Part shown: piece after piece, positions 1-64,000 of the stretch | Numbering within the stretch: position 1 is the stretch's first letter | Layout: each line of letters begins with the position of its first letter | DNA from: a virus | Virus record (IMG/VR): IMGVR_UViG_2925639251_000002 | Length of the DNA stretch: 64,000 nucleotides | Strand: one strand, 5' to 3' | Position numbers and translations under genes: made by a program | Notes under the pieces: generated by a model | The model's database searches: none | Told to the model about the DNA's origin: nothing | The model's input: the letters and a program-made list of their open reading frames with translations, nothing else

Positions 1-5
1 AGGAA

Positions 6-635
6 ATGGAAAATCAATTAGTTAACTATCAATCAAAGGCTGTATTAAGGCTGTTGTTTGAAGGGGTTTCAGGTTTAGCTCATTCTGAATTGCTAAGTTT
101 AACGAAAAAGCAAGTTGAGGATGCGATGCTAAATGGTAACGTTTTAACCCTCTATGATTCAAAGCACGGTGAACGAAAACTAAAAGTTAGTAGTGAATGT
201 CTTGTTATTGCCTTAAATGCAGCTCAGGAAACTAAATATAAATTAAAGAATGGGAAGGCAAAAGGCCAAACAAAAGAAGTCTTTTTAGTTGAAAATGATT
301 ATGTAGTTAAAACAAAAAGAACGTCCAACAAAGGAGACGGCCAAGCAAGTAAATTTGTCATAACTAATCTAATTACTGATATATCTGAGTTCTTTAAAAT
401 TAACTTTTTAACACCAAATACTATTGTTAGATCTGGTCATTTGTATAGAGCATATCAGCTTTATAAAGAAAAAGGGGTTATTGATAACTCTGTAAGGTAT
501 CAGATTATAGATGACTTTAATTTAAGAGTGAAATCCAAATATCGAGCAGTTTATTCAATGCAAGATTATATTAATGAGGAAGAAGTTAATAAATATTACG
601 CAGAAGAACTAGGTCTAAAAGAGACGACCATTTAA
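6..635 (+). CDS. yopR: Master repressor with tyrosine-recombinase-like fold, C-terminal part (gene starts before the window)
   Basis: Translation matches recalled SPbeta YopR/MrpR/SroF C-terminal ~209 aa; lies upstream of yopS. Confidence 0.88.
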   Translation: MENQLVNYQSKAVLRLLFEGVSGLAHSELLSLTKKQVEDAMLNGNVLTLYDSKHGERKLKVSSECLVIALNAAQETKYKLKNGKAKGQTKEVFLVENDYVVKTKRTSNKGDGQASKFVITNLITDISEFFKINFLTPNTIVRSGHLYRAYQLYKEKGVIDNSVRYQIIDDFNLRVKSKYRAVYSMQDYINEEEVNKYYAEELGLKETTI

Positions 636-641
636 ATATGA

Positions 642-680
642 AATCCATTTGACTATTTTGGTTAAATGGATTTTTCTTTT
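642..680 (+). terminator. Intrinsic terminator after yopR
   Basis: aaatccattt(g)a...ttaaatggattt hairpin followed by a T tract. Confidence 0.7.
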
Positions 681-823
681 ATCTCAAAAAATTGTGAAAA
701 AATTCGCATTTCGACAAAAATAGACAAAATAATCACTTTAAATACATGTTTAAATGTAGTAAGATGGTCATGTAAACCATATGGTTTACTAAGGAGGAGA
801 CCAAGACCAAAGTCTTAGTCGTT

Positions 824-1048
824 TCAATGCCTTTCAACCTTGAATTCATAGAGGTCTTCGACATTACAATCTAAAGCAGCAGCAATTCTTTTTGCAGTTC
901 GAATAGACATATCTACTTTAACTAATCGATTATAGTCGCTCAGCTGCTGTTTCTTAATCCCAGTTATCTCTGAAAGTTCATTGATTGTAATGTCTTTCTT
1001 TCTACATAATTCAGGTATCAAGCATTGCCCGATCTCAACTTTAATCAT
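824..1048 (-). CDS. yopS: XRE-family HTH regulator
   Basis: 74 aa HTH (ITINELSEITGIKKQQLSDY); SPbeta synteny. Confidence 0.85.
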   Translation of the reverse strand: MIKVEIGQCLIPELCRKKDITINELSEITGIKKQQLSDYNRLVKVDMSIRTAKRIAAALDCNVEDLYEFKVERH

Positions 1049-1147
1049 AATCGGACATCCTCCTGCGTTCTGTTATGGAAAGACATAATACATATCATAC
1101 CATACGAAGCCGATAAATAACCACTAGCATAACACCTACTTTCTATG

Positions 1148-1179
1148 TATAATGATTATACAAAACAGAACGCACGTTC
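1148..1179 (+). promoter_or_regulatory. sigma-A -10 box (TATAAT 1148-1153) followed by LexA/SOS box GAAC-N4-GTTC (1168-1179)
   Basis: GAACGCACGTTC matches the Bacillus Cheo box, upstream of the yopT operon. Confidence 0.7.
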
Positions 1180-1224
1180 CCTTAACGCCTTAAGGGTTTA
1201 TCACAGAAAATTGAACATAGGAGA

Positions 1225-1449
1225 ATGAGGATGGCAGGTTATTTAAACAATATTGAACTGAATCTGGAGATTGTACTCAAAAACAAAGCAGATAGTCCAG
1301 AAGTCTCTGAAACATTGGTAACCAGGATTTGTGAAAATTTACTTTTATCTAAAGAAGTCTCGTTTTTAAAAGCTGACGGATCAGTTGAAAATTTTAAATT
1401 AAGTGATATGGAATATGAAATAACAAATACAGAAGAATTGCCTGAGTAA
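1225..1449 (+). CDS. yopT: Phage protein YopT-like
   Basis: ORF size and synteny. Confidence 0.7.
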   Translation: MRMAGYLNNIELNLEIVLKNKADSPEVSETLVTRICENLLLSKEVSFLKADGSVENFKLSDMEYEITNTEELPE

Positions 1450-1518
1450 AAATAAAAAAAAGAAAGACTCCATTAAACATAATGTAATCAGCAGCAAGAG
1501 GAGAATGAAGGTATTGTT

Positions 1519-1716
1519 TTGAATATATTTGTTGATCAAGATAATTACAAAGAGGTTAGTCTGAAACTTACAAAAAAATTGCTGACTTCAGAACATTATC
1601 AATTCCTACTTGGTTTCAAGGGAGAGAAATTAGATATTACAATTTCAGTTACACCACAAAGCCTCGTTAAGCTTAGGGATGACATCAATGAATTGATCTT
1701 TATGTTCTCAGATTAA
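1519..1716 (+). CDS. yopU: Phage protein YopU-like
   Basis: 65 aa, synteny. Confidence 0.65.
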   Translation: MNIFVDQDNYKEVSLKLTKKLLTSEHYQFLLGFKGEKLDITISVTPQSLVKLRDDINELIFMFSD

Positions 1717-1812
1717 AATTAGATTCGGTCACATAAATTGGCCGAATCTAATTGACAGATATTAAATGATGGGTTATAGTTTATTCAAATACAAATAATA
1801 TGTATATAGGAG

Positions 1813-2022
1813 ATGATAAAAGGAGCTATGTTGCTTGATGAAAAGCTCGATAAATTAATGAAAACGATTCTGCGATTAAAAGCATACAAAGAAGAGGAAA
1901 ATTTACGAAGAGTCATCGGAGAATTTCATTCAATAATTGATTATGCTTACGAGGGGATGTATATAGCTGAAGATATGTTAAGAGAAGAAGAAAGTAAGGG
2001 CAAAGAAGTAAGTACATATTGA
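1813..2022 (+). CDS. yopV: Phage protein YopV-like
   Basis: Size and synteny; TTGACA...TATAGT promoter upstream at ~1753-1781. Confidence 0.6.
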   Translation: MIKGAMLLDEKLDKLMKTILRLKAYKEEENLRRVIGEFHSIIDYAYEGMYIAEDMLREEESKGKEVSTY

Positions 2023-2110
2023 ATTGTGTAATTTTCACTAAGGTAACAAAATTAAAATTAGTGGATAAAATGTAAGTTTTATCGAGATTCAAATTGGAGG
2101 GGGATATCAC

Positions 2111-2446
2111 TTGGAATTATCATTAGATGAATTGAAGCTCTATCTTAAACCATTAGTGTTTTTCGGTGAGTTAAAACTTGAAATCAGTGATTATGAAGAA
2201 GGTAAGAAAATTGAAGTGCTGGATCATGATGAAGGGTCTTTAATTAATTTAGAAGGCCAAACGATTAACGAAAATTATGTGTGTACTACATGTAATTGTA
2301 CTTTATATACCGATGAAAATAATGAAGTATGTTTCATAGAGCATCCGTATGGTGCAATCACAGCTGTAAATAAAGATCAAGTGATTCATTTAACTAAGCT
2401 AATTGGAGCAATCATAAATACGGATGAGGAGGATCCAGTTGAATGA
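2111..2446 (+). CDS. yopW: Phage protein YopW-like
   Basis: 111 aa, TTG start with RBS, synteny. Confidence 0.65.
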   Translation: MELSLDELKLYLKPLVFFGELKLEISDYEEGKKIEVLDHDEGSLINLEGQTINENYVCTTCNCTLYTDENNEVCFIEHPYGAITAVNKDQVIHLTKLIGAIINTDEEDPVE

Positions 2447-2913
2447 ACACAGCATACAGAGTTTGGGACGGCGAGCAGATGCATTTTTGGGATGATGAAG
2501 GACTGAGCCTTGAAATAAAAATGGATGAATGGATTTTATGGCGTGAAGAAGGAAAGGGGTGCAGGGTTAGTATCGCAGAAAGCGGAGACGGGGAATCCGT
2601 TCTCATGTGGGGCGCAGGGTTGAAGGATAAGAACGGAAAAATGATTTACAAAAAAGATATCCCTCGCGTATGGGAAGAGAACGAACATATTCCTAATTAC
2701 GATAGTGGAGGCGGCGTTATTGACTTTGACATAGTCGAAGGATTTTCACAATTAGGTATAGTCGACTTTAAAGGCGCTTGGTTTACTTACGAAACTAAAA
2801 AACATCAAAAGGGGAGAAAAGAAAATATTTTTGCGCCATTAGATTTTACAAGAAACTTGGAAGTTGTCGGCGACATATTTCAGAATCCTGAGTTATTGGA
2901 GGGCGCGGAGTGA
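2443..2913 (+). CDS. YopX-family protein
   Basis: YRVWD...GLKDKNGKMIYxxDI...EVVGDIFQNPELL motifs. Confidence 0.85.
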   Translation: MNTAYRVWDGEQMHFWDDEGLSLEIKMDEWILWREEGKGCRVSIAESGDGESVLMWGAGLKDKNGKMIYKKDIPRVWEENEHIPNYDSGGGVIDFDIVEGFSQLGIVDFKGAWFTYETKKHQKGRKENIFAPLDFTRNLEVVGDIFQNPELLEGAE

Positions 2914-3041
2914 TGAACGCAAATGACAAATTAGGTGCTTATGTCTTGCTGGCGATGCATGGATTCAAGAAAGATGAAATCAAGGACATTATGAAAAAGG
3001 TTGAGTCTGATTTGGAGAAAGCGAAGGAGGGCGCGGAGTGA
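2913..3041 (+). CDS. Small hypothetical protein (42 aa), not in the ORF track
   Basis: ATG overlapping upstream TGA; MNANDKLGAY...AKEGAE*. Confidence 0.65.
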   Translation: MNANDKLGAYVLLAMHGFKKDEIKDIMKKVESDLEKAKEGAE

Positions 3042-3223
3042 ATGACTTCCAAGAAAGAAAACAATTTTTAGAGAAGTACTATCAGGAGTTTAAGTCACTC
3101 CGAGAGATTAATCCTGCCACGTCTTTGGATGAAGCATTGTCATTGTTCTGTGTTGCATTTCCAGAAGCGGAGCCCCACAGAAACTATTTTTATCAAAGGA
3201 CTTTGAAGGAGGGTGCGGAGTGA
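3038..3223 (+). CDS. Hypothetical phage protein
   Basis: 61 aa ORF, translationally coupled. Confidence 0.65.
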
Positions 3224-3654
3224 GTATGAATTCTATTGATTTGCTATTTGAAGATAATATGAAACTAAACCAAAGAGAAAAGTTCCTCAAAAATGGTATT
3301 CCATATGATGAGCTTGATACACAAATGATTAATTTAATTGATATTTTAAATTTTAAGATGGGATTGAAAACACGTCATTGTTGTTTTGGGCATAAGCCAT
3401 ACGAAGAAATTCAAGTGATGTTTGAAGAAGAAGTGAATTTAAAAGAAGATCAAATTCTGGAATTAGCAGAATTAGCGGGAAGAGAATGGAAAGGTCTTCA
3501 ATTAAGCTTTAGCAAATGGGCGAGGTTTTCTCCGTTGATGTTTAATTGGTCATTGGTGCTATCGAAAAGGTTTAGAGATCCGGAAGATGCAAATAAATAC
3601 GGATACCTGAGATCAGTTGAAGAATTCTTTGAAAGCTATGCTGCAAAGAAGTGA
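3220..3654 (+). CDS. Hypothetical phage protein (SPbeta yoq block)
   Basis: 144 aa ORF upstream of the Rha gene. Confidence 0.7.
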
Positions 3655-3695
3655 TTAAAAGATGCATTTTAAACAAATTAAATGGAGGAACTTTA

Positions 3696-4451
3696 TTGGA
3701 AAATAATTTAAAGGTAATTGAGCAGAATGGGCAACTTTTAGTGGACAGTAGAGATGTAGCTGAGATGGTTGATAAAGAACATAAACATCTTCTTAGAGAT
3801 ATCGATGGATATTTAAAAATTCTAGGAGAGTCCAATTTTGGACTTACCGATTTCTTCATTGAGAGTACATATAAAACAAAGCAAAATAAGTCAGCGAAAC
3901 ATTTCTTCCTCACACGCAAAGGGTGTGATATGGTCGCTAATAAAATGACTGGTACTAAGGGAATAATCTTCACAGCACAATACGTTACTCGCTTTGAAGA
4001 GATGGAGAAGACATTAAAAACAAGACCTTTATTAGTTGATACATATCTAGACATGAATGAGGATGAAAGAGCAATAGCCTACTTCACTGAAAGAAAAGAG
4101 AAGCGAGAATATCAAGAGAGACTCAAGTTAGCTGAACCAAAAGTAGAGAAATATGATCGCTTTCTTAATACAGATGGATTAATGAAAATAGGACAAGTGG
4201 CAAAAGCGATTGGCATAAAAGGAATGGGTCAAAACAATTTATTTCGCTTTTTGAGAGAAAATAAAGTTCTTATTGATGGAACAAACAAAAACGCTCCATA
4301 TCAAAAATATGTAGAAAGAGGATTCTTTCAAGTGAAGACCCAGGAGACAAGTGTTGGAATTAAGACAATTACTCTTGTTACTCCTAAAGGTGCCGATTTT
4401 ATTGCTGATCTTCTAATGAAACATGGGCACAAAAGAGAAATAGCATCATAG
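3696..4451 (+). CDS. yoqD: Rha-family regulator with C-terminal ANT/KilAC-type antirepressor domain
   Basis: VDSRDVAEM...HKHLLRDI, LTRKGCDMVANKMTG; C-terminal AKAIG...LFRFLRE...PYQKYVERGFF; TTG start 3696 after GGAGG gives 251 aa. Confidence 0.8.
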   Translation: MENNLKVIEQNGQLLVDSRDVAEMVDKEHKHLLRDIDGYLKILGESNFGLTDFFIESTYKTKQNKSAKHFFLTRKGCDMVANKMTGTKGIIFTAQYVTRFEEMEKTLKTRPLLVDTYLDMNEDERAIAYFTERKEKREYQERLKLAEPKVEKYDRFLNTDGLMKIGQVAKAIGIKGMGQNNLFRFLRENKVLIDGTNKNAPYQKYVERGFFQVKTQETSVGIKTITLVTPKGADFIADLLMKHGHKREIAS

Positions 4452-4526
4452 ATTTGAAAACTTTTAGATAAAAGTAAAATTTTAAAGAGAAAGGAAGAGG
4501 AGAAATGATTAAAGGGATGGTTAAAC

Positions 4527-4730
4527 ATGAGCTACTTAAAACAAATGAATGATGGAGTTTTAAGGTTGGCTGAAGATACAATGTGCGGCGGTTTTTCTCT
4601 TGGTATTAGAACGCCTGAAGGGGCTGATTGGAGATATATCAGTGATGAACTTGGACAGTTGCTTATTAAAGAACTTTCTAATAATCACGAAGGTGATAGT
4701 GACAATCAAAACCAAAATACTGGCTGCTGA
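4527..4730 (+). CDS. Hypothetical phage protein
   Basis: 67 aa ORF. Confidence 0.55.
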   Translation: MSYLKQMNDGVLRLAEDTMCGGFSLGIRTPEGADWRYISDELGQLLIKELSNNHEGDSDNQNQNTGC

Positions 4731-4840
4731 ATTAAAGATATATATTACACAAAGAACAGCAGACAGTACAGGTTATTATTGGATCAGCAAGGTCATTTAG
4801 AATGCTAAATGACAACGAATATTAATACAGGAGGTGATCA

Positions 4841-5479
4841 GTGATTGCTGAAAAAACTAATACCCCGGTAAAGATGTATCTAGAGGATGATATAGCAAGG
4901 TTATATCAAGATCAATTTCGATTGATAACGGGGCAAAACCTAAAAAGTAATTTGATAGAGAATAAATCATCTGTAATAAGTGAAAAAGAGATTGAGAACT
5001 GTATACAGCTGCTACATAAGGATTATCATAACCTAGGGATTAGAATATTTGTGTTTCAAAATAAAATTCAAGCATTGCTTAATTTTTTGAATCCACTTGG
5101 AGCACCTTTTTGCTTAAAAACCATCAGAAGCATCTTTAGAAAACAACTGGTGGGTTTAAATGGGTTTGGGATTATTCATATTTATACATTCAATTATCCA
5201 AAAGATTTAACTTGCTACAAGCAGACTATAAAGCTTTTTATTCTCGAAACGCTGTACCATGAACTTAGACACGCTTACCAAGATGAGTTTATGACTTGGA
5301 TTAAAGATTCGAACTATGTAGATGGAGGTCAACCTGGCTATTTTGCACAGAAAAGTGAACGAGATGCAAGACACTTTGCGACTAGAATGATGAATAAGTT
5401 TCATGATGACATTAATGATATTCTAGGAATAAAGTTTAAATGGGAATCTTGCTGGGGAAGGTTAGAGATTTATGAATAA
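4841..5479 (+). CDS. Putative HExxH zinc metallopeptidase
   Basis: LYHELRHAYQ plus downstream ERDARHFA; RBS GGAGGTGA. Confidence 0.65.
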   Translation: MIAEKTNTPVKMYLEDDIARLYQDQFRLITGQNLKSNLIENKSSVISEKEIENCIQLLHKDYHNLGIRIFVFQNKIQALLNFLNPLGAPFCLKTIRSIFRKQLVGLNGFGIIHIYTFNYPKDLTCYKQTIKLFILETLYHELRHAYQDEFMTWIKDSNYVDGGQPGYFAQKSERDARHFATRMMNKFHDDINDILGIKFKWESCWGRLEIYE

Positions 5480-5521
5480 AATTAAAATAAAAAGACTGTT
5501 TTAAAGGAAGGGGAAAAACAT

Positions 5522-5812
5522 ATGAAGTTTAAAAATAAAAACTGCGATGAGATTCATGTTGAAATCAATGGGCAAAGAATTGATGTAAATTCACTTCAAG
5601 AAGGCAGTGTAACTCTAGAACGATATAAAAATATTAGAGCAAATTCTGATGGATTTGAAGCACTTTATCCCAAACTAAATGATGAAGCGCTTATACACGT
5701 TGCTAAGAACCACCTCAAGAACATCCTTTTAAAGAGAAAGCCAGTTACATATGAAGAGTCATTAGCAGCGTGTATTGCTCCAGAACTAATTAAACGATTG
5801 GAATTAAAATAA
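5522..5812 (+). CDS. Hypothetical phage protein
   Basis: 96 aa ORF with RBS. Confidence 0.65.
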   Translation: MKFKNKNCDEIHVEINGQRIDVNSLQEGSVTLERYKNIRANSDGFEALYPKLNDEALIHVAKNHLKNILLKRKPVTYEESLAACIAPELIKRLELK

Positions 5813-6000
5813 AAGTATTAATTTATGCTGAATGGAGGTCAAAAGGATAGGCTACATCAAATACGTAATTGAAATCGCCTGGTTTAACTTAGTTTGGTTT
5901 AAATGGCACCTTGGAGCGGACATAAGCATTTTTGACAGCTGCCGATGGAATACATATAAATGTATAAAGAATAAAAATAAAATAAGTGGAGGTTATTTGA

Positions 6001-6216
6001 GTGATAAAGACGAATCTGCATAGCAACCACGTTGATGAAATTATAGGTGAGTATTACGCTGCTAAAGGATATTCAGTTCAGAGTATTGATCGCCAAGAAA
6101 ATGGTCAACTCATTGTTGTTACGCAGCGAGTAAAAGAGGAAAGGGAACCGGAGGAAGTAGATTTAGCATTCGATTTCATACATAAAAGACCGCATAGAAA
6201 GAAGCGTTTAGCATAA
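6001..6216 (+). CDS. Hypothetical phage protein (YoqN-like)
   Basis: GTG start with GGAGG. Confidence 0.6.
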   Translation: MIKTNLHSNHVDEIIGEYYAAKGYSVQSIDRQENGQLIVVTQRVKEEREPEEVDLAFDFIHKRPHRKKRLA

Positions 6217-6231
6217 AAAGGCAAAGAGGAA

Positions 6232-6606
6232 TTAACACTCTTTACCGTTTTGTTTCTTTTTTAGGCGATCACAGATCAGTTTCATTATACTCATAGCTAT
6301 TGTTACAGATCCAATTATTATTGTGATTTGGAGAATAAAAATTAATCCAAAGTTTATATTCACATTGTCAAATAAGTCACGGGAAAAGGAAAGAAGCCTA
6401 TAAACACAAAAAAATAGTATGAGAAAGGATATGCATATTACAGCAAGTGATGCATTGGAATAACTTTTTGCTTGGTCAAAGAAGTAAATCATTAAAAAGA
6501 CAAAAAACAACAGAGAGTTAATTTCATGCAATAGTGAGCCAGTGTCTGAAAATGATTGTATTAAAAAACAGATGATAAAGCCTGCGATTCCTATTTTTCT
6601 ATTCAA
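6232..6606 (-). CDS. Membrane protein (YoqO-like)
   Basis: 124 aa, four hydrophobic segments, RBS GAGGTGA. Confidence 0.7.
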   Translation of the reverse strand: MNRKIGIAGFIICFLIQSFSDTGSLLHEINSLLFFVFLMIYFFDQAKSYSNASLAVICISFLILFFCVYRLLSFSRDLFDNVNINFGLIFILQITIIIGSVTIAMSIMKLICDRLKKKQNGKEC

Positions 6607-6761
6607 GATGTCACCTCATCTAAATATTACTTGTGAAAATTTTACCAATGAAAATAGGTTTCTTCAATGTGATACGCTTTAAAATTAACTTAAAATCGTG
6701 ATTTTAAACAGAAATGAATACAAACTGTAGGTCTGACTTTTGATGCGAAGGGGGAGATAGG

Positions 6762-7019
6762 ATGAATAATATCACTTGGGAAGAAGCACAAAATAACAAT
6801 TATGGAATACAGACAATTGGCTTTAAAGATGATGAAAACTTCGGGAGAAGAATTGTCGGTTTTAACGATATTGTTGTAGGAGATAAAGTTAGGTGGAACA
6901 AAGATAATGTTGTGTATACTCTTGTTATGACTTCGAGATTGGGACACATAGGTCTTTCAACCACTGGACAATTACCTTATACAGTAACTGTTTATCCAAA
7001 TGAAATTACAAAGGAATAA
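6762..7019 (+). CDS. Hypothetical phage protein
   Basis: 85 aa ORF with RBS. Confidence 0.6.
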   Translation: MNNITWEEAQNNNYGIQTIGFKDDENFGRRIVGFNDIVVGDKVRWNKDNVVYTLVMTSRLGHIGLSTTGQLPYTVTVYPNEITKE

Positions 7020-7082
7020 TTAGGAAGGAAATTTAAATAAAAGATAGTTTTTAATGAAATCAAATTAATTGGAGGAATTTTA

Positions 7083-7838
7083 TTGGAAAATAACTTAACT
7101 GTAATTGAACAAGATGGACAACTTTTTGTGGATAGCCGAGAAGTGGCGGACATGATAGGAAAGAAACATTTTCATTTAACAAGAGATATTGAAGGTTACG
7201 TTCAAGTATTATCAACCAATCCAAATCTGGATTCGATGAATTTCTTCATTCAATCTACCTATATGGATGGAAAGGGAGAAGACCGTAAGCGTTATTTGCT
7301 TACACGTAAAGGCTGTGACATGGTTGCAAACAAAATGAATGGGGCTAAGGGAGTTTTGTTTACTGCGTATTATGTTACACGATTTGAACAAATGGAAAAA
7401 GAATTAAAACAACCACAAACAGAGTTAGAGGTTTTAGCTGCAACAGTTAACAATATGGTGCAACAAGAGAAACGAATAACTGTTATTGAAAATGAGCAAA
7501 AGAGAATCTTTGATTTGATCGGATTGAATCCGTCGAATTGGAGAAAAGAAATCAATAAAATTATTAGATTAATTGCAAAAGAAAGTGGATTAAGTCACTC
7601 GGTAATATGGTCTGAGAGTTACAAAACCTTAGAAAACCGAGGGAAATGTAATCTACAAAGAAGACTTGATAATAAAAGAAATAACATGAAAAAAGAGGGA
7701 GCGTCTAAAACAAAAGTAGAAAAAGCAAACTTTATGGATATTATTGATGAAGATCCAAAGCTTACAGAGATTTTCTTAGCGATTGTTAAAGATATGGCTG
7801 TGAAGTATAAGGTGACTCTAAAGAAAGAAACTACATAA
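7083..7838 (+). CDS. Second Rha-family regulator with a different C-terminal domain
   Basis: VDSREVADMIGKKHFHLTRDI...LTRKGCDMVANKMNG...YVTRFEQME. Confidence 0.8.
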   Translation: MENNLTVIEQDGQLFVDSREVADMIGKKHFHLTRDIEGYVQVLSTNPNLDSMNFFIQSTYMDGKGEDRKRYLLTRKGCDMVANKMNGAKGVLFTAYYVTRFEQMEKELKQPQTELEVLAATVNNMVQQEKRITVIENEQKRIFDLIGLNPSNWRKEINKIIRLIAKESGLSHSVIWSESYKTLENRGKCNLQRRLDNKRNNMKKEGASKTKVEKANFMDIIDEDPKLTEIFLAIVKDMAVKYKVTLKKETT

Positions 7839-7877
7839 AATATTTATTTTATCAAAATTAATTAGGAGGATGAAGTA

Positions 7878-8138
7878 ATGAGTGTAGTAGTGGAGTTTAT
7901 GAATGAACTTTTTGAGGATATGGATGGAACTAATTGGCATATTACAGCTATGGAGGAATTTAAAGAAGTAACACAAGGTGGCGTGGTATATGCAAAATTA
8001 GCAGACGGTTCGATGTATGAAAAACAAGACAATATTTATATTTACCAAACGACCGGCTATTTAGGAGATGATTATAGTGGAACGATAATCAAACCAATTA
8101 CAGATACTATTGCTCTTGTTATGGGATATACATGCTGA
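7878..8138 (+). CDS. Hypothetical phage protein
   Basis: 86 aa ORF with GGAGG RBS. Confidence 0.65.
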   Translation: MSVVVEFMNELFEDMDGTNWHITAMEEFKEVTQGGVVYAKLADGSMYEKQDNIYIYQTTGYLGDDYSGTIIKPITDTIALVMGYTC

Positions 8139-8256
8139 GAATTATAGTAGTTAGAGATAGAGGGTTACCTTATTAAAGAAAAACTAATTGATCCATGTAC
8201 TAAATTTTCACTTTGCTTTTAAAGGCTGGGCTCTAAGGAATTATGTAACGGAGAGA

Positions 8257-9069
8257 TTATACTCTCCAGGATTCGAAGGAAGGTATGCGGAGTTTGCCGT
8301 GCTTTGTCTTAAATCTGTGCTTAACCTTACATAAAATAGGCTCAATAAATACATATTCATCAGATTCAGACTTTACTTGTTTCATAGAATGAAACTTGCC
8401 ACGTTCTGCATGTGGCATGAATTCCATAAAACCAGCTGCAGTTCCATCGGGATAGGATAGAAGGAATTTTATATCCTTTTTGGTGTAGCCGGTAATAAGA
8501 ACTTCGGTGTAATCGTAATTGATCACTTTCAACCAATTATGTGAACGTTTATTAATCTCATAAGGGGAGTCAGCTTTCTTGAGTACGATTCCCTCTAAAT
8601 TCTTTTCTTTTGCCAAATTGAAGTAAGCGAGTCCGTTACCTTGAATTCCTTCGAGCACAAAGACATTAGGATGATTTAGCTCAAGGGAGTTCAGAACTGT
8701 CTTACGCTCTGTGAGCGGCTTAGCTGCAATCGGCTGACCGTCTTTGTAGATAACATCAAAGATACAGTAAACGATCTTATGGGCTGATTTTTTGGACATG
8801 AAACGTTCCATTACAGCTTCAAAGTCAGGAGCACCGCCTGGGGCAGCTACAATAACTTCACCATCGAGTACTGTTCCATCTGGGATATCTAAATCCAGGA
8901 GTTCAGGAAACTTGCTTGTTACTTCATTATTGTGACGAGTATATAGCTTAATCTGATTATCAAATTTAGAAAGGATCAGTCTGATTCCATCAAATTTGAG
9001 CTCAGTGATATAGTTCTCGTCATCAAAAGGCTCTTTGATTGAATGCAAAAGCATTGGCGATAAAAACAA
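8257..9069 (-). CDS. ligB: ATP-dependent DNA ligase
   Basis: ELKFDGIR (KxDG), LDGEV, EGIVLK motifs; 270 aa. Confidence 0.92.
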   Translation of the reverse strand: MFLSPMLLHSIKEPFDDENYITELKFDGIRLILSKFDNQIKLYTRHNNEVTSKFPELLDLDIPDGTVLDGEVIVAAPGGAPDFEAVMERFMSKKSAHKIVYCIFDVIYKDGQPIAAKPLTERKTVLNSLELNHPNVFVLEGIQGNGLAYFNLAKEKNLEGIVLKKADSPYEINKRSHNWLKVINYDYTEVLITGYTKKDIKFLLSYPDGTAAGFMEFMPHAERGKFHSMKQVKSESDEYVFIEPILCKVKHRFKTKHGKLRIPSFESWRV

Positions 9070-9138
9070 AATATCACCTCCTACTTAGAACATATTAGCT
9101 AAGCGAAGGTGATATATAAAGGGATATGGCAGTGGTAC

Positions 9139-9822
9139 TTAATGGGATTGAATGAGCTCAGGTGAATTGTTTTTAGGTGAATTCACTAAAGATGAAACCT
9201 GGTATGCTTCCATGTCATCAGCATCATAAGGCTGCAGTAAGCTTTGTAGATAATCAGGATCAGTATTTTTAGGGTTGAGCCATTCCTTTTCGTTCTCATC
9301 AGTAAGGATAACTGGCATCCGATCATGAATGTCTTCCATAAGCTCATTAGGCTTTGTTGTGATGATTGTGCAAGTGTACAAAGGATTCCCTTCCGGCGTG
9401 TTCCACTTTTCATATAAGCCGGCAAAAGCAAAGAGATTAGATGATTTAAGCTTAATCCGCATAGGAATCTTAGTCTTTGGATCAAGGCGTTTCCATTCAT
9501 AAAAACTGTCAGCGGGTATGATACAACGTTTGCTGACGAGAGGCTTTCGAAAACTTGGTTTCTCGGCCAATGTTTCAGCTCGAGCATTAATCATTTTATA
9601 GCCGATTTTTTCGTCTTTAGCCCAAGGAGGAATAAGACCCCATCTAAGTTTGCCCAGACGATTGTGTGACCCATCATTGATGATTGTCAGGATGTTTTGT
9701 GAAGGAGCAACATTATAACTTGGGTGATATTCTTCTTCGGGTAAGAAGTGATCTATATTGAATTGCTCAATGATGTCGTCAAACTCAGAGAATAAAGTGA
9801 ACCTGCCACACATGTTCATCAT
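9139..9822 (-). CDS. yoqW: SOS response-associated peptidase (SRAP/HMCES family, abasic-site crosslinking)
   Basis: MCGRF N-terminus, YNVAPSQ, INARAET, HDRMPVIL. Confidence 0.92.
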   Translation of the reverse strand: MMNMCGRFTLFSEFDDIIEQFNIDHFLPEEEYHPSYNVAPSQNILTIINDGSHNRLGKLRWGLIPPWAKDEKIGYKMINARAETLAEKPSFRKPLVSKRCIIPADSFYEWKRLDPKTKIPMRIKLKSSNLFAFAGLYEKWNTPEGNPLYTCTIITTKPNELMEDIHDRMPVILTDENEKEWLNPKNTDPDYLQSLLQPYDADDMEAYQVSSLVNSPKNNSPELIQSH

Positions 9823-9870
9823 TGAATATTGTACAGGCTTGATACACGAAAATCAAAAAGGAGGAATGTG

Positions 9871-10092
9871 ATGCAGCAGCAAACAGTTGAGGTTAAGGAA
9901 GTTGAAGTGTTACTCAGAGGAATATGGAAAAAGAAAAAGTTCACTGACATTCAAAAGGGGCAAACCTTTAAGATTGAGGAGAACGGGAGAACAAAGAAAT
10001 ACATAGCGAGAACAGATCCTTATTGGGATGACATGTATGAGACTTACATTATTGATTTGTTGGATAAAAATAAAATTAGAAGATCTATATAA
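9871..10092 (+). CDS. yoqX: Phage protein YoqX-like
   Basis: 73 aa from ATG 9871 with AGGAGG; synteny after yoqW. Confidence 0.65.
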
Positions 10093-10142
10093 ACAGAGAT
10101 TTTATAAAGAAAAAATAAAAAAAATAAAATGGAGGCTGTACA

Positions 10143-10595
10143 ATGAGGGAAATTAAGTTTCGAGGAATGGGCATCAACGGAGAATGGTATTACGGCAATC
10201 TATCAATCATTAAGCAAAGAATCAAGAGCATGGGTATTGATCCTGGTTCTTATATCTCTAATAAAGCTGGGGTTCCATTTGCTTACAGTGTCAGGCCGGA
10301 AACAGTTGGGCAATACACCGGATTGAAGGACAAGAACGGTCTTGAGATTTACGAGGGGGATATTTTAAAAAGAACAGTCACGGTTGTCATGTATGGTTCA
10401 GGCAAACCACCTGAAGATATTGATGAATACATGAAAGTTGATTATCGAGAAGATTATGCGGGCTTCTATATCGGAGAAAGGCCACTGTTTGCTTATGTGG
10501 ACAATACTCGTGATGTCGATACTGGCTGCAGATGCACCAAAGCAGAAGTTATCGGCACCATTTACGAAGATCATAAGCTTATAGAGTCTAAATAA
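10143..10595 (+). CDS. YopX-family protein (second copy)
   Basis: MREIKFRG...ETVGQYTGLKDKNGLEIYEGDI...EVIGTIYE. Confidence 0.88.
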   Translation: MREIKFRGMGINGEWYYGNLSIIKQRIKSMGIDPGSYISNKAGVPFAYSVRPETVGQYTGLKDKNGLEIYEGDILKRTVTVVMYGSGKPPEDIDEYMKVDYREDYAGFYIGERPLFAYVDNTRDVDTGCRCTKAEVIGTIYEDHKLIESK

Positions 10596-10892
10596 AAACG
10601 ATACTTTATCGAGACAGGGGAATGTTTGTTTTTTAGTTATGTTGCTGAATAAGCATGTTAATAGGCAGTTAAAGCACATACAATGTCTGTTGATACAATG
10701 AGAATGAGTCTGAAAATAAAAAGCAGATACAGCAATACACAAACTATAATTAATGCTTTTATTGAATGGGTTGATTATATGAGTGGACAATTATGACAGA
10801 TTAGTTAAAAAGTATTATTTTATAGTTTAAATGGATATATATGGGGTAATAGCCGAATGTACACAAAATTTTATATTTGGAGGAGGATTACC

Positions 10893-11414
10893 ATGAACTC
10901 TACGATTTGTAAGGTTGGTATTGTTGGAATGTTGTCCATTGGCGGGTTGCTTTCTCCTTTTGCGGCTGGGGCGGAAGCTAAAGATGAAGCTAGAAACAAC
11001 CAAACAACTACATTAAGTGTTAATCAACCAGTTAATGTACTTAAAACAGCATCAGTGCTTAACAGTCAAAACAGTAAACCAACTGCTGATGACTGGGAAT
11101 CAGCTGGAACCGAATATGGAAGTACAAAGTTTGAAAAATATTCTTTAGCTGCAGTTGTTCAGACACTAGGATTTGCATTAAACCTTCCTTCAGGGGGATG
11201 GTCATCTTACTTAGCGGGTTTAGCAAATATGGTTATTTTAGGCGAATATCCTGTTGTTTATTTTAAAGATCGTAAAGAGTTTAAAATGGCCGGAGCGACA
11301 CTAATGACACGCCACAATGTTACAATTTATGAAGACAAAGATCGCAAGAAGAAAATTGGCTCAGATAGCTTTATCATTACAGATAGAGGTGGCCCAAAAG
11401 CTGCTGATAAATGA
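10893..11414 (+). CDS. Secreted protein of unknown function
   Basis: Sec signal peptide ending AEA; glycine-rich hydrophobic middle segment. Confidence 0.75.
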   Translation: MNSTICKVGIVGMLSIGGLLSPFAAGAEAKDEARNNQTTTLSVNQPVNVLKTASVLNSQNSKPTADDWESAGTEYGSTKFEKYSLAAVVQTLGFALNLPSGGWSSYLAGLANMVILGEYPVVYFKDRKEFKMAGATLMTRHNVTIYEDKDRKKKIGSDSFIITDRGGPKAADK

Positions 11415-11452
11415 GATAAACAAAAAATCCTCCCTTTCTGGGAGGATTAATA

Positions 11453-11686
11453 TTACATATTGACTAAAGTGTAAGTCAATGAAACGATGAATAAAAAATA
11501 AGAAGTATAAGAAATTGCTTTTGAAGAGCTTGTTTTATGTCTTTGGAATGTATAGATAAGTGCAAAACCAAGGAAGAAAAGTGTTACAAACCAAGAAGTG
11601 TATTGTGGAAAGATAGCAACCAGCAAAACCATGATTGTTGAAAAAACAAATGAAGAGTAATGAGTAACTTTATGTTCATTATTCAA
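11453..11686 (-). CDS. Small membrane protein, convergent with the secreted protein
   Basis: TTG start after GGAGGTGA; 77 aa; about three hydrophobic helices; shared hairpin at ~11423-11448. Confidence 0.7.
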   Translation of the reverse strand: MNNEHKVTHYSSFVFSTIMVLLVAIFPQYTSWFVTLFFLGFALIYTFQRHKTSSSKAISYTSYFLFIVSLTYTLVNM

Positions 11687-11758
11687 AGAAATCACCTCCA
11701 CAGATTTTTACCCAATTCAGTGTGTGTTAAAACATTATACAAAAAGGAGATTGGAAAA

Positions 11759-12139
11759 ATGCCAAACATAATTTCTAAAGAGCAAGATGAAGCAATTAAA
11801 TACTTTAGAAATAAATTGAATTTATCAGACAAAGACTTATACATACCATTGATTAATTTTGAACTACTTAGAGACAAGAACGAACAATATGCGAACATTC
11901 TTTATGAGCTGTATAAAAATGATCCTTATTTGTTTATTAGAGCTTTAAAGGAAGGTTATGTGGTTAATCAGCCTATTGAATTTGATGAGGCCATTGTACG
12001 TTTCTTTAATGGAGAAGAACTGGCTATTGTACATAAAACAACCGGTAAGAGATTTAATGTTAGTGTGAAAATGAAGCATCTGCCTGATGGCTTTTCATTG
12101 CAAACAATGGATATGTGGTTTTGGAGTGAAATTGTATAA
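11759..12139 (+). CDS. yorC: Phage protein YorC-like
   Basis: 126 aa MPNIISKEQDEAIKYF..., synteny. Confidence 0.7.
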   Translation: MPNIISKEQDEAIKYFRNKLNLSDKDLYIPLINFELLRDKNEQYANILYELYKNDPYLFIRALKEGYVVNQPIEFDEAIVRFFNGEELAIVHKTTGKRFNVSVKMKHLPDGFSLQTMDMWFWSEIV

Positions 12140-12196
12140 TTGGCTAAATGATCCTCTGAAAGCTGTCGATAGGAATATAGAGGTGAAATAAAATAC

Positions 12197-12493
12197 ATGA
12201 GAATACTTTTAAGCTTATTATCACTCACATTAGGCATTCTGATACTGGGGGCTGGGTTTAGGTCAGGACTTTCTCCTTTCAGTATCGCTTTTGGATTATT
12301 AATGTTAGTTGGTGGAATCTTTTCAATCATCAGCCCAAAAATTTCAACAATCATCTATGGAATTTTACTATTTCTTTCGCTGCCATTGATATTCCTGAAT
12401 GTTATTCTGTTTGCTTTTGTTTTTATTTTGTTTGCGTTATTGTTTATGTTCTCAATTTTATCTAATAATAAAAAAGCCAAAAAGAAAGCATGA
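12197..12493 (+). CDS. Membrane protein
   Basis: 98 aa, highly hydrophobic with basic tail. Confidence 0.65.
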   Translation: MRILLSLLSLTLGILILGAGFRSGLSPFSIAFGLLMLVGGIFSIISPKISTIIYGILLFLSLPLIFLNVILFAFVFILFALLFMFSILSNNKKAKKKA

Positions 12494-12603
12494 AATTAGG
12501 GTGCTTTCTTTATAGCTTATCCATATAAAATGATAATTTTATTCGAATTAGAAAGATCGCAATGAAATACAAAAATAAAAAATATAAAAGTTTATAAAAC
12601 ATG

Positions 12604-12632
12604 TAGACAAAGATAAAAAATATGTATATAAT
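12604..12632 (+). promoter_or_regulatory. Early sigma-A-type promoter, SPBRE-like (TAGACA-N17-TATAAT with AAAATATGTAT)
   Basis: Near-identical elements at 28480-28508 and 42727-42758. Confidence 0.75.
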
Positions 12633-12664
12633 AAAATTAAGTTAAAGGGAAGGAGGCGAATTAC

Positions 12665-13036
12665 TTGGAGGTACTTGGGATAACAGAGAAGGCATTAAGC
12701 TATTACAGAGAAAACGTTAAAGGCAACAAGACAATTACTCCTGATCAAGCACTGTTAAAGATGATAAGGAATGTCTCACTTGTCAAAGAAACTCATCCTG
12801 AGCGAGTTAAAAAACGTTTATTCTTCACAGAGTATGCTTACGGAAACATGACAATCAAAGTTAACAGAAAAAAGCAGGTATTTGAAATTGTAAATAAGTC
12901 AGGATGCTTTTCTGACCAAAATGATTGGAAGTTCCCAAAAAGAAGGTACATAGAGCTTAGTAAAGAACTTGGAATCAAAGACTGCAAGTTTAGCAAAATT
13001 ACATATTCAAAGAAAAATCACAATAGACAAAAATAA
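12665..13036 (+). CDS. yorE: Phage protein YorE-like
   Basis: 123 aa, synteny. Confidence 0.7.
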   Translation: MEVLGITEKALSYYRENVKGNKTITPDQALLKMIRNVSLVKETHPERVKKRLFFTEYAYGNMTIKVNRKKQVFEIVNKSGCFSDQNDWKFPKRRYIELSKELGIKDCKFSKITYSKKNHNRQK

Positions 13037-13045
13037 AAATAGAGG

Positions 13046-13972
13046 ATGATTAAAAATATGACAGAAAACAAAACGGTATTACGTGAAGCATCAAACGTTG
13101 TAACACTTGAAGGAACTCTGGCAGAAGTAAGACACACTGAGTGGAAAAATGGAAATGGACTAAATATTGAATTAGATATTGAGGTTGCACCTAACGAAGT
13201 GCATACAGTTAAAGGCTTTTCAAAATATAAGAAAGCTGATGGTACAGATAATGCTATTGCAAAAGGGTATCAAACTATTATAAGTGACTATAAGTCCATT
13301 GCAGAACATGGGAGAGATCAAGCTGATAAAGTGAGAATCACCCAAGGGAAGATTGGATTAAATGAATATTACTCTCAAGGGATTTTAAAGGCGTATCCAC
13401 AGTTAACTACCAACTTTGTAAACAGACTCGATGCTAATGAAGAATTTAATCCTAAAGCTGAATTTGATGTTGAACTGTTTGTTAAAAATGTAACCGAAGA
13501 AAAAGTAAAAGGAGAAGAAACAGGAAGAGTTAATTTAAATGGTTATATCCCTTTGTATGGCGGGAAAGTCATTCCTTTTACATTTGTAGTGACTAAAGAA
13601 GGCTCTCAATATGTTGAAAACAATTATGAAAAAGGATCTACGGTAAATGTCTTCGGAAAGATTATTAATTATAAAGAACAAAAAGTAACAACCAAAACTG
13701 CTGCATTTGGAGAAGACAAAAAAGAAATCACCTCCATTACAAAAAGAGAGTATCTAGTTACAGGGGGGAACGATCCTTATGATGAAGATAGTAAAAATGC
13801 TTTTAATCCAGAAGTAATTAAAAAAGCATTGACTGAAAGAGAGACTTATCTAGAAGGACTTAAGAACGAAAGCAGCAATGAAAATAATAAAAAGTCTGGC
13901 TTTGGTGGAAGTGCTCCTAATAACAAGCCTTCAAAGCCGGTTGAAATTTCAGATGATGATCTCCCTTTCTAA
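13046..13972 (+). CDS. yorF: Putative single-stranded DNA-binding protein
   Basis: Acidic C-terminal DDDLPF tail; position in the replication cluster. Confidence 0.75.
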
Positions 13973-14054
13973 AATAAAATAGATCATTAATCTAATACAT
14001 ACCTGGGGTGAGCTCCGACTCACCCAACAAATTCAAAATAAAAGGAGAACTTAA

Positions 14055-15026
14055 ATGGCAATTGATATTTTCAACCCACAAGTTTCTGTAGTAGCAAAAG
14101 GATTAGAAGGAAAAGTTATCACAATCTACGGTTCTAACAACTTAGGTAAAACTAAGCAAAGCACTCGGATGAAGAAACCGTTATATCTGCCATTCGAAAA
14201 AGGATTAAATGCCATTGCCGGTGTCCAATTCATGCCTATCAATAGTTGGGCTGATTTTAAAAAGGTAAACAAGCAGTTAACCAAAAATGCTGAAAAAGCC
14301 AAAGAAATGTATCAGACAATCATTGTTGATGAAGTAGACGCTTTTGCTAAATATGCGACTAGATATGTATGCGAGCAATATGATGTAGAACGGATTAAAG
14401 ATGGTAATGATGGGTTTGGCCTTTGGAAAGAGTATGAAACTGAAGTATGGGAAGAAATCAATAAATTAATTGGCGTAGGATTTACGGTTATCTTTATTGC
14501 TCATGCTGCTGAAGACAAAAAAGGCAAAGTATATCCGAAGGGGGATAAACGAGTTTTAGCTCCAGTAATTGATAACAGCGATATTGTTCTTTATCTAAGT
14601 TCTAATGGTGTTGATGAAGATAGAAAAGTAATCAAATCAAGTGCTTGGTTAGCTGAAACTGAAGAGCATTTTGCTCGTAGCCGATTTGATTACATTGACA
14701 CATACCTTCCTGAATTTACTGCAGAAAACTTAGAAAAAGCAATTATTGAGGCAGTCGAAAGACAGGAGCAAGCAGAAGGAATTGTCGCTGTTACATACGA
14801 AGAGCAAAAACAAAACAACGCTTCAGAAGAACTTGATTTCAACTCATTAATGGATCAAATTAAAGAAATTGGCATGAAGCTTAATGAAGAAGGCCGTTTA
14901 GAAGAAGTTAATGAGATTACAGAGAAACATTTAGGTAAGGGTGTAAAAGTTACTGAGTGCAGCCGTAAGCAAGTAGGTGTCATGTCTGTAATTCTAGATG
15001 ATCTAAAAGACCTTCTAGCAGAATAA
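14055..15026 (+). CDS. yorG: AAA/Sak4-like ATPase (putative recombinase)
   Basis: Walker A-like GSNNLGKT, Walker B IIVDE; 323 aa. Confidence 0.8.
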   Translation: MAIDIFNPQVSVVAKGLEGKVITIYGSNNLGKTKQSTRMKKPLYLPFEKGLNAIAGVQFMPINSWADFKKVNKQLTKNAEKAKEMYQTIIVDEVDAFAKYATRYVCEQYDVERIKDGNDGFGLWKEYETEVWEEINKLIGVGFTVIFIAHAAEDKKGKVYPKGDKRVLAPVIDNSDIVLYLSSNGVDEDRKVIKSSAWLAETEEHFARSRFDYIDTYLPEFTAENLEKAIIEAVERQEQAEGIVAVTYEEQKQNNASEELDFNSLMDQIKEIGMKLNEEGRLEEVNEITEKHLGKGVKVTECSRKQVGVMSVILDDLKDLLAE

Positions 15027-15068
15027 AAGAGGAGGGATTATTCTCTCCTCCTTATTAGGAGTGATTAT

Positions 15069-15539
15069 TTGGGGAGACAAGTTAAATGTCCTTATTGCGA
15101 GACCAAGTTAGACAAAGACTCAGCAATTCCTTATAAAAAAAGATATTACCATGAAAAGTGTTTTAATACATGGAAGCAAGAATCAGATCACAGAAAAGAG
15201 TTAATTCAATACATATGCAATCTATATGGTCTTACATCTCCAACTGGCATGATGTTGAAACAAATTAAAGAGTATCAAGAGGAATATGGGTATAAGCTTA
15301 AAGGCATTGAGCTAGCACTTAGGTACTTTTATGAAACTTTGGATAATCAACCCAGAGAAGGAGATGGCATTGGAATCGTTCCATTTGTTTATGATGAAGC
15401 AAAGCGGCATTACATTAGACAAAAAGCCATTCGAAAATCAGCTGAAGACCCAAAGAATCATAAAAGAGAAGAAATTACGTTAGTCATAAAAAAAGGAATG
15501 AGAAAGAAAAGAGGGCTAGTTGATATCTCAACGCTATAG
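15069..15539 (+). CDS. yorH: Zn-binding replication protein
   Basis: CPYC...HEKC; 156 aa, synteny. Confidence 0.7.
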   Translation: MGRQVKCPYCETKLDKDSAIPYKKRYYHEKCFNTWKQESDHRKELIQYICNLYGLTSPTGMMLKQIKEYQEEYGYKLKGIELALRYFYETLDNQPREGDGIGIVPFVYDEAKRHYIRQKAIRKSAEDPKNHKREEITLVIKKGMRKKRGLVDISTL

Positions 15540-15553
15540 GAAGGAGAGTCCAT

Positions 15554-17068
15554 TTGCTACAAGACAAACAGGCAATAATTCAAGTTTTAGGGAGCATTTT
15601 AAAAGATCCCACAATCTTGTCAGAGAGCAATAAATATAAGATAACTTCGGATGATTTTCCTTCAAGGTTTCATTCAATATTATTTTTTGCCATGAGCAAC
15701 CTATTTCATCAAGGAACTGAAGTATTGAATGACGTTGAAATAGATGGATATCTAAAGGATTACGATATTCAATATAAAATTTTCCATGATAATAAGGGTC
15801 TTGAATATATAGAAAAAATACAAGAGTTGGCAGTTGTCGAAAATTTTGATTACCACTATAAAAGATTAAAAAAGTTTAGTCTGCTTAGAGAAATGGATGG
15901 CTTGGGATTCGATATTAAGGAAATATATGATGAATCTCTGATTGACCCAAAAGAACAAGAAAAGATGCAAGAACAGTTTGATAAGAAGTCGATTGATGAA
16001 ATTTTGACAGCTTATGAAATGAAGATTGTAAACATAAAAGAAAAATTCAGAACTTCATCTGAAAGTGTGGGAATCCAGGGTGGAGAAGGTATTAATGAAT
16101 TATTGGATTCATTCGAAGAGTCGCCGGATATTGGAGTTCCATTAAATAGCGAAATGCTTACTTCAATTTTTCGGGGATCACGGAAGAAAAAGTTCTATCT
16201 GCGCTCAAGTATTACAGGTGGCGGTAAAACAAGAAACATGGTCGCTGACGCTTGTCGCTTAAGTGCAACCGAACTTTATGATCCTAAAAAGAAGGAATGG
16301 GTATCAAACCCATGGAGTGAAAGTTCTACGGTTATTTCAACAGAAATGATGGCCGAAGAATTGCAAAGCTTAGCACTTGCCTACATTAGTGGTGTAGAAG
16401 AGAAAAAAATCCTTAGAAACACAATCAATGAACAAGAAAAACAACTTGTGCGTAAGGCTGCTAAAGTTCTTCAAGAGTCTAACATATGGTTCGAACATCT
16501 GCCTGATTTTAATATTCAGGAGATTGAAAGAACAATTGAAAAGAACGTCATTAAAAACAATGTAGAGTACGTTTATTTCGATTATATTCACTCATCAGTA
16601 ACCATTTTTTCAGAGATGAGCAAAAAAAGTGGGGTCAACTTGAGGGAAGACCAAATTCTTTTACTTATGTCGGATAAGTTAAAGGGCTTATGTAACAAAT
16701 ACGATGTCTATATGATGAGTGCAACTCAGTTGAATGGTGATTGGAAAGAAGCATGGTTAAAAGGACAAGTAATAGATGCTTCTTACTTGAGAGGAAGTAA
16801 GGCCATTGCAGATAAAACAGATGCTGCAATGATAATTCTTCCTTTAAGTAAAAAAGAGAAGGATGCAATTGATCCAATCTTAAAAGAAGGATTTTATCCA
16901 GAGCCAAATTTTGTTACACATGTATTTAAAAATAGGGGAAATGAGTATGACAAAGTTAAAGTCTTTTCTCATATCAATATGGGCAACATGCGGATTAAGG
17001 ACTGTTTCACAACAAATCTTGACAATGAATTAATCACAGTTGAGAAATTGAATATAAAAGCAGGATGA
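15554..17068 (+). CDS. yorI: DnaB-like replicative helicase
   Basis: Walker A TGGGKT, VYFDYI, ATQLN, DKTD motifs. Confidence 0.88.
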   Translation: MLQDKQAIIQVLGSILKDPTILSESNKYKITSDDFPSRFHSILFFAMSNLFHQGTEVLNDVEIDGYLKDYDIQYKIFHDNKGLEYIEKIQELAVVENFDYHYKRLKKFSLLREMDGLGFDIKEIYDESLIDPKEQEKMQEQFDKKSIDEILTAYEMKIVNIKEKFRTSSESVGIQGGEGINELLDSFEESPDIGVPLNSEMLTSIFRGSRKKKFYLRSSITGGGKTRNMVADACRLSATELYDPKKKEWVSNPWSESSTVISTEMMAEELQSLALAYISGVEEKKILRNTINEQEKQLVRKAAKVLQESNIWFEHLPDFNIQEIERTIEKNVIKNNVEYVYFDYIHSSVTIFSEMSKKSGVNLREDQILLLMSDKLKGLCNKYDVYMMSATQLNGDWKEAWLKGQVIDASYLRGSKAIADKTDAAMIILPLSKKEKDAIDPILKEGFYPEPNFVTHVFKNRGNEYDKVKVFSHINMGNMRIKDCFTTNLDNELITVEKLNIKAG

Positions 17069-17083
17069 GGGGTGTAGCGCCCT

Positions 17084-18220
17084 TTGAAGTATGATAAAGA
17101 CAGAGTAAAAGAAAGCCTGACCATTGAGGATATACATAAGATTTTAAAAGACTTAGGTAGCGAGAACAATCAGTGGGATCAACAAGGAAATCCGATTTAC
17201 AGAACTGTTTGTCACAATGCTTCTGGTGGGAGCTATAAGCTGTATTACTATCATGAAGCAAAACAGTTTCACTGTTATACAGAGTGTGGAGATAATTTTG
17301 ATGTATTTGAACTTGTTATAAGAGCAAAAAGTCAAAAAGGTATTAATATCTCTTTTAATCAGGCTATCGAATATGTTGCCAAAATAGCAGGAAGAACATT
17401 TGGATTTGGGAATAGAGAGACATACATAAACAATGATTTGATTGATGACTGGGAATGGATGGGGAAGTTCAAAAAGAAGAAAAAAATACATATTGAGCTC
17501 CCCAGCTTTAATGAAACGGTTCTAGATGTATTTGTGCCTTATCCTCACCAATTGTGGCTAGGTGAGGGAATAAGTCACAAGACATTAAAAGAGTTTGAGA
17601 TTGGGTACTATTTTAGACCTCATACAGAAGGGATTACCATTCCTCATCGAGATTTAAATAATAGGTTGATTGGTATACGTAGGCGCTCAATGATTAAAGA
17701 AGAAGTAGATGCAGGCTATAAATATATGCCTTTAAAAGTTGGCAATACCTTATATAACCATCAAACAATGATGAATCTATATGGATTACATAAAACAAAA
17801 AATTCGATAGAAAGGTTCAAGAAAGTATTGATTTTCGAATCAGAAAAATCAGTATTAAAATGCCAAGATTTTTACGGTGAATCAAACTTTACCTGTGCTG
17901 TTTGTTCAAGTAATATATCTAATTTTCACCGGGACATTTTATTGTCTCTTGGTGTTGAAGAAGTTTTTATTGCTCTTGATAAATACCGACCACCAAAAGA
18001 ACATGAAACAGAGGAGAAATATCAAGAAAAATTGGTTGAATATCAGAAGAAAATTCTAAAGCTCGCAGCAAAATTTACTCCTTATGTTCGTGTGTATGTT
18101 TTGTGGGATTATGAAGGCTTACTGGATTATAAGGACAGCCCAGCTGACAAGGGAAAGGAAACTCTAGAGGAGCTAATGAGAAGGAAAATTGAGATTGGCA
18201 CAGATGAAGGGGGAATTTAA
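17084..18220 (+). CDS. yorJ: DNA primase
   Basis: Zn finger CH...HCYTEC; TOPRIM FESEK...ALD. Confidence 0.85.
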   Translation: MKYDKDRVKESLTIEDIHKILKDLGSENNQWDQQGNPIYRTVCHNASGGSYKLYYYHEAKQFHCYTECGDNFDVFELVIRAKSQKGINISFNQAIEYVAKIAGRTFGFGNRETYINNDLIDDWEWMGKFKKKKKIHIELPSFNETVLDVFVPYPHQLWLGEGISHKTLKEFEIGYYFRPHTEGITIPHRDLNNRLIGIRRRSMIKEEVDAGYKYMPLKVGNTLYNHQTMMNLYGLHKTKNSIERFKKVLIFESEKSVLKCQDFYGESNFTCAVCSSNISNFHRDILLSLGVEEVFIALDKYRPPKEHETEEKYQEKLVEYQKKILKLAAKFTPYVRVYVLWDYEGLLDYKDSPADKGKETLEELMRRKIEIGTDEGGI

Positions 18221-19950
18221 TGGAGTATAGACTAATTGGCGACAATGATTATAATTTCGATCCTTTAGCTACTATCTTAAAAAATAGAGGCATAGAAGAT
18301 CCAAAGTTGTTTGTTAATGTTGATCAAAGTTCAGTTATTCATTATTCAAAGCTAAATAATATTGATAAAGCTGCAGATTGTCTTATTAAGCATTTAAATA
18401 ATAAAAATAAATTGTTTGTTCAGGTAGACAGTGATGTTGATGGATACACATCCAGCTCAATCATTATAAACTACATAAAGAAGATTTGTCCGAAAGCTAA
18501 TATACATTACAGAATTCAAGATGGGAAAGAGCATGGGATTTTTATTGATACAATTCCTGATGATGTTGACTTAGTCATAATCCCAGATGCAGGTTCAAGT
18601 CAATTTGACGAACATGAGGCTCTTAATAAGAGAGGCGCAGAAATAATTGTTATTGATCACCATGAATGTGAACGAGTGTCTGAACATGCGATCGTAGTAA
18701 ATAATCAACTGTCGCCTTATTATCCGAATAAAACTCTGACAGGTGCAGGAATGGCCTATAAATTTTGCCAGGCAGTTGATGAAAAGCTAAATAAAAATGA
18801 AGCTGAACAATTCTTAGACCTTGTATCTATTGGTAACATAGCAGATTCGGCTGATTCAAGAAACCTAGAAACCAGGTATTTTATGAATGAAGGTTTGAAG
18901 AAAATTAAGCATCCATTATTAAAGAAGCTATTTAAGAAGCAAGAGTTTTCAACCAAGGGTGACAAGAACATACAGAATACACAATTCTTTATTAACCCCT
19001 TAATTAATGCTGCCATTAGGGTTGGAAGCAGTGAAGAAAAAGATCAAATGATGAGAGCATTCCTCCTTTCTAAAGAAAAGGTACCCTACAAAAAACGTGG
19101 ACAAAGTGAAACTGAGCTTGTGTCAATACATGATGACACAGTTAGGATTCTAGGAAATCTAAAAGCAAAGCAGAAACGGATTGCAGATGCAGCTGGAGCT
19201 GAAATTAAAAATAGAATAGAGGAGAAAAGTTTAACAGCGAATAAAGTACTGATTGTTTACATTGAAGGAATTCTAGATAAAAGCCTAACTGGACTGGTGG
19301 CCAATCAGCTTGCAGAAGAATATAAAAAGCCGGTCTTGTTAGCCAGAAACGATCCCGAAAAAGGTAAAGATATCTTGAGTGGCTCTATACGAGGATATGA
19401 TAAAGGGTTTATAAAGGATTTTAAGAAAGAGCTTATAGATACTGGATTATTTGAGTTTGTTGAAGGTCACCCAAATGCAGCTGGCTTTGCAATTAAACGA
19501 CAGAACTTAATCCTGGTGAACAAAGTGCTTAATGAAAAATTTAAAGACAAGGATATCGAAGAAGATATTCAGAATGTTGATTTTGAAATACCAGCAAAAC
19601 GATTGAGAAAAGAATTTATCCTTCAACTTGATGGTTACAAAGACTATTGGGGTTACAAAGTTGAAGAACCATTAATAGCTATAACGGATCTTGAAATTGA
19701 TGTTGAACAAATTGAGCATTTAGGGAAAAAGAATAAGACAACTGTTAAATTTAAGCATGGCGATATTGAATACATAAGATTTAAAAGTGATGAGAATTAC
19801 TTTAATCAACTTACAGAAACAAATGGAACATTAATCATTAATGTAATTGGTAAAGCAAAGGCAAATGAATACAAAGGCAAGAAAACACCTCAAATCGAGA
19901 TTTATGAATTGGAGGTGGTTCGCACAAAACAAAAAGAACTTGTGTTTTAA
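18220..19950 (+). CDS. yorK: RecJ-like ssDNA exonuclease (DHH family)
   Basis: DSDVDG, IPDAG, IDHH, GHPNAAG. Confidence 0.9.
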   Translation: MEYRLIGDNDYNFDPLATILKNRGIEDPKLFVNVDQSSVIHYSKLNNIDKAADCLIKHLNNKNKLFVQVDSDVDGYTSSSIIINYIKKICPKANIHYRIQDGKEHGIFIDTIPDDVDLVIIPDAGSSQFDEHEALNKRGAEIIVIDHHECERVSEHAIVVNNQLSPYYPNKTLTGAGMAYKFCQAVDEKLNKNEAEQFLDLVSIGNIADSADSRNLETRYFMNEGLKKIKHPLLKKLFKKQEFSTKGDKNIQNTQFFINPLINAAIRVGSSEEKDQMMRAFLLSKEKVPYKKRGQSETELVSIHDDTVRILGNLKAKQKRIADAAGAEIKNRIEEKSLTANKVLIVYIEGILDKSLTGLVANQLAEEYKKPVLLARNDPEKGKDILSGSIRGYDKGFIKDFKKELIDTGLFEFVEGHPNAAGFAIKRQNLILVNKVLNEKFKDKDIEEDIQNVDFEIPAKRLRKEFILQLDGYKDYWGYKVEEPLIAITDLEIDVEQIEHLGKKNKTTVKFKHGDIEYIRFKSDENYFNQLTETNGTLIINVIGKAKANEYKGKKTPQIEIYELEVVRTKQKELVF

Positions 19951-19962
19951 GGGGGAAGAAAG

Positions 19963-22900
19963 TTGATAGGATGTCACTGCCACACAGATAGGAGTAACAT
20001 AAGGCTTCTAGACTCAACAAACTCAGTTAAAGAACTGCTCAAAACTGCAGTAAAGATGGAATATAAGGGAGTGGCCATAACAGACCATGAAGTCCTCTCA
20101 GCACATTTAGATGCTATTCGAACAGTTAGAGAAATGAAAAAGAAGGGGGATATGCCAGAAGATTTTAAACTGATATTAGGCAATGAAGCGTACCTAGTCG
20201 ATTCTTTAGAGGAAGTAAGAGATAACTATAAATCGGGAGAGACTAAATTTCCGCATTTCTTGATGTTGGCAATTGATCCGAAAGGACATGAGCAGTTAAG
20301 AATACTGTCTTCACAAGCCTGGGAAAACTCATTTTATACAGGAACAATGGAAAGAGTGCCGACAGTAAAAAAGGATGTAGAGGAGCTATTAAGTACAGAT
20401 CCAGGCCACATCATTGCTACCACAGCTTGCCTGGGGTCTGAGGTAAACATTCATCTGTTAAAGATAAAGGCTTTTGAAGAAACTGGTGATTCTCAGTCAA
20501 TTAAGCAGCACAAACTAAAGATTCATGAGTTTATAACTTGGTGTATTGAGGTTTTTGGGAAGGATAAGTTTTTTATCGAGCTTCAACCTGCACTGAGTGA
20601 AGAACAAATTTACTGTAACAAGAAGCTGATAGATATAGCCAACGGGTATGACTTGCAAATGATTGTTACAACAGATGCTCACTATCTAAGACCAGAAGAT
20701 AGAGCAATTCATCAAGCCTTTTTAAACGCTAAGGATGGAGAAAGAGAAGTTGATTCCTTTTATGAAGCCTGTTTCGTTCAAAACGTTGATGAAATTCACG
20801 AGAGAATGGACTACATTGATAAAGAAGTCATCGATCAGGCCATAAAAAATACAATGCTCATTGGTGAGGTGATTGAAGACTATACTATAGAGCACGAACC
20901 AATTATCCCTAAGATGGAGCTTCCTAACTTTAAATTAAGACATTTATTTAAACCAGCATATGATCAATATGAATATATAAAAAAGATGTCTGAATCAGCA
21001 GATGAACAAGATAGATATCTCCTTAAGTTAATTGAGGACGGATTTGAAGAGAAATTAAAAACAAGCGAACTAACGAGAGAAGCTTTTCATAAAATATTGA
21101 ACAGGATTAACGTTGAGCTGGGTGAACTTTGGGAAATCAGCCAAAAGCTGAATCAGTCTATGTCTTCTTATTACATAACAGTTAGAGAAATCATTAATAT
21201 TATTTGGGATGATGAGTGTGGAGGAGATAGTTTAGTTGGGGCAGCCAGGGGAAGTGCTGCAGGTTACTTAGTTAATTATCTACTCGACAATACTCAAATT
21301 AATCCAATGCAATATGATTTACCACATTGGAGACATATACATAAATCGAGACCTGACCTACCAGATATCGATATTGATACTGAAGGATCAAAAAGACAAA
21401 AAATTCTTAAGGCACTAAGAGAAAGGTTTGGAGACAAGCGTGTTCTTCAAATTGCTACTTTTGGAACTGAGGGTTCAAAATCAGCGCTTCAGACAGCATG
21501 TAGAGGCTTAGGAATCGATAATGATATATCCCAGTATTTAAGTGGAATGATTCCATTTGAAAGAGGATCTAACTGGCCTTTAACACATTGTTTTTATGGT
21601 GACAAAGAAACTGGCAGGAAGCCGATTAAAGAGTTTATTAGGGAGGTTGAACAATACCCTAATCTTAAAGAAACAGCTCTAAAAATTGAAGGGTTAACTA
21701 ATAAGCGCTCTTCTCATGCAGCCGGAGTAATTATCTTTAACGATGAATATACAAAGTCGAATGCAATGATGAAAACTCCTAAAGGAGCTTATATTACACA
21801 GTTTAATATGGGTGACAGTGAAGCCATGGGCTCAGTAAAGTTTGACCTTCTTACAATTGAAGCTTTAGATAAGATTAGAGTAACATTAGACCAATTAATC
21901 GAGAATAAAGAAATTGAATGGCAAGGAAGCTTGAAGGAAACATACAACAAATACATCCATCCAGACGTAATTGAGTATGAAGATGATAAGCTATGGGAAA
22001 TGGCTGGTAATGGGGAGATCATGGATTTATTCCAGTTCTCAACTGAAGTCGGTCATCAATCAGTTGTCAAAGTAAAACCTAAGAACTTACTTGAAGCAGC
22101 AGTAACCAATTCTTTAATGAGGCTTATGTCAGACGGTGAAGAACAGCCTGTAGATACATATGTTAAATACAAAAATAACCTTAACAAATGGTATGAAGAA
22201 ATGGCACGGTACGGTCTAAGCGAAAAGGAAATCAGAGTAATGGAGAGGCACCTTAAGGACATTTATGGTGTTGCTGATACTCAAGAAGTGGTTATGCAGA
22301 TGGTTATGGATAAAGATATAGCTAACTTTGACATTAAAGAATCAAATTATCTTAGGAAATCCATAGCAAAAAAGAAAGAAGATGTACTAAAAGAAGTGGA
22401 AGAATTGTTTTTTAAAAAAGGAAAGGAGATTGGCACTTCCGATAACCTGTTGAATTATGTCTGGAATGTTCAATTTAAAAGACAGTTTGGCTACAGTTTT
22501 AGTTTACTTCATACCTTGGCATATTCAATTATTGCATTACAGGAATTGAACTTAAATTATCGATATAATCCTTTATACTGGAATACTGCTTGTTTAACGG
22601 TAAACAGCGGAGGAATAGATACCGAGGATACAAAAGACAACAAAAAGACAGCTGCTACAAACTACGGAAAAGTTGCTTCAGCCATCGGAAACATCAGACA
22701 AAGAGGGATTAAAATAGACCTTCCAGATATAAATAAGGCTGATTTTGGTTTTAGGACTGATATTAACAACAATTCAATTTTATTTGGACTTAAAGGAATG
22801 AATGGAATTGGAGACGATGTTATTCATCATATAGTTCTAAATAGACCATATAGTGACTTTAACGACTTTATTGAAAGAATGTTTAAGAGCGGCATTATTA

Positions 22901-23880
22901 AGAAAGGACAAGTAATCCAATTAATAAAAGGAGGCTGCTTTGATTCTTTTGGAGACAGGCAAGAAATCATGAAGGCCTTTATTAGATTAATATCAGAACC
23001 AAAAAGTAAGCTTACGTTGTCTAATTTAAAAATGCTAATTGAAAACAACATTGTTCCTTCAGAATTTGCACAAGAAGTGAGATTCTTTCGCTTTAAAGAT
23101 TACATCAGCAAAAAGGTGTACAAAACATTAAAGTCGCCAAAAGATAAACTTCTTTTATTGGATGATGTATCAGCTTCATTTTATAACCAGTATTTCAGTG
23201 AGGATAGTGTTGTTGACATGTTAAACGGGCAGCTTGTCATTTCTGAAAAAGCTTTTAAAAAAGAATATGATAACAAGATGTCTAATATAAAGTCCTGGAT
23301 AACAACAGAAGAACCACTGAAGAAATTGAATGATTGTTTATTAATAAAAGAGTGGGAAAAATACGCCGATGGATCATTAGGTAAGTGGGAAATGGATTCA
23401 TTGAGCTATTATTATAATGACCATGAGCTTTCTGGTGTAAACTTTGCCAAGTATGATATTGCTGACTTTTATAAACTGCCAGCAGAGCCGGTCAAAGGTA
23501 AACCTTATCAATGGAGAGGGAAAACTCTCTATGAATATGAGACTACACGGATTATAGGCACTGTTTTAGATAGGGATAAAAACAAACATACAATTACTCT
23601 TCTAACACCAACAGGGGTGGTTACAGTTAAACAGTGGTCGGGCAGCTTTAGTCATTACAATAAACAGATTTCTAGATCCATTGGTGGCGGAAAGAAAGAG
23701 GTAGTCGAGAAATCTTGGTATACCAGAGGAACATTGCTCATGTTTACTGGTTTCAGAAGAGGTAACAATTTTATTCCGAAGGTCTATAAAAATAGCATAT
23801 ATAATCACACAGTCTGCAGAATAGATTTTGTTGATAATGAAGGAAGTATGAGTTTGACAACTAAAAGGGCAGAAATATAA
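19963..23880 (+). CDS. yorL: DNA polymerase III alpha subunit (DnaE type)
   Basis: PHP domain HCHT/AITDH, RGSAAG, PDIDID, FGYSF; 1305 aa. Confidence 0.93.
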   Translation: MIGCHCHTDRSNIRLLDSTNSVKELLKTAVKMEYKGVAITDHEVLSAHLDAIRTVREMKKKGDMPEDFKLILGNEAYLVDSLEEVRDNYKSGETKFPHFLMLAIDPKGHEQLRILSSQAWENSFYTGTMERVPTVKKDVEELLSTDPGHIIATTACLGSEVNIHLLKIKAFEETGDSQSIKQHKLKIHEFITWCIEVFGKDKFFIELQPALSEEQIYCNKKLIDIANGYDLQMIVTTDAHYLRPEDRAIHQAFLNAKDGEREVDSFYEACFVQNVDEIHERMDYIDKEVIDQAIKNTMLIGEVIEDYTIEHEPIIPKMELPNFKLRHLFKPAYDQYEYIKKMSESADEQDRYLLKLIEDGFEEKLKTSELTREAFHKILNRINVELGELWEISQKLNQSMSSYYITVREIINIIWDDECGGDSLVGAARGSAAGYLVNYLLDNTQINPMQYDLPHWRHIHKSRPDLPDIDIDTEGSKRQKILKALRERFGDKRVLQIATFGTEGSKSALQTACRGLGIDNDISQYLSGMIPFERGSNWPLTHCFYGDKETGRKPIKEFIREVEQYPNLKETALKIEGLTNKRSSHAAGVIIFNDEYTKSNAMMKTPKGAYITQFNMGDSEAMGSVKFDLLTIEALDKIRVTLDQLIENKEIEWQGSLKETYNKYIHPDVIEYEDDKLWEMAGNGEIMDLFQFSTEVGHQSVVKVKPKNLLEAAVTNSLMRLMSDGEEQPVDTYVKYKNNLNKWYEEMARYGLSEKEIRVMERHLKDIYGVADTQEVVMQMVMDKDIANFDIKESNYLRKSIAKKKEDVLKEVEELFFKKGKEIGTSDNLLNYVWNVQFKRQFGYSFSLLHTLAYSIIALQELNLNYRYNPLYWNTACLTVNSGGIDTEDTKDNKKTAATNYGKVASAIGNIRQRGIKIDLPDINKADFGFRTDINNNSILFGLKGMNGIGDDVIHHIVLNRPYSDFNDFIERMFKSGIIKKGQVIQLIKGGCFDSFGDRQEIMKAFIRLISEPKSKLTLSNLKMLIENNIVPSEFAQEVRFFRFKDYISKKVYKTLKSPKDKLLLLDDVSASFYNQYFSEDSVVDMLNGQLVISEKAFKKEYDNKMSNIKSWITTEEPLKKLNDCLLIKEWEKYADGSLGKWEMDSLSYYYNDHELSGVNFAKYDIADFYKLPAEPVKGKPYQWRGKTLYEYETTRIIGTVLDRDKNKHTITLLTPTGVVTVKQWSGSFSHYNKQISRSIGGGKKEVVEKSWYTRGTLLMFTGFRRGNNFIPKVYKNSIYNHTVCRIDFVDNEGSMSLTTKRAEI

Positions 23881-23890
23881 ATTTTAGCTG

Positions 23891-24625
23891 ATGATAGGAG
23901 AGATGAAAATTTTCAAAAAACTTATAGACAAACACAAAAAATATGTATATCATAGAATTAACGAAATGACACTTTTTGCTACAATTGGTTTGTTAGGAGT
24001 AGGGCTCGTATATAGCGCTAAAAACTTGTATACACATCAGGACAATCAAGTCTCAATAAAAGAGTCATTTTATCTAAATAAAAAAGAGGTGACCCAAAAA
24101 CTAATTCATGAAATTGACGTTCCAAGAATCCTTCCCAGGCTAAAGAGTGAGGAAGAAAAGCAGGCTGAAAGTAGAAAAAAGTATCTTAATGCGACGATTA
24201 CATATCTAACAGAAGAAAATAAAAAAGCAGCAAAACATACAAAAACAAAAAAAGTGCAAAAAATTAATAAAAAGAGAAGTGAAGATAACCCAGCTTCAAA
24301 AAGTACTAATGTAAAGGCAGTGAAGAGTCATGAAGTGATTGCCACTGCTTACACAGCGTTTTGTTCTACAGGGTGCATAGGGAAAACAAAAACCGGCTAT
24401 GATGTATCAAACACATCCTATTACAATGGAAAAAGAATAATCGCTGTTGATCCAGAAATAATTCCTTTGTATTCATTAGTGCAAGTTTCATATGAAGGGA
24501 ATAGCTTTCAAGCATATGCAATAGATACAGGAGGAGATATTAAAAACAATCGAATTGATATTCTATTGGACAGTGAGCAAGAAGCAAATGCATTTGGTCG
24601 TAAAAATGTAAGAGTGAGCTGGTAA
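23891..24625 (+). CDS. yorM: 3D-domain (cell-wall) protein
   Basis: ATAY, IAVDPEIIPL, AIDTGGDIKNNRIDI; N-terminal TM helix. Confidence 0.85.
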   Translation: MIGEMKIFKKLIDKHKKYVYHRINEMTLFATIGLLGVGLVYSAKNLYTHQDNQVSIKESFYLNKKEVTQKLIHEIDVPRILPRLKSEEEKQAESRKKYLNATITYLTEENKKAAKHTKTKKVQKINKKRSEDNPASKSTNVKAVKSHEVIATAYTAFCSTGCIGKTKTGYDVSNTSYYNGKRIIAVDPEIIPLYSLVQVSYEGNSFQAYAIDTGGDIKNNRIDILLDSEQEANAFGRKNVRVSW

Positions 24626-24733
24626 ATCGATCCAAATAACTGAAAGGTATAAACATTTCAACAATTCGTTCGATGCAATACATAACATGAAATTTATCCC
24701 AAGGAAAACTATTACATAGAGAGAGTGAAGAGG

Positions 24734-24892
24734 ATGTTCATTTTAGATAAAGAGGCCAGGGTCAAATCAACTGGGGAGTGCGGGGTTATTGAAGCCATTT
24801 ACCCTGAAACAAAGACAGTGGAACTTTGTTATTATGATGGAACTTATGATGAAAGGAGTTTTGATGATGTTGTTATGGCATCAAGTAGTTAA
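24734..24892 (+). CDS. Small phage protein YorN-like (52 aa), not in the ORF track
   Basis: AGAGG RBS + ATG; synteny. Confidence 0.6.
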   Translation: MFILDKEARVKSTGECGVIEAIYPETKTVELCYYDGTYDERSFDDVVMASSS

Positions 24893-24928
24893 AATTTCAA
24901 GACAAAATTAAAAAATAGGGTGAGATAA

Positions 24929-25126
24929 TTGAAGTGTATTCAAATTGAAATGTCATTCACAGACGAATATGGACAGGTAACCAAATTAAATAAGACTTAT
25001 AAACCGTCGATTATTGAAGAACATAAAGGGGAAATCCCTGGATTGTTGTTAGATGATTTTAAGAGGTTCTTGTCGTCCCTTGGGTTTAATGAAAAACAGG
25101 TTTCTAGAATAGTAACAGAAGATTAA
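24929..25126 (+). CDS. yorO: Phage protein YorO-like
   Basis: 65 aa, synteny. Confidence 0.6.
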   Translation: MKCIQIEMSFTDEYGQVTKLNKTYKPSIIEEHKGEIPGLLLDDFKRFLSSLGFNEKQVSRIVTED

Positions 25127-25137
25127 GAGGTTTTTTA

Positions 25138-25374
25138 TTGAGGGGAGGTGGTATTAAATTGCCTAAATACTGGAGTTATCCTGTTGGGCTAGCTGTAGAA
25201 ATTAACAATAATGCACGATACGGATGCCCACATCATGTGGGGAGAAAAGGAAAGATTATCGAGCATTTACATTCAGCTACATATGACTATGCAGTTAGCG
25301 ATGAAACAGGTGACATTACTTACTTTAAAGAACATGAATTAACGCCACTAAAGGGAGGATTAACTTATGTTTAG
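25138..25374 (+). CDS. yorP: YorP-family protein (start probably TTG ~25159)
   Basis: PKYWSYPVGLAVEINNNARYGCPHHVGRKG. Confidence 0.75.
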   Translation: MRGGGIKLPKYWSYPVGLAVEINNNARYGCPHHVGRKGKIIEHLHSATYDYAVSDETGDITYFKEHELTPLKGGLTYV

Positions 25375-25522
25375 AAAAGGTCAAAAGGTAATTGTTGATT
25401 TTACAGATGAGATTGGAGCTGTTGCGAAAGTTGATTACCGATACAACCAGGTAGAAGTGAAGTATCCTGACGGTACTTATCAGGTTGTTGGATTTCATAA
25501 AATAAGAAAGGTGGAGGATTAA
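25367..25522 (+). CDS. Small phage protein YorQ-like (51 aa), not in the ORF track
   Basis: GGAGG RBS + ATG; MFRKGQKVIVDF... Confidence 0.65.
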   Translation: MFRKGQKVIVDFTDEIGAVAKVDYRYNQVEVKYPDGTYQVVGFHKIRKVED

Positions 25523-26019
25523 TGGCATTAATTATCTTGGAGGGGCCTGATTGCTGCTTTAAATCAACAGTTGCAGCAAAGCTAAGCAAAGAACTGAAGT
25601 ATCCAATTATCAAAGGTTCAAGCTTTGAGTTGGCCACAAGCGGGAATGAGAAATTATTCGAGCACTTCAACAAATTAGCTGACGAAGACAACGTGATTAT
25701 TGACAGGTTTGTTTATTCTAACTTGGTATATGCAAAGAAATTTAAAGATTACTCGATCCTTACAGAGGAACAGCTTAGATTTATTGAAGATAAAATTAAA
25801 GCAAAGGCGAAGGTTGTGTACTTACATGCTGATCCAAGCATTATTAAGGAACGGTTAAGCGTACGGGGAGATGAGTATATAGAAGGAAAAGACATTGATT
25901 CAATTTTAGAGTTGTATAGAGAAGTTATGAGCAATGCGGGATTACATACATATTCATGGGATACTGGACAATGGTCAAGTGACGAAATTGCTAAAGACAT
26001 AATCTTTTTAGTGGAATAG
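25522..26019 (+). CDS. yorR: Nucleotide (dTMP-like) kinase
   Basis: LEGPDCCFKST P-loop, DRF motif. Confidence 0.85.
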   Translation: MALIILEGPDCCFKSTVAAKLSKELKYPIIKGSSFELATSGNEKLFEHFNKLADEDNVIIDRFVYSNLVYAKKFKDYSILTEEQLRFIEDKIKAKAKVVYLHADPSIIKERLSVRGDEYIEGKDIDSILELYREVMSNAGLHTYSWDTGQWSSDEIAKDIIFLVE

Positions 26020-26027
26020 GGGAATTT

Positions 26028-26546
26028 ATGAAAAAAGTAATTGCAATTGACATGGATCAGGTCTTAGCTGATTTACTAAGTGATTGGGTAGCTAACATTA
26101 ACACACACGATGATCCTTTTCTCAAAGAGGAGGACATCCTGTGCTGGGATATAAAAAAATATACAAATACCAACAATAATGTTTATAGACATTTAGATTA
26201 CAATTTGTTCAGAAATCTTAATGTTATAGAAGGCAGCCAAAGAGTAGTAAAAGAGCTGATGAAGAAATATGAAGTATATGTTGTGACTACTGCAACAAAC
26301 CATCCAGAGTCCCTTAAAGCAAAGCTTGAATGGCTTACTGAGCATTTTTCTTTTATCCCACATAGCAATGTAGTGCTTTGTGGCAATAAAAGCATAATTA
26401 AAGCAGACATCATGATAGATGACGGAATACATAACTTAGAATCATTTGAAGGAATGAAGATTCTATTTGATGCTCCCCATAACAGGAATGACAACAGATT
26501 TATTCGTGTTATGAACTGGGAAGAGATTGAACGAAAATTACTTTAA
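26028..26546 (+). CDS. yorS: 5'(3')-deoxyribonucleotidase (HAD family)
   Basis: IAIDMDQVLAD, IDD motifs. Confidence 0.88.
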   Translation: MKKVIAIDMDQVLADLLSDWVANINTHDDPFLKEEDILCWDIKKYTNTNNNVYRHLDYNLFRNLNVIEGSQRVVKELMKKYEVYVVTTATNHPESLKAKLEWLTEHFSFIPHSNVVLCGNKSIIKADIMIDDGIHNLESFEGMKILFDAPHNRNDNRFIRVMNWEEIERKLL

Positions 26547-26577
26547 AATATCTCATTTATCCAGAAAGGAGAAAACA

Positions 26578-26697
26578 GTGGAACGTTTTATTAAAAGACT
26601 GTCAGCTTCTTGTGAGTCAACAATTCATCACAAGGTTTATCAAATTATGAACGAAGCAAAAACAGAGTTTGAAAAAGTGCTAAAGAAATTAAAATAA
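26578..26697 (+). CDS. Small phage protein YorT-like (39 aa)
   Basis: AAGGAG RBS + GTG; synteny. Confidence 0.55.
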   Translation: MERFIKRLSASCESTIHHKVYQIMNEAKTEFEKVLKKLK

Positions 26698-26780
26698 AAG
26701 ATCAATTTTATAGAAAGGAGACAGAGGATATTTCAGAAGAACATAAAAACAAAATAAATAAAAATAAATTCACAAAATTT

Positions 26781-27380
26781 GTGACGGTTTCAAATTCACC
26801 AACATGCCAAAAACTCTTGAAGGATTTAGAAGAAACGTTTAAGAGCATGGCAAATTGTTTGGTACTTATAAAGACATCTCAACCAGTAATAAGTGATAAT
26901 TATTATGTTGAACATCAAGAAATTCTAAACTATCATTTAGAGTTCTTCTTAATTAAATATTCAACCATTCTTGACCAACAATTGCTGATTTGTAATGCTG
27001 CCTTAAAGCTGGGATTTAAGGAGAAACAATGCAAATTAAATCATTTGAAATTTAAAAGGGCTATGAAAAATTCATCTAGAGCGTTACACAAAATGTTTTG
27101 TGAACATAAAAAACAATTTTTATATGAATCTCATTTAAGGAATAGGATTGTGCATCAGGGGCCTATTCATTACCCCACTCTAGAAGTTTTAAAAATATTT
27201 AATTCATTTGTTACGTCATCTGACTTGATTACTGAACATAACGGTACTCTTATTCAGGAATTTCAAGGGGTTGAAACATTGCGAAAAGAGTTAGAAGATA
27301 AACTAAATAAGGCAGTTAAATATAATAATGATCTTCTTAACTTACTTTTCTCTGAGCTAAATAACAAGAATACTAGATAA
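26781..27380 (+). CDS. Putative HEPN-domain protein (may start at ATT 26730)
   Basis: Rx4H motif RNRIVH preceded by FLIKYSTILD; all-helical character. Confidence 0.6.
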   Translation: MTVSNSPTCQKLLKDLEETFKSMANCLVLIKTSQPVISDNYYVEHQEILNYHLEFFLIKYSTILDQQLLICNAALKLGFKEKQCKLNHLKFKRAMKNSSRALHKMFCEHKKQFLYESHLRNRIVHQGPIHYPTLEVLKIFNSFVTSSDLITEHNGTLIQEFQGVETLRKELEDKLNKAVKYNNDLLNLLFSELNNKNTR

Positions 27381-27423
27381 AATTTGTCTTTTATACAAAT
27401 ATAAAATAAGAGGAGTGTATTGA

Positions 27424-27642
27424 TTGGAAAGTTACCCTGAGTCCTTAAAAAGAGAGACAGAGGAGATTAAAGAGCGTGTTAGGAATGGAAATATCAAAGA
27501 AGACAGGATTAAAGAAATTGCAGAAACGACAGTTGAGTTTTTGAAATCAGAGGAGAAAAGACATAAATACTTTTCTGAAGTTGCTGCAGCTATGGCTGAT
27601 AACTTAAGTGAGTTTTTCAAATTTTATTTGAAAGGAGAGTGA
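27424..27642 (+). CDS. yorV: Phage protein YorV-like
   Basis: 72 aa, synteny. Confidence 0.6.
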   Translation: MESYPESLKRETEEIKERVRNGNIKEDRIKEIAETTVEFLKSEEKRHKYFSEVAAAMADNLSEFFKFYLKGE

Positions 27643-28010
27643 ATATGCTAACTGATCAAGAAAAAATTGACTTGGTAAACGCTCTTGATTTTGTAGTTAT
27701 TGAACCACATACACAAAGCATTTACGTACATAACGATGAAAAGACCAATGGAGTATTAGCTAGGGTTTTGCACACTATTTCAGTAGATGAGTATATTGAG
27801 AGCTTTAAAAAAGGGAGTCTAATTGATATCTTTCCAGCAGCAATGCAAGAAGCCGGTGCGGAAGGATTTAAAGATGGCCAGTTTGTGATTATGCCAAAGA
27901 AATTTTATGTTGATCAATGTTATGCGATGAGTAAGGAAATCGAGCGGTTAACTAACCTAATCACTCTACACAATATTAAACCAAATACATATCAAGGCTT
28001 GATTCATTAA
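27639..28010 (+). CDS. Phage protein YorW-like
   Basis: ORF, synteny. Confidence 0.6.
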   Translation: MNMLTDQEKIDLVNALDFVVIEPHTQSIYVHNDEKTNGVLARVLHTISVDEYIESFKKGSLIDIFPAAMQEAGAEGFKDGQFVIMPKKFYVDQCYAMSKEIERLTNLITLHNIKPNTYQGLIH

Positions 28011-28049
28011 ATTGTTTCAAGAAAAAATGAAAGGATAAAGGGATGTTTA

Positions 28050-28277
28050 TTGAAAAAGTATTATGTAAGGTGTAAAGACAGCAAAGGTGAAAATGCGTCT
28101 CTAGTTATTGAGGCGCTATCACCTGAACATGCAAAAGAACAAGCATACGAAGTACATGAGGTAAGGGATATTTATAATGTAAGTCTGGGAGAAGGAAAGT
28201 CAAGGAACTATCTTGCCCGAAATCATTCTCCGTACATAAAAAATGACAATGGAAAAGCAATAATCATATTTTTATAA
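28050..28277 (+). CDS. Phage protein YorX-like
   Basis: 75 aa, synteny. Confidence 0.55.
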   Translation: MKKYYVRCKDSKGENASLVIEALSPEHAKEQAYEVHEVRDIYNVSLGEGKSRNYLARNHSPYIKNDNGKAIIIFL

Positions 28278-28289
28278 GGGGAGGATATC

Positions 28290-28472
28290 ATTAAGGATAT
28301 TGTAAGAGATCTTGTTATTGATGACATTGATGCTGCCGAAGGAGTATTAGATAAACTCTATGTTTATTTAGAAAACACTTTAAGGCCTGAAGAAAAGCGT
28401 GTTTGGGAGCGGTGTGATAAAGATATAATATCTGTTTTTGCAAAGCTGAAAAATATTAAAGAAATTATTTAA
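28290..28472 (+). CDS. Small phage protein (60 aa) with putative ATT start
   Basis: GGGGAGG RBS then ATT AAG GAT...; open to TAA 28472. Confidence 0.55.
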
Positions 28473-28532
28473 AAACCGATAGACAAATATAAATAATATG
28501 TATATAATAAATTTACATTAAGGCAAAGGAGA

Positions 28533-28751
28533 GTGTTAATGAATCATATATGTGACATCTGTAAAGAGTACATAAGCGGAAAAACAATTTGTCTTAGGAT
28601 CAGCGATGAAAAAACTTATGTAGACTTCAATTGTTGTGAAGGTTGTGCAAAGGGTTATTCCGATAAAGTGAAAAATGAATGCAGCAATTTAAGTGTTAAG
28701 AAGACATTAGAACATTTAGGATTAAATAACAAATACAAAATAAGAGGATAA
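28533..28751 (+). CDS. Cys-rich phage protein (YorZ-like)
   Basis: CxxC...CCxxC; downstream of an early promoter. Confidence 0.6.
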   Translation: MLMNHICDICKEYISGKTICLRISDEKTYVDFNCCEGCAKGYSDKVKNECSNLSVKKTLEHLGLNNKYKIRG

Positions 28752-28785
28752 AATATTCCTTTTATCGAGAATGGAGAGATGATGA

Positions 28786-29049
28786 GTGAATCAAGAAAAA
28801 TGGGTAATCGTAGTTAGACGTGATGGAGATAAAAACAATGGAAAAGTATATAACAATTTTGTTACTGGAGAAAATTTGATTTTCACAAACCTGGAAGAAG
28901 CAGAAAAGTTCGCATTGAAAATTGAAACCGAAGGTAGAGGGTTATGGACATTGGTTGAACCATATGAAAAGCATGTGTTAACTGAAAAAGCTTTTGATGA
29001 CAGTTTTGTCGCTACTATGAAAGCTAATCGTGAATCAACCCATGTGTAA
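28786..29049 (+). CDS. Hypothetical phage protein
   Basis: 87 aa ORF. Confidence 0.55.
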   Translation: MNQEKWVIVVRRDGDKNNGKVYNNFVTGENLIFTNLEEAEKFALKIETEGRGLWTLVEPYEKHVLTEKAFDDSFVATMKANRESTHV

Positions 29050-29073
29050 GCGATAAGGAGAGGAGACAATTTA

Positions 29074-29622
29074 ATGACAAAGACCTGGTTCATCAGCGAT
29101 CCTCACTTTGGCCATAAGAATATCATCAAATATGAAGGTAATAAACGACTATTTAAAGACACTGAACATATGGACAATGTGATTATTGAGAACTTCAATA
29201 AAACAGTTAGCGAAGGTGATACAGTCTTTTGGCTTGGAGACATGTTCTTCTGTAATTCAAAAAGAATTGAGTACATAGTGAGTCGGCTAAAGAAAACTAG
29301 AAACATTCTTATTAGAGGAAATCATGACAAAGGAATTTCAGATACAAAGTTTAGAAGACTTGGTTTTGATCCACATAGGATGTATCTCTATGAGGATTAC
29401 ATACTTACTCATGAACCAATTTCTCAGGTGAATATGAACAGATTAATTGAGGAATTTCAACTTTGCTGTAATGTACATGGGCATACACACAGTGAGGAAA
29501 CTGGTCTCGAAAAGCTAAGTCATGTTTGTGTAAGTGTTGAAAATACCGACTTTAAGCCAGTAACGATGGATTGGATTAACTCGAAAAGGTGGGAAGGTGT
29601 AAGAAATCCTCATTGGAAATAG
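29074..29622 (+). CDS. Calcineurin-like metallophosphoesterase
   Basis: SDPHFGH, LGD, RGNHD, HEP, VHGHTH motifs. Confidence 0.88.
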   Translation: MTKTWFISDPHFGHKNIIKYEGNKRLFKDTEHMDNVIIENFNKTVSEGDTVFWLGDMFFCNSKRIEYIVSRLKKTRNILIRGNHDKGISDTKFRRLGFDPHRMYLYEDYILTHEPISQVNMNRLIEEFQLCCNVHGHTHSEETGLEKLSHVCVSVENTDFKPVTMDWINSKRWEGVRNPHWK

Positions 29623-29904
29623 AAATTAATTTCCCGGGCAAGCGCAGTATGCGACAAATCAAAACAAATAACGAGGAGTGACATGGTGCAATTTGCAATT
29701 AATATTCTTGAACTCATCGGTCTTTTGTTGATTGGACTTGTATCATTAGATACATATGGATCGAAAAGGAGAATAAAACCTCAAATCGCTTTTGGAATAT
29801 TAGTTATAGCTGGAATGTCATTCTTAACCGGTTTGGGTTTATTGATTATAAGTAATATCTAAATAAAATTCAATTTTTATAGAGACTTTTAAGGAGGTGA
29901 ATAA

Positions 29905-30312
29905 GTGGGACGACATAAAGCAACATTTGAAGGGAAGGTAATTAAAAAAAGTTGGACATTAGGCCTGTGTGATGCCCTTGTCCCAATTGAGCAGCAATGT
30001 GAATACCAGCCATTTTTTGAAGGAGTTATCGACTTAGACCCAATTGAAGTCGGAGGGAAAGTGTATATCCCAGGATTTAACGAATATGTAGTCGTAACAG
30101 ACAGGCAACGCAACACAAAAAATGAATGGACATATCAGACTGACAAGATCATTAAAACAGTTGAAGATAAAGAGAGTCTTGAAAAAGTAATTCAAAAACA
30201 AGAAAAAATCGAGGAATTTAATCAGCAACTTAAACAAGAATATGAACGCTTTAAAGAGCAAGAAGAAAAACGTAAAACTTCCTGGTGGAAGAGGCTAATT
30301 AAAAAAGACTAA
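29905..30312 (+). CDS. Phage protein (yos block)
   Basis: 135 aa, GGAGGTGA RBS. Confidence 0.65.
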   Translation: MGRHKATFEGKVIKKSWTLGLCDALVPIEQQCEYQPFFEGVIDLDPIEVGGKVYIPGFNEYVVVTDRQRNTKNEWTYQTDKIIKTVEDKESLEKVIQKQEKIEEFNQQLKQEYERFKEQEEKRKTSWWKRLIKKD

Positions 30313-30326
30313 AGGAGAGATATTTA

Positions 30327-30674
30327 TTGAATAAGGATACAAAAGATATTTGGAACGGTTTCTTTATCGGATCAGGTTCTCTGATTGTAGTTGGGTTACT
30401 TATTTTTGTTGAAGCATTGACTATGTCACTAGTTGTCTATTATGGATTGAATCACGTGTTAAATCCTTTGCTTATTGATACATACAACATTCAAAATGTC
30501 CATATCACTTTACCTCATGCATTTGTTATTGGTGTTTTACTCAACGTATTTGTCAAAGGTGTAAAACGGTCAGATCAGGAAAAAGATGAGAACATTTTCA
30601 AGAAAGCCGGTAAGTCTTTACTTCATTCAGCTTTCGCATTGATTGTTCTGTATGTTAGCACATTGTTTATCTAA
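30327..30674 (+). CDS. Membrane protein (YosE-like)
   Basis: 115 aa, three hydrophobic segments. Confidence 0.65.
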   Translation: MNKDTKDIWNGFFIGSGSLIVVGLLIFVEALTMSLVVYYGLNHVLNPLLIDTYNIQNVHITLPHAFVIGVLLNVFVKGVKRSDQEKDENIFKKAGKSLLHSAFALIVLYVSTLFI

Positions 30675-30950
30675 GGAGGCACTCATGATGACTAATGATA
30701 ATGCTGCAAAGATTATTTTAAAAAAGAAATCAACTGGTGAAATAGTCGGCGAAATGAAAGTTACACCTTTACCTGCTGACACCATTTTGCAAACCGACAA
30801 TAAGTCTAAATAAAAGTTTTATTCTATTGAAACATTAATAGTGGATATTGGATCAAGTTCAAGCATCGTCGAAAAAATACAAACAAAAAATGTTCATATA
30901 GGGATTAACTATAACTAGAATTTCTAAAAATCAAAGTTGAAATAGGTGAT

Positions 30951-31739
30951 TTGATGGGGAAAGAGCTATTAGGAAGCATACAACTTAACAAAGCGTACCA
31001 ATTGGATTGTTTAGAGGGGATGAAATTAATTCCAGATAAAAGTGTTGATATGATTCTCTGTGATTTGCCATACGGAACAACTCAAAATAAATGGGATTCC
31101 ATAATACCTTTAGATAAATTATGGGAACAATATGAACGGATAATTAAGGATAATGGCGCTATTGTTCTTACTGCCCAAACACCTTTCGATAAAGTATTAG
31201 GAGGTAGTAATTTAAAACTTCTAAAATACGAGTGGATATGGGAGAAAAACAGAGGAACAGGACACTTAAACGCAAAAAAGATGCCTATGAAAAACCACGA
31301 AAACATTTTAGTATTTTACAAAAAACTCCCGACATACAATCCTCAAATGAGAGAAGGTGAACCATATCAGAGGTTAAATTGTTCCAAAAACGCACTTAAC
31401 AAAGGCAATTACGGTAAAACAAAAGATTCACACAGCACAGTAAGTGATGGGAAGAGATACCCTCTTTCAGTGCTTGACTTTGCTGTTGTCGAAAGAACAA
31501 TACATCCAACACAAAAGCCAGTTGAATTATTTGAGTATTTGATTAAAACATATACAAACGAGGGCGAGATTGTACTTGATAATTGCCTTGGAAGTGGGAC
31601 AACAGCGATTGCTTGTGAGTTAAATAATCGCAAGTGGATAGGGTTCGAGACAGAACAACAATATATAGAATTAATCAATAAACGTCTTGATTCTATTCAA
31701 TTAAATTATAATTTAGAAAATTTAAATGGGTTAACATAA
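30951..31739 (+). CDS. Orphan DNA amino-methyltransferase (N6A/N4C, beta class)
   Basis: Catalytic DLPY near N-terminus; HPTQKP; SAM-binding DNCLGSGTT near C-terminus. Confidence 0.9.
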   Translation: MMGKELLGSIQLNKAYQLDCLEGMKLIPDKSVDMILCDLPYGTTQNKWDSIIPLDKLWEQYERIIKDNGAIVLTAQTPFDKVLGGSNLKLLKYEWIWEKNRGTGHLNAKKMPMKNHENILVFYKKLPTYNPQMREGEPYQRLNCSKNALNKGNYGKTKDSHSTVSDGKRYPLSVLDFAVVERTIHPTQKPVELFEYLIKTYTNEGEIVLDNCLGSGTTAIACELNNRKWIGFETEQQYIELINKRLDSIQLNYNLENLNGLT

Positions 31740-31844
31740 TCCAGCAAAGAAGAATGCATGTTGAACACCTAAGACTGAGGAAGGGCACCGCCAAATTATA
31801 AATTTAAGTAAAAGGATGATTTTAAAGAAAGTGGAGGAAAGCCC

Positions 31845-32036
31845 GTGGCTTATGATGAGATTAATGGCAAGTTAATTAACCCAAAAGTAAGTGATGTAAT
31901 TAAAGCATTACAAGATCAACTTGACTTTTACGGCGACACACCAGTTAACTTCAGGATTGATGGTGAAGAAGCAAGGGATGAGATTCAATTAGAGCCATAT
32001 AAAAATGTTCTTGTGTTGCATTTAGAGGAAGTTTAA
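31845..32036 (+). CDS. Hypothetical phage protein
   Basis: GTG start after GGAGG. Confidence 0.6.
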   Translation: MAYDEINGKLINPKVSDVIKALQDQLDFYGDTPVNFRIDGEEARDEIQLEPYKNVLVLHLEEV

Positions 32037-32050
32037 GGAGGAAAGCTACA

Positions 32051-32263
32051 ATAGACACATTTGATTTTATCGGATGTCATTTTAAACACTATAAAGGTGG
32101 CATTTACAAGGTTATTGGAGAGGCTATTCACACTGAAACAGAAGAAAAGCTGGTTACATATGAAGACCATGACGGAGTTCTTTGGGCAAGACCTAAAGAC
32201 ATGTTCCTTGGAAAAGTGGTTGTTGATGGTAAAGAGATTAAGAGATTCACAAAAATAAACTAA
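32051..32263 (+). CDS. DUF1653-like protein with putative ATA start (70 aa); frame missed by the ORF track
   Basis: Translates to ...FKHYKGGIYKVIGEAIHTETEEKLVTY...LWARPKDMFLGKVVVDGKEIKRF; AAGGAGG 9 nt upstream of ATA. Confidence 0.75.
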   Translation: MDTFDFIGCHFKHYKGGIYKVIGEAIHTETEEKLVTYEDHDGVLWARPKDMFLGKVVVDGKEIKRFTKIN

Positions 32264-32430
32264 AAGGATGATGAAAATGAATAAAAAATATGGACTTTAT
32301 TGCATGGGAACACTTGTTAATACTTATGATGATGCTATTGAGGCTCATAATGATGCTGTGTATGCTCAAGAAGAAAGTGGAGTACCACATGAGGTAAGAG
32401 TAATTCAATAAAATAAGAGGAGGACATTAA

Positions 32431-32625
32431 ATGATTCAAGGATTTTATAAAGATCAGAAACTTCACCTTATAGAAGATCCTATGCAGCAGTACACTGTCA
32501 TGAAAGTTGAAGAAAATGCAGTATGTGTTTACCGATGGATCGATGACTATAGACACAAAATTGAAAGATTCACAGATGTTGATGAAGCTAAAAAGCTCCT
32601 TGGAGAGGGCTGGCCAAAACAATAA
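32431..32625 (+). CDS. Small phage protein (yos block)
   Basis: 64 aa, GAGGAGG RBS. Confidence 0.6.
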   Translation: MIQGFYKDQKLHLIEDPMQQYTVMKVEENAVCVYRWIDDYRHKIERFTDVDEAKKLLGEGWPKQ

Positions 32626-32665
32626 TAAAGGAAGATACAGAAATTTACAATTAGAGGACGAATAG

Positions 32666-32848
32666 ATGTCGGAAAGTAACTATAAACCGTCAGTTCCTAG
32701 ATGGGTTGGTGATATTCTCTTAAAACAGAAAAAACAAGATACATTCGCTACGCTCGAGGAAACGAAAAGGTGGGACGAGTGGAAACATAGATATTCAAGA
32801 AAATTAAAGTACGCAAGATTAAACGGATGGACGATTGAAGAAGAGTAA
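32666..32848 (+). CDS. Small phage protein
   Basis: 60 aa ORF. Confidence 0.55.
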   Translation: MSESNYKPSVPRWVGDILLKQKKQDTFATLEETKRWDEWKHRYSRKLKYARLNGWTIEEE

Positions 32849-32925
32849 GGATGGCAAAAAGATACGGATTAAATCTAGATAAACAGCTTTATTCAAAATA
32901 AAAACAAATAATAAGGAGATGTAAA

Positions 32926-33273
32926 ATGGGGGCAGCTAGACAGCTATACGTAAAGCGTAATGATCTGGTGACTATGGAAGAAGCAAAAGAAAATAAGAAG
33001 ATACATATGCAAAATGGTGAGTCATTTACAGTATTTAAGGGAGAACTTATTGCAACTGACTTAGAAGGACACCAAATGGTTATTCCTCAAAGCCAAAAGG
33101 ATAACTATATCCCTGTTGAATTAGAGGAGTTGTCTCCATATGAGACTCAAATGGCCAAAGGTTATGCTGAGATGGGAGCTATTAATAGTGAAATAGCTGA
33201 AGCATATTACCATGTTGAAAATGAAGCTGAATCTGCAACTACAAGATTAATTACAGGAGCATATAACGATTAG
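32926..33273 (+). CDS. Phage protein YosL-like
   Basis: 115 aa directly upstream of nrdI. Confidence 0.6.
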   Translation: MGAARQLYVKRNDLVTMEEAKENKKIHMQNGESFTVFKGELIATDLEGHQMVIPQSQKDNYIPVELEELSPYETQMAKGYAEMGAINSEIAEAYYHVENEAESATTRLITGAYND

Positions 33274-33668
33274 TGATCATTACATATGAGAGTAAAACTG
33301 GCAATGTAAGAAGGTTTGTAAAAGCGTTGCAACAAGAGCTAGACATTGAGGCAATTGAAATAACTGATGATACGATCATCAATCAAGAGTTCATACATAT
33401 TACATATACGATAGGCTTTGGGGAAGTGCCTGAAAGGACTTTGAGTTTTATCAAAAAGAATAAAAATAAAATTAGAGGAGTTGTTGTTAGTGGTAACAAG
33501 GTTTGGAGTGATAACTATGGTTTAGCTGGAGACAAGCTTTCGGCTAAGTTCCACATTCCATTGTTATTAAAGTTTGAACTTAGTGGAACGAAACAAGACT
33601 TAGAGAAGATCATTCAGGAGGTAAAACTTATTGACAAACACAATACCAAAGTGGATCAAGCTCAATAA
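33273..33668 (+). CDS. nrdI: Class Ib RNR flavodoxin NrdI
   Basis: YESKTGNVRRF, TIGFGEVP, SGNKVW, KFELSGT. Confidence 0.92.
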   Translation: MIITYESKTGNVRRFVKALQQELDIEAIEITDDTIINQEFIHITYTIGFGEVPERTLSFIKKNKNKIRGVVVSGNKVWSDNYGLAGDKLSAKFHIPLLLKFELSGTKQDLEKIIQEVKLIDKHNTKVDQAQ

Positions 33669-35982
33669 TGAGATCATGATTCAGAAAGATGGGAAGTATC
33701 AATTCGAAAAGGATAAGGAGGCCGTACATAGTTACTTTGTTGATTACATAAATCAAAACACAGTCTTTTTCCATGATCTGAAAGAGAAGCTGGACTATCT
33801 GATTAAAAATGATTATTACGAGGAAGAATTCTTAAGCAAATATACATTCGAACAGATTAAATCAATCTATAAGATTGCTTACAGTTACAAATTCAGATTC
33901 CCTTCTTTTATGAGTGCCTTTAAGTTCTACAATGACTACGCATTGAAGACAAACGATAAAACAAAGATCCTGGAAAGGTATGAGGATCGTGTCTCAATTG
34001 TGGCTTTATATTGCGCTAATGGCAATTACGAGAAAGCTGTTGAGGAAGTACATACTATGATGAAACAAGAGTATCAGCCGGCAACACCTACTTTCCTTAA
34101 TGCTGGACGTAAGCGAAGAGGTGAAATGGTGAGCTGCTTCTTACTTGAAATAGGCGACAGTTTGAATGATATTTCAAGAGCGATCGATATCTCCATGCAA
34201 CTTTCTAAGCTAGGTGGAGGAGTAGCATTAAATCTAAACAAACTAAGAGCCAAAGGTGAAGCGATTAAAGACGTAGAGAATGCGACTAAAGGTGTCGTAG
34301 GTGTTATGAAACTTCTAGATAATGCCTTCAGATATGCCGACCAAATGGGTTGATTTGGCCCCTTTCATCAGCAATGGTGATCGAAAACCTCTTTAATTCA
34401 TGGGAACTCCTACAGGGACAATCATGAGCGAAGCAAGACTAAGTCTTGAACGTGCAACGACTAGCCGAAAGGCGTAGGCTGCAAGCTATTGGCAGTCGAA
34501 ACAGGAGGCGCCCTTAGAGGGTGAAGATATAGTCTAACCTTCATGGTAACATGAAGCAGCCATATGGCGGGGCGTGCTTAGCGAACACGTTTGAATGGTC
34601 TGCAAAGACAAGGATCAGGAGCGGCTTATCTAAGTGTATTCCATCCAGACATTACAGACTTCCTTGATACCAAAAAAATAAGTGCTGATGAAGATGTCCG
34701 AGTTAAAACACTATCCATTGGTGTGGTTGTTCCTGATAAGTTCATTGAACTGGCAAGGGAAGACAAGGACTATTACATGTTCTATCCTCATTCAGTTTAC
34801 AAAGAATACGGGCAGTATCTCGATGAGATGGATATCAATGATATGTATGATGAGCTTGTCGAAAACCCGAGGGTTAGAAAATCAAAAGGGAATGCTCGAA
34901 AGTTGTTGGAGCAATTGGCCATTCTAAGAAGTGAATCTGGCTATCCTTATATCATGTTTGCTGACAACGTAAATAAAGTGCATCCAAATGAACATATTTC
35001 AAAAGTGAAGTTTTCTAATTTGTGTTCTGAAGTCCTCCAATCATCACAGGTATCAGTTTATACAGATTACGATCAAGAAGATGAAATTGGATTAGATATC
35101 TCTTGCAATCTTGGCTCAATGAACATTGTAAATGTAATGAGTAATCAATCAATTGCTTCAACAGTCAGAATAGCTATTGACTCACTGACCACAGTCACAA
35201 GGAAAACAAACATTGTAAATGCTCCAGCTGTTGCGAGAGCAAATACACTAATGAGATCAATTGGTCTAGGGCAGATGAACCTCCATGGATTTCTAGCTCA
35301 AAATAATATTGCTTATGAAAGTGAAGAAGCTAAGGATTTTGTTAATACATACTTTATGATGGTTAACTTCTACTCCCTGCAGCGTTCAATGGAAATTGCA
35401 CGAGAAACAGGGGAGACATACTACAAGTTTGATGGTTCGACTTATAAATCAGGCGAGTATTTCGAAAAGTACATAACAAATGATTATAGCCCTCAGTATG
35501 AAAAGATTAAAAAACTATTTGGAGATCAGCATATTCCGAATATTGAAGATTGGATGAAGCTTAAAGAAGATGTGATGAAATATGGACTGTATCACTCGTA
35601 TAGGCAGGCTATTGCACCTACGGGAAGTATCTCATATGTTCAATCATCTACAGCAGGTGTAATGCCAATTATGGAGCGAATTGAAGAACGTACCTACGGT
35701 AACAGTAAGACTTATTATCCGATGCCAGGTTTATCACCTCAGAACTGGTTCTTTTATAAAGAAGGTTATGACATGGATATGTTTAAGGTAGTTGATCTTA
35801 TTGCAACGATTCAGCAGCATGTCGATCAAGGAATTTCATTTACCTTGTTCCTGAAAGATACGATGACAACGAGAGACCTGAATAGAATAGATCTCTACGC
35901 TCATCATCGAGGAATTAAGACCTTGTACTATGCGAGAACTAAGGATACTGGTCAGGATTCATGTCTATCTTGTGTTGTCTGA
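33631..35982 (+). CDS. nrdE: Class Ib ribonucleotide reductase alpha subunit; exons 33631-34350 and 34603-35982 (699 aa spliced), no intein
   Basis: Splicing restores ADQMG|QRQGSGA; continuous KFSNLCSE; C-terminal CLSCVV. Confidence 0.93.
34351..34602 (+). ncRNA. Group I intron in nrdE (252 nt, no ORF)
   Basis: Exon ends in U pairing with GCCC; terminal G at 34602; core elements GCAACGACTA and AAGATATAGTCT. Confidence 0.9.
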
Positions 35983-36134
35983 TTAACTCTATAAAAATAG
36001 TATTCATACAATAGTTCAGAAATTAAAAGAAGGATATTCATTAAAATAGCATTTGTTAAATTCCCTTCAAAACACAGTGATAGCCCTAGATTAACAAGGA
36101 ACATAAAGATAATTTTTTGAACGTTTTTATTCAT
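35952..36134 (-). CDS. Putative small membrane peptide antisense between nrdE and nrdF
   Basis: 60 aa with two hydrophobic stretches; AGAGG upstream; alternative start at 36146. Confidence 0.45.
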   Translation of the reverse strand: MNKNVQKIIFMFLVNLGLSLCFEGNLTNAILMNILLLISELLYEYYFYRVNQTTQDRHES

Positions 36135-36248
36135 AAGTAAAACCATCCTCTTATAATTTTAGGGGCTTTATTACCCCGTATATAAGGGCTTCAAAGAGGG
36201 TGGTTTTACAGTGTCAAATCTAAAATTTTTTAAGATAGGAGAATATTT

Positions 36249-38046
36249 TTGACAAAAATTTATGACGCAGCAAACTGGTCAAAGCATGAAGACGATTTTA
36301 CCCAAATGTTCTATAACCAAAACGTGAAACAGTTCTGGCTTCCGGAAGAGATTGCTTTAAACGGCGATCTCCTCACATGGAAGTACCTCGGAAAAAATGA
36401 GCAGGATACTTATATGAAGGTACTGGCCGGACTTACGCTTCTTGATACAGAGCAGGGGAATACGGGGATGCCGATCGTGGCTGAACACGTAGACGGCCAC
36501 CAGCGGAAAGCGGTGCTGAACTTTATGGCGATGATGGAGAACGCTGTCCATGCGAAGTCGTACAGCAACATCTTTCTAACTTTGGCTCCAACCGAGAAGA
36601 TCAATGAAGTCTTCGAATGGGTGAAAAACAATAGGTTTCTTCAAAAGAAGGCTAGAACAATTGTTTCAATTTATAAAGCAGTTGAGAAGAACGATGAAAT
36701 TTCCTTATTCAGAGCAATGGTTGCATCTGTGTTTCTAGAGAGCTTCCTTTTCTACTCAGGATTTTATTGCCCACTTTATTTTTATGGACAAGGGAAACTC
36801 ATGCAAAGTGGAGAGATCATTAACCTGATTATTTAATAGTCCCTTTTGTCGGCAACGGCAAATGTGAACCTCTCTAATTGCTGGAAAATCCTTATTAGGA
36901 CAATCAGCAGCGAAGCTATGCGAACCCAAAGGAGGTGAAAATGATAAGGAAAGAAGTCGAAGAAGCACCTTGGTGGATAACGGAAACGGGAGTTATCATA
37001 TCAAAAAAATTAAAGAAACCAAGAAAGACATTTATTACTCCACATGGCTATGAAATGATAGGATACACGCATCCGAAAAAAGGAACACAGAACTATTTAG
37101 TACATAGGTTAGTCGCAAAATATTTTATTCATGATATACCAAAAGGAATGTTTGTAAACCACATAGATGGAAATAAACTAAACAACCACGTTCGGAACTT
37201 AGAAATAGTTACACCTAAAGAAAATACTCTACATGCAATGAAAATTGGATTAATGTCAGGACAACCTGGAGAAAGTAATTCAATGTCAAAGCTCACTAAT
37301 ATGGAGGCAACAAATTTAATCTATGATTTGATTGCTGGAATGAACAATGTTGAAGCTGGTGAAAAATACAGCCTTCATCCTCGTTACGTTAGTCTAATTC
37401 GACATAAAAGAAGATGGAAGACTTTATGGGATCGCATAGAACGTTCAACGACTATCGCATAGGCGGCGAAATTCCGCAAAACGAGTAGGGCGCAAGCTAT
37501 TGGCGTGGGTGAGAACCCCTTAAATCGAAACGGGAGGCATCCTACTGGGATGATGATATAGTCTGCTCCTTACGGTAACGTAAGGCGGTTGCGGTAAGGC
37601 AACGAACCGATAGTAGCGAAATCGGTTGAACTAAGGGTATTAGAGACGAAGCGATACACGGCGTATATGTAGGTTTATTAGCACAGGAGATATATAAGAA
37701 CCAAACTCCTCAGAAGCAAAAAGAACTGTATGCATGGGCACTAAGCTTACTGCAGGAGCTTTATGAAAATGAATTGGAGTATACAGAAGATGTTTATGAT
37801 CAGGTTGGCTTAGCTCCAGATGTGAAGAAATTCATCAGGTACAATGCAAATAAAGCTTTAAACAATCTGGGATTCGACCATCTGTTCGAGGAGGAAGATG
37901 TTAATCCAATTGTTCTCAATGGATTGAGTACAAAGACTAAATCCCATGACTTCTTTTCAACTAAAGGAAACGGGTACAAAAAAGCAACGGTTGAACCATT
38001 AAAGGATTCAGATTTCATTTTTACCGAGAAAGGATGTATGCAATGA
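36249..38046 (+). CDS. nrdF: Class Ib ribonucleotide reductase beta subunit; exons 36249-36829 and 37638-38046 (329 aa spliced)
   Basis: Splicing restores GEIINLI|IRDEAIHG; VHAKSYS and ESFLFYSGF motifs. Confidence 0.92.
36830..37637 (+). ncRNA. Group I intron in nrdF (808 nt) containing a homing endonuclease ORF
   Basis: Exon ...CUGAU pairs with AGUC; terminal G at 37637; core elements CAACGACTA and GATATAGTC. Confidence 0.9.
36935..37462 (+). CDS. yosQ: Intron-encoded HNH homing endonuclease
   Basis: VHRLVA...[20 protein letters not shown] motif. Confidence 0.88.
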
Positions 38047-38285
38047 GATTGATTAAATTAGAGCAGCCTAATTGCAATCCATGTAAAATGGTGTCCAATT
38101 ACTTAGAAAAAGCAAATATTCAATTTGAGACAGTTGACGTTACACAGGAACCAGAAGTGGCAGCTAGATTTGGTGTTATGGGAGTACCGGTAACTATTTT
38201 GCTGAGTGATCAAGGAGAGGAAGTAAACCGAAGTATTGGTTTTAAGCCTGATGAGCTTGATGAGTTAGTAAGGGAGGTTGTTTAA
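38043..38285 (+). CDS. yosR: Thioredoxin/NrdH-like redoxin
   Basis: CNPC active site, GVPVT. Confidence 0.85.
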
Positions 38286-38529
38286 AATTACAGAAGAACA
38301 AAAGTCTTTAATAAAGATTGGTGACAAACTGAAATGTCTAAAAGGCGATTGGTGTTTTGAAACCAATTGCAATTACACAGTTTATGGAGATAGTGAAGAC
38401 AACACTGGTACACCAGTTATCTGGTGTGATGAAATTTCTCCTCATACAGTAAGGAGTTTAAATTTAGAACAGTGGGAAATCGTTCAGCAAACAACAATAA
38501 ATGAAGTTAAAATGGAGGAGATAATTTAG
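38278..38529 (+). CDS. Hypothetical phage protein (start possibly ATT 38287)
   Basis: ORF; GGAGG abuts TTG but lies 9 nt before an in-frame ATT. Confidence 0.55.
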   Translation: MFKITEEQKSLIKIGDKLKCLKGDWCFETNCNYTVYGDSEDNTGTPVIWCDEISPHTVRSLNLEQWEIVQQTTINEVKMEEII

Positions 38530-39035
38530 TGGGATTATTGATATTGGCTGGAATTGTGCTTGTTATAACAACAATATTTGTTTTAATAGATACATACGGA
38601 GAATTGATTTTATCTATAATCTGTGGATTCGTTGCTGCATTTGTTGTACTATTTTTTGCTGGGCTAATTGTGGTGTTTTTCCCCTTTAATCATCACGCAG
38701 TATTAAAAGAAAAGGTAAATGTTTATTCAATTAAAGACTCCTCGAATGTCAGCGGTAATTTTGTACTTGGTTCAGGAATAATTGACGATACACAATATTT
38801 CTATTTCGTTAGTGAAAAGCATGGATTTAAATCAGTACATAAAGTTAAAGCAGAAGCTTCTAGAGTGAAAGAAGGAGATTATAAAAATCCATATGTGAAA
38901 AAGTATGTCTATGAATATTCGAATAAATTTGTAAGGTTCATGTTTGGAGAATCTCCACCGTTTAAAGATAGCGCATACGATTTCTTTTTACCGAAAAATA
39001 CTGTGACCAAGGATTATAAAATTGATCTTGAATAG
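38529..39035 (+). CDS. Membrane-anchored phage protein
   Basis: Two N-terminal TM helices plus soluble domain. Confidence 0.7.
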   Translation: MGLLILAGIVLVITTIFVLIDTYGELILSIICGFVAAFVVLFFAGLIVVFFPFNHHAVLKEKVNVYSIKDSSNVSGNFVLGSGIIDDTQYFYFVSEKHGFKSVHKVKAEASRVKEGDYKNPYVKKYVYEYSNKFVRFMFGESPPFKDSAYDFFLPKNTVTKDYKIDLE

Positions 39036-39084
39036 TCAATAAAAGGGTAATTTTAATCAAATTTAAATTAAAAGGAGCTAATAA

Positions 39085-39447
39085 ATGTATTTCATTGAAA
39101 CTCAAGAAGGATTAATTGGTAAAGAAGTTGCTTATGTGTGGGCAAATCAGTTTTGTGAGCAAACAACAATTATTACTAAGGATGGGGGCGTGTTTATGAC
39201 TTGTCAACAAGCTGGTTGGGATAATGACTATGAGACAAGAATTTTATACGCTTATGAAGCAAAGAAGATCTTACACCCTCTGAAAAGAGAATTACATGAA
39301 AAAGGTGTGATCGATGAAACAGAGTGGGAAGAGTATGAGAATGAGTTGAAAAAGAAGCAAGAGGCAAAAAGGGAAAAGTATCTCAAAGAGAAAGAAGAAC
39401 ATGATCGTAAGCTATATGAAGAGTTGAGGGCAAAGTTCGAACAATAA
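39085..39447 (+). CDS. Hypothetical phage protein
   Basis: 120 aa, charged C-terminus. Confidence 0.65.
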   Translation: MYFIETQEGLIGKEVAYVWANQFCEQTTIITKDGGVFMTCQQAGWDNDYETRILYAYEAKKILHPLKRELHEKGVIDETEWEEYENELKKKQEAKREKYLKEKEEHDRKLYEELRAKFEQ

Positions 39448-39518
39448 TGAACAGTTTGCTTAACTGAAGAATGCAATACAAGAACTTACATACCAAAAAC
39501 AAAAGGGGCTATTAAATA

Positions 39519-39947
39519 ATGCAAATTAAAATCAAATACTTAGATAATACACAAACAAGAATCAGCAAAATTGAGCAAGGAGATTGGATTGATCTTCGTG
39601 CAGCTGAAGATGTAGCGATCAAAAAAGATGAATTTAAACTTGTCCCATTAGGTGTAGCCATGGAATTGCCTGAAGGTTACGAAGCACATGTCGTCCCTCG
39701 TTCGAGTACGTATAAGAACTTTGGTGTGATTCAAACAAATTCAATGGGTGTTATCGATGAGTCGTACAAGGGAGACAACGATTTTTGGTTCTTTCCTGCT
39801 TATGCATTGCGTGATACTGAAATTAAGAAAGATGATCGTATCTGTCAGTTTAGAATCATGAAGAAGATGCCTGCTGTTGAATTGATTGAGGTAGATCATC
39901 TAGGCAACGATGATCGAGGTGGGCACGGTTCAACTGGAACAAAGTAA
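39519..39947 (+). CDS. yosS: Trimeric dUTPase
   Basis: [27 protein letters not shown] motifs. Confidence 0.92.
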
Positions 39948-40034
39948 TTTACCATGTAGACAGTCTCTTTTTGGACTGAAACTTTTATAAAGCATTAACG
40001 TAGTACTTTATAAAGGGAATAAGGAGGTTTCTTC

Positions 40035-40217
40035 ATGGGGTTGAATTTCTTTAATGCAGAGTTAAAGTGCTCAAACTGCGGTAAAGTACTAAATTCAGGT
40101 GATGAAATAGTGGTACATATTACCCTGCCAAGTCAAAAGAAAATGCCTGTTGGTATCTTAGACAAAGTATTAAGTAAACACTCTGATAAGGTTTATTGTA
40201 AGAAGTGTAGTGAGTAA
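40035..40217 (+). CDS. Small Zn-finger-like protein
   Basis: CSNC...CKKC. Confidence 0.6.
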   Translation: MGLNFFNAELKCSNCGKVLNSGDEIVVHITLPSQKKMPVGILDKVLSKHSDKVYCKKCSE

Positions 40218-40326
40218 GTTTTCAATGTTATGAGGATGCTCCTAGAGGTTTCCTCATAACAAATATCAATTTAAATTAGAAAATAAAGAATACTTTTATC
40301 TAAAATCAATAAGGAGGAAAGAGAAC

Positions 40327-40524
40327 ATCAACAACAAAGAAAGAGCTTTACAAGCAAAATATGATGATATGCTTTATAGGAACGGTCTTTGCTTTGGATT
40401 TCTTCAGTTGCAAGGACTTGAAGATGAATTCATTGAACATATGAGACAAGTTGCTGAGTACGAGAAAGACCTGAGATACAAAAGTGCAGCAACTAATTTC
40501 TTAAAGATGATCGACCATAATTAA
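40327..40524 (+). CDS. Small phage protein (65 aa) with putative ATC start
   Basis: AAGGAGG 9 nt upstream; open to TAA 40524. Confidence 0.5.
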   Translation: MNNKERALQAKYDDMLYRNGLCFGFLQLQGLEDEFIEHMRQVAEYEKDLRYKSAATNFLKMIDHN

Positions 40525-40541
40525 AATAGGCGGGTGATTAA

Positions 40542-40835
40542 TTGTTAAAGGATAAAAATAAAATATTAAAGAGTATTGAAAAGATCAACAAACTTGAAGA
40601 AGGGTTGTCACTATTTGAAGAAGGTGACGAAGAATATTTAAGTGTATTAGTGAAAATTCAGGGGCTATATGATGAAATCTCAGATACTGCTTTAGAGTGT
40701 TTTAAAGAGATGACTACAAAAATCAGGAAAACTGGTCAGAAACGGATTGTAAAAGGGATTGATCAGTTACCACATGCAATTAAAGAAAGTATTGCTGATC
40801 AAGTGAATGGTCTTAAAGGGGAGCTATTTGAATAA
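40542..40835 (+). CDS. Hypothetical phage protein
   Basis: 97 aa ORF. Confidence 0.6.
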   Translation: MLKDKNKILKSIEKINKLEEGLSLFEEGDEEYLSVLVKIQGLYDEISDTALECFKEMTTKIRKTGQKRIVKGIDQLPHAIKESIADQVNGLKGELFE

Positions 40836-40905
40836 AAGCAAATATGAATGGTGTTGAATTTGAGGGTGAGTAATAGCTAATCAAACACAAATATAAAATT
40901 AGGAG

Positions 40906-41322
40906 ATGTTTATTATAACATATGTAACTTTATTTCTAGCAGCTTATCTAATTGCATTAAACATTAATGAGGTCAGATTGATTGTTCGAGGAGAAGGTAA
41001 TGCGTATAGAAAAGTAAAGAATGTGGTCGATAATTCATCATTAGAAAATATGAAACGAAATAAGAATTTGATTTACCTGTTTACTTTGCTCAAGGGGATA
41101 TCTTTCATTGTCCCTTTGGCTTATATCGGATTAATTATGCATGATAACATTCTAATGCTTGCTTGGACAGCAGTTTCACTTATTTATGTTGTCCTTAGTA
41201 TGTTTAAAGTTTTAGATGTATTAGAAGGTGAAAGAATCAAGCAAAACACATATTTTTACTTGTTATTTGTTTGTGGGAATTTTCTTTTTGTTGTATTTTA
41301 TTTGGCAGATATATTCGTATAA
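40906..41322 (+). CDS. Membrane protein
   Basis: Four hydrophobic segments. Confidence 0.65.
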
Positions 41323-41378
41323 AATATATAATTAATGCTTTGCTTTTTCAAATACTATTTCCAAAAGGACTGAGAATC

Positions 41379-42218
41379 GTGACTCAATTCGATAAACAAT
41401 ACAATTCAATTATAAAGGATATTATAAATAATGGAATCTCAGACGAAGAGTTTGATGTGAGAACCAAGTGGGACTCAGATGGAACACCGGCACATACTCT
41501 AAGTGTAATCAGTAAGCAAATGAGATTCGACAACTCAGAGGTTCCGATTTTAACGACAAAAAAGGTTGCCTGGAAAACAGCCATTAAAGAGTTGCTCTGG
41601 ATTTGGCAGCTGAAATCTAATGATGTTAATGATTTAAACAAGATGGGCGTACATATTTGGGATCAGTGGAAACAAGAAGACGGCACCATCGGACATGCAT
41701 ATGGATTTCAGCTGGGGAAGAAAAACAGAAGTCTAAATGGAGAAAAAGTGGATCAGGTAGACTATCTTCTTCATCAATTGAAGAACAACCCGTCTTCACG
41801 CAGACATATTACAATGCTGTGGAATCCTGATGATTTAGACGCAATGTCCTTAACGCCATGTGTATACGAAACTCAATGGTATGTGAAGCAAGGTAAGCTC
41901 CACCTCGAGGTAAGAGCACGGAGCAATGACATGGCATTGGGAAATCCATTCAATGTATTCCAGTACAATGTGTTGCAGCGCATGATTGCTCGAGTGACTG
42001 GTTATGAGCTTGGTGAATATATCTTTAACATTGGGGATTGCCATGTGTACACACGTCATATAGACAATTTGAAAATTCAAATGGAAAGAGAACAGTTTGA
42101 AGCACCTGAACTATGGATCAATCCTGCAGTGAAAGATTTTTATCATTTTACAATCGATGATTTCAAGTTAATCAACTATAAGCATGGAGACAAGCTTTCA
42201 TTTGAGGTAGCGGTTTAA
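41379..42218 (+). CDS. thyA: Thymidylate synthase (thyP3/ThyA type)
   Basis: GTG start gives 279 aa; PCV catalytic Cys, RSND, PFNVFQY, GDCHVY. Confidence 0.93.
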   Translation: MTQFDKQYNSIIKDIINNGISDEEFDVRTKWDSDGTPAHTLSVISKQMRFDNSEVPILTTKKVAWKTAIKELLWIWQLKSNDVNDLNKMGVHIWDQWKQEDGTIGHAYGFQLGKKNRSLNGEKVDQVDYLLHQLKNNPSSRRHITMLWNPDDLDAMSLTPCVYETQWYVKQGKLHLEVRARSNDMALGNPFNVFQYNVLQRMIARVTGYELGEYIFNIGDCHVYTRHIDNLKIQMEREQFEAPELWINPAVKDFYHFTIDDFKLINYKHGDKLSFEVAV

Positions 42219-42739
42219 TGCTATCTCTTATTGCTTGCTGTGATAAAACTCTGGCCATTGGACATCAAAACAAATTACTGTATCATTTGCCTGCTGACAT
42301 GAAACATTTCAAAGAAAAAACTGAGGGGAAAATATGTATTCAAGGAAGATCAACATACGAATCAATTATCGGTATGACAGGTAAGCCTCTACAGAATAGA
42401 AGGAATATTATACTTACTAGGGATCAGAACTTTAAGCCAGATTATTCATCCTTTGTGTATCATTCAATTGAGGAGGTCTTAAAGCTCATTCAAGGTCAAG
42501 TTAACACTGATGAGGAAGTGATGGTGATAGGGGGAAGTATGATTTACAAAGCATTCTTGCCCTACGCTGATAAAGTGTATTTGACAATTGTTGATTCAGA
42601 GTCAAATGAAGCAGATTCATATTTCCCAATGTTAGATGATCATTGGAAAGTGACTAATAAACAACATAATGAAGCCGATGAAAAGAACAAATACAATTAT
42701 TCCTTCCTAACTTTTGAAAATAAATATAGACAAAAATAA
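42218..42739 (+). CDS. dfrA: Dihydrofolate reductase
   Basis: AIG...LLYHLPADMKHFK, GRSTYESI, VIGGS, ADSYFP. Confidence 0.9.
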   Translation: MLSLIACCDKTLAIGHQNKLLYHLPADMKHFKEKTEGKICIQGRSTYESIIGMTGKPLQNRRNIILTRDQNFKPDYSSFVYHSIEEVLKLIQGQVNTDEEVMVIGGSMIYKAFLPYADKVYLTIVDSESNEADSYFPMLDDHWKVTNKQHNEADEKNKYNYSFLTFENKYRQK

Positions 42740-42863
42740 AAAATATGTATAATATAATAACAAGAGGTTGATGAAATAACAGTTTTTTATTTAAAATACA
42801 AAAACAAAAAATATGCATTTTGATAAAACTAATATTTTATTCAAACTTTAAGGAGGTGATTTA

Positions 42864-43214
42864 TTGGAGACGGGAAATAAAACACATGCATATGAAAAGA
42901 TAGCAGCCTTGAAGAAAAAGAAATACAAATTTGAAACAATGCAACTTGAAACACAGAGGAAATTGTTAAGACTTGAAACACAGCAAAACAAAGAGAAACT
43001 AGAAATTCTATTCGAACTTGGTGAAATCCTAAACCAGATAGTAAATGAAGAATGGGTAAGCTCAACTATTGCGACTAAAATTATTAACAGGAATAGAAAA
43101 GCATATCGGGATCTATTTTTGTTTAGGGAAAATAAAGCATACATAAATAAGGAAAAATTCAAAGAGTTAAATGATCAATTTATTCATCTGACGCAAAAAT
43201 TAAATGATATCTAA
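42864..43214 (+). CDS. Phage coiled-coil protein
   Basis: 116 aa, GGAGGTGA RBS. Confidence 0.65.
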
Positions 43215-43226
43215 GGAGTTGGCGAA

Positions 43227-43967
43227 TTGGAAAATAAATTGCTGATTAATAATGCGAATACGGTATTTGAAAAGAAGGACGATAAATATTTCGGTTATAA
43301 ATCTCGTTTTGGAGATATCGTTATTGGCGGAGCATATTCTTATAGATTCGTAGTTCACTATGCAAAAACGAATCAAGACGTTGTTATTGTACCTGGCGAT
43401 GTAAATACGGTAACGACTCCGGTTTGTACGACGCTAGAGGAACGTTTATGGAAGCCAGAGAAAAGCGTCCAAGCCCGCCGTGATGAAATCGTTGAGCAGG
43501 CGAAGGCGGATATCGAAGTTTTAAAATCGCCGGGAAGAATGGTGAACGGAAATACTTCGGATTACAAAGTCAATCTCTTTGGTGCGAATGCGGAGTTCAT
43601 AGTAAATCGAGAAAAGCGGACAGTAGTCGCCTTATTAAAGGGAGCTTATAGCGGTACGGTCGTCTTAGCGCGGGGCATCGCCAAAGCCGCCCCTGACGAC
43701 TGCTTCAACGTTCATATCGGTAAAGCAATCGCGCTAAGACGTGCGCTAAGCCTGGCGGTGCCGGACGAATACTTGAACGCGCCGCAGCCGACTGAGGTTC
43801 GGGTGGGCGATTTTATATCGGATGATAGCGGGGTTCACAAAGCACTAGTTATTGAAGACGACAGTTGGCCGCCTTTTTCCGGTGGTGCAGCAATATACTT
43901 GAAAGATGCGCGTAAATACGGCTATAAAATCATCGACGACTCACGCGAAGAGGCGGGCGGTGAGTGA
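43227..43967 (+). CDS. Hypothetical phage protein with atypical (GC-richer) codon usage
   Basis: 246 aa; GIAKAAPDDCFNVHIGKAIALRRA motif. Confidence 0.75.
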   Translation: MENKLLINNANTVFEKKDDKYFGYKSRFGDIVIGGAYSYRFVVHYAKTNQDVVIVPGDVNTVTTPVCTTLEERLWKPEKSVQARRDEIVEQAKADIEVLKSPGRMVNGNTSDYKVNLFGANAEFIVNREKRTVVALLKGAYSGTVVLARGIAKAAPDDCFNVHIGKAIALRRALSLAVPDEYLNAPQPTEVRVGDFISDDSGVHKALVIEDDSWPPFSGGAAIYLKDARKYGYKIIDDSREEAGGE

Positions 43968-44143
43968 CGTATCATAGACGCCTGAAGACGACGGTGTTTA
44001 AAAAGTATAGCGGATATGATTGGACTTACGACGGAATGTTTGAAAAAACAAGAGTGAAAGGCAGTGATAAAAGAAAACGATCGAAACATGAGCGAACAAT
44101 CCGAAAAGTTATGGATAAAAAAGAAATTAGTTATTACTTTTAA
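43964..44143 (+). CDS. Small basic protein (59 aa), not in the ORF track
   Basis: GTGA overlap with upstream stop; MTYHRRLKTTVFKK... Confidence 0.5.
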   Translation: MTYHRRLKTTVFKKYSGYDWTYDGMFEKTRVKGSDKRKRSKHERTIRKVMDKKEISYYF

Positions 44144-44306
44144 ATTAATATAAAATCTGTATTTTAAAGAGAAGGTGCTGCAGTGAAAGAGTCGTTGAAG
44201 AATGATTTTCAAGAGTTTATGAGTATTGCAAAAAGCTTTCTTGCTGTTTCTGGAGCAGTCTTTTGGTTATTGATAATTTCACTTGTTTTTGCTGGGGGCT
44301 ATTAAA

Positions 44307-44495
44307 ATGAATCAATCATATAAAGTTAGTCTAGAAAAATTACCAATTGAAAGCTTAGAGAGACTGAAAACAGACATACAAAATAGAATTAATGATGGAT
44401 TGAGTACCGATAACAATGCATACATAAAAGACCAGAGAAGAAAACTTCAAATCGTTTTAGACGAGCTGATTAGACGAAGTACATTTGTTCACTAA
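44307..44495 (+). CDS. Small phage protein (62 aa)
   Basis: ATG 44307; its stop overlaps the RBS of the following mini-ORF. Confidence 0.6.
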   Translation: MNQSYKVSLEKLPIESLERLKTDIQNRINDGLSTDNNAYIKDQRRKLQIVLDELIRRSTFVH

Positions 44496-44509
44496 AGGAG
44501 GTGAATACA

Positions 44510-44548
44510 ATGCCAGTAGTACTTTATGGATTTGGAAGAGGAGCATAA
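44510..44548 (+). CDS. 12-aa mini-ORF MPVVLYGFGRGA ending in an arbitrium-type hexapeptide, no signal peptide
   Basis: AAAGGAGGTGA RBS (44494-44504), ATG 44510, TAA 44546-44548, followed by a hairpin. Confidence 0.7.
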   Translation: MPVVLYGFGRGA

Positions 44549-44553
44549 AAAGA

Positions 44554-44571
44554 GAGGGGAACGTTCCCCTC
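44554..44571. terminator. Probable bidirectional terminator between the mini-ORF and sspC
   Basis: Perfect palindrome GAGGGGAACGTTCCCCTC; T tract on the minus strand. Confidence 0.75.
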
Positions 44572-44576
44572 ATACA

Positions 44577-44789
44577 TTAATGAAATTGGCCATTCATGCT
44601 TTGTTGAGCTAAGCGAACCAAACGTTTTGTAATTTCTCCACCTACTGAACCGTTTGCTCGGCTAGTTGTCTCAGGCCCTAAGTTCACACCGAACTCAGAA
44701 GCAATTTCATACTTCATTTGTTCAAGGGCACCAGCAGCTTGAGGCACAAGTAATTCATTGCTGTTGTTTGATCTGTTTTGTTGAGCCAT
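44577..44789 (-). CDS. sspC: Alpha/beta-type small acid-soluble spore protein (70 aa)
   Basis: LLVPQA...[11 protein letters not shown]...[16 protein letters not shown]. Confidence 0.92.
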
Positions 44790-44833
44790 ATGATCATCTC
44801 CTAAAGTTGTATGTAAACAAGCTTGTTCAATTG

Positions 44834-44862
44834 TATTGTGTGGAGATGTTTTGAAAATATAC
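44834..44862 (-). promoter_or_regulatory. sigma-G-type promoter of sspC
   Basis: Minus strand GTATA-N17-CACAATA. Confidence 0.7.
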
Positions 44863-44889
44863 ACATTAATTTGAATAGAGGTGATTTAA

Positions 44890-44913
44890 ATGACTATTGG
44901 TCGTGGAGGATGA
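44890..44913 (+). CDS. 7-aa mini-ORF MTIGRGG (arbitrium-type peptide directly after Met)
   Basis: AGAGGTGA RBS (44877-44884), 5-nt spacer, ATG ACT ATT GGT CGT GGA GGA TGA. Confidence 0.65.
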   Translation: MTIGRGG

Positions 44914-44956
44914 ATTAACACACACTTTACCATGGGTTTAGATAGGGGGATACATA

Positions 44957-45292
44957 TTGTCACATTCATTTTCAATAGTTCTTAGCAAGAAGCTTCCCTT
45001 ACGAATGTTGATTAAACGTTGTGAAATCGACTTCAATATACAATTAGATAGACATAAACAAGTAATGGGATTCTCCTCTGGGGTACACGAAGACCTTGGT
45101 TTATTTCTAACTATAAGTTCAAGACAAATTGACTTTCGCTTTTTAAATAGTCAAAAATTCGTGGAAGCTCTCGGAAAAGTTGAGCAATTTATCGAAAAGC
45201 AATTCCATGATGAGACTGTAGGAGTTATTTATCATGACAACATGACAAGATTAAAAGATATTCCTACAATCAAAATTATTAATCTGAGTTAG
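44957..45292 (+). CDS. Hypothetical phage protein
   Basis: 111 aa, TTG after AGGGGG. Confidence 0.6.
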   Translation: MSHSFSIVLSKKLPLRMLIKRCEIDFNIQLDRHKQVMGFSSGVHEDLGLFLTISSRQIDFRFLNSQKFVEALGKVEQFIEKQFHDETVGVIYHDNMTRLKDIPTIKIINLS

Positions 45293-45498
45293 GTAGAGGT
45301 GAGTAAGCTCTAAAAAAAGAAGGTGATTAAGTTAAAAGAGTATACACATGGGTTTTTAAATGGGTTTTTATACGGTTGTATTTTTATACTAGCTTTCCTG
45401 TCTATTACAGTCGTTTTTGTTTTGTGTGTTGCATGCGGCGGCTATTCAATTTAAGGAAAATAAAATTCTAATTTTATTGAGAAGGGAATGACTCCTTT

Positions 45499-45720
45499 AT
45501 GTATGGAGAAGATGTTGAAGTTACACTAGATGGAAACATTAAGGTGAAAGTGTTTGTATTTTGCCTGCCTACCACATGTAAAGAGGAAAAAGAAAAGAGA
45601 GCACTATTAACTCTAAAAAATCTAATAGATAAAAGGTTGAAGAATGAGGATCTAAAATATTTGGATGTGCAAAGTGATTTTGTTTTAATTCCTAAAATGA
45701 TTGAAAACGGGGAGTTTTAA
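45499..45720 (+). CDS. Hypothetical phage protein (yot block)
   Basis: 73 aa ORF. Confidence 0.55.
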   Translation: MYGEDVEVTLDGNIKVKVFVFCLPTTCKEEKEKRALLTLKNLIDKRLKNEDLKYLDVQSDFVLIPKMIENGEF

Positions 45721-45722
45721 TT

Positions 45723-46082
45723 TTGAATAAGAGAATAAAGAAGAAGATTCGAAACAAGGTTGAATCATGGATTATTTTTAAGAATCCTAACGGGTCATAT
45801 AATTCACTGGGTGTAAACAAGTTTGGAGAAGTACCTTCACATGCACGTCCTTTGTATCCTGAATATAAAACCCTAGGAGAGGTCTTAAATTCATTCCCTA
45901 AAGGATTTTACTTTCCTTTGGTTGAGTTGGCAAAAGAAGAAGAAAACATGTTATTCTTTGATCATTATCCTACAGAGTACGGTGGCTGGCAAACAGGGAA
46001 TAGGGACGTATGGGGCATTTGGGGACAGAGATACTTATTGAAAAAGGTATCGGACGGGTGTTGTGAATACGTGTCCAGATAA
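45723..46082 (+). CDS. Hypothetical phage protein
   Basis: 119 aa ORF. Confidence 0.6.
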   Translation: MNKRIKKKIRNKVESWIIFKNPNGSYNSLGVNKFGEVPSHARPLYPEYKTLGEVLNSFPKGFYFPLVELAKEEENMLFFDHYPTEYGGWQTGNRDVWGIWGQRYLLKKVSDGCCEYVSR

Positions 46083-46114
46083 AATGTTGATTTTATTTAG
46101 AAAGGGGGACGAGG

Positions 46115-46792
46115 ATGGACAATTACCTACAAATACTTGACCAAGTTAAATCAATAGAAATGTCATTAACAACAAAGGAATTCACTGTTCAGATGATAAG
46201 TGATTACTTCGAAGTCCCTGAAGATACAATTAAGACAGTATTGAAAAGGAACATGAAAATAATACAGCAATATTCAGAAATAAGAACAGTTGAAATGAAA
46301 AAATTGAAACAGGAAGCAGCAATTTTTCAGTCGCCCAAATTTAAAAAAGTAAGAAGGCTATCCTTAGTTAATATATACGGTTTACTTAGAATAGGATTAC
46401 TTTTACGGAACAGCATTATCGCAAGACAATTTCAGAAAAACGTTGGGCATCTTGAATTACCAGAAAGATTTACAGATGTAGTGATTGGTAATGCAGAATA
46501 TAAAGCAAAAGAGAAAAAGTTAGGGGCGTTTATCAGTACAGCTTTTAAAGACGTATTCAGTATTGAGGAACAAGTGAAGTGTGGAACTTACTATATTGAT
46601 TATGTCATTGAAGAGAAGGTTGCTATTGAATGTGATGAGCATGGACATAAAAGTTATTCGAAACACAAAGAATTGGTTAGAGAAGAGTACATAAAAAGAA
46701 AAGGTTATAAGTTAATTAGATTTAATCCAGATAGTGAGGATTCAGTATTTGAGCTAATCAACAGAGTCTTTCTGGCATGTAAAACTACATAA
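46115..46792 (+). CDS. Putative DNA-binding domain fused to DUF559/Vsr-like endonuclease
   Basis: C-terminal YYIDYVI...AIECDEHGH...REEYIKRKGYKLIRFNPD. Confidence 0.7.
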   Translation: MDNYLQILDQVKSIEMSLTTKEFTVQMISDYFEVPEDTIKTVLKRNMKIIQQYSEIRTVEMKKLKQEAAIFQSPKFKKVRRLSLVNIYGLLRIGLLLRNSIIARQFQKNVGHLELPERFTDVVIGNAEYKAKEKKLGAFISTAFKDVFSIEEQVKCGTYYIDYVIEEKVAIECDEHGHKSYSKHKELVREEYIKRKGYKLIRFNPDSEDSVFELINRVFLACKTT

Positions 46793-46837
46793 AATCGGTC
46801 TTTTATTTAGAATAAAAATAAAATTAGTGGAGGTATT

Positions 46838-47050
46838 ATGTGTAATCGAAATGTTATTACAATTCCATATGAAGAGGATATGTCAAAGTATTCAATACTA
46901 CACCAGGTAGGGGGGCGAATTGAGTATTTTCAAAAAGAGTATTCACAATATCCAATGTTCGCATTTGATAGTGAAGAGGATTACAACGAATATAAATGCT
47001 TAATAATGCAGCTTAAAAAGAATAAAAAAGTCTCTAGTTTCTCTTTTTAA
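46838..47050 (+). CDS. Phage protein YotJ-like
   Basis: 70 aa, synteny. Confidence 0.55.
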   Translation: MCNRNVITIPYEEDMSKYSILHQVGGRIEYFQKEYSQYPMFAFDSEEDYNEYKCLIMQLKKNKKVSSFSF

Positions 47051-47133
47051 AAGAGTAGGGTATTGCAAACAACAGTTTAATATGCAAAAAGAAATGAACT
47101 AAATATTGCACATATGGGAAAGAGGCGAGAAAA

Positions 47134-47319
47134 ATTAACGAGGCTTATCATTCAATTCAAACACTGTTAAACAAGATGGATAGACAAATGAAGACAGTGA
47201 AGGAGGCCATTGAAGAAAAAGATTTGCAAAGAGCACATCGTAACTTAATTAACTTGGCTGACAATAATGAGGAATTAATGCAGGAAATAAGGTGGGTCAA
47301 AAAGGGAACCATATTATAA
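47134..47319 (+). CDS. Small coiled-coil protein (61 aa, YotK-like) with putative ATT start
   Basis: AGAGG 8 nt upstream; open to TAA 47319. Confidence 0.5.
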   Translation: MNEAYHSIQTLLNKMDRQMKTVKEAIEEKDLQRAHRNLINLADNNEELMQEIRWVKKGTIL

Positions 47320-47320
47320 G

Positions 47321-47602
47321 TTATTTGGTTAATTGTCTGCGCTCTTTAAAGTTCCATACATAAAGCTCTTCTATAGAGCAACCTATGGCATCAGCAAATG
47401 TCATTGCTGTTCCAATATTCATATTTGATTTAAAACCACCTACATAATCATTAATACGTTGTTTTGATAATCCAGTACGTTCAACAAGATCTTCAATTGA
47501 AACGCTATATTCATGCATGAGCTCATTGAGTCTTGAATCAACTGGTTTCCATTGTTTTTTCACTATGCACACCTCTTTCAGCAACGATTTTAGCACATAC
47601 AT
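47321..47602 (-). CDS. yotL: XRE-family HTH regulator
   Basis: SIEDLVERTGLSKQRINDY; paralog of YopS. Confidence 0.75.
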   Translation of the reverse strand: MYVLKSLLKEVCIVKKQWKPVDSRLNELMHEYSVSIEDLVERTGLSKQRINDYVGGFKSNMNIGTAMTFADAIGCSIEELYVWNFKERRQLTK

Positions 47603-47637
47603 AATTTACCTTCAATATAGATTAGGAGAGTGATTGA

Positions 47638-48237
47638 TTGGGAGCAAACAATCAAGGGAAAGTTTTTGAAGCGAACATTGAAAAATCAGCAGCAGATCAG
47701 AAGCTGTTCTTTTACCGGATTAAAGATGTTAATCCAATGTTCTTGAAAAGAGGGGCAGCAGTATCAAAAAACAAATATGACTGTTTCTTGCATTTTAACG
47801 GATACTTGTTCCCCTTTGAGCTTAAGTCGACAAAGAACAAGTCCATTTCCTTCAGTGAGAAGATCATAAAAGGGCAGCAGATTAAACATTTAAAAGAGGC
47901 AGCACAATACCCAAATATAATTCCTGGTTTCCTGTTTCAATTTAGAGAGCCAGAGAACAAGGTTTATTTCGTACATATTGATGATTTCCTTACATATAAG
48001 AACATAGCAGAAAAACAGTTGGAACATACATATAAGAATAAAGTTAACAAGTCCAGTATCCCGATAGCAATTTGTGAAGAGATCGGTACAGAAGTGCGCT
48101 GGATGAAAAAGAAAGTGAATTATACATATTATCTAAACAAACTTTGCGATGAATTGATAAAGAAATCCAAGTTATTGGACAACCCACTTAATTCATACAT
48201 TGATGACAAGTCATCTATGGGAGTGGTGCATCAATGA
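47638..48237 (+). CDS. yotM: RecU-like Holliday junction resolvase
   Basis: GKVFE, YDC, FELKST, HQ-like QIKHL motifs. Confidence 0.82.
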   Translation: MGANNQGKVFEANIEKSAADQKLFFYRIKDVNPMFLKRGAAVSKNKYDCFLHFNGYLFPFELKSTKNKSISFSEKIIKGQQIKHLKEAAQYPNIIPGFLFQFREPENKVYFVHIDDFLTYKNIAEKQLEHTYKNKVNKSSIPIAICEEIGTEVRWMKKKVNYTYYLNKLCDELIKKSKLLDNPLNSYIDDKSSMGVVHQ

Positions 48238-48380
48238 GCAAAAGAAGAGAATGCGCAGAAAACTATAAGGTAACCACAGTCATTAATAAGGATGTAGAAA
48301 ATTGGGTTGAGGAGGTGATATCAACTAAAGAATTTTATGATTTTGCAGCTACATTAATGTACAAGTATAAAAAAGCATAA
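48234..48380 (+). CDS. Candidate recombination directionality factor (SprB-like, 48 aa)
   Basis: Occupies the yotN/sprB position after yotM; ENY...EFY.FA..L pattern resembles recalled SprB. Confidence 0.5.
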   Translation: MSKRRECAENYKVTTVINKDVENWVEEVISTKEFYDFAATLMYKYKKA

Positions 48381-48468
48381 GGTGAAACAAGTATACCTGT
48401 TTTTCCCATGGTATACTTGTGCTTATATACAGACATAAAAGATAAAGCAATATGGAGGTTATGATCTA

Positions 48469-50169
48469 TTGCTTATATTAAAGGGAGATCAAAAGCTAAG
48501 TACGGACAATATAATGCATTTGATTGGCAAAATTAATGCATTGATTTATGCCAGAGTATCAACAACAGATCAAGCTAATAAGGGTTTTTCAATTGAGTCA
48601 CAAATAGAAAGGTGTAAAGAAAGAGCAATCTCTAAATTTGGATACAAGGAAAGCGAAATAATTGCGTTAGTTGAACCGGGGGGCATGGGAGATGATCCAA
48701 ACCGGCCAGCTCTTAATCACGCATTATATTTATTAGAAAAAGGACTAGGAAAAAAATTCATTGTATTACACCCAGATCGTCTAACTAGAGATAACACCTT
48801 ACAGGGTGTGGTATCAAGAAGAATATGGGGTATGGGTGTTGATATCGAGTTTATTGAATTTGAAGTAAATCCTCATGATCCTGAATCAATGCTGATGTAC
48901 AACATTCAAGGTTCAATTGCACAGTACAATAAGGCGAAAATTCATGCTAACTCAAAGCGAGGAAGATTGGCTAAAGCAAAGAAAGGTGAATTTCCTTCAT
49001 TTAAAAGGTTGTATGGGTACAAATTTAATACAGTGACAGATCTTCCTGAGTATAACGAAGAAGAAAAAGAAATTTTGCTTGAAATGAAGGATATGCTCTT
49101 AAACAAAAAAATGTCCTCGAATGAAATTGCTAAAGAACTTTCAAGAAGGGGAGTTGCTGCTCCTAACGGAAAGACTTGGTATCAGGCAACTGTAAGTAGA
49201 ATGTTGCAGAATGAAGATTACACAGGTGATTTTTATTATGGAAAGTCAAAAGTTGTTCAAATTAACGGTAAGAAGAAACAGGTGCCGACAAACAAAGACG
49301 AATGGATATTGATAAAGATTCCTCCAATGTGGGATAAAGCTACACGAGAGCAAATCATTGAGCGATTGAAGAGCAACTTTAAGGGAAGAAGTCGAGCTAC
49401 TAAAGACTATTTGCTGAAAAACAAGGCGAAATGCGGCCGTTGTGGAGGGGCATGTGGCTCAGGAATAACTTCTAAAACTAAATCAGGCGTATATAAGTAT
49501 TATTCTTGTAGAGCAAAGACTGCAAAAGGATATCAAAATGGCAAGAAAGTTGTTTCATGTGAAGGTAAGAACTGGAGAGTCGATATCGTTGATGAAGTTT
49601 TTTGGAACTGGTTTATAAAACTCATGAAGAATCCAGAGAAATTTCTAGAATCATTTTTAGAGGAAGCGTCTGATCAAAAGAAAATCGATGAACTCAAAGC
49701 AAAAGCAAATCGACTAGAAAAACAACTCGGTGAGATAGATGAAGAAATTGCAAATTATGTAATTCTTTTCGGGAAAGGGAAAATTAAAGAAAGTATGTTC
49801 GACCAACTGTCTCAGCCATTGGAACAGAACAAAGAGCATATTGAGAATGAGATTAAAATAATTAATTCACAATTGGCTGCAAATAAACAAACTGAAGACA
49901 AAAAACAAAAAATGATCGAGTATATTGGCTCGTTCTCTAAAATGATTAAAAATGAAATTACAATAGAAGAAAAACGGCAATTCCTTGATTTCTTCATTGA
50001 AAAAGTAACTCTGTTTGATGATGATCACATGGAAGTTGTATGGAAAAGTTCTTCACTTAATAATGAAAACAGCCATGTGGATTTTCTTAACGGCGAGCAG
50101 GGAGGGGAGTTTATAAACTCGCATAAAAGACTAAACCATATTCAAGCATATGGAAGACAAACAGCATGA
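48469..50169 (+). CDS. Large serine recombinase (SprA-like integrase)
   Basis: YARVST catalytic Ser, DRLTR, Zn-ribbon CGRCG...YYSC...C, coiled coil. Confidence 0.93.
   Translation: MLILKGDQKLSTDNIMHLIGKINALIYARVSTTDQANKGFSIESQIERCKERAISKFGYKESEIIALVEPGGMGDDPNRPALNHALYLLEKGLGKKFIVLHPDRLTRDNTLQGVVSRRIWGMGVDIEFIEFEVNPHDPESMLMYNIQGSIAQYNKAKIHANSKRGRLAKAKKGEFPSFKRLYGYKFNTVTDLPEYNEEEKEILLEMKDMLLNKKMSSNEIAKELSRRGVAAPNGKTWYQATVSRMLQNEDYTGDFYYGKSKVVQINGKKKQVPTNKDEWILIKIPPMWDKATREQIIERLKSNFKGRSRATKDYLLKNKAKCGRCGGACGSGITSKTKSGVYKYYSCRAKTAKGYQNGKKVVSCEGKNWRVDIVDEVFWNWFIKLMKNPEKFLESFLEEASDQKKIDELKAKANRLEKQLGEIDEEIANYVILFGKGKIKESMFDQLSQPLEQNKEHIENEIKIINSQLAANKQTEDKKQKMIEYIGSFSKMIKNEITIEEKRQFLDFFIEKVTLFDDDHMEVVWKSSSLNNENSHVDFLNGEQGGEFINSHKRLNHIQAYGRQTA
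50136..50153. other. Prophage-host att junction within spoVK
   Basis: CCATAT-TCAAGC-ATATGG inverted repeat centred on AA (50144-50145); host spoVK sequence (K-H-M-E-D-K) resumes here. Confidence 0.75.
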
Positions 50170-50560
50170 GTTTATTTTGATACTCGCCGGATATTCACGG
50201 GAAATGGATCATTTTCTCTCGTTAAATCCCGGACTCCAATCAAGATTTCCCATCTCCATTGATTTTCCGGATTACTCTGTGACCCAGCTCATGGAGATTG
50301 CGAAACGAATGATCGATGAAAGGGAATACCAGCTCAGTCAAGAAGCGGAATGGAAATTGAAAGATTACTTAATGACAGTGAAAAGCACGACAAGTCCCAT
50401 TAAATTCAGCAATGGACGTTTTGTCAGAAATGTGATCGAAAAATCGATCAGAGCACAAGCCATGAGGCTTTTAATGGGAGACCAATACTTAAAAAGCGAC
50501 TTGATGACCATCAAAAGCCAAGATCTTTCCATTAAAGAAGAAGCATCTGGATCTGCATAG
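50144..50560 (+). pseudogene. spoVK: 3' part of spoVK (AAA ATPase for spore maturation), interrupted by the prophage
   Basis: KHMEDKQHEFILILAGY...NPGLQSRFP...SNGRFVRN...EEASGSA matches the SpoVK C-terminus. Confidence 0.92.
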
Positions 50561-50590
50561 ACCTCTCAGTTTTTGAGAGGTCTGTTTTTT
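50559..50590 (+). terminator. spoVK terminator
   Basis: AGACCTCTC...GAGAGGTCT followed by a T tract. Confidence 0.8.
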
Positions 50591-50692
50591 GCTCGTATTT
50601 CCGCTTTTCAAAGCAATCGATTTGTGGTATACACATGCAGGGTTTGGTATGATAATACTACTGCCCAATATGCAAAAGAAAGGAACATCCAT

Positions 50693-51955
50693 TTGAACGA
50701 ACAAGAAACGATTCAGGAGAAAGCCATTTTAGTCGGATGTCAGCTGCCGCATATCACGGATGAGCATTTTGAAAATTCTATGGAAGAGCTAGCATCTCTG
50801 ACGAAAACAGCAGACGGAAAAGTACTGACCAGCGTCACACAAAAACGGAACAGGGCTGACGCCGCTACATATATAGGAAAAGGGAAGGTAGAAGAGCTGA
50901 AGGCACTCGTGGAAGAGCTTGAAGCTGATCTCCTCATCTTTAATGATGAACTGTCGCCAAGTCAGCTGAAGTCATTGGCAACAGCAATTGAAGTGAAGAT
51001 GATTGACCGCACGCAATTGATATTAGATATTTTTGCAAAGCGGGCGAGAACGAGAGAAGGCAAACTTCAAATTGAGCTGGCTCAGCTGCAATATGCACTG
51101 CCGCGTCTGACGGGACAAGGGATCAATCTCTCCCGGCAAGGCGGAGGAATTGGGGCAAGAGGTCCCGGGGAAACGAAACTGGAAACCGACCGCCGCCATA
51201 TCAGAAATCGCATTCATGAAATCAACACACAGCTTTCCACTGTCATTCGCCATAGAAGCCGATACCGTGAAAGAAGAAAGAAAAACGGTGTGCTTCAAAT
51301 TGCGCTTGTCGGCTATACAAACGCAGGGAAATCAACATGGTTCAACCGCCTGACGAGTGCTGACAGTTATGAAGAAGACCTCCTGTTTGCCACGCTGGAC
51401 CCGATGACCAGAAAAATGGTCCTGCCAAGCGGCTACAGTGTTCTTCTTTCAGATACAGTAGGATTTATTCAGGATCTTCCGACGACATTGATTGCTGCAT
51501 TCCGCTCAACGCTTGAGGAAGTAAAAGAAGCGGATTTAATTCTGCATTTAATTGATTCTTCAAATGAGGATTATGCGGGACATGAAAAAACAGTGCTTCG
51601 GCTGCTTGAGGAGCTTGAAGCAGATGATATCCCGATGCTGACGGCTTACAATAAACGTGATCAAAAACTGCCTGATTTTATACCGTCCGCCGGAAGGGAT
51701 CACATTATGGTCAGTGCGAAATTTGAGGACGACGCTGCAGCCTTTAAAGAAGCGATTCAGCGCTATTTGCGCCAAGAACTGTTAACGTCTTTTGAAGCAC
51801 ATGTGCCGGCAAGTGAAGGGAAGCTCCTTTCCAGAATCAAATCGGAAACGATGGTAGACCGCTTCTATTTTAATGAAGAAAATGAACAGTATGACATATC
51901 CGGCTATGTCCAAGAAGAGCAAAGTATCATCGGTGAATTAAAGAAGTATATGTAG
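50693..51955 (+). CDS. hflX: Ribosome-splitting GTPase HflX (YnbA)
   Basis: TTG start gives 420 aa; [17 protein letters not shown]. Confidence 0.95.
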
Positions 51956-51972
51956 GAAGGAAATATAAAGAC

Positions 51973-53238
51973 ATGTTTGACACATTAACACACGGAGAAT
52001 TATTGAAGAAAACGGCAGTGGAAGTGGAAGCGGACATTGCCGGCATTCATAAACAAATAGAAGAAATCAGCGAGCGAAATGAGTGGAGAGTGCTTCAAAG
52101 CTATAGAAAACACAAAGTAAGCGACACTCATTTCACGCCGTCTACTGGATACGGCTATGATGATATCGGAAGAGACACGCTTGAAAGCATATATGCGGAT
52201 GTGTTTGGCGGAGAAGCGGGGCTTGTAAGGCCGCAAATCATTTCAGGCACACATGCCATCTCAATTGCTTTGTTCGGTGTCCTCAGACCGGGGGACGAGC
52301 TCCTTTATATCACGGGCAAGCCGTATGATACGCTAGAGGAAATTGTGGGCGTCAGGGGTGGAGAAAACGCTGGATCGCTAAAGGATTTTCAAATCGGCTA
52401 TAATGCGGTTGATCTGACGAAAGACGGAAAGATAGACTATGATGCAGTCGCCGCTGCGATCAATCCGAAAACCAAAGTAATCGGCATTCAGCGCTCAAAA
52501 GGATATGCGAATCGCCCTTCTTTCTTAATTAGTGAAATAAAAGAAATGATACGTTTTGTAAAAGAAATCAATGAAAACCTGATCGTCTTTGTGGATAACT
52601 GTTACGGAGAATTTGTGGAAGAGCTTGAGCCTTGCCATGTCGGAGCCGATCTGATGGCGGGATCTCTCATTAAAAATCCCGGCGGCGGCCTTGCGAAAAC
52701 AGGCGGCTACCTCGTCGGAAAAGCGAAATGGATTGAAGCTTGCTCATACCGTATGACGTCACCAGGCATCGGCAGAGAAGCGGGGGCATCTCTTTACTCG
52801 CTCCAAGAAATGTACCAAGGCTTCTTTTTGGCGCCTCACGTTGTGTCTCAAAGTTTAAAGGGAGCGGTGTTTACAGCGAGATTCCTTGAAAAACTGGGCT
52901 TCACTTCAAACCCGAAATGGGATGCGAAAAGAACGGATTTGATACAATCCGTTGAGTTTTCTGACAGAGAAAAGATGATTGCTTTTTGCCAGGCTATTCA
53001 ATACGCATCGCCAATCAATGCTCATGTGACGCCTTATCCAGCCTACATGCCGGGATACGAAGATGATGTCATTATGGCAGCAGGCACGTTTATTCAAGGA
53101 GCAAGCATCGAATTATCAGCTGATGGCCCTATCCGCCCGCCGTATGTAGCGTATGTTCAGGGAGGATTAACCTATTCGCATGTGAAGAATGCCATATGCA
53201 GTGCAGTGGATTCATTGATGGAAAAGCAATTAATTTAA
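51973..53238 (+). CDS. ynbB: PLP-dependent methionine gamma-lyase-family protein
   Basis: 421 aa; DNCYGE, SLIKNPGGG; hflX-glnR synteny. Confidence 0.93.
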   Translation: MFDTLTHGELLKKTAVEVEADIAGIHKQIEEISERNEWRVLQSYRKHKVSDTHFTPSTGYGYDDIGRDTLESIYADVFGGEAGLVRPQIISGTHAISIALFGVLRPGDELLYITGKPYDTLEEIVGVRGGENAGSLKDFQIGYNAVDLTKDGKIDYDAVAAAINPKTKVIGIQRSKGYANRPSFLISEIKEMIRFVKEINENLIVFVDNCYGEFVEELEPCHVGADLMAGSLIKNPGGGLAKTGGYLVGKAKWIEACSYRMTSPGIGREAGASLYSLQEMYQGFFLAPHVVSQSLKGAVFTARFLEKLGFTSNPKWDAKRTDLIQSVEFSDREKMIAFCQAIQYASPINAHVTPYPAYMPGYEDDVIMAAGTFIQGASIELSADGPIRPPYVAYVQGGLTYSHVKNAICSAVDSLMEKQLI

Positions 53239-53265
53239 ATTTTTTAAAAATTTCTCTGGATTTGA

Positions 53266-53316
53266 TGTTAAGAATCCTTACATCGTATTGACACATAATA
53301 TAACATCACCTATAAT
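53266..53316 (+). promoter_or_regulatory. glnRA promoter with GlnR/TnrA operators
   Basis: TGTTA-N7-TTACA 53266-53282; second site 53289-53305; TTGACA-N17-TATAAT 53288-53316. Confidence 0.9.
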
Positions 53317-53347
53317 GAAACTAAGTTAAGAAAAGGAGGAAATTGAG

Positions 53348-53755
53348 ATGAGTGATAATATTCGCCGCTCAATGCCTTTATTTCCAATAGGAATTGTCAT
53401 GCAGTTAACTGAGTTATCAGCAAGACAAATTCGATATTATGAGGAAAATGGACTGATATTTCCAGCCAGAAGTGAAGGAAATAGACGATTATTTTCATTT
53501 CATGATGTAGATAAACTGTTAGAAATCAAGCACCTGATAGAACAAGGTGTAAACATGGCAGGAATTAAACAGATTCTGGCGAAAGCCGAAGCCGAGCCAG
53601 AACAAAAACAAAACGAGAAGACGAAAAAACCAATGAAACATGATCTGTCCGATGACGAACTGAGACAGCTCCTGAAAAACGAGCTCATGCAAGCCGGCCG
53701 TTTTCAAAGAGGGAATACATTCCGTCAAGGCGACATGTCCCGCTTCTTTCATTAA
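53348..53755 (+). CDS. glnR: MerR-family nitrogen regulator GlnR
   Basis: 135 aa, [12 protein letters not shown]. Confidence 0.97.
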
Positions 53756-53813
53756 TCCGTTAGCAACTGTTTTGCTATATACATTTACCTTTTAAGAGGA
53801 GGAATTTTACCAA

Positions 53814-55148
53814 ATGGCAAAGTACACTAGAGAAGATATCGAAAAATTAGTAAAAGAAGAAAACGTGAAGTATATCCGCCTTCAATTTACTGACATTCTT
53901 GGAACAATCAAGAATGTTGAGATTCCTGTAAGCCAGCTTGGAAAAGCGCTTGATAATAAAGTCATGTTTGACGGTTCTTCTATTGAGGGATTCGTTCGTA
54001 TCGAGGAGTCAGACATGTACCTGTATCCAGATCTAAATACATTTGTTATCTTCCCATGGACAGCTGAAAAAGGTAAAGTAGCACGTTTCATCTGTGATAT
54101 TTACAATCCGGATGGCACACCTTTTGAAGGTGACCCGCGAAACAACTTAAAACGGATTTTGAAAGAAATGGAAGACCTCGGATTTAGTGATTTCAACCTT
54201 GGGCCTGAGCCTGAATTCTTCTTATTCAAATTGGACGAAAAAGGCGAGCCGACGCTTGAACTAAACGACAAAGGCGGATATTTCGACTTAGCTCCAACGG
54301 ATTTAGGAGAAAACTGCCGCCGCGATATCGTGCTTGAGCTTGAAGAGATGGGCTTTGAAATCGAAGCATCTCACCACGAAGTAGCACCTGGTCAGCACGA
54401 AATTGACTTTAAATATGCTGGAGCAGTCCGCTCTTGTGATGACATCCAAACATTTAAACTAGTTGTCAAAACAATTGCCCGCAAACACGGCCTGCATGCG
54501 ACATTTATGCCAAAACCATTGTTCGGCGTGAACGGTTCTGGTATGCACTGCAATCTATCACTCTTCAAAAATGGTGTTAACGCATTCTTTGATGAAAGCG
54601 CAGATCTTCAGTTAAGTGAAACAGCGAAACACTTCATCGCAGGTATCGTGAAGCACGCAACAAGCTTTACAGCAGTAACAAACCCGACAGTAAACTCTTA
54701 CAAACGTCTTGTTCCTGGCTATGAAGCACCTTGTTATGTAGCATGGAGCGCGCAAAACAGAAGCCCGCTTATCCGTATCCCGGCTTCTCGCGGCATCAGC
54801 ACACGTGTAGAAGTACGCAGCGTAGACCCAGCTGCTAACCCATACCTTGCACTTAGCGTATTGCTTGCTGCAGGATTAGACGGAATCAAAAACAAACTGG
54901 AAGCGCCGGCTCCAATCGACCGCAACATCTATGTGATGAGCAAAGAAGAGCGCATGGAAAACGGAATCGTTGACCTTCCAGCAACACTTGCGGAAGCGCT
55001 AGAAGAATTCAAATCAAACGAAGTCATGGTCAAAGCGCTGGGCGAGCACCTATTCGAACACTTCATCGAAGCAAAAGAAATCGAATGGGATATGTTCCGC
55101 ACGCAAGTACATCCTTGGGAACGCGAACAGTATATGTCTCAGTATTAA
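53814..55148 (+). CDS. glnA: Glutamine synthetase type I
   Basis: 444 aa, [25 protein letters not shown]. Confidence 0.98.
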
Positions 55149-55154
55149 TCTTTC

Positions 55155-55189
55155 AATCCCTTGACACTATTGTTGTCAAGGGATTTTTT
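55155..55189 (+). terminator. glnA terminator
   Basis: 12-bp stem AATCCCTTGACA/TGTCAAGGGATT followed by a T tract. Confidence 0.85.
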
Positions 55190-55221
55190 GATTTTGATTA
55201 ATAGAATGAGAAATTAGCATT

Positions 55222-55249
55222 TTTGGTCAATGACCAAATTATGACCAAA
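55222..55249. repeat. Probable integrase arm-type sites (TGACCAAA x2 plus an inverted copy)
   Basis: TTTGGTCA 55222-55229; ATGACCAAA 55230-55238 and 55241-55249 next to the int 3' end. Confidence 0.6.
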
Positions 55250-55260
55250 AATATTTGAAG

Positions 55261-56415
55261 TTAGAAATCTAACTCTACGATTGACGAGACGTAATTTTCG
55301 TAATTCTTTATTCGGCTTTGGTCAAGTTTTTTACTTACATGGGAATAAACATCGGCGGTTACCATCATACTTTTATGACCTAAGCGCTCTTGAATATATT
55401 TCATGTCTGCACCTGATTCTAAAAGTAATACAGCATGCGTGTGCCGCAATGCATGGATTGGCATTTTATCAATGTTTGCTCGTTTTAAAATGCGATTAAA
55501 TGCATTGAAGAGGGTAGACTTCGGTAAGATATTCCCGTCAACGCGACTAAAAACTAAGTTAAGATCATGCCTATAATCATCTTGCAACATTTGTTTGTTC
55601 TCAAATTGCCACTTCTTATGTTTTTGTAAAGCCGCAGAAAGTGAGGCGCCGATTGATATTCTTCTTTTGGATTCATACGTTTTAGTTTCGCCGAAGAGTT
55701 CATCGGTGGTTTTTGCAGTGAAATCTAATGTTTTCTTAATGTCTATGTAATTCTCTCTCAGGTTGATGTCTGTCCATTGCAGTGCGGCGGCTTCCCCTTT
55801 TCGCATCCCGGTTTCCAAGAGAGCTCTGAAGAAGATGTAATAAATATAGTTATACTTATAGGCTTTCTGAAGAAATTTTGGAATATCGTCAGAAAGCATG
55901 TATTGAAGAGTGTCTTTTTTCTTTTCGTTCTTATTCGAAACTGTAGCTCCGAAACAAGGGTTTTTTGTTAATTTCCCAATGATTACAGCTTTACTAAATG
56001 CATTAAACATTGTACCGTGTATAATTTCAACAGTACGCTTACTATATCCCTTATCGGTTAATGAATTAAGGAATTTTTGATACATAATAGGTTTTACATC
56101 GGTAACCTTTATGTTTTTAAAGTAAGGTAGAATATGATTTTTGATGTTTCGTTCATGAAGCTCGTAAGTATTTTTTCTTACAGTATCTTTTTTATACTCG
56201 TTTAGCCAGCTTAATAAAAATTGTTTAAGAGAAATAGTAACCGTGTCGTATTCGAAATCCGTTGCTAGTAATGTTTCCTGCTCAGCTGCTGCCAGCTGTG
56301 CTTCTTTTTTTGTTTTAAAACCACTTTTTGATTTAACTTTATTTTTGAGCGTAAAGGGATCCTGATAGGAGATTCGGTATTCCCATGTATGGCCACGCTT
56401 TCTATAACTCGCCAC
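55261..56415 (-). CDS. Tyrosine integrase
   Basis: ETGMRKGE, IHALRHTHA, RLGH...VYSH; AP2-like arm-binding N-terminus. Confidence 0.95.
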   Translation of the reverse strand: MASYRKRGHTWEYRISYQDPFTLKNKVKSKSGFKTKKEAQLAAAEQETLLATDFEYDTVTISLKQFLLSWLNEYKKDTVRKNTYELHERNIKNHILPYFKNIKVTDVKPIMYQKFLNSLTDKGYSKRTVEIIHGTMFNAFSKAVIIGKLTKNPCFGATVSNKNEKKKDTLQYMLSDDIPKFLQKAYKYNYIYYIFFRALLETGMRKGEAAALQWTDINLRENYIDIKKTLDFTAKTTDELFGETKTYESKRRISIGASLSAALQKHKKWQFENKQMLQDDYRHDLNLVFSRVDGNILPKSTLFNAFNRILKRANIDKMPIHALRHTHAVLLLESGADMKYIQERLGHKSMMVTADVYSHVSKKLDQSRIKNYENYVSSIVELDF

Positions 56416-56710
56416 GACTATTCCCTCCAGATTTATTTTTAAATATAAACTTTGATACTATTATGTAATGTAACATAATGTTTTTGTAGGAAAAAATCAA
56501 CAAAGTATCATGCGAAGGCAATAAATAAAACACTTATGAATCCCCATGGTTAGAACCAAATCCATACAAAATATATCTATTTAGTAAGAATTATGATACA
56601 ATAAATAAGATTGGAAAAATTATATTTATTTGGATTTTTTGTTCTTTCTTTGATCCTTTCGTCATTAATCGACAATCTTTTTTTGTTCAGTATGTTAAAT
56701 TAATTTTGAA

Positions 56711-57904
56711 ATGGTGATTATGATGAGTGAAAGTATAGTAGATGTTAGAAATCATTTAAAGCGCATAATAGAGTCTTCAGATGAAAAACAGAAAGAGATT
56801 GCCGATAAAATTGGAATTAGTGCTGCCCACTTAAGTAAGTTTTTGAATGGGCAAGAAATTTCACTTTGGATGGTATTGGAGATAATACGTTACCTCGATA
56901 AGGATAACGAGGTCGAAATCATGCGGCAATGCTGCCTTGAGGCGACAAAGAAAAATATAAAAACTGCTTTTGAATATGCTCATTCTAAAAGTTTGGACTC
57001 AGTCACTTGTATATTGCTCAATAAAACCTTGGACGGAAATAACAGAGAGTTAAAGGAATGGGCAATCGTCTATCAATGGCAACTATGGTCAAAATACAAT
57101 CGTGTTTATAGCGAGGTTGATTACCTCGAAATGTTGAAAAAGCTGCAACCCAATTCTCATGACTTAAAAACACTTTTGCAAATTCTAGAGATGCTTTGCT
57201 TTTATTACAGTGAGAAGTATGATTTATCTCTACACTACATAAAAAAAATTCACAACATGCTTCCTGAAATTAAGGATCCATTTATTAAAAAAGCATTTTT
57301 AAGCCGTACAGACGAAGCTCTAGCAAATATGTATCTGAAGTTTGAAAACAATATAGATAAATCCAGAGGATCTGCTGAAAAGCTCATCGAAAGAAATTTT
57401 AGCGTGAATTCGGTGACGAATGGCTATTTTATATTGGGATTATCATATTTGTTTGAATCATACGAGAAAACATCAAGCTTTTTTAAAAAAGGGATTCAAT
57501 TAAACAACACGAAAGAAAGATATTTTGTAGCTAATGACTTAAGAGAACAGTTAGCAATTACTAACCTTTTTTGGAACAAACCAGTACCAAAAGAATATAT
57601 AGTGACTGACTTTATTAAAGCAGTTGTCAATAAAGCTAATCTGAAATATTTTTATGATGACAAATACTACTCAGCTTTAGCTTTTTATTTTGACGGAAGA
57701 AGGGAAGGGAGTCAGGAAAAGCTGCTGTTATCGTTACATGTTTTTTGTGAAAAGAAGGATTACTTTAGAGCAAACCTACCAAAAATGGAGTTGCTAAAAC
57801 TAGGAGTTGATTATAATATATTAAAAAGGGAGGTGAAAATTGGTGAAAAAGACAATTATAGGAGTTTTGATTACTTTAGCAATAGCTCTAGCATTTGTTT
57901 TTAG
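56711..57904 (+). CDS. aimR: AimR-like arbitrium receptor (HTH + TPR)
   Basis: N-terminal XRE HTH; LKEWAIVY and TPR-like helices; followed by a pro-peptide gene. Confidence 0.85.
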   Translation: MVIMMSESIVDVRNHLKRIIESSDEKQKEIADKIGISAAHLSKFLNGQEISLWMVLEIIRYLDKDNEVEIMRQCCLEATKKNIKTAFEYAHSKSLDSVTCILLNKTLDGNNRELKEWAIVYQWQLWSKYNRVYSEVDYLEMLKKLQPNSHDLKTLLQILEMLCFYYSEKYDLSLHYIKKIHNMLPEIKDPFIKKAFLSRTDEALANMYLKFENNIDKSRGSAEKLIERNFSVNSVTNGYFILGLSYLFESYEKTSSFFKKGIQLNNTKERYFVANDLREQLAITNLFWNKPVPKEYIVTDFIKAVVNKANLKYFYDDKYYSALAFYFDGRREGSQEKLLLSLHVFCEKKDYFRANLPKMELLKLGVDYNILKREVKIGEKDNYRSFDYFSNSSSICF

Positions 57905-58055
57905 TGCAAATAGTGCGGATGCTCCTGATTCAAAAAGCAATACAGTAATTCCATCAACAGGAACTAAACAACTGGCTGATCCTCCAGTTGGCATGAGCTT
58001 TAAATTAACGAAAGAAACACCAAAACCTAGAACAGAAAAAGCTATATTTTATTAA
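57843..58055 (+). CDS. aimP: AimP-like arbitrium pro-peptide; candidate mature peptide DPPVGM (57978-57995)
   Basis: GTG after GGGAGGTGA; MKK + hydrophobic signal peptide; QLADPPVGM. Confidence 0.8.
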   Translation: MKKTIIGVLITLAIALAFVFSANSADAPDSKSNTVIPSTGTKQLADPPVGMSFKLTKETPKPRTEKAIFY

Positions 58056-58096
58056 AAAGACGCTGCCAATTACATAGGCAACGTCTTTCGTGTTTT
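58056..58096 (+). terminator. Terminator after aimP
   Basis: AAAGACG.TGCC...GGCA.CGTCTTT stem followed by a T-rich tract. Confidence 0.75.
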
Positions 58097-58103
58097 TAAA
58101 GAG

Positions 58104-58196
58104 GATTTCCTATTTTGACAAAACGAGAAAATAGGAAATCCTTATGTACTCATTTATTTTTAGTGTGTATTCAATTATAATAGGAACAAACGTTCC
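58104..58196 (+). promoter_or_regulatory. Candidate aimX promoter: 37-bp inverted repeat, TATAAT, LexA box
   Basis: GATTTCCTATTTT-N11-AAAATAGGAAATC 58104-58140; TATAAT 58176-58181; GAACAAACGTTC 58184-58195. Confidence 0.7.
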
Positions 58197-58214
58197 GACG
58201 AGGGGATAAAGAAA

Positions 58215-58325
58215 ATGGCAATTGTTTTTGATCAATTACTCAGTGTTATTAAACCAACAAAAAAAGAAGATCAAAATCAATCTTCTTCTAAATCATCCAA
58301 AAACTTAGCTTTAGATTCACGATAA
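58215..58325 (+). CDS. Candidate aimX (36-aa ORF and/or antisense RNA overlapping the cI 3' end)
   Basis: AGGGG RBS, ATG 58215; overlaps the repressor gene by 49 nt on the opposite strand. Confidence 0.45.
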   Translation: MAIVFDQLLSVIKPTKKEDQNQSSSKSSKNLALDSR

Positions 58326-58690
58326 GACTTAAGAGCATTTAACATGAATTCTCTTTCATCTTCGGTGATTTTTTTGCCTTCGTTGTCTATAATGTCAGCT
58401 TTTCTAATTGTATCGAGAGTTAAATTTCTAGAGAATACTAATTCTTTTTCTTCTTCACTCATTTTATTTAATTCATCTTCGACTGTCGCGAAGTAGGAAA
58501 CATCCACATTGAAAAATTTTGCAATCGCGTTTAGTTTTTCATAAGAGGGCTTTTTAATTTTATCTCCTGCCTCAAGTTTAGAGAGGTAACCTTGTGTAAC
58601 ACCTGTAGCATCAGCTAGTTCACGGAGAGTCATCTTTTTTTGCTTTCTTAATTTTGCAATATTCCGTCCAATTATTTTATTTTTTTCCAT
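58277..58690 (-). CDS. cI-like XRE repressor
   Basis: MTLRELADATGVTQGYLSKLE HTH; divergent from a cro-like gene. Confidence 0.88.
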   Translation of the reverse strand: MEKNKIIGRNIAKLRKQKKMTLRELADATGVTQGYLSKLEAGDKIKKPSYEKLNAIAKFFNVDVSYFATVEDELNKMSEEEKELVFSRNLTLDTIRKADIIDNEGKKITEDEREFMLNALKSYRESKAKFLDDLEED

Positions 58691-58759
58691 TAGAAAGCAA
58701 TCACCTTTCTATACAAAAAAGTTCAGTGTTTACTGTAGTAAATATTATAACATGTATTG

Positions 58760-59090
58760 ATTCCTGTAGGATACAAATTCATTAAATAGGGGTTTACAAA
58801 GTAATGAGTAAGGTGCTATATTGGACTTGTGATATTCCTGTAGGAATATTTTGAGGAGGTGAGAATATTGGATAGTAACATCATTTTCGGTGAGAAAATT
58901 AAAGAAATACGTAAAGATAAAAATATGTCTTTCAATGAATTTGCCGATTTAACAGGGTTTACGAGCTCTTATATTTATAAGTTAGAGAATGGAAAAGGTA
59001 ATCCTACACTAAAAAGCATTAATCAGTTCTGCGAAAAATTAAATGTTCCTGTGAGGTATTTTTTTTGAGAATAAAGTTTCCTGTAGGAAT
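58760..59090. promoter_or_regulatory. Three palindromic operators ATTCCT-GT-AGGAAT
   Basis: 58760-58773, 58832-58849 (perfect 8+2+8), 59077-59090. Confidence 0.8.
58859..59068 (+). CDS. Cro-like XRE HTH protein
   Basis: MSFNEFADLTGFTSSYIYKLENGKGNPT. Confidence 0.85.
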   Translation: MRILDSNIIFGEKIKEIRKDKNMSFNEFADLTGFTSSYIYKLENGKGNPTLKSINQFCEKLNVPVRYFF

Positions 59091-59110
59091 ATTTTAAGGA
59101 GGGACAATTT

Positions 59111-59440
59111 TTGAAAATAGAACTTGAACAATCAGATATCGAAAGGATTACAAACAACGTTATAGCAAATGTTAGTGCTGCTTTAATTCCTAAAATTCAA
59201 GAAATGATATCGGTTTTGTCTTCCCAAGATCAACTTCTTACTAAAAAAGAAGTGTATGAGGGAATCTTGAAGTGTACGGCGAGGACTGCTGAGGAATTAT
59301 ATTTCAGTCAGCCGGACTTTCCCATATTTGAATTGCCAGCTCGACCTGGCTCAGCCAAAACACAGATGAGGTTTTCACGGCGAGCAGTCGAGGCATGGAT
59401 CGCTCAAAAAAATTGCACTAGGTCTGAAAGGATTGGTTGA
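59111..59440 (+). CDS. Excisionase-like DNA-binding protein
   Basis: LLTKKEV...FP...RFSRRAVEAWI winged-helix pattern. Confidence 0.6.
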   Translation: MKIELEQSDIERITNNVIANVSAALIPKIQEMISVLSSQDQLLTKKEVYEGILKCTARTAEELYFSQPDFPIFELPARPGSAKTQMRFSRRAVEAWIAQKNCTRSERIG

Positions 59441-59497
59441 TTAATTACCTTCTGATAAACATTTCTATTAATGAATACTTAGAGGGAGCGTAACATA

Positions 59498-59653
59498 ATG
59501 CAGATTAAACATAGTGATTCAACCTCTGCTGCAACAGAGGTTGAAGTAATGAAGATCTGTTGTTTATGCAATGGAATTGGAACAGTTGAGCTAAAGAAAA
59601 ATGTTTTTATTTGTGATGACTGTACTCTTATAGAGGGTGAGTTGGAAGCTTAA
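59498..59653 (+). CDS. Small Zn-finger-like protein (51 aa), not in the ORF track
   Basis: GAGGGAG RBS; CCLC...CDDC. Confidence 0.5.
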   Translation: MQIKHSDSTSAATEVEVMKICCLCNGIGTVELKKNVFICDDCTLIEGELEA

Positions 59654-60276
59654 ACACTTTTCCAGGTTGCACAGAATGCTGCAGCATCACCATTAAGAGC
59701 AATTAACAAATCCTCAGTTAGCGGCTTTTCTTCAAAAAATTTTCCCCTAACTGGATTCCAGATCGCGTTAATTGCACCATCGGGTGGAGAATAATTCTTT
59801 TGAGAAGCACTCATAAGAGCTAATGCGGTTTCTGCTTTTCTTTTATCAATTTTTTTATCACCTTTTCTGCCATCTATTTTTAGAAGGTAGGGGACACCAT
59901 TAATTTTCAAACCCAGATTAGGAGTGGACTTTACATACAATTCGTCCTGATAAATCCAGTGGGATTTTCCAGTTTCAAATAATTCTAGCTTTTTGTTTTT
60001 AAAATGAGTGATGTGGTTATTGATTGCAATTAGGTAATTTCTACGTTTAGATTCCTCCTGGAACCTTAAAGGGATGTTATGGAATTCTTCCAGGCTAATT
60101 ATACCTTTATGAAATTTGATTATTCCGTCTCGTAATTGTTTCCAATAATCAATTCCAGGGCTGTAACCTTCCTCAATCTGTTTTTTTATTTTTCTTATGC
60201 AATTAGTGCGTGCTGAACCTGTTTGCGTAAAGGTGAATTGAATAAAACTAGACAAAGGTATCGAAATTTCTGACAT
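59650..60276 (-). CDS. Hypothetical moron protein opposite to the lytic operon
   Basis: 208 aa with its own AGGGGG RBS. Confidence 0.75.
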   Translation of the reverse strand: MSEISIPLSSFIQFTFTQTGSARTNCIRKIKKQIEEGYSPGIDYWKQLRDGIIKFHKGIISLEEFHNIPLRFQEESKRRNYLIAINNHITHFKNKKLELFETGKSHWIYQDELYVKSTPNLGLKINGVPYLLKIDGRKGDKKIDKRKAETALALMSASQKNYSPPDGAINAIWNPVRGKFFEEKPLTEDLLIALNGDAAAFCATWKSV

Positions 60277-60315
60277 TTTTGATTCCCCCTTTTCTTATAG
60301 GAACATTATACCAGA

Positions 60316-60552
60316 ATGGAAGGGAGTTTCCATATGTTTTTAGTAAGTTACATCTGGCTTGAAAATAAGTTTCATGTCGTAATAAGCGAGTCAGCATCTT
60401 TTCACAACAAAGCGTTAACTGAATTGAAAATTAAAGGTGGATCTTTAATATCCAGTGATTGTTATGAGAACAGACTCGGCACTGTAATAGTAAACGGCAA
60501 GCGCTCTGTGTGGCCTTTAACAAAGTCAGAAGGAGCTGATTTGGATGTCTGA
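60316..60552 (+). CDS. Small phage protein
   Basis: ORF overlapping the initiator start. Confidence 0.55.
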   Translation: MEGSFHMFLVSYIWLENKFHVVISESASFHNKALTELKIKGGSLISSDCYENRLGTVIVNGKRSVWPLTKSEGADLDV

Positions 60553-61444
60553 GGTAAAGTGGATCAAGTTAAGCACTCAGATGTTTGAGGACGAAAAAAT
60601 TAAGTTGATAGAGCAGATGCCTGAATCAGATACGATTTTAATTATTTGGGTTAAATTACTTTCTCAAGCTGGCAAAACCAATGCTTCTGGATACATTTAC
60701 TTAAGTGAAAACATCCCTTATACAGAAGAAATGCTTGCAGCTATTTTTGCACGCCCTTTAGGTACAGTAAGGCTCGCGCTGAAAACATTTAGACAATTTG
60801 GAATGATTGACATTACTGATGACAATTTCATTTCAATTTCAAATTGGGAGAAGTATCAAAACCTCGACAGGTTGGAAGAAATCAGGGAGCAAAACAGGAT
60901 AAGAAAGCAGCGACAAAGGGCTAAGCAAAAGCTTTTATCTGTTGATAAAAGTATGTCACGTGACGTCACGGAAGAAGTCACGTCGAGTCACGCAATAGAT
61001 ATAGATAAAGAATTAGATATAGATAAAGAATTAGATATAGATAAAGAAAAAGATAAAGATATATTGTCTGGTAAACCAGACGGTGCAGCATCCTCTTCAA
61101 AAGTAGAAATAGAGGAGATTCCATACAAACTAATCATTGATCTGTTGAACAAAGTAGCGGGTAAACGATACCGGCATACTACACCTAAAACAAAAAAAGA
61201 CATCAAGGCACGCTGGAACGAAGGTTTTCGCTTTGAAGATTTTAAACATGTCATTCTAGTAAAAACTGAGGAATGGCTTAATGATCCTGCTATGAATAGG
61301 TTTTTACGTCCTGAAACATTGTTTGGCACAAAGTTCGAGTCTTATCTAAACCAAAAAGGAGGCTTATCACATGGAGGAAATCACAAGGGAGCGGGCAGCC
61401 GCAGTCAAGGGCGAAATATCTCGGAGGATGACATTCCATACTGA
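60545..61444 (+). CDS. Phage replication initiator (replisome organiser N-terminus, conserved phage C-terminus)
   Basis: WIKLSTQMFEDEKIK; LRPETLFGTKFESYLNQ. Confidence 0.9.
   Translation: MSEVKWIKLSTQMFEDEKIKLIEQMPESDTILIIWVKLLSQAGKTNASGYIYLSENIPYTEEMLAAIFARPLGTVRLALKTFRQFGMIDITDDNFISISNWEKYQNLDRLEEIREQNRIRKQRQRAKQKLLSVDKSMSRDVTEEVTSSHAIDIDKELDIDKELDIDKEKDKDILSGKPDGAASSSKVEIEEIPYKLIIDLLNKVAGKRYRHTTPKTKKDIKARWNEGFRFEDFKHVILVKTEEWLNDPAMNRFLRPETLFGTKFESYLNQKGGLSHGGNHKGAGSRSQGRNISEDDIPY
60955..61060 (+). repeat. Probable origin iterons within the initiator gene
   Basis: GTCACG x4 (60955-60992); 18-bp AGATATAGATAAAGAATT tandem x3 (60997-61050). Confidence 0.75.
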
Positions 61445-62258
61445 TGAGGCTGGAAATCCTGTCTACTGCAATAAACACACAAGAATTATCGGCGGCGAAG
61501 AAAAGCCTTATCCAGTTCAACTGATGCAGCTGCGAGACGGCTCAGTAAAATGCCCGATGTGTGAAAGGGAACAGCGAAATAAGGAGATCGAAAAAGAAGC
61601 TGAGGCGTGGCGCCGGCAGGTAGAGAGAAAGGTTCTTTCTACAGATTCACTTATCGCTGATCCTACTCTGATAAATGCAACATTCGAAACCTTTCAATGT
61701 TACAACAAAGAGGATACACAGAACAAACGCCGGATGCTTGAACTGATTGATCAGATTAAAGCGGGCGCAGTCATGAATATATTTTTAACTGGTGAGTCAA
61801 ATGCCGGGAAGAGTCACTTGGCAATATCAGTTCTTAAAGAACTGAACAAAAAGAGTTCAGAAGAGTACGCAAAATCAGCTCTTTTTGTTAATAGTGACGC
61901 ACTCATGCGGCGTATTAAAAATTCTTTCAAAGATGATTCTGAAAAACTTACGGAGTCCAAGGCAATAGAGCTGCTTACAAGAGTCGATTACCTTGTTATT
62001 GACGACTTAGGGAGCGAAGTGGGCGACACAGATAATGAGAACAGGGCGGCACCTGATTTCATTTCAAGAGTTTGGTATGGAGTCTCTACTGGCAGACAAG
62101 GCAAGGTGACTATTGTAACAACAAACCTCACAGGAGTTGCTTTAGCAAAGCTATATGACAGAAAGACTGTCAACCGCCTTACAGCTCATCTTGAACAAAT
62201 TGATTTTGTTGAGAAGCAAAAGAACAAAGGACGTAAGACACCGGCTTTGCCGATTTAA
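61371..62258 (+). CDS. DnaC/IstB-like helicase loader ATPase
   Basis: GESNAGKSHLA Walker A; LVIDDLGSE; IVTTN. Confidence 0.9.
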   Translation: MEEITRERAAAVKGEISRRMTFHTDEAGNPVYCNKHTRIIGGEEKPYPVQLMQLRDGSVKCPMCEREQRNKEIEKEAEAWRRQVERKVLSTDSLIADPTLINATFETFQCYNKEDTQNKRRMLELIDQIKAGAVMNIFLTGESNAGKSHLAISVLKELNKKSSEEYAKSALFVNSDALMRRIKNSFKDDSEKLTESKAIELLTRVDYLVIDDLGSEVGDTDNENRAAPDFISRVWYGVSTGRQGKVTIVTTNLTGVALAKLYDRKTVNRLTAHLEQIDFVEKQKNKGRKTPALPI

Positions 62259-62554
62259 GGGAGTGAGACAAGTGGTACAAGCAGTGATGCCCGGCGTTTG
62301 GGAGTTTAAATCAGAACGGAAGCTTACTGACGCTGAACGAAAAAAAGAGATTAATAAACTTATTGCTCTCATTGATCAGAAAATTGCTGACTATAGGAGG
62401 GATGCAGTGTGAAACACGGTAAACGCCCAACACGGGCGCAAAAGGACATTATCAAGCAAAACGGTTTAAATCCAAATAACTGGTTGGTTTCTAAAAACCT
62501 GCAGCATGAACAGAGATTGATCATTGTTCACCGTTATACCGGTACGGTAAGGAA

Positions 62555-63112
62555 GTGTTTGGCATGAGCGTTGCAGTTCTTGCTGATCGTTTAGAAATCG
62601 TATTGACTGACCTTAATTTTGAATGGTCATTGGTGCAAATGTGTCAAGTGGTTGATTACTGGTATGACGGCAAATCCATTTATGACATGGCCGAACTGCT
62701 GAATAGAAAGCCGGATGAAATCATTTTGCTCATTGTTGACTTTGCAAGAGGACGCGTACTTCCGCCACGTCCTTATGGGTTAAATGCAAATAAACGAATT
62801 TCAATCAAGAGAACGCATCTAAAAGGTAAAAAAGATAATCTGCGGCGGTTCGTGCAGGATAGCCCGGTGTATATCCCATTCATCGAAAAAAACTTTGTCT
62901 GGAATGATTCAGAGATCAGGCGGTTCCGTGAAATGTGGGAAGCCAATCATTCTATTATCTGTATTTCAGAGCAGCTTAATAGAGACATAGACGAAGTTCT
63001 ATTCCTTGTTATGGATCAAGCCAGCAGGGACTTCATTCAGCCACGAATGAACGGACTTCTCGGAAAGGATGCGACGGAACATGATCTTATCAGACAGCGC
63101 CTCCCCTTTTAA
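62555..63112 (+). CDS. Phage HTH-repeat protein
   Basis: Two internal repeats (W..G.SI..MAE.LNR..DE). Confidence 0.65.
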   Translation: MFGMSVAVLADRLEIVLTDLNFEWSLVQMCQVVDYWYDGKSIYDMAELLNRKPDEIILLIVDFARGRVLPPRPYGLNANKRISIKRTHLKGKKDNLRRFVQDSPVYIPFIEKNFVWNDSEIRRFREMWEANHSIICISEQLNRDIDEVLFLVMDQASRDFIQPRMNGLLGKDATEHDLIRQRLPF

Positions 63113-63555
63113 AAAAGCAACCATTCACCAACTTATGGTCATTGTGCGGTATGAAGAATGTCCGCCTGACTATAAAAATGCTGCGATGCAATTATTGATC
63201 AAGAAGGGAGCGGGGACCGTTGGAATGGACAGAACGTCAGCACTTGATTGAGTGGCTCGCTATCTTGGGCGGATACGGAAAAGCATTTCTGGAACGCCAG
63301 TCAGACGATGAAATTGAGACACTTTACAATCTACGCATCAAACAATTAAACGAAGAGTAAGGAGGCGAGGACATGACAGAAAATAAGAACTTACGTCAGC
63401 ATGGAGAAGTCATTACATGGGTTATGACGGAAGAGGAGCGTTTGGAGTATATAAAAAAACATCCAATCATCCCAACGGAAGAACCACAGACAAAGCTGCA
63501 AGTTTTCCCGATGAACGATTGGATGTGATGACAGTCATTAGTAGACGTCACCCGT

Positions 63556-63804
63556 ATGGAAAATAGAAACTCGACACTTCTATTATACCATATGGGGGCG
63601 TTTACAGTGAACTGTCCAAAACATATAGAAAATCTGGACCAGGTACTTAATCAAATTGAAAATGACAAAAATTACGTCATTGTGATTGACGGAAACAATA
63701 GATCATTCAAATTAACGGAAATGCCGGAGCACGGTAAAACAATCGTACAAACGTCAAAAGGTAATCTCTCCAGAATTGATTTTGAGATCGGCTATAAAAT
63801 GTGA
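63556..63804 (+). CDS. XtrA/YqaO-family protein
   Basis: VIVIDGN...PEHGKTIVQTSKGNLSRIDFEIGYK. Confidence 0.7.
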   Translation: MENRNSTLLLYHMGAFTVNCPKHIENLDQVLNQIENDKNYVIVIDGNNRSFKLTEMPEHGKTIVQTSKGNLSRIDFEIGYKM

Positions 63805-64000
63805 CGCAGAGGGGCTGGTCCTCTCTGCGATATGGGAGGAACGGACATGGATAAATTACAGGAAATTAAAGCGCGTATTTCAAAACTAAAAGGCTATGAA
63901 AATGCTAAGCTGACAGATCAATATTGGATGGCCAAAGAGCATATTGACTTTCTGATTGATCGGACTGAACTGTCTGTTAAGCAACAGGAAATCATTGAGG

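Follow-up and report, generated by a model that had tools for sequence, protein, structure and literature searches.

Promoter-less single-gene cassettes lie between palindromic recombination sites in integrons, where the attC sites are 57–141 bp long, are conserved by folded structure rather than by sequence and are recombined in single-stranded form into one attI. Engineered exchange with heterospecific lox or FRT sites relies on identical arms and different spacers, so that recombination is confined to like sites, and DNA placed between two unlike sites can be swapped but not deleted. Cluster A mycobacteriophages, which are temperate, have dozens of short intergenic sites distributed over the genome, the stoperators; these asymmetric 13-mers do not differ from position to position and are not known to be mosaic junctions. 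The dif modules of Acinetobacter plasmids are flanked by pdif (XerC/XerD) sites (PMC6449649), many short recombinase-type sites with inverted arms and a 6-bp centre that bracket accessory genes of one replicon and match module boundaries; their 11-bp arms are asymmetric, with a XerC and a XerD side, and resemble the host dif. In T4-type phages, PeSL (promoter-early stem-loop) cassettes (PMC2839356) include short repeated intergenic elements that mark insertion, deletion or replacement of non-essential genes in plastic regions of a large phage; these promoter-plus-terminator units of about 50–70 bp are alike everywhere and undergo homologous recombination, which can also be intragenomic (mini-circles). 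SPbeta itself contains a repeated intergenic element, SPBRE, the operator of MrpR (YopR) (PMC10516654), which is a 15-bp A-rich non-palindromic motif present at about 10 promoters and bound by a protein with the tyrosine-recombinase fold.

The element described here, TAAAA-N6-TTTTA, is a strict 16-base palindrome located between accessory genes of an SPbeta-like Bacillus prophage. It recalls integrons in its promoter-less single-gene cassettes, and a tyrosine recombinase is suspected here as well, but the integron-like membership originally suggested is unsupported: the sites are strict 16-bp palindromes without attC-type structure or covariation of the arms, and the cassettes occupy fixed, spacer-coded positions rather than a single attI/Pc platform. 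Compared to pdif, the arms are symmetric, with only 5–7 fixed bp in each and a sequence unlike that of B. subtilis dif, and a copy of the host dif was rejected; the centre is position-specific and conserved across genomes, and module order is kept. Unlike PeSLs, the sites span 16 bp, have no G+C stem, possess their own centre at each position and show no consistent -35/-10; a promoter reading was rejected as well. The lox/FRT exchange was engineered and uses a known enzyme, whereas the equivalent principle in SPbeta is deduced from comparative data only. As originally predicted, the palindrome is distinct in sequence from SPBRE: it is present in 34 copies in SPBc2 and shows no MrpR ChAP-seq peaks, although it sometimes adjoins an SPBRE (window positions 42824 and 12526).

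Palindromes at accessory-gene junctions

The window, that is, the whole stretch of 64,000 nucleotides analysed, represents the right arm of the prophage and contains 24 perfect copies of the motif, against an expectation of 0.95 (at most 4 in any dinucleotide shuffle). The scan against shuffled controls recovered all 19 perfect copies of the original prediction at their positions. In a B. subtilis 168-like genome (4.2 Mb), 34 of the 65 copies fall within the 134-kb SPbeta, a 33-fold enrichment. Each junction copy fits into the short interval that separates a stop codon from the following ribosome-binding site; in every clade, the motif precedes the Shine-Dalgarno sequence of the downstream gene by 0–18 nt. 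The TAA of the motif doubles as the upstream stop codon in the seven predicted cases (ORF ends 5812, 7838, 26697, 27380, 28751, 46082 and 46792), and two copies indeed bracket each of the two Rha genes, the HEPN gene and the DUF559 gene, all families confirmed by Pfam. The four near copies noted previously are real decayed sites, three with one arm mismatch each (5810, 10593, 30811) and one whose left arm is shortened by 1 nt (40284), and an additional, previously unlisted decayed copy was identified at 26544. The original observation, in which no copy was seen in the replication block or in DNA outside the prophage, has to be amended, given five overlooked copies that lie inside coding DNA and lack junction context, four at 395, 16881, 24057 and 27107, and one, at 57286, past the prophage end.

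Perfect junction sites (coordinates, strand, spacer, observation):
2066..2081, +, TGTAAG; phi3T homology begins at 2065
3656..3671, +, GATGCA, left border of Rha/ANT cassette 3696-4451; Goe13 and Goe14 homology begins at 3656
4469..4484, +, GTAAAA, right border of Rha/ANT cassette; homology blocks stop at 4490-4499
5488..5503, +, AGACTG; 16-mer shared by 5 phages; 3 types of left flank, 4 of right flank
6691..6706, +, TCGTGA; 16-mer also at position 2060716 of genome G001, outside SPbeta
7038..7053, +, GATAGT, left border of second Rha cassette 7083-7838 (Pfam)
7836..7851, +, TATTTA; TAA is the Rha stop codon (ORF end)
12526..12541, +, TGATAA, left edge of conserved replication block; 14-kb SPBc2/Goe13/Goe14 homology block begins at 12525
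26695..26710, +, GATCAA, left border of HEPN cassette (SPbeta mtbP slot); SPBc2 block stops at 26711
27378..27393, +, TTTGTC, right border of HEPN cassette; contigs from three public runs diverge at 27377
28749..28764, +, TATTCC; SPBc2 block stops at 28765; same address at laboratory junction N1
29864..29879, +, TTCAAT; phi3T block stops at 29880; contig joint at 29864
31809..31824, +, GGATGA; contig joint at 31809
39040..39055, +, GGGTAA; Goe13 block begins at 39039
42824..42839, +, CTAATA, directly 3' of SPBRE-type promoter element; phi3T block begins at 42823; Goe13 block and a contig stop at 42843
44151..44166, +, TCTGTA; blocks begin at 44143-44146; contig begins at 44153
45461..45476, +, TTCTAA; phi3T block stops at 45488
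46080..46095, +, TGTTGA, left border of DUF559 cassette 46115-46792 (ORF end, Pfam)
46790..46805, +, TCGGTC, right border of DUF559 cassette; SPBc2 block begins at 46789
Decayed sites:
5810..5825, +, right arm ATTTA; TAA is the stop of ORF 5522-5812
10593..10608, +, right arm CTTTA, address ACGATA; right border of SPbetaL7 slot holding gad2
26544..26559, +, right arm ATTTA; perfect in phi3T
30811..30826, +, right arm TTCTA, address GTTTTA; perfect in SPBc2, Goe13, Goe14 and phi3T
40284..40298, +, left arm TAAA (one A lost), address GAATAC; perfect in SPBc2, Goe13 and phi3T
Copies in coding DNA (no strand assigned):
395..410, within yopR/mrpR-like coding sequence, probably incidental
16881..16896, within helicase (yorI-like) coding sequence, probably incidental
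24057..24072, within yorM-like coding sequence; the only copy with spacer variation between phages (GAGTCA/AAGTCA)
27107..27122, within HEPN gene, probably incidental
57286..57301, past the SPbeta-like prophage end, within ORF 56711-57904, outside the array

Perfect copies outnumber one-mismatch copies (23 versus 10), compensatory changes in the arms are as frequent as chance would give (5/69), and the core has a strand-symmetric composition, a pattern that fits DNA read by a symmetric protein rather than a hairpin; the hairpin reading was rejected on the latter two features and on the very weak 5-bp A-U stem. The SPbeta clade shows a fixed A-R-A in the right flank, three to five bases past the motif; this right-flank extension varies by clade and moves with the downstream cassette.

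Conserved spacers and exchanged flanks

The comparison set comprised four related phages, IMG/VR contigs and public assemblies, and across all three each syntenic site retains the identical 16-mer, spacer included. No spacer change was detected at orthologous intergenic sites, compared to about 8 segregating columns expected, with the flanks differing at 5.5% of bases; the arms, against this absence of intergenic spacer changes, have undergone 6 decay events. Within a genome, no spacer is repeated in either orientation (215 sites in six mutually unrelated genomes; 5.3–7.3 repeats expected by chance, P 0.001–0.005).

The conserved spacer particular to each site, here called its address, is the key feature of these elements and had been missed by the original prediction.

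The proposal that the sites are cassette boundaries is strongly supported: homology ends at the borders of the motif, the two flanks vary independently of each other, and recombinants obtained in the laboratory are joined at copies that both phages share. In related phages, the left and right flanks are swapped independently for unrelated DNA precisely at the motif edges; an identical 16-mer occurs with 3–4 unrelated left and right flanks across 5 phages, and the GATCAA address in IMG/VR is associated with no fewer than 11 types of left flank and no fewer than 8 of right flank, including two left and two right types found in all four combinations. Nine of the 84 distinct homology boundaries lie within 2 nt of a site (P about 9e-10 under a non-coding null) and 15 within 12 nt, with about four fifths falling away from sites. 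Independent assemblies break at 27377, 29864, 31809, 42843 and 44153. The published anti-Gabija locus (gad2 of SPbetaL7) corresponds to one cassette slot, with ACGATA as the address of its right border. Because the centre of each site is kept while the flanking genes get replaced, the copies are most likely ordered crossover points.

Among the 17 SPbeta x phi3Ts junctions from a published evolution experiment (Dragos et al., Suppl. Table 1), long homology was used in 15 and shared-address copies account for two. Junction 7 is just 30 bp in length, with a shared TGCATA site at its centre; the identity there covers 21 nt, and the flanks are unrelated. N1, the sole 'non-homologous' junction, involves a TATTCC site that both phages have: on SPbeta it is located at -1 of this site, on phi3Ts 15 nt away from it, and it is imprecise on the phi3Ts side.

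Candidate enzymes, proposed role and alternatives

The array is also present in distant large siphoviruses of Firmicutes, namely Tsamsa, Geobacillus E3, a C. difficile phage and two metagenomic phages; the array-bearing phages share no nucleotide similarity with each other (56 copies in G003, 46 in G004, 23 in Tsamsa, 30 in E3 and 26 in the C. difficile phage). SPbeta integrates by means of a serine integrase. All six array phages encode tyrosine-recombinase paralogues that retain the nucleophilic Tyr; in YomM and YopP of SPbeta, Lys replaces the second catalytic Arg. YopP is undetectable in G003 and G004, both paralogues are also encoded by Lactococcus WRP3 and Staphylococcus 'SPbeta-like', neither of which has a convincing array, and no gene family tracking the array was found among the phages compared. 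The 5–7 conserved bp per arm are short relative to the 11–13 bp of known tyrosine-recombinase arms.

Judging from these sequence comparisons, we consider the chances about even that cassettes are exchanged at the 16-mers, which would then be address-coded crossover sites, probably acted on by a tyrosine-type recombinase as the candidate enzyme. Gene cassettes would be exchanged among SPbeta-like phages without disturbing gene order. The enzyme would be a homodimer with sequence specificity, most likely of the tyrosine-recombinase type, and would bind both fixed arms and exchange strands across the spacer; YomM-type and YopP-type paralogues, carried by all SPbeta-like phages here, are candidates. 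Only sites with the same spacer would be productive partners, so that exchange would occur between equivalent positions of co-resident genomes (phage-phage or phage-prophage). Two neighbouring exchanges would replace a cassette, as in engineered exchange with heterospecific lox sites, and the unlike spacers within one genome would prevent deletions and inversions.

The constant position of the sites upstream of the Shine-Dalgarno sequence would equally suit an expression signal. Possibly, although we consider this rather unlikely, the palindrome is the operator of a phage-encoded dimeric DNA-binding protein that acts as a roadblock or silencer, like stoperators, or as an activator before each gene; the junctions would then be a by-product, with the site used as microhomology by relaxed recombination (Sak4/YorG-type annealing, RecA) because it is the sole sequence common to unrelated cassettes. 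The 5-6-5 geometry is that of classical helix-turn-helix dimer operators, the half-sites are symmetric without covariation, the position just before the ribosome-binding site is fixed in all clades, the array is tracked by no recombinase, and junction 7, with its 21 nt of identity, could result from short-homology recombination. However, operators usually tolerate degeneracy, at odds with the excess of perfect over one-mismatch copies; ChAP-seq, performed for MrpR only, yielded just 10 SPBRE promoters (PMC10516654); and one or two of the 17 laboratory junctions in site sequence that totals about 0.5 kb, compared to about 75 kb of long homology, exceed the length-proportional prediction. A dimer site also gives no reason for a spacer that is better conserved than the arms and never repeats in a genome, two features for which the alternative of the original prediction, an operator or RNA-processing site, likewise fails to account.

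It is improbable that a phage nuclease or nickase with sequence specificity cuts at the sites; its breaks would stimulate local repair with a co-resident relative, and junctions would cluster there without conservative strand exchange. The sharp definition of the sites is as in nuclease sites, these phages encode many HNH and other nucleases, and N1, imprecise on one side and with the whole site kept on the other, is what would be expected of an adjacent break followed by microhomology joining; yet self-cutting at 30–55 places needs protection or tight control, cutting alone leaves the identity of spacers across phages unexplained, and a candidate enzyme common to all array phages was not found. 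Least of all do we expect an RNA element, with the 5' leader of every cistron forming a UAAAA-N6-UUUUA hairpin that would be a translational operator or processing site with only a secondary link to mosaicism: although the motif is always co-oriented with and near the next ribosome-binding site and, in the SPbeta clade, is followed by the fixed A-R-A, the stem is very weak, compensatory arm changes are absent, the core is strand-symmetric, the right-flank extension is clade-dependent and moves with the downstream cassette, and the spacer is kept when the downstream gene is replaced, so that the element is not part of the leader of that gene.

If the 16-mers are address-coded crossover sites, anti-defence genes would be among the genes likely swapped at these points.

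Junction sites in the window

The first ~50,200 nucleotides of the window comprise blocks that are 95-99% identical to SPbeta (SPBc2) and the SPbeta-like phages Goe13, Goe14 and phi3T. Across the whole window, the 16-mer TAAAA-N6-TTTTA (hereafter the site, with TAAAA and TTTTA as its arms and the six central bases as its spacer) is present in 24 copies, compared to 0.95 expected and a maximum of 4 in dinucleotide-preserving shuffles, a strong excess. The features involved are the following:

1 to ~50,200, genes on the + strand: right arm of an SPbeta-like prophage, from the yopR/mrpR end to the recombination unit
2066, 3656, 4469, 5488, 6691, 7038, 7836, 12526, 26695, 27378, 28749, 29864, 31809, 39040, 42824, 44151, 45461, 46080, 46790: perfect copies of the site at gene junctions
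395, 16881, 24057, 27107, 57286: copies in coding DNA
26544: decayed copy, additional to those noticed originally
beyond ~50,200: DNA outside the SPbeta-like prophage
56000-60000, past the prophage end: low-G+C island (32-34% G+C), with the copy at 57286 inside a 397-aa ORF

All 19 perfect copies that had been picked out by eye are present, and, as described originally, each sits in the interval from a stop codon to the following ribosome-binding site; the seven cases in which the TAA of the motif was thought to serve as the stop codon match ORF ends. The two Rha genes, the HEPN gene and the DUF559 gene, all confirmed as members of these families by Pfam, indeed have two copies around each of them. 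The visual scan had seen no copies outside junctions, and missed the five located in coding DNA. When all palindromes of the form 5-N(4-8)-5 were counted blindly, TAAAA with a gap of 6 came out far highest in both the window and SPBc2. In a Bacillus subtilis 168-like genome, the 134-kb SPbeta prophage holds 34 of the 65 copies; a host signal was rejected because outside SPbeta the motif occurs at background density. As an observation, the motif array is real and strong.

All 10 arm positions are invariant, the base at -1 is mostly A, and the outer spacer positions favor T/G and A/C in a strand-symmetric manner. The right flank of the sites in the SPbeta clade reads W-W-S-A-R-A; this extension has another form in other clades and moves with the downstream cassette. 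There are only 10 copies with one mismatch, 4 of which are decayed junction sites, compared to 23 perfect copies, and paired changes in the two arms by which the palindrome is preserved are no more frequent than expected by chance (5 of 69). These observations indicate that the arms are recognized as sequence on double-stranded DNA by something symmetric, rather than as a hairpin. A role of the element in RNA, despite its position between stop codons and ribosome-binding sites, is among the less likely explanations.

Other repeats were observed in the vicinity. A second, A-rich repeated element (about AGAATAAAAATAAAATTA) is located just after or before several junction sites (46806-46832 and 2040-2062 in the window; ~33600-33632 and 46735-46765 in phi3T), and in phi3T nothing separates it from the next site, which would fit the loss of a cassette. 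Geobacillus phage E3 and the Staphylococcus SPbeta-like phage show an enrichment of related words (AAATAAAATA) upstream of their ribosome-binding sites. The window also contains an internal repeat with 77% identity (12570-12655 and 28441-28531) that corresponds to promoter regions of the SPBRE type (SPBRE being the operator of the SPbeta repressor MrpR, or YopR) upstream of yorE-like and yorZ-like genes.

Exchange of flanks and conservation of the spacer

In a blastn comparison of the window with SPBc2, Goe13, phi3T and Goe14, 15 of the 84 distinct boundaries of homology blocks are located no more than 12 nt from a site, and 9 no more than 2 nt (P about 9e-10 under a uniform, non-coding null), so that breakpoints among aligned SPbeta-like genomes cluster at the motif, as had been suspected. 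The replication block that the window has in common with SPBc2 (14 kb) extends from site to site (12525 to 26711). In side-by-side alignments, the 16-mers of syntenic sites, spacer included, are identical in all phages compared, and the left and right flanks change independently to unrelated sequence from the first base outside the motif; for the site with the AGACTG spacer (5488), five phages display 3 different left flanks and 4 different right flanks. When IMG/VR was scanned with the 16-mer of the GATCAA site (26695), ~30 SPbeta-like contigs were recovered, in which the left flanks are of at least 11 types and the right flanks of at least 8, and for two left and two right types, all four combinations were found, a pattern for which repeated crossovers inside this 16-mer must be invoked. 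The mutual homology of the two Rha paralogues of the window begins at the right edge of the left site of each, and contigs from four public sequencing runs break at 27377 (three runs), 29864, 31809, 42843 and 44153.

One slot of this array is what has been described in SPbeta-like phages as the 'dedicated anti-Gabija locus' (bioRxiv 10.1101/2023.05.01.538930). In SPbetaL7 (1212-2479), gad2 is bracketed exactly by a CAGAGA and an ACGATA site, and the TAAs of both are stop codons. The upstream neighbors of the ACGATA site are other genes in Goe13 and Goe14 and directly yoqX in SPBc2; in the window, this site is decayed (10593) and lies downstream of a YopX-family gene. The HEPN gene occupies the window's version of the SPbeta methyltransferase slot (26695-27393). 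In the chromosome of the 168-like genome, outside SPbeta, two sites (2060231 and 2060716) have the same spacers as the window sites at 7038 (GATAGT) and 6691 (TCGTGA), which suggests that the 6691-7038 cassette is also present in a region of the host chromosome with a defective prophage.

For the comparison of spacers between genomes, positions were anchored on the homologous flank, and the site itself was not a criterion of selection. At intergenic orthologous positions, there are no spacer differences whereas the flanks differ at 5.5% of the bases; given the rate of segregating columns in the flanks (6.4%), ~8 spacer changes would be expected across the 21 site families. The arms show six independent decay events, and the sole varying spacer is that of the in-coding copy at 24057. 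Within genomes, we analyzed 215 sites from six phages without mutual nucleotide similarity, namely SPBc2, the metagenomic phages G003 and G004, Tsamsa, E3 and Clostridium difficile phage AR1086-1. No genome contains the same spacer more than once, whichever orientation is considered, compared to 5.3-7.3 identical pairs expected by chance (P 0.001-0.005). Conservation of the spacer between genomes combined with its avoidance within genomes is what would be expected if identical sites recombine efficiently. At core sites of tyrosine recombinases (loxP/FRT type), recombination is confined to sites with identical spacers. For the phage sites, the support for such a rule is indirect: exchanges were observed at same-spacer sites only and spacers do not recur within a genome, and loss of a cassette between sites with unlike spacers was seen in one case (SPBc2 87599 compared to phi3T 5891).

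Laboratory recombinants provide a further view of these sites. Dragos et al. sequenced hybrid phages, along with extrachromosomal phage DNA, from B. subtilis with both SPbeta and phi3Ts and described 17 unique junctions (bioRxiv 10.1101/2020.05.06.055103); their coordinates are those of the 168-like genome, with the boundary 2164642 reproduced exactly. Junction 7 (30 bp; 2217003-2217032 and phi3Ts 62417-62446) is centered on a TGCATA site common to both phages, with 21 identical bases between unrelated flanks. N1, the only 'non-homologous' junction, has its end at 2170033, a single base beyond the SPbeta TATTCC site (the spacer of 28749 in the window) and 15 nt away from the same-address site of phi3Ts. 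This junction retains the entire SPbeta site and lacks 14 nt of phi3Ts (MT366945 107383-107396) beside the phi3Ts site; because ATAAAAT, the left arm with one base on each side, is within the missing stretch, the joining may have relied on a microhomology resembling a half-site. At the remaining 15 of the 17 junctions, the shared homology is 400 bp to 20 kb long. With ~0.5 kb of site sequence compared to ~75 kb of long homology, the two site-located events exceed what homologous recombination in proportion to length predicts, the numbers being small. Repair stimulated by breaks at the sites, to which the breakpoints could also be attributed, is another of the less likely explanations. SPbetaL1-8, considered as a real-time test, were dropped because these are natural isolates rather than laboratory hybrids.

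Distribution of the array and the candidate enzyme

The array extends beyond Spbetavirus. The metagenomic phages G003 and G004, which have no nucleotide similarity to SPBc2 or to each other, contain 56 and 46 copies of the motif, respectively, and the counts for the motif and a reversed-pattern control are 23 and 3 in Tsamsa, 30 and 7 in E3, and 26 and 4 in AR1086-1. In these five phages, the site is located 0-15 nt upstream of the Shine-Dalgarno sequence, often straight after the preceding stop codon. No convincing array was found in Lactococcus phage WRP3 (8 copies compared to 3 in the control) or in the Staphylococcus 'SPbeta-like' phage (17 compared to 8, mostly without the junction context), and a search of these two phages for an alternative palindrome found none; their upstream regions are enriched in extended -10 promoters and in the A-rich word GAAATAAAATA, respectively.

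SPbeta encodes a serine recombinase for integration as well as the tyrosine-recombinase-like proteins YopP and YomM and the repressor MrpR. Two tyrosine-recombinase paralogues per genome were identified in the eight phage genomes, and those of the YomM and YopP types retain the catalytic Tyr in every array phage. The full catalytic set (R-K-H-R-H/W-Y) is present in the YomM homologues of G003, G004, Tsamsa and the C. difficile phage; the second catalytic Arg is replaced by Lys (HxxK) in both YomM and YopP of SPbeta, and the YopP type has H-x-x-K for H-x-x-R in SPbeta, Tsamsa, WRP3 and the Staphylococcus phage, with Tyr retained. YomM is among the only seven SPBc2 proteins detectable in both G003 and G004, where phyletic profiling did not detect YopP. 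Across the lineage (Tsamsa, WRP3, Staphylococcus SPbeta-like phage and SPBc2), the YomM-type gene adjoins the tape-measure gene in the tail module, and this gene is conserved in large Firmicute siphoviruses, including lactococcal phages of the 949 group.

YomM is present everywhere, and the two array-less phages encode both paralogues. Furthermore, all-against-all clustering of the eight genomes, which small, fast-evolving DNA-binding proteins would escape, yielded no family that all six array phages share and both array-less phages lack. Thus, a recombinase is a candidate enzyme by opportunity, not by correlation.

Relation to known elements and interpretation

Several known classes of sites were considered. 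SPBRE, a 15-bp motif bound by MrpR at about 10 promoters (PMC10516654), was rejected because the junction motif has a different sequence and is present in 34 copies in SPbeta; the MrpR ChAP-seq peaks correspond to the 10 SPBRE promoters only (PMC10516654), and the motif is thus distinct, as had been proposed. SPBRE-like A-rich stretches are found beside sites 12526 and 42824, not inside them. The dif and pdif sites of XerC-XerD similarly consist of inverted arms around a 6-bp center, but their arms are 11 bp long and asymmetric, whereas the fixed phage arms surround a variable center, are symmetric and have weakly conserved, clade-specific outer positions. The host dif (ACTTCCTAGAA-TATATA-TTATGTAAACT) has inner arms TAGAA/TTATG compared to TAAAA/TTTTA of the phage sites, and a copy of the host dif was rejected given these unlike arms. 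Integron attC is a long imperfect palindrome with a conserved folded structure (paired R/L boxes and extrahelical bases); attC or a similar hairpin structure was rejected because the phage site is an exact 16-bp palindrome without an excess of compensatory arm changes. PeSL cassettes combine a strong sigma-70-type promoter with a terminator stem-loop, in contrast to the stem of 5 A-T pairs in the junction site, and PeSL or a sigma-A promoter was rejected for lack of a consistent -35/-10: the pair is absent at 11 of the 19 sites, and the others reach only 9 of 12 matches, through TAAAAT itself. The ComK box (paired A4-N5-T4) was rejected because the 5-mer enrichment is specific to gap 6, with gap 5 unenriched. 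A YonO promoter was rejected because the motif is lacking at the start site mapped upstream of yonK, and also because of the arrays in Tsamsa, E3 and the C. difficile phage, where phyletic profiling did not detect YonO.

The best explanation appears to be that cassettes are exchanged conservatively by crossover at these address-coded sites, a reading for which we consider the balance about even. The conserved arms would be recognized by a phage recombinase, the 6-nt 'barcodes' would set ordered slots, and co-resident phages and prophages would precisely trade single genes, those for anti-defense included, leaving the genome order unscrambled. The main rival, an operator of a dimeric protein that doubles as a microhomology, seems rather improbable to us; the symmetric arms and the 21 identical bases at junction 7 can be set on its side, and the avoidance of repeated spacers within genomes on the other. 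Somewhat more tentatively than crossover sites as such, we propose a natural counterpart of recombinase-mediated cassette exchange, in which a lineage of large Firmicute siphoviruses would possess 20-55 heterospecific sites per genome with arms read by a recombinase and 6-nt 'barcodes'.

We found no description of this motif in the literature, the 1999 SPbeta genome paper being outside the scope of the search. The mosaicism of phages is usually ascribed to exchange events, illegitimate or homologous, that occur rarely and are then subject to selection. If address-coded exchange is real, ordered, barcoded junction sites would be a built-in mechanism of modular evolution in a well-studied model phage, and would explain why SPbeta-like phages have fixed 'loci' for accessory and anti-defense genes with different genes in each phage. 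The content between two sites would then provide a simple rule for the discovery of cargo and counter-defense genes, a role would be suggested for the YomM and YopP recombinase paralogues, and the engineering of Gram-positive bacteria and of their phages could gain a new family of recombination sites, short and heterospecific.

Follow-up and report, generated by a model that had tools for sequence, protein, structure and literature searches.

A twelve-codon gene in SPbeta-like prophages encodes the arbitrium signal of another phage family and may forge it

In the window, by which we mean the whole 64-kb stretch of viral DNA that was analysed, we identified a 39-nt open reading frame (hereafter the mini-ORF) whose translation, MPVVLYGFGRGA, is followed by a stop codon and ends in GFGRGA. 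Since GFGRGA is the signal of another phage family, and since sister genes in related phages carry two other signals of rivals, we conclude that these phages probably forge the signals of their rivals. We place at roughly 0.6 the probability that the mini-ORFs encode, without an export leader, signals of rival phages and thereby make those phages dormant.

The mini-ORF and its surroundings

The mini-ORF consists of the codons ATG CCA GTA GTA CTT TAT GGA TTT GGA AGA GGA GCA TAA (Table 1). An earlier note on this DNA, made from its letters alone, had described a ribosome-binding site, an ATG, a mini-gene, a stop codon and a hairpin between 44494 and 44571, and we see all of these elements in the window sequence. 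The Shine-Dalgarno (SD) site is a perfect 11-nt complement of the 3' end of 16S rRNA and is present in two copies in the 64-kb window, compared with 0.07 expected from shuffled sequence. In the whole 64-kb window, the mini-ORF is the only frame that ends in [R/K]-G-A-stop. Its 12-residue product has neither a hydrophobic h-region nor a KK n-region, in agreement with the claim that the mini-gene lacks a signal peptide. The TAA of the phi3T_186 homologue (44493-44495) overlaps the first bases of the mini-ORF SD, and the last codons of this upstream gene pair with the mini-ORF AUG in a local hairpin (-9.5 kcal/mol, z -1.9), an arrangement that is loosely compatible with translational coupling between the two genes.

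Table 1. Features at and around the mini-ORF, in window coordinates.
Feature	Position	Strand	Remark
62-codon gene, phi3T_186 homologue	44307-44495	+	Co-directional, upstream of the mini-ORF
Shine-Dalgarno site AAAGGAGGTGA	44494-44504	+	5 nt before the ATG at 44510
Mini-ORF MPVVLYGFGRGA	44510-44548	+	39 nt, including the stop codon
Mini-ORF leader half MPVVLY	44510-44527	+	Fits the consensus M-x-x-[V/T]-[L/F]-[Y/H]
Payload GFGRGA and TAA stop	44528-44548	+	Same six residues as mature canonical AimP(GFGRGA)
GC-rich hairpin GAGGGGA-ACGT-TCCCCTC	44554-44571	-	Scores as the intrinsic terminator of sspC
sspC, alpha/beta-type small acid-soluble spore protein, phage-borne	44577-44789	-	Convergent with the mini-ORF
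Tiny ORF MTIGRGG, 7 codons	44890-44913		With SD

No plus-strand terminator-like sites were found between 42.3 and 44.5 kb, and it is therefore plausible that the mini-ORF is, as had been claimed, the last gene of a run, one that begins after thyA/dfrA. The early promoter that had been placed at 42727 was not confirmed, as this site matches the consensus at 9 of 12 positions and the scan returned 13 sites where 12.6 are expected in shuffled sequence. The mini-ORF is the final plus-strand cistron and directly precedes the terminator of sspC, which is convergent with it; it holds the same position in relatives. Only 5 nt separate its stop codon from the hairpin, whose minus-strand T-tract overlaps that codon. 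Because this T-run is on the minus strand, the hairpin that had been noted after the mini-ORF, while present, is chiefly the terminator of sspC; it might also stop plus-strand transcription, which would make it bidirectional at most. The SPBc2 record has a stem_loop annotated at the homologous place.

The region is approximately 97% identical to the SPbeta-like phages phi3T, Goe12, Goe13, Goe14 and BUCT083. The prophage ends at about 50.15 kb, where a serine recombinase gene lies beside an apparent 3' part of spoVK, the integration site published for Goe14. We found no SPbeta-type aimR in the 64-kb window and no receptor gene inside the operon (42.7-44.6 kb). The sole AimR-like ORF in the window has 23% identity, lies 12 kb off and belongs to another mobile element. 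Synteny with phi3T and Goe14 places the phage's own aimR-aimP 51-54 kb upstream of the mini-ORF, outside the window, which bears out the claim that the mini-gene has no adjacent receptor and that the phage's own system is more than 44 kb away. Contigs from the RNA libraries of four independent studies span 44153-44921 and carry the intact allele with no difference in the mini-ORF; these contigs give no strand or level, and they may stem from DNA carry-over. The one run of raw RNA reads compared with the SPbeta locus placed no reads on it and so carries no weight either way.

A second tiny ORF, MTIGRGG, flanks sspC on its other side and reads MTIGRG or MSIGHGA in relatives. We found no canonical arbitrium system with payloads of the MTIGRGG type. 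The loose pattern I-G-[RH..]-G-[AG] matched about as often as controls did, and a recurring IGHGA string proved to lie out of frame within a flagellar switch gene.

Canonical GFGRGA systems, sister genes and variation among relatives

Six major families of arbitrium peptides have been described, GFGRGA among them (PMC6458997), and GFGRGA has served as a representative clade-2 peptide (PMC13220667). Together with the canonical loci that we found, these reports confirm that GFGRGA is a natural arbitrium signal, as the earlier note had stated. In two Bacillus species genomes, a gene for AimR is followed by one for an AimP that consists of MKKVFIGLTIVASLAVGFVAGQQTTIHSASGEETFHVA followed by GFGRGA, and a dozen prophage contigs in IMG/VR, 28-95 kb long, likewise contain canonical AimR-AimP(GFGRGA) loci (L225-L243); the two genomes are G004 and G013 in our set. 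One of the canonical GFGRGA elements encodes an integrase, a repressor, a ParB-like protein and a virion structural protein, from which we take it to be a small temperate phage-like element. The canonical GFGRGA system is absent from cultured phage records. In each of two host genomes (2513237190 and 2799112227), an SPbeta-like prophage that carries the GFGRGA mini-ORF resides together with a small prophage that has the canonical GFGRGA system, and a third (2912874417) contains a carrier of the GFGRGA mini-ORF together with an NPGRGA prophage. In the portions of the small GFGRGA prophages that we examined, no SPbeta-type signals are encoded that would make them reciprocal mimics.

The mini-ORF has sisters at the same locus. 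SPbeta contains a second, unannotated 12-codon SD-ATG ORF, MVQTLHSASRGA (AF020713, 129848-129886), approximately 70 nt upstream of the decayed stretch that corresponds to the GFGRGA slot. This ORF, with the payload SASRGA, is intact in SPBc2/SPbeta, Goe11, SPbetaL1 and two IMG/VR prophages (L092 and L099), and a further prophage (L094) has the version MVQTLYSASRGA. In SPbetaL1 the SASRGA mini-ORF stands in tandem with a GFGRGA mini-ORF, and in L143 the slot of the SASRGA mini-ORF is occupied by MGQVLHNPGRGA, with the payload NPGRGA, followed by MPVVLYGFGRGA. The family shares a common architecture, to which the window copy conforms: a strong SD, an ATG, exactly 12 codons and a leader of the form M-x-x-[V/T]-[L/F]-[Y/H], the variants of which are MPVVLY, MPLVLY, MPEVLY, MPVVFY, MVQTLH, MVQTLY and MGQVLH. 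SASRGA is the canonical AimP signal of BUCT082 and of many SPbeta-like prophages, and a 43-kb prophage (L216) has NPGRGA as its canonical signal, with ...GDIQMA/NPGRGA (the slash marks the cut) encoded beside an AimR. Thus, all three payloads (GFGRGA, SASRGA and NPGRGA) are exact mature canonical signals of other phages. We did not find NPGRGA, SIGHGA or TIGRGG as signals in the literature.

The earlier note had suggested a search for the pattern SD-ATG-...RGA-stop. We scanned 2.9 million IMG/VR contigs with the payload left open (AGGAGG, 6-9 nt, ATG, 8 free codons, RGA, TAA) and obtained 15 matches, 15 of which lie at this locus of SPbeta-like prophages. When the scan was relaxed to xGA, it returned seven additional unrelated singletons with random payloads, from which about one chance match to RGA is expected. 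A metagenome scan in which the interior of the ORF was free returned one match only, the unrelated MPYPEERKNRVC. Five phages with complete genomes (125-134 kb) have Arg-Gly-Ala-stop only in aimP and at this locus, the phi3T copy at the locus being frameshifted relative to its ATG. In 13 SPbeta-like phages, we found no mini-ORFs upstream of aimR.

The state of the mini-ORF varies among relatives. Goe14 and many IMG/VR prophages have an intact copy of identical sequence, and SPbetaL1 has an intact copy, MPLVLYGFGRGA, with 4 nt differences of which 3 are synonymous. Further intact variants have four synonymous changes (L079), three synonymous changes (L143), L5F (L076) or V3E (L089). The loss of one T causes a frameshift in phi3T, Goe12, Goe13 and BUCT083. 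In the GFGRGA slot, the ATG has become ATA with further decay in SPbeta and Goe11, the start is ATC in L092, and SPbetaL8 and SPbetaL4 are decayed; the slot is absent from SPR, SPbetaL5 and BUCT082. In some prophages the homologous DNA forms the tail of a longer ORF, ...WVFGFGKGV, or reads YGFGRGV without a start codon. By a rough tally of 55 elements, one or more mini-ORFs are intact in 20, and at least seven have remnants only. The many broken or absent copies suggest that selection on the gene is weak or episodic.

We sampled relatives by using sspC as an anchor, which makes the sample independent of mini-ORF content. This sspC-anchored sample was used for the selection test, and the IMG/VR pattern YGFGRGA-stop was left out as biased. 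Counted once each, the changes that distinguish the intact alleles are synonymous in 7 cases and non-synonymous in 2 (p about 0.003, with 9.3 synonymous and 23.7 non-synonymous sites), or in 7 and 3 cases (estimated p about 0.01) when L089, which the regular expression had missed, is added; the counts are small and the alleles phylogenetically related. None of the non-synonymous changes among intact alleles falls within the payload. A bias toward synonymous variation, which the earlier note had named as a mark of a conserved gene, is thus found. The last codons also overlap the T-tract of the sspC terminator, which places a coding-independent constraint on the DNA.

With respect to origin, the payload DNA of the mini-ORF and that of canonical aimP differ at 5 of 18 positions, all of them synonymous, and the Arg codon is AGA (as here), CGA or CGG in mini-ORFs compared with CGT in canonical aimP. 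The module of SD and ORF is 85-90% identical across contexts in which the upstream 60 nt are unrelated, and we detected no homology to the aimP pro-region and no trace of aimR near the mini-ORF. Together, these comparisons argue against a recent aimP fragment. Homology to relatives continues without a break beyond the mini-ORF, across the terminator and into sspC, and for this reason the module, homologous from its SD onward, may have hitch-hiked with the sspC cassette.

The payload differs from the phage's own AimP signal in every relative whose AimP was readable. Phages with an intact GFGRGA mini-ORF have as their own signal GIVRGA (Goe14), GVVRGA (SPbetaL1), SASRGA (five phages), SPSRGA (three), SIIRGA (two), SAIRGA or GMPRGA, and those with the SASRGA mini-ORF have GMPRGA, GIVRGA or GVVRGA. 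For GFGRGA this mismatch is trivially true, because no sampled SPbeta-like phage uses GFGRGA, and for SASRGA it is not statistically significant, the phages being few and related. We therefore dropped it as statistical support.

Proposed mechanism and alternative explanations

Each gene joins a 6-residue leader to a hexapeptide that is exactly the mature arbitrium signal of a different phage, which for the GFGRGA payload is the signal of small temperate prophages in the same Bacillus hosts. In the mechanism that we propose, transcription of the operon on the thyA/dfrA/yosX side would end with the mini-ORF as its final cistron, and translation would start from the perfect SD, possibly with coupling to the gene upstream. 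The 12-mer would then be cut after Tyr6 (His6 in sisters), freeing the N-terminus of the hexapeptide, and the hexapeptide would bind the rival AimR and turn off the rival aimX, with the result that the rival is driven into lysogeny or kept there. We favor action in the producing cell, where an SPbeta-like phage that is being induced or is infecting would keep a co-resident or co-infecting GFGRGA prophage from inducing and lysing first. An alternative route would be release at lysis followed by Opp uptake by neighboring cells. The peptide most likely works through the same receptor chemistry as AimP.

In the structure of SPbeta AimR with GMPRGA, residues Q299, E300 and M296 hold the free N-terminal amine of the peptide; of these, E300 is highly conserved (PMC6458997). 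Because AimR anchors the free N-terminus of the hexapeptide, the 12-mer, or an 11-mer without the Met, should bind poorly, and a cut between Tyr6 and Gly7 is almost certainly needed first. The idea of the earlier note, a cytoplasmic peptide that avoids both export and re-import, would need to be qualified accordingly. The junction in the mini-ORF family is L-[Y/H] followed by the payload (Tyr-Gly here), whereas that of canonical AimP is Ala-Gly/Ser. We know of no protease for a Tyr-Gly junction. With regard to benefit, cognate peptide blocks mitomycin-C induction of resident prophages (PMC13220667), and in published work non-cognate signals increase both the lysogeny of the receiver and the fitness of the emitter. 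It is on these grounds that we propose that a phage makes its rival's signal itself. With regard to route, wild-type phi3T has been reported to respond to synthetic SASRGA and not to Goe11-conditioned medium or a Goe11 lysogen, and Goe11 carries an intact SASRGA mini-ORF. This counts to a small degree against abundant release of the peptide, phi3T not being a cognate SASRGA receiver. A Phi3T.SASRGA receiver phage is already available, as are AimR-PaimX reporters. We would give even odds to the broader proposal that SPbeta-like phages hold a small, fast-turnover arsenal of forged-signal genes, by which a big, slow phage would avoid being pre-empted by a small, fast rival.

The main rival to the forged-signal reading, which we consider unlikely, is that the mini-ORF is a non-functional relic or hitch-hiker: old coding debris, for example the captured end of an aimP or of some longer gene, that rides with the sspC-terminator cassette and is decaying. 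The frameshifts, lost starts, deletions and absences in many lineages speak for such a relic, as do the prophages whose homologous DNA ends a longer ORF or reads as a startless YGFGRGV, and the unbroken homology that begins at the SD and extends past the terminator into sspC, with a 3' end that overlaps the terminator T-tract. However, debris would not readily yield three payloads that are each an exact match to a different canonical signal, nor a 12-codon length, a strong SD and a leader pattern that are constant across two tandem slots, nor the synonymous-biased variation. The lack of DNA homology to the aimP pro-region or to a nearby aimR, the Arg codon that differs from the canonical CGT, and the restriction of the layout to this locus among 2.9 million viral contigs also argue against it. 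A chance ORF is highly improbable. The string YGFGRGA-stop does arise in unrelated metagenomic phage contigs among the 2.9 million scanned, but those matches do not have the SD-ATG 12-codon layout, and chance would have to account for three different exact signals at one locus, for an 11-nt SD that is expected 0.07 times per window, and for the fact that 15 of 15 layout matches lie here.

The earlier note had also offered feedback on the phage's own AimR, that is, a self-directed timer in which a cytoplasmic peptide cross-reacts with the resident receptor and gives an export-independent push to lysogeny. Arbitrium receptors do crosstalk among RGA peptides (PMC13220667), and the gene and an AimR are present in the same phage. 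Nevertheless, we regard a self-directed timer as improbable: one GFGRGA payload accompanies seven different own signals, synthetic GFGRGA was without effect on SPbeta, phi3T and Goe11, in that it did not lower their induction (PMC13220667), and GFGRGA is not among the peptides to which phi3T AimR has been reported to respond. It is quite improbable, too, that the mini-ORF is a translated micro-ORF with a role outside arbitrium, for example one in which ribosome occupancy modulates the sspC terminator or antisense read-through, or one that has some other target. The distance of 5 nt between the stop codon and the hairpin, the overlap with the minus-strand T-tract and the presence of the second tiny ORF, MTIGRGG, on the other side of sspC would suit such a role, yet it leaves the exact arbitrium signals in three paralogues unexplained, and the SASRGA/NPGRGA slot has the same architecture even though it lies approximately 70 nt from the terminator. 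The other suggestion of the earlier note, a mimic aimed at competing phages, fits the observations best: the phages' own signals differ from the payload, the GFGRGA family shares their hosts, and the sisters carry two further rival signals.

Comparison with known systems

The mini-ORF has a mature clade-2 hexapeptide, xxxRGA, at its extreme C-terminus. The canonical AimPs of the same phage genus (SPbeta yopL, GMPRGA; phi3T_90, SAIRGA) likewise have xxxRGA as their last six residues. They are 41-44 aa long, have a Sec signal peptide, are encoded directly downstream of aimR and are cut after Ala; in 14 phages and 48 IMG/VR loci, all of the canonical AimPs start with M/L-KK and a hydrophobic stretch. 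The mini-ORF, in contrast, encodes 12 aa without a signal peptide, lies approximately 50 kb from aimR, has a Tyr-Gly junction, and carries a payload that is foreign in the readable relatives. With neither a signal peptide nor an adjacent receptor, it is not a strict member of the AimP family. Canonical AimP(GFGRGA) has the same mature hexapeptide and the same host genus as the mini-ORF, and in at least two cases the two share one host genome. It differs in having a receptor, a 44-aa secreted precursor (MKKVFIGL...ETFHVA/GFGRGA) and CGT as its Arg codon, and no DNA homology was detectable between the canonical GFGRGA system and the mini-ORF.

Parallels exist outside arbitrium as well. The inhibitor peptides of enterococcal pheromone plasmids (iCF10/PrgQ and iAD1) are short peptides of mobile elements that compete at an RRNPP-type receptor and thereby act on a lifestyle switch. 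These peptides antagonise the element's own receptor against a host pheromone, and they are made from secreted precursors of 22-23 aa. The ORFs of streptococcal SHP and ComS/XIP are, like the mini-ORF, very short and lack a classical Sec signal peptide, and the active part is C-terminal. The SHP and ComS/XIP genes adjoin that of their cognate Rgg/ComR receptor, and the peptides are exported by PptAB. The mini-ORF differs in that its operon (42.7-44.6 kb) holds no Rgg/ComR-type receptor in cis, and we know of no exporter for its peptide.

For a long time, each phage was believed to have an arbitrium system private to itself. Work by two groups in 2025-26 then established that a non-cognate, secreted AimP can manipulate other phages, to the gain of the emitter (Manley et al., bioRxiv 10.1101/2025.10.13.681967; Cell 2026, PMC13220667). 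Neither of these papers mentions genes such as the mini-ORF, sspC or yosZ, and our full-text literature search returned crosstalk papers but no leaderless or orphan signal genes and no 12-mer sequences. If the forged-signal reading is correct, what had been accidental crosstalk would become evolved deception, and communication between phages would have, in the mini-ORF, its first gene dedicated to forging signals. Such genes would exert a selective force toward the diversification of arbitrium signals, which could then be explained in part as an arms race, and, at 12 codons, they would form a new class of genes overlooked by annotation pipelines. In the system described in the crosstalk papers, the peptide of one phage drives another into lysogeny or blocks its induction, and we propose the same outcome here. 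There, the manipulator is the emitter's own canonical secreted AimP, which acts through receptor promiscuity, whereas the mini-ORF is a separate, dedicated and leaderless gene that encodes the exact signal of a rival.

Intact, broken and alternative states of the mini-ORF

The leaderless 12-codon mini-ORF ending in GFGRGA has an intact 12-codon sister, MVQTLHSASRGA, in SPbeta (B. subtilis 168 / SPBc2), where it is absent from the annotation and sits between yosZ and sspC, the spore protein gene. SPbeta's own arbitrium signal is GMPRGA. This ORF is the handiest site for testing the idea that such mini-ORFs encode the signals of rival phages. In phi3T (L001 2862-2915) we observed a 1-nt deletion (CTTTATGG to CTTATGG) that changes the product to MPVVLMDLEEEHKKRGE, and therefore any effect of the mini-ORF would be missed in phi3T experiments. 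The SPbeta-like phages Goe12, Goe13 and BUCT083 carry the same deleted state. In L101 (IMG/VR 2872477547_000003) and L080-L086 the same stretch takes other forms, which may be ancestral to the mini-ORF or derived from it. One is an 8-codon ORF with its own Shine-Dalgarno (SD) sequence and ATG, MTGFRRGA, and in another prophage group the homologous DNA forms the 3' tail of a longer ORF, ending in WVFGFGKGV or WVFGLGKGV.

Features in the window and in SPbeta
Feature	Location	Strand	Remarks
Thymidylate synthase and dihydrofolate reductase, tandem	window 41271-42739		directly upstream of the operon ending in the mini-ORF
7-codon ORF MTIGRGG	window 44890-44913	+	own SD AGAGGTGA
Serine recombinase	window 48469-50169		right end of SPbeta-like prophage (48469-50560 region)
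Tyrosine integrase	window 55261-56415	-	second mobile element
397-aa HTH-TPR protein	window 56711-57904		22-23% identity to AimRs
71-aa ORF with signal peptide	window 57840-58055		overlaps HTH-TPR protein gene
12-codon ORF MVQTLHSASRGA, intact	L003 1442-1480 = AF020713.1 129848-129886		SPbeta; SD AAAGGAGG

A seven-codon ORF beyond sspC

The seven-codon ORF is oriented divergently relative to the sspC promoter region; in relatives this position is occupied by MTIGRG or MSIGHGA. MTIGRGG consists of Met plus a hexapeptide, and therefore the 6-mer would be freed by Met removal alone. A literature and pattern search found no canonical arbitrium system with any of these payloads.

Receptors and the prophage right end

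The aimR of SPbetaL5 (L022/L026, OQ921345.1 about 90437-91515) matches phi3T AimR as two pieces, the first of which holds two TAA stops, so the receptor appears from its sequence to be disrupted in this isolate. Its aimP is intact, with the signal SAIRGA.

The serine recombinase adjoins a fragment that reads as the 3' end of spoVK, and hflX, glnR and glnA come next; all four genes were named by reading their translations. The prophage right end thus lies at spoVK, where Goe14 has been described to integrate. Just past glnA lies a second mobile element (window 55261-58100), in which repressor-like HTH genes come after the 71-aa ORF. The peptide of this element is not GFGRGA; the HTH-TPR gene and the 71-aa ORF together resemble a receptor and its peptide from an RRNPP/arbitrium-like system of a different clade.

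Follow-up and report, generated by a model that had tools for sequence, protein, structure and literature searches.

A seven-codon mini-gene beside sspC of an SPbeta-like prophage is a putative leaderless mimic of a rival phage's arbitrium signal

The window, a 64,000-nucleotide stretch of DNA that forms part of an SPbeta-like (Spbetavirus) prophage, carries a mini-gene encoding MTIGRGG that, judging from its sequence, is probably a translated, leaderless mimic of the arbitrium signal of a rival phage. The hexapeptide following its initiator Met and that of its alternative allele MSIGHGA are identical to the C-terminal hexapeptides of two distinct AimPs whose genes adjoin AimR genes. The chance of a random hexapeptide matching any of, for instance, a few hundred natural signals is ~1e-5 or less. 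We infer translation of the mini-gene, removal of Met, binding to AimR, the biological effect and the timing of expression.

The MTIGRGG mini-gene and its surroundings

A ribosome-binding site, a 5-nt spacer and an MTIGRGG reading frame closed by a stop codon had been proposed for positions 44877-44913 in the first-pass annotation, and all three are present (Table 1). The codons are ATG ACT ATT GGT CGT GGA GGA TGA, and the spacer between the Shine-Dalgarno (SD) sequence and ATG is TTTAA. The predicted duplex of the 16S rRNA 3′ end with the 17 nt upstream of this ATG (-16.0 kcal/mol) ranks second when ATG ORFs of 4-16 codons from either strand of the window are compared, behind that of the mini-gene at 44510-44548 (-17.9 kcal/mol). 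The SD is kept as G(A/G)GG(T/G)GATTT in 18 related loci. About 90 SD-led mini-ORFs occur in the window, and when ORFs of any length were searched in six frames for the ending [RHKV]-G-[AG]-stop, only MTIGRGG and the 44510-44548 mini-gene were found. The two had been described as sharing GRG(A/G)-stop at a distance of 340 bp; the shared ending stands, and the distance is corrected to 380 bp from start to start, or 341 bp from the stop of the first to the ATG of the second. ORF inspection ruled out MTIGRGG as a piece of a longer ORF on either strand.

The mini-gene consists of no more than a Met codon, six further codons and a stop, Thr being residue 2 (Ser in the alternative allele). As is established enzymology, an initiator Met can be removed when Thr or Ser comes next. 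If functional, the mini-gene would, with its 7 codons, be among the smallest functional genes known. MTIGRGG-type mini-genes are missing from every annotation inspected and are invisible to gene callers.

Table 1. Coordinates of the features discussed (positions without a prefix refer to the window; L numbers denote individual loci).
Feature	Position	Strand	Basis or remark
SD AGAGGTGA of the MTIGRGG mini-gene	44877..44884	+	read from sequence
MTIGRGG mini-gene, 7 codons and stop	44890..44913	+	read from sequence
GFGRGA mini-gene (SD and ORF)	44494..44548	+	
SD AAAGGAGGTGA of the GFGRGA mini-gene	44494-44504	+	
ORF of the GFGRGA mini-gene, 12 codons, MPVVLYGFGRGA and stop	44510-44548	+	
sspC, alpha/beta-type small acid-soluble spore protein, between both mini-genes	44577..44789	-	translation; homologue annotated in phi3T, Goe12, Goe14, SPBc2
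sspC intrinsic terminator, hairpin then T-run on the minus strand	44552..44571	-	terminator scan
Presumed sspC promoter, forespore sigma-G type (inferred)	44834..44862	-	sequence and conserved block
111-aa gene, TTG start, own SD GGGGGA	44957..45292	+	first gene downstream of the MTIGRGG mini-gene
SASRGA mini-gene MVQTLHSASRGA, 12 codons, behind AAAGGAGG	L133:249-287 = SPBc2 NC_001884 ~129848-129886		unannotated
TIGRGG precursor genes	L110:9153-9296; also in L111, L090, L094		47 aa
SIGHGA precursor genes	L128:9588-9713; L130:3416-3541		41 aa
GFGRGA precursor genes beside AimR	L048:3440-3574; L044:9198-9320		in 28-95-kb proviruses

The region 44100-45500 is ~96% identical to phi3T, Goe12, Goe13 and Goe14 over part of its length. 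By synteny with phi3T, the SPbeta-type aimR of this prophage lies outside the window, ~54 kb upstream of sspC. The SD of the MTIGRGG mini-gene starts ~15 nt past the presumed sspC promoter on the opposite strand. The hairpin of the sspC terminator has no T-run on the plus strand, which makes read-through toward the mini-gene plausible. The plus-strand stretch from sspC to the mini-gene yielded no sigma-A-like site, so that expression of the mini-gene would need either read-through across the antisense sspC or a phage-specific promoter. A related allele of the stretch 44300-44921 is present in contigs of four RNA-seq libraries, although contigs cannot prove transcription; four raw-read RNA runs with the same species label are from material without the prophage, and their reads map to the conserved SASP segment only.

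Downstream, the 111-aa gene begins 43 nt after the MTIGRGG stop behind a separate SD, and its product has no Pfam match. Relative to phi3T and Goe12, ~430 bp are inserted at 44875-45318, comprising the mini-gene and the 111-aa ORF, and the junctions of this insertion coincide with ribosome-binding-site-like sequences. The 43-aa ORF that follows it (45323-45454) is also found in phi3T, where it is unannotated. A further, unrelated arbitrium-like module lies at 56711-58055, in which a 397-aa AimR-like ORF overlaps a 71-aa signal-peptide ORF; the latter has an internal DPPVGM and matches neither mini-gene peptide.

AimP precursors with the same hexapeptides

TIGRGG precursors were sought by a back-translated scan of IMG/VR for TIGRGG-TAA, in which precursors ending in TGA or TAG may be missed. 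Four Bacillus proviruses of 40-42 kb were found to encode a 47-aa AimP-type precursor ending in KVA-TIGRGG-stop. Its N-terminus resembles a secretion signal by eye, and its gene directly follows an AimR-family gene (PF22871, E 5e-67) whose product is 37% identical to phi3T AimR. The first-pass annotation had linked TIGRG(G)-type peptides to a non-SPbeta arbitrium clade and had made its reading depend on the existence of an aimP with this peptide; the four loci (L110, L111, L090 and L094) bear out both points. The allele SIGHGA likewise has a natural counterpart, a 41-aa precursor ending in QVA-SIGHGA and encoded directly after another AimR-family gene (PF22871, E 1e-73). The Val-Ala preceding the hexapeptide is common to the precursors of phi3T (TVA-SAIRGA) and of the GFGRGA type (HVA-GFGRGA). 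The three target receptor types are 33-41% identical among themselves and to phi3T AimR.

Such systems were rare in the collections searched, with four loci for TIGRGG and two for SIGHGA. An AimR-based search revealed no TIGRGG loci beyond these four, and a protein-database search with the TIGRGG precursor returned its own cluster only. Isolated GenBank phages contained no TIGRGG- or SIGHGA-type arbitrium module and none of the three target receptor types, and 49 species-representative genomes of the genus contained neither the mini-gene nor a SIGHGA-ending AimP. A chance ORF was ruled out by the exact matches of both alleles, with the ~90 SD-led mini-ORFs of the window taken into account; the earlier judgement that a chance hit is unlikely is thereby strengthened, since the peptide and its alternative allele both match real AimP C-termini.

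AimP genes are defined by a position immediately downstream of aimR, by a secretion signal and pro-region within a product of ~40-50 aa, and by a hexapeptide placed directly before the stop codon. The canonical AimPs of the TIGRGG and SIGHGA types, found in Bacillus proviruses of ~26-42 kb, are 41-47 aa long. By eye, their N-terminus is hydrophobic and resembles a secretion signal; Val-Ala closes their pro-region, and their genes lie directly after aimR. The mini-gene shares with them the last six residues and the direct stop, for TIGRGG as for the allele SIGHGA. In contrast, it has 7 codons (real precursors have 40-47 aa) without signal or pro-region, its neighbours are sspC and the 111-aa ORF, and the carrier's own aimR is, by synteny with phi3T, ~50 kb away. 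Comparison of the mini-gene regions with the real aimP loci revealed no nucleotide homology beyond chance words, and Ser is encoded by TCN in the mini-gene but by AGC in the real SIGHGA gene; a relic of an aimP 3′ end was ruled out on these two grounds. Cognate AimR genes (PF22871) are present in phages of the same hosts (genomes 2799112227, 2867919565 and 2912874417). By position and architecture the mini-gene is not a member of the AimP gene family, yet it carries the defining output of that family, the mature hexapeptide.

The peptide might instead serve its carrier, by tuning the carrier's own AimR or an RRNPP-type receptor such as Rap, or as a host-directed signal. It has the shape xxx(R/H)G(G/A) of the SPbeta clade, and a 2026 preprint reports a response of B. 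subtilis to SAIRGA. However, the AimPs of the carriers are different peptides, namely SAIRGA (L028 and L020), SIIRGA (L035), GMPRGA (L010 and L029) and GIVRGA (Goe11 and Goe14; for Goe11 this is its published arbitrium peptide, PMC13220667), and the AimRs of SPbeta, phi3T and Goe11 do not respond to the non-cognate SASRGA or GFGRGA (PMC13220667). Use by the carrier, which would also fail to explain why each of the two alleles exactly equals a foreign signal, is in our view unlikely.

Conservation and alleles at the sspC slot

The survey took in ~40 sspC loci, drawn from SPbeta-like phages in GenBank and from phages and proviruses in IMG/VR; 19 of them carry the mini-gene at the equivalent position beside the sspC promoter. 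The allele MTIGRGG is found in the window, L010 and L028, and MSIGHGA in 11 loci including phage Goe11. Four loci (L005, L007, L008 and L009), including SPbetaL5, have an allele one residue shorter, MTIGRG-stop, which ends in GGC TGA or GGC TAA, and L083 has the frameshifted allele MTIGRGDELKPT. The stop, TGA or TAA, stays at the same codon within an allele. Codon changes within an allele are synonymous (Ser TCT/TCA/TCG, Gly GGT/GGC/GGA, Ile ATT/ATC), and the amino-acid differences between MTIGRGG and MSIGHGA are confined to a concerted T/S, R/H and G/A switch. Codon positions 1 and 2 show a diversity of 0.10, third positions one of 0.29 and the flanking sequence 0.28-0.35. Of 11 changes inferred, 7 are synonymous (binomial p 0.028). 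Substitutions of this pattern look like coding-sequence evolution. The mini-gene was found on three upstream haplotypes and ahead of at least five unrelated downstream genes, indicating that it is not merely hitchhiking with one neighbour. Conservation at this locus, on which the first-pass reading had also been made to depend, is therefore seen in many SPbeta-like phages, with synonymous variation.

The slot could alternatively be a non-functional fossil or the scar of a recombination junction, the RBS and ATG of which once opened another gene at a mosaic boundary. The mini-gene is absent from about half of the SPbeta-like loci surveyed, among them phi3T, Goe12, Goe14 and SPbeta itself, where homology to the window stops exactly at the RBS and another gene begins. 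The truncated and frameshifted alleles fit such a scar as well and imply that the mini-gene is dispensable or often lost. Against this, three upstream and several downstream haplotypes share the SD, the peptide and the place of the stop codon, third codon positions account for the variation within alleles, and the DNA bears no homology to aimP loci; chance identity to real signals would be needed twice at one locus. We regard a scar as quite improbable.

The mini-gene lies shortly ahead of the next plus-strand gene behind a strong SD, and short leader ORFs are common in Firmicutes, so a uORF or leader peptide that regulates or couples the next gene, with an incidental likeness to arbitrium, has to be weighed too. 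A leader peptide is coupled to a fixed downstream gene, whereas here at least five unrelated genes follow among the relatives, the gap in the window is 43 nt, and RNA folding around the mini-gene is no better than that of shuffled sequence (z 0.46). Per ORF, the probability that two alleles exactly match two real signals incidentally is on the order of 1e-5 or below; two further signals are matched by the sibling mini-genes. A leader function is accordingly very improbable.

Sibling mini-genes and the proposed action on rival phages

The reading of MTIGRGG as a mimic of a rival's signal draws further weight from its neighbours. The 12-codon neighbour at 44510-44548 has GFGRGA as its C-terminus. 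Six major families of arbitrium peptides are recognised, GFGRGA among them (PMC6458997; PMC13220667), and real GFGRGA precursors are encoded beside AimR (Table 1). The peptide of the 12-codon ORF is kept across ~17 loci, with four synonymous changes in L029 and two synonymous changes plus one missense change in L035. Goe14 carries this mini-gene, phi3T and Goe12 have it with a 1-nt deletion, and a decayed copy is found in the SPbeta/Goe11 lineage. GFGRGA is preceded by six extra N-terminal residues that are themselves conserved, which suggests that this mini-gene may need processing or act differently from the 7-codon gene. Variants of the GFGRGA slot, FGFGKGV and YGFRKGA, occur in related loci (L015, L021, L028, L030 and L031), and in L030 and L031 the slot sequence is fused to the C-terminus of the upstream gene.

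Scanning the collected loci for other known signals brought to light a third mini-gene, ending in SASRGA, a major arbitrium signal family (PMC6458997). It lies between yosZ and sspC, just upstream of the GFGRGA slot, in SPBc2, Goe11, L004, L011, L019 and L026 (as MVQTLYSASRGA in L011), and is absent from the window. In this phage group, leaderless mini-genes within ~600 bp around sspC thus carry four foreign signals. There is about an even chance that these mini-genes form an sspC-flanking arsenal, in which each member is the exact signal of a rival family (SASRGA, GFGRGA and TIGRGG/SIGHGA), is retargeted by point mutations as the rival community changes, and locks rivals in lysogeny. If true, viruses would here be engaged in a receptor-ligand arms race with genes of 7 to 12 codons as the weapons.

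For the MTIGRGG mini-gene we propose the following course. Ribosomes would initiate at the ATG at 44890 on the strong SD and make fMet-Thr-Ile-Gly-Arg-Gly-Gly, from which deformylase and methionine aminopeptidase would strip Met to leave TIGRGG; processing of a free 7-mer is assumed here, and Met removal is expected from the permissive Thr at the second position. TIGRGG would arise in the cytoplasm alongside AimR, where the hexapeptide is assumed to survive, and such cytoplasmic synthesis would dispense with secretion, extracellular processing and Opp import. AimR is cytoplasmic and binds the mature hexapeptide at nanomolar affinity, which stops aimX activation, and addition of the cognate peptide blocks mitomycin-C prophage induction (PMC13220667). 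When a rival with a TIGRGG-type AimR shares the cell or enters it, TIGRGG would bind to that receptor and aimX would not be activated; falsely informed that hosts are exhausted, the rival would be driven into lysogeny or fail to be induced. On joint induction the SPbeta-like phage may meet weaker competition for the cell, the lysogen may be spared lysis by incoming rivals, or both parties may gain. Lysis of the carrier could also release the peptide onto neighbouring cells. Related phages would have retargeted the locus to a second real signal, SIGHGA, by three amino-acid changes. Published data show that crosstalk favours lysogeny of incoming phages (PMC13220667) and that emitting a rival's signal raises the fitness of the emitter (bioRxiv 10.1101/2025.10.13.681967). 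As the receptors of SPbeta, phi3T and Goe11 are unaffected by SASRGA and GFGRGA, carriers should be immune to their own forgeries.

The first-pass annotation had proposed an intracellular decoy addressing a foreign arbitrium receptor. The foreign address is supported, with binding itself predicted: SIGHGA is also the product of a foreign AimP, the carriers' own AimPs differ, and hosts are shared. The term decoy does not hold, since a peptide identical to the natural agonist is expected to act by agonist mimicry rather than by titration.

Relation to known systems and co-residence with target phages

In arbitrium crosstalk as described (Gallego-del-Sol et al., Cell 2026, PMC13220667; Manley et al., bioRxiv 10.1101/2025.10.13.681967), the peptide of one phage drives the AimR of another to lysogeny, and the emitter can gain. 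There each phage signals with the full-length secreted AimP of its own arbitrium system, whose resemblance to that of the rival is fortuitous, whereas the mini-gene is a dedicated leaderless gene with the rival's exact signal, would act inside the producing cell, and belongs to a locus at which several such mini-genes are stacked. LuxI/LuxR prophages of Phaeobacter (PMC13345283) follow a like logic, in that a co-resident rival prophage is denied its lytic cycle through its own lysogeny signal, but they use acyl-homoserine lactones, belong to another phylum with another genetic basis, and involve no ribosomally made mimic. The erm and cat leader peptides and the lambda bar minigenes resemble the mini-gene in having few codons behind a good SD and in releasing a free oligopeptide, but they act in cis on the ribosome or mRNA; the mini-gene, unlike such leaders, matches the ligand of a trans-acting receptor and has no conserved downstream gene.

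Neither TIGRGG nor SIGHGA is mentioned in the searchable literature. We found no description of leaderless, orphan or mimic arbitrium mini-genes in the searchable literature. Arbitrium is a model for virus communication, and its crosstalk and manipulation have been reported only in 2025-2026, always through a phage's own secreted AimP. If correct, the proposed mimicry would represent a new class of inter-phage weapon, a molecular forgery acting intracellularly, and would bear on the diversification of arbitrium peptides, on the formation and stability of polylysogens and on hidden functional micro-ORFs in the "intergenic" DNA of phages. It is directly testable in the laboratory phages Goe11 (MSIGHGA and SASRGA), Goe14 (GFGRGA) and SPbeta (SASRGA).

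Carriers and targets were found together in several hosts, where the same IMG identifier is read, from the IMG/VR naming scheme, as the same genome. Genome 2799112227 contains an SPbeta-like element with both mini-genes (L007) together with a GFGRGA-type (L076) and a TIGRGG-type (L111) provirus; the corresponding combinations are L008 and L110 in genome 2867919565, L064 and L048 in 2513237190, and L055 and L128 in 2912874417. Arbitrium phages commonly form polylysogens in B. subtilis.

Besides agonist mimicry, the product might act as an antagonist, if a retained fMet or Met, or the shorter TIGRG, occupied the rival AimR without closing it and so left the rival deaf to its own signal and inclined toward lysis; processing of so short a product is an assumption, and the sibling 12-mers have their N-terminal extensions, but the Thr or Ser at position 2 satisfies the requirement for efficient removal of Met and the exact length of Met plus six residues suggests a mature agonist as the product, leaving only a slight probability for antagonism. 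The MTIGRG-stop allele is found in two genomes that also hold a real TIGRGG prophage (IMG 2799112227 and 2867919565; n=2, anecdotal), and it might represent an antagonist, or function may have been lost where both prophages reside together.
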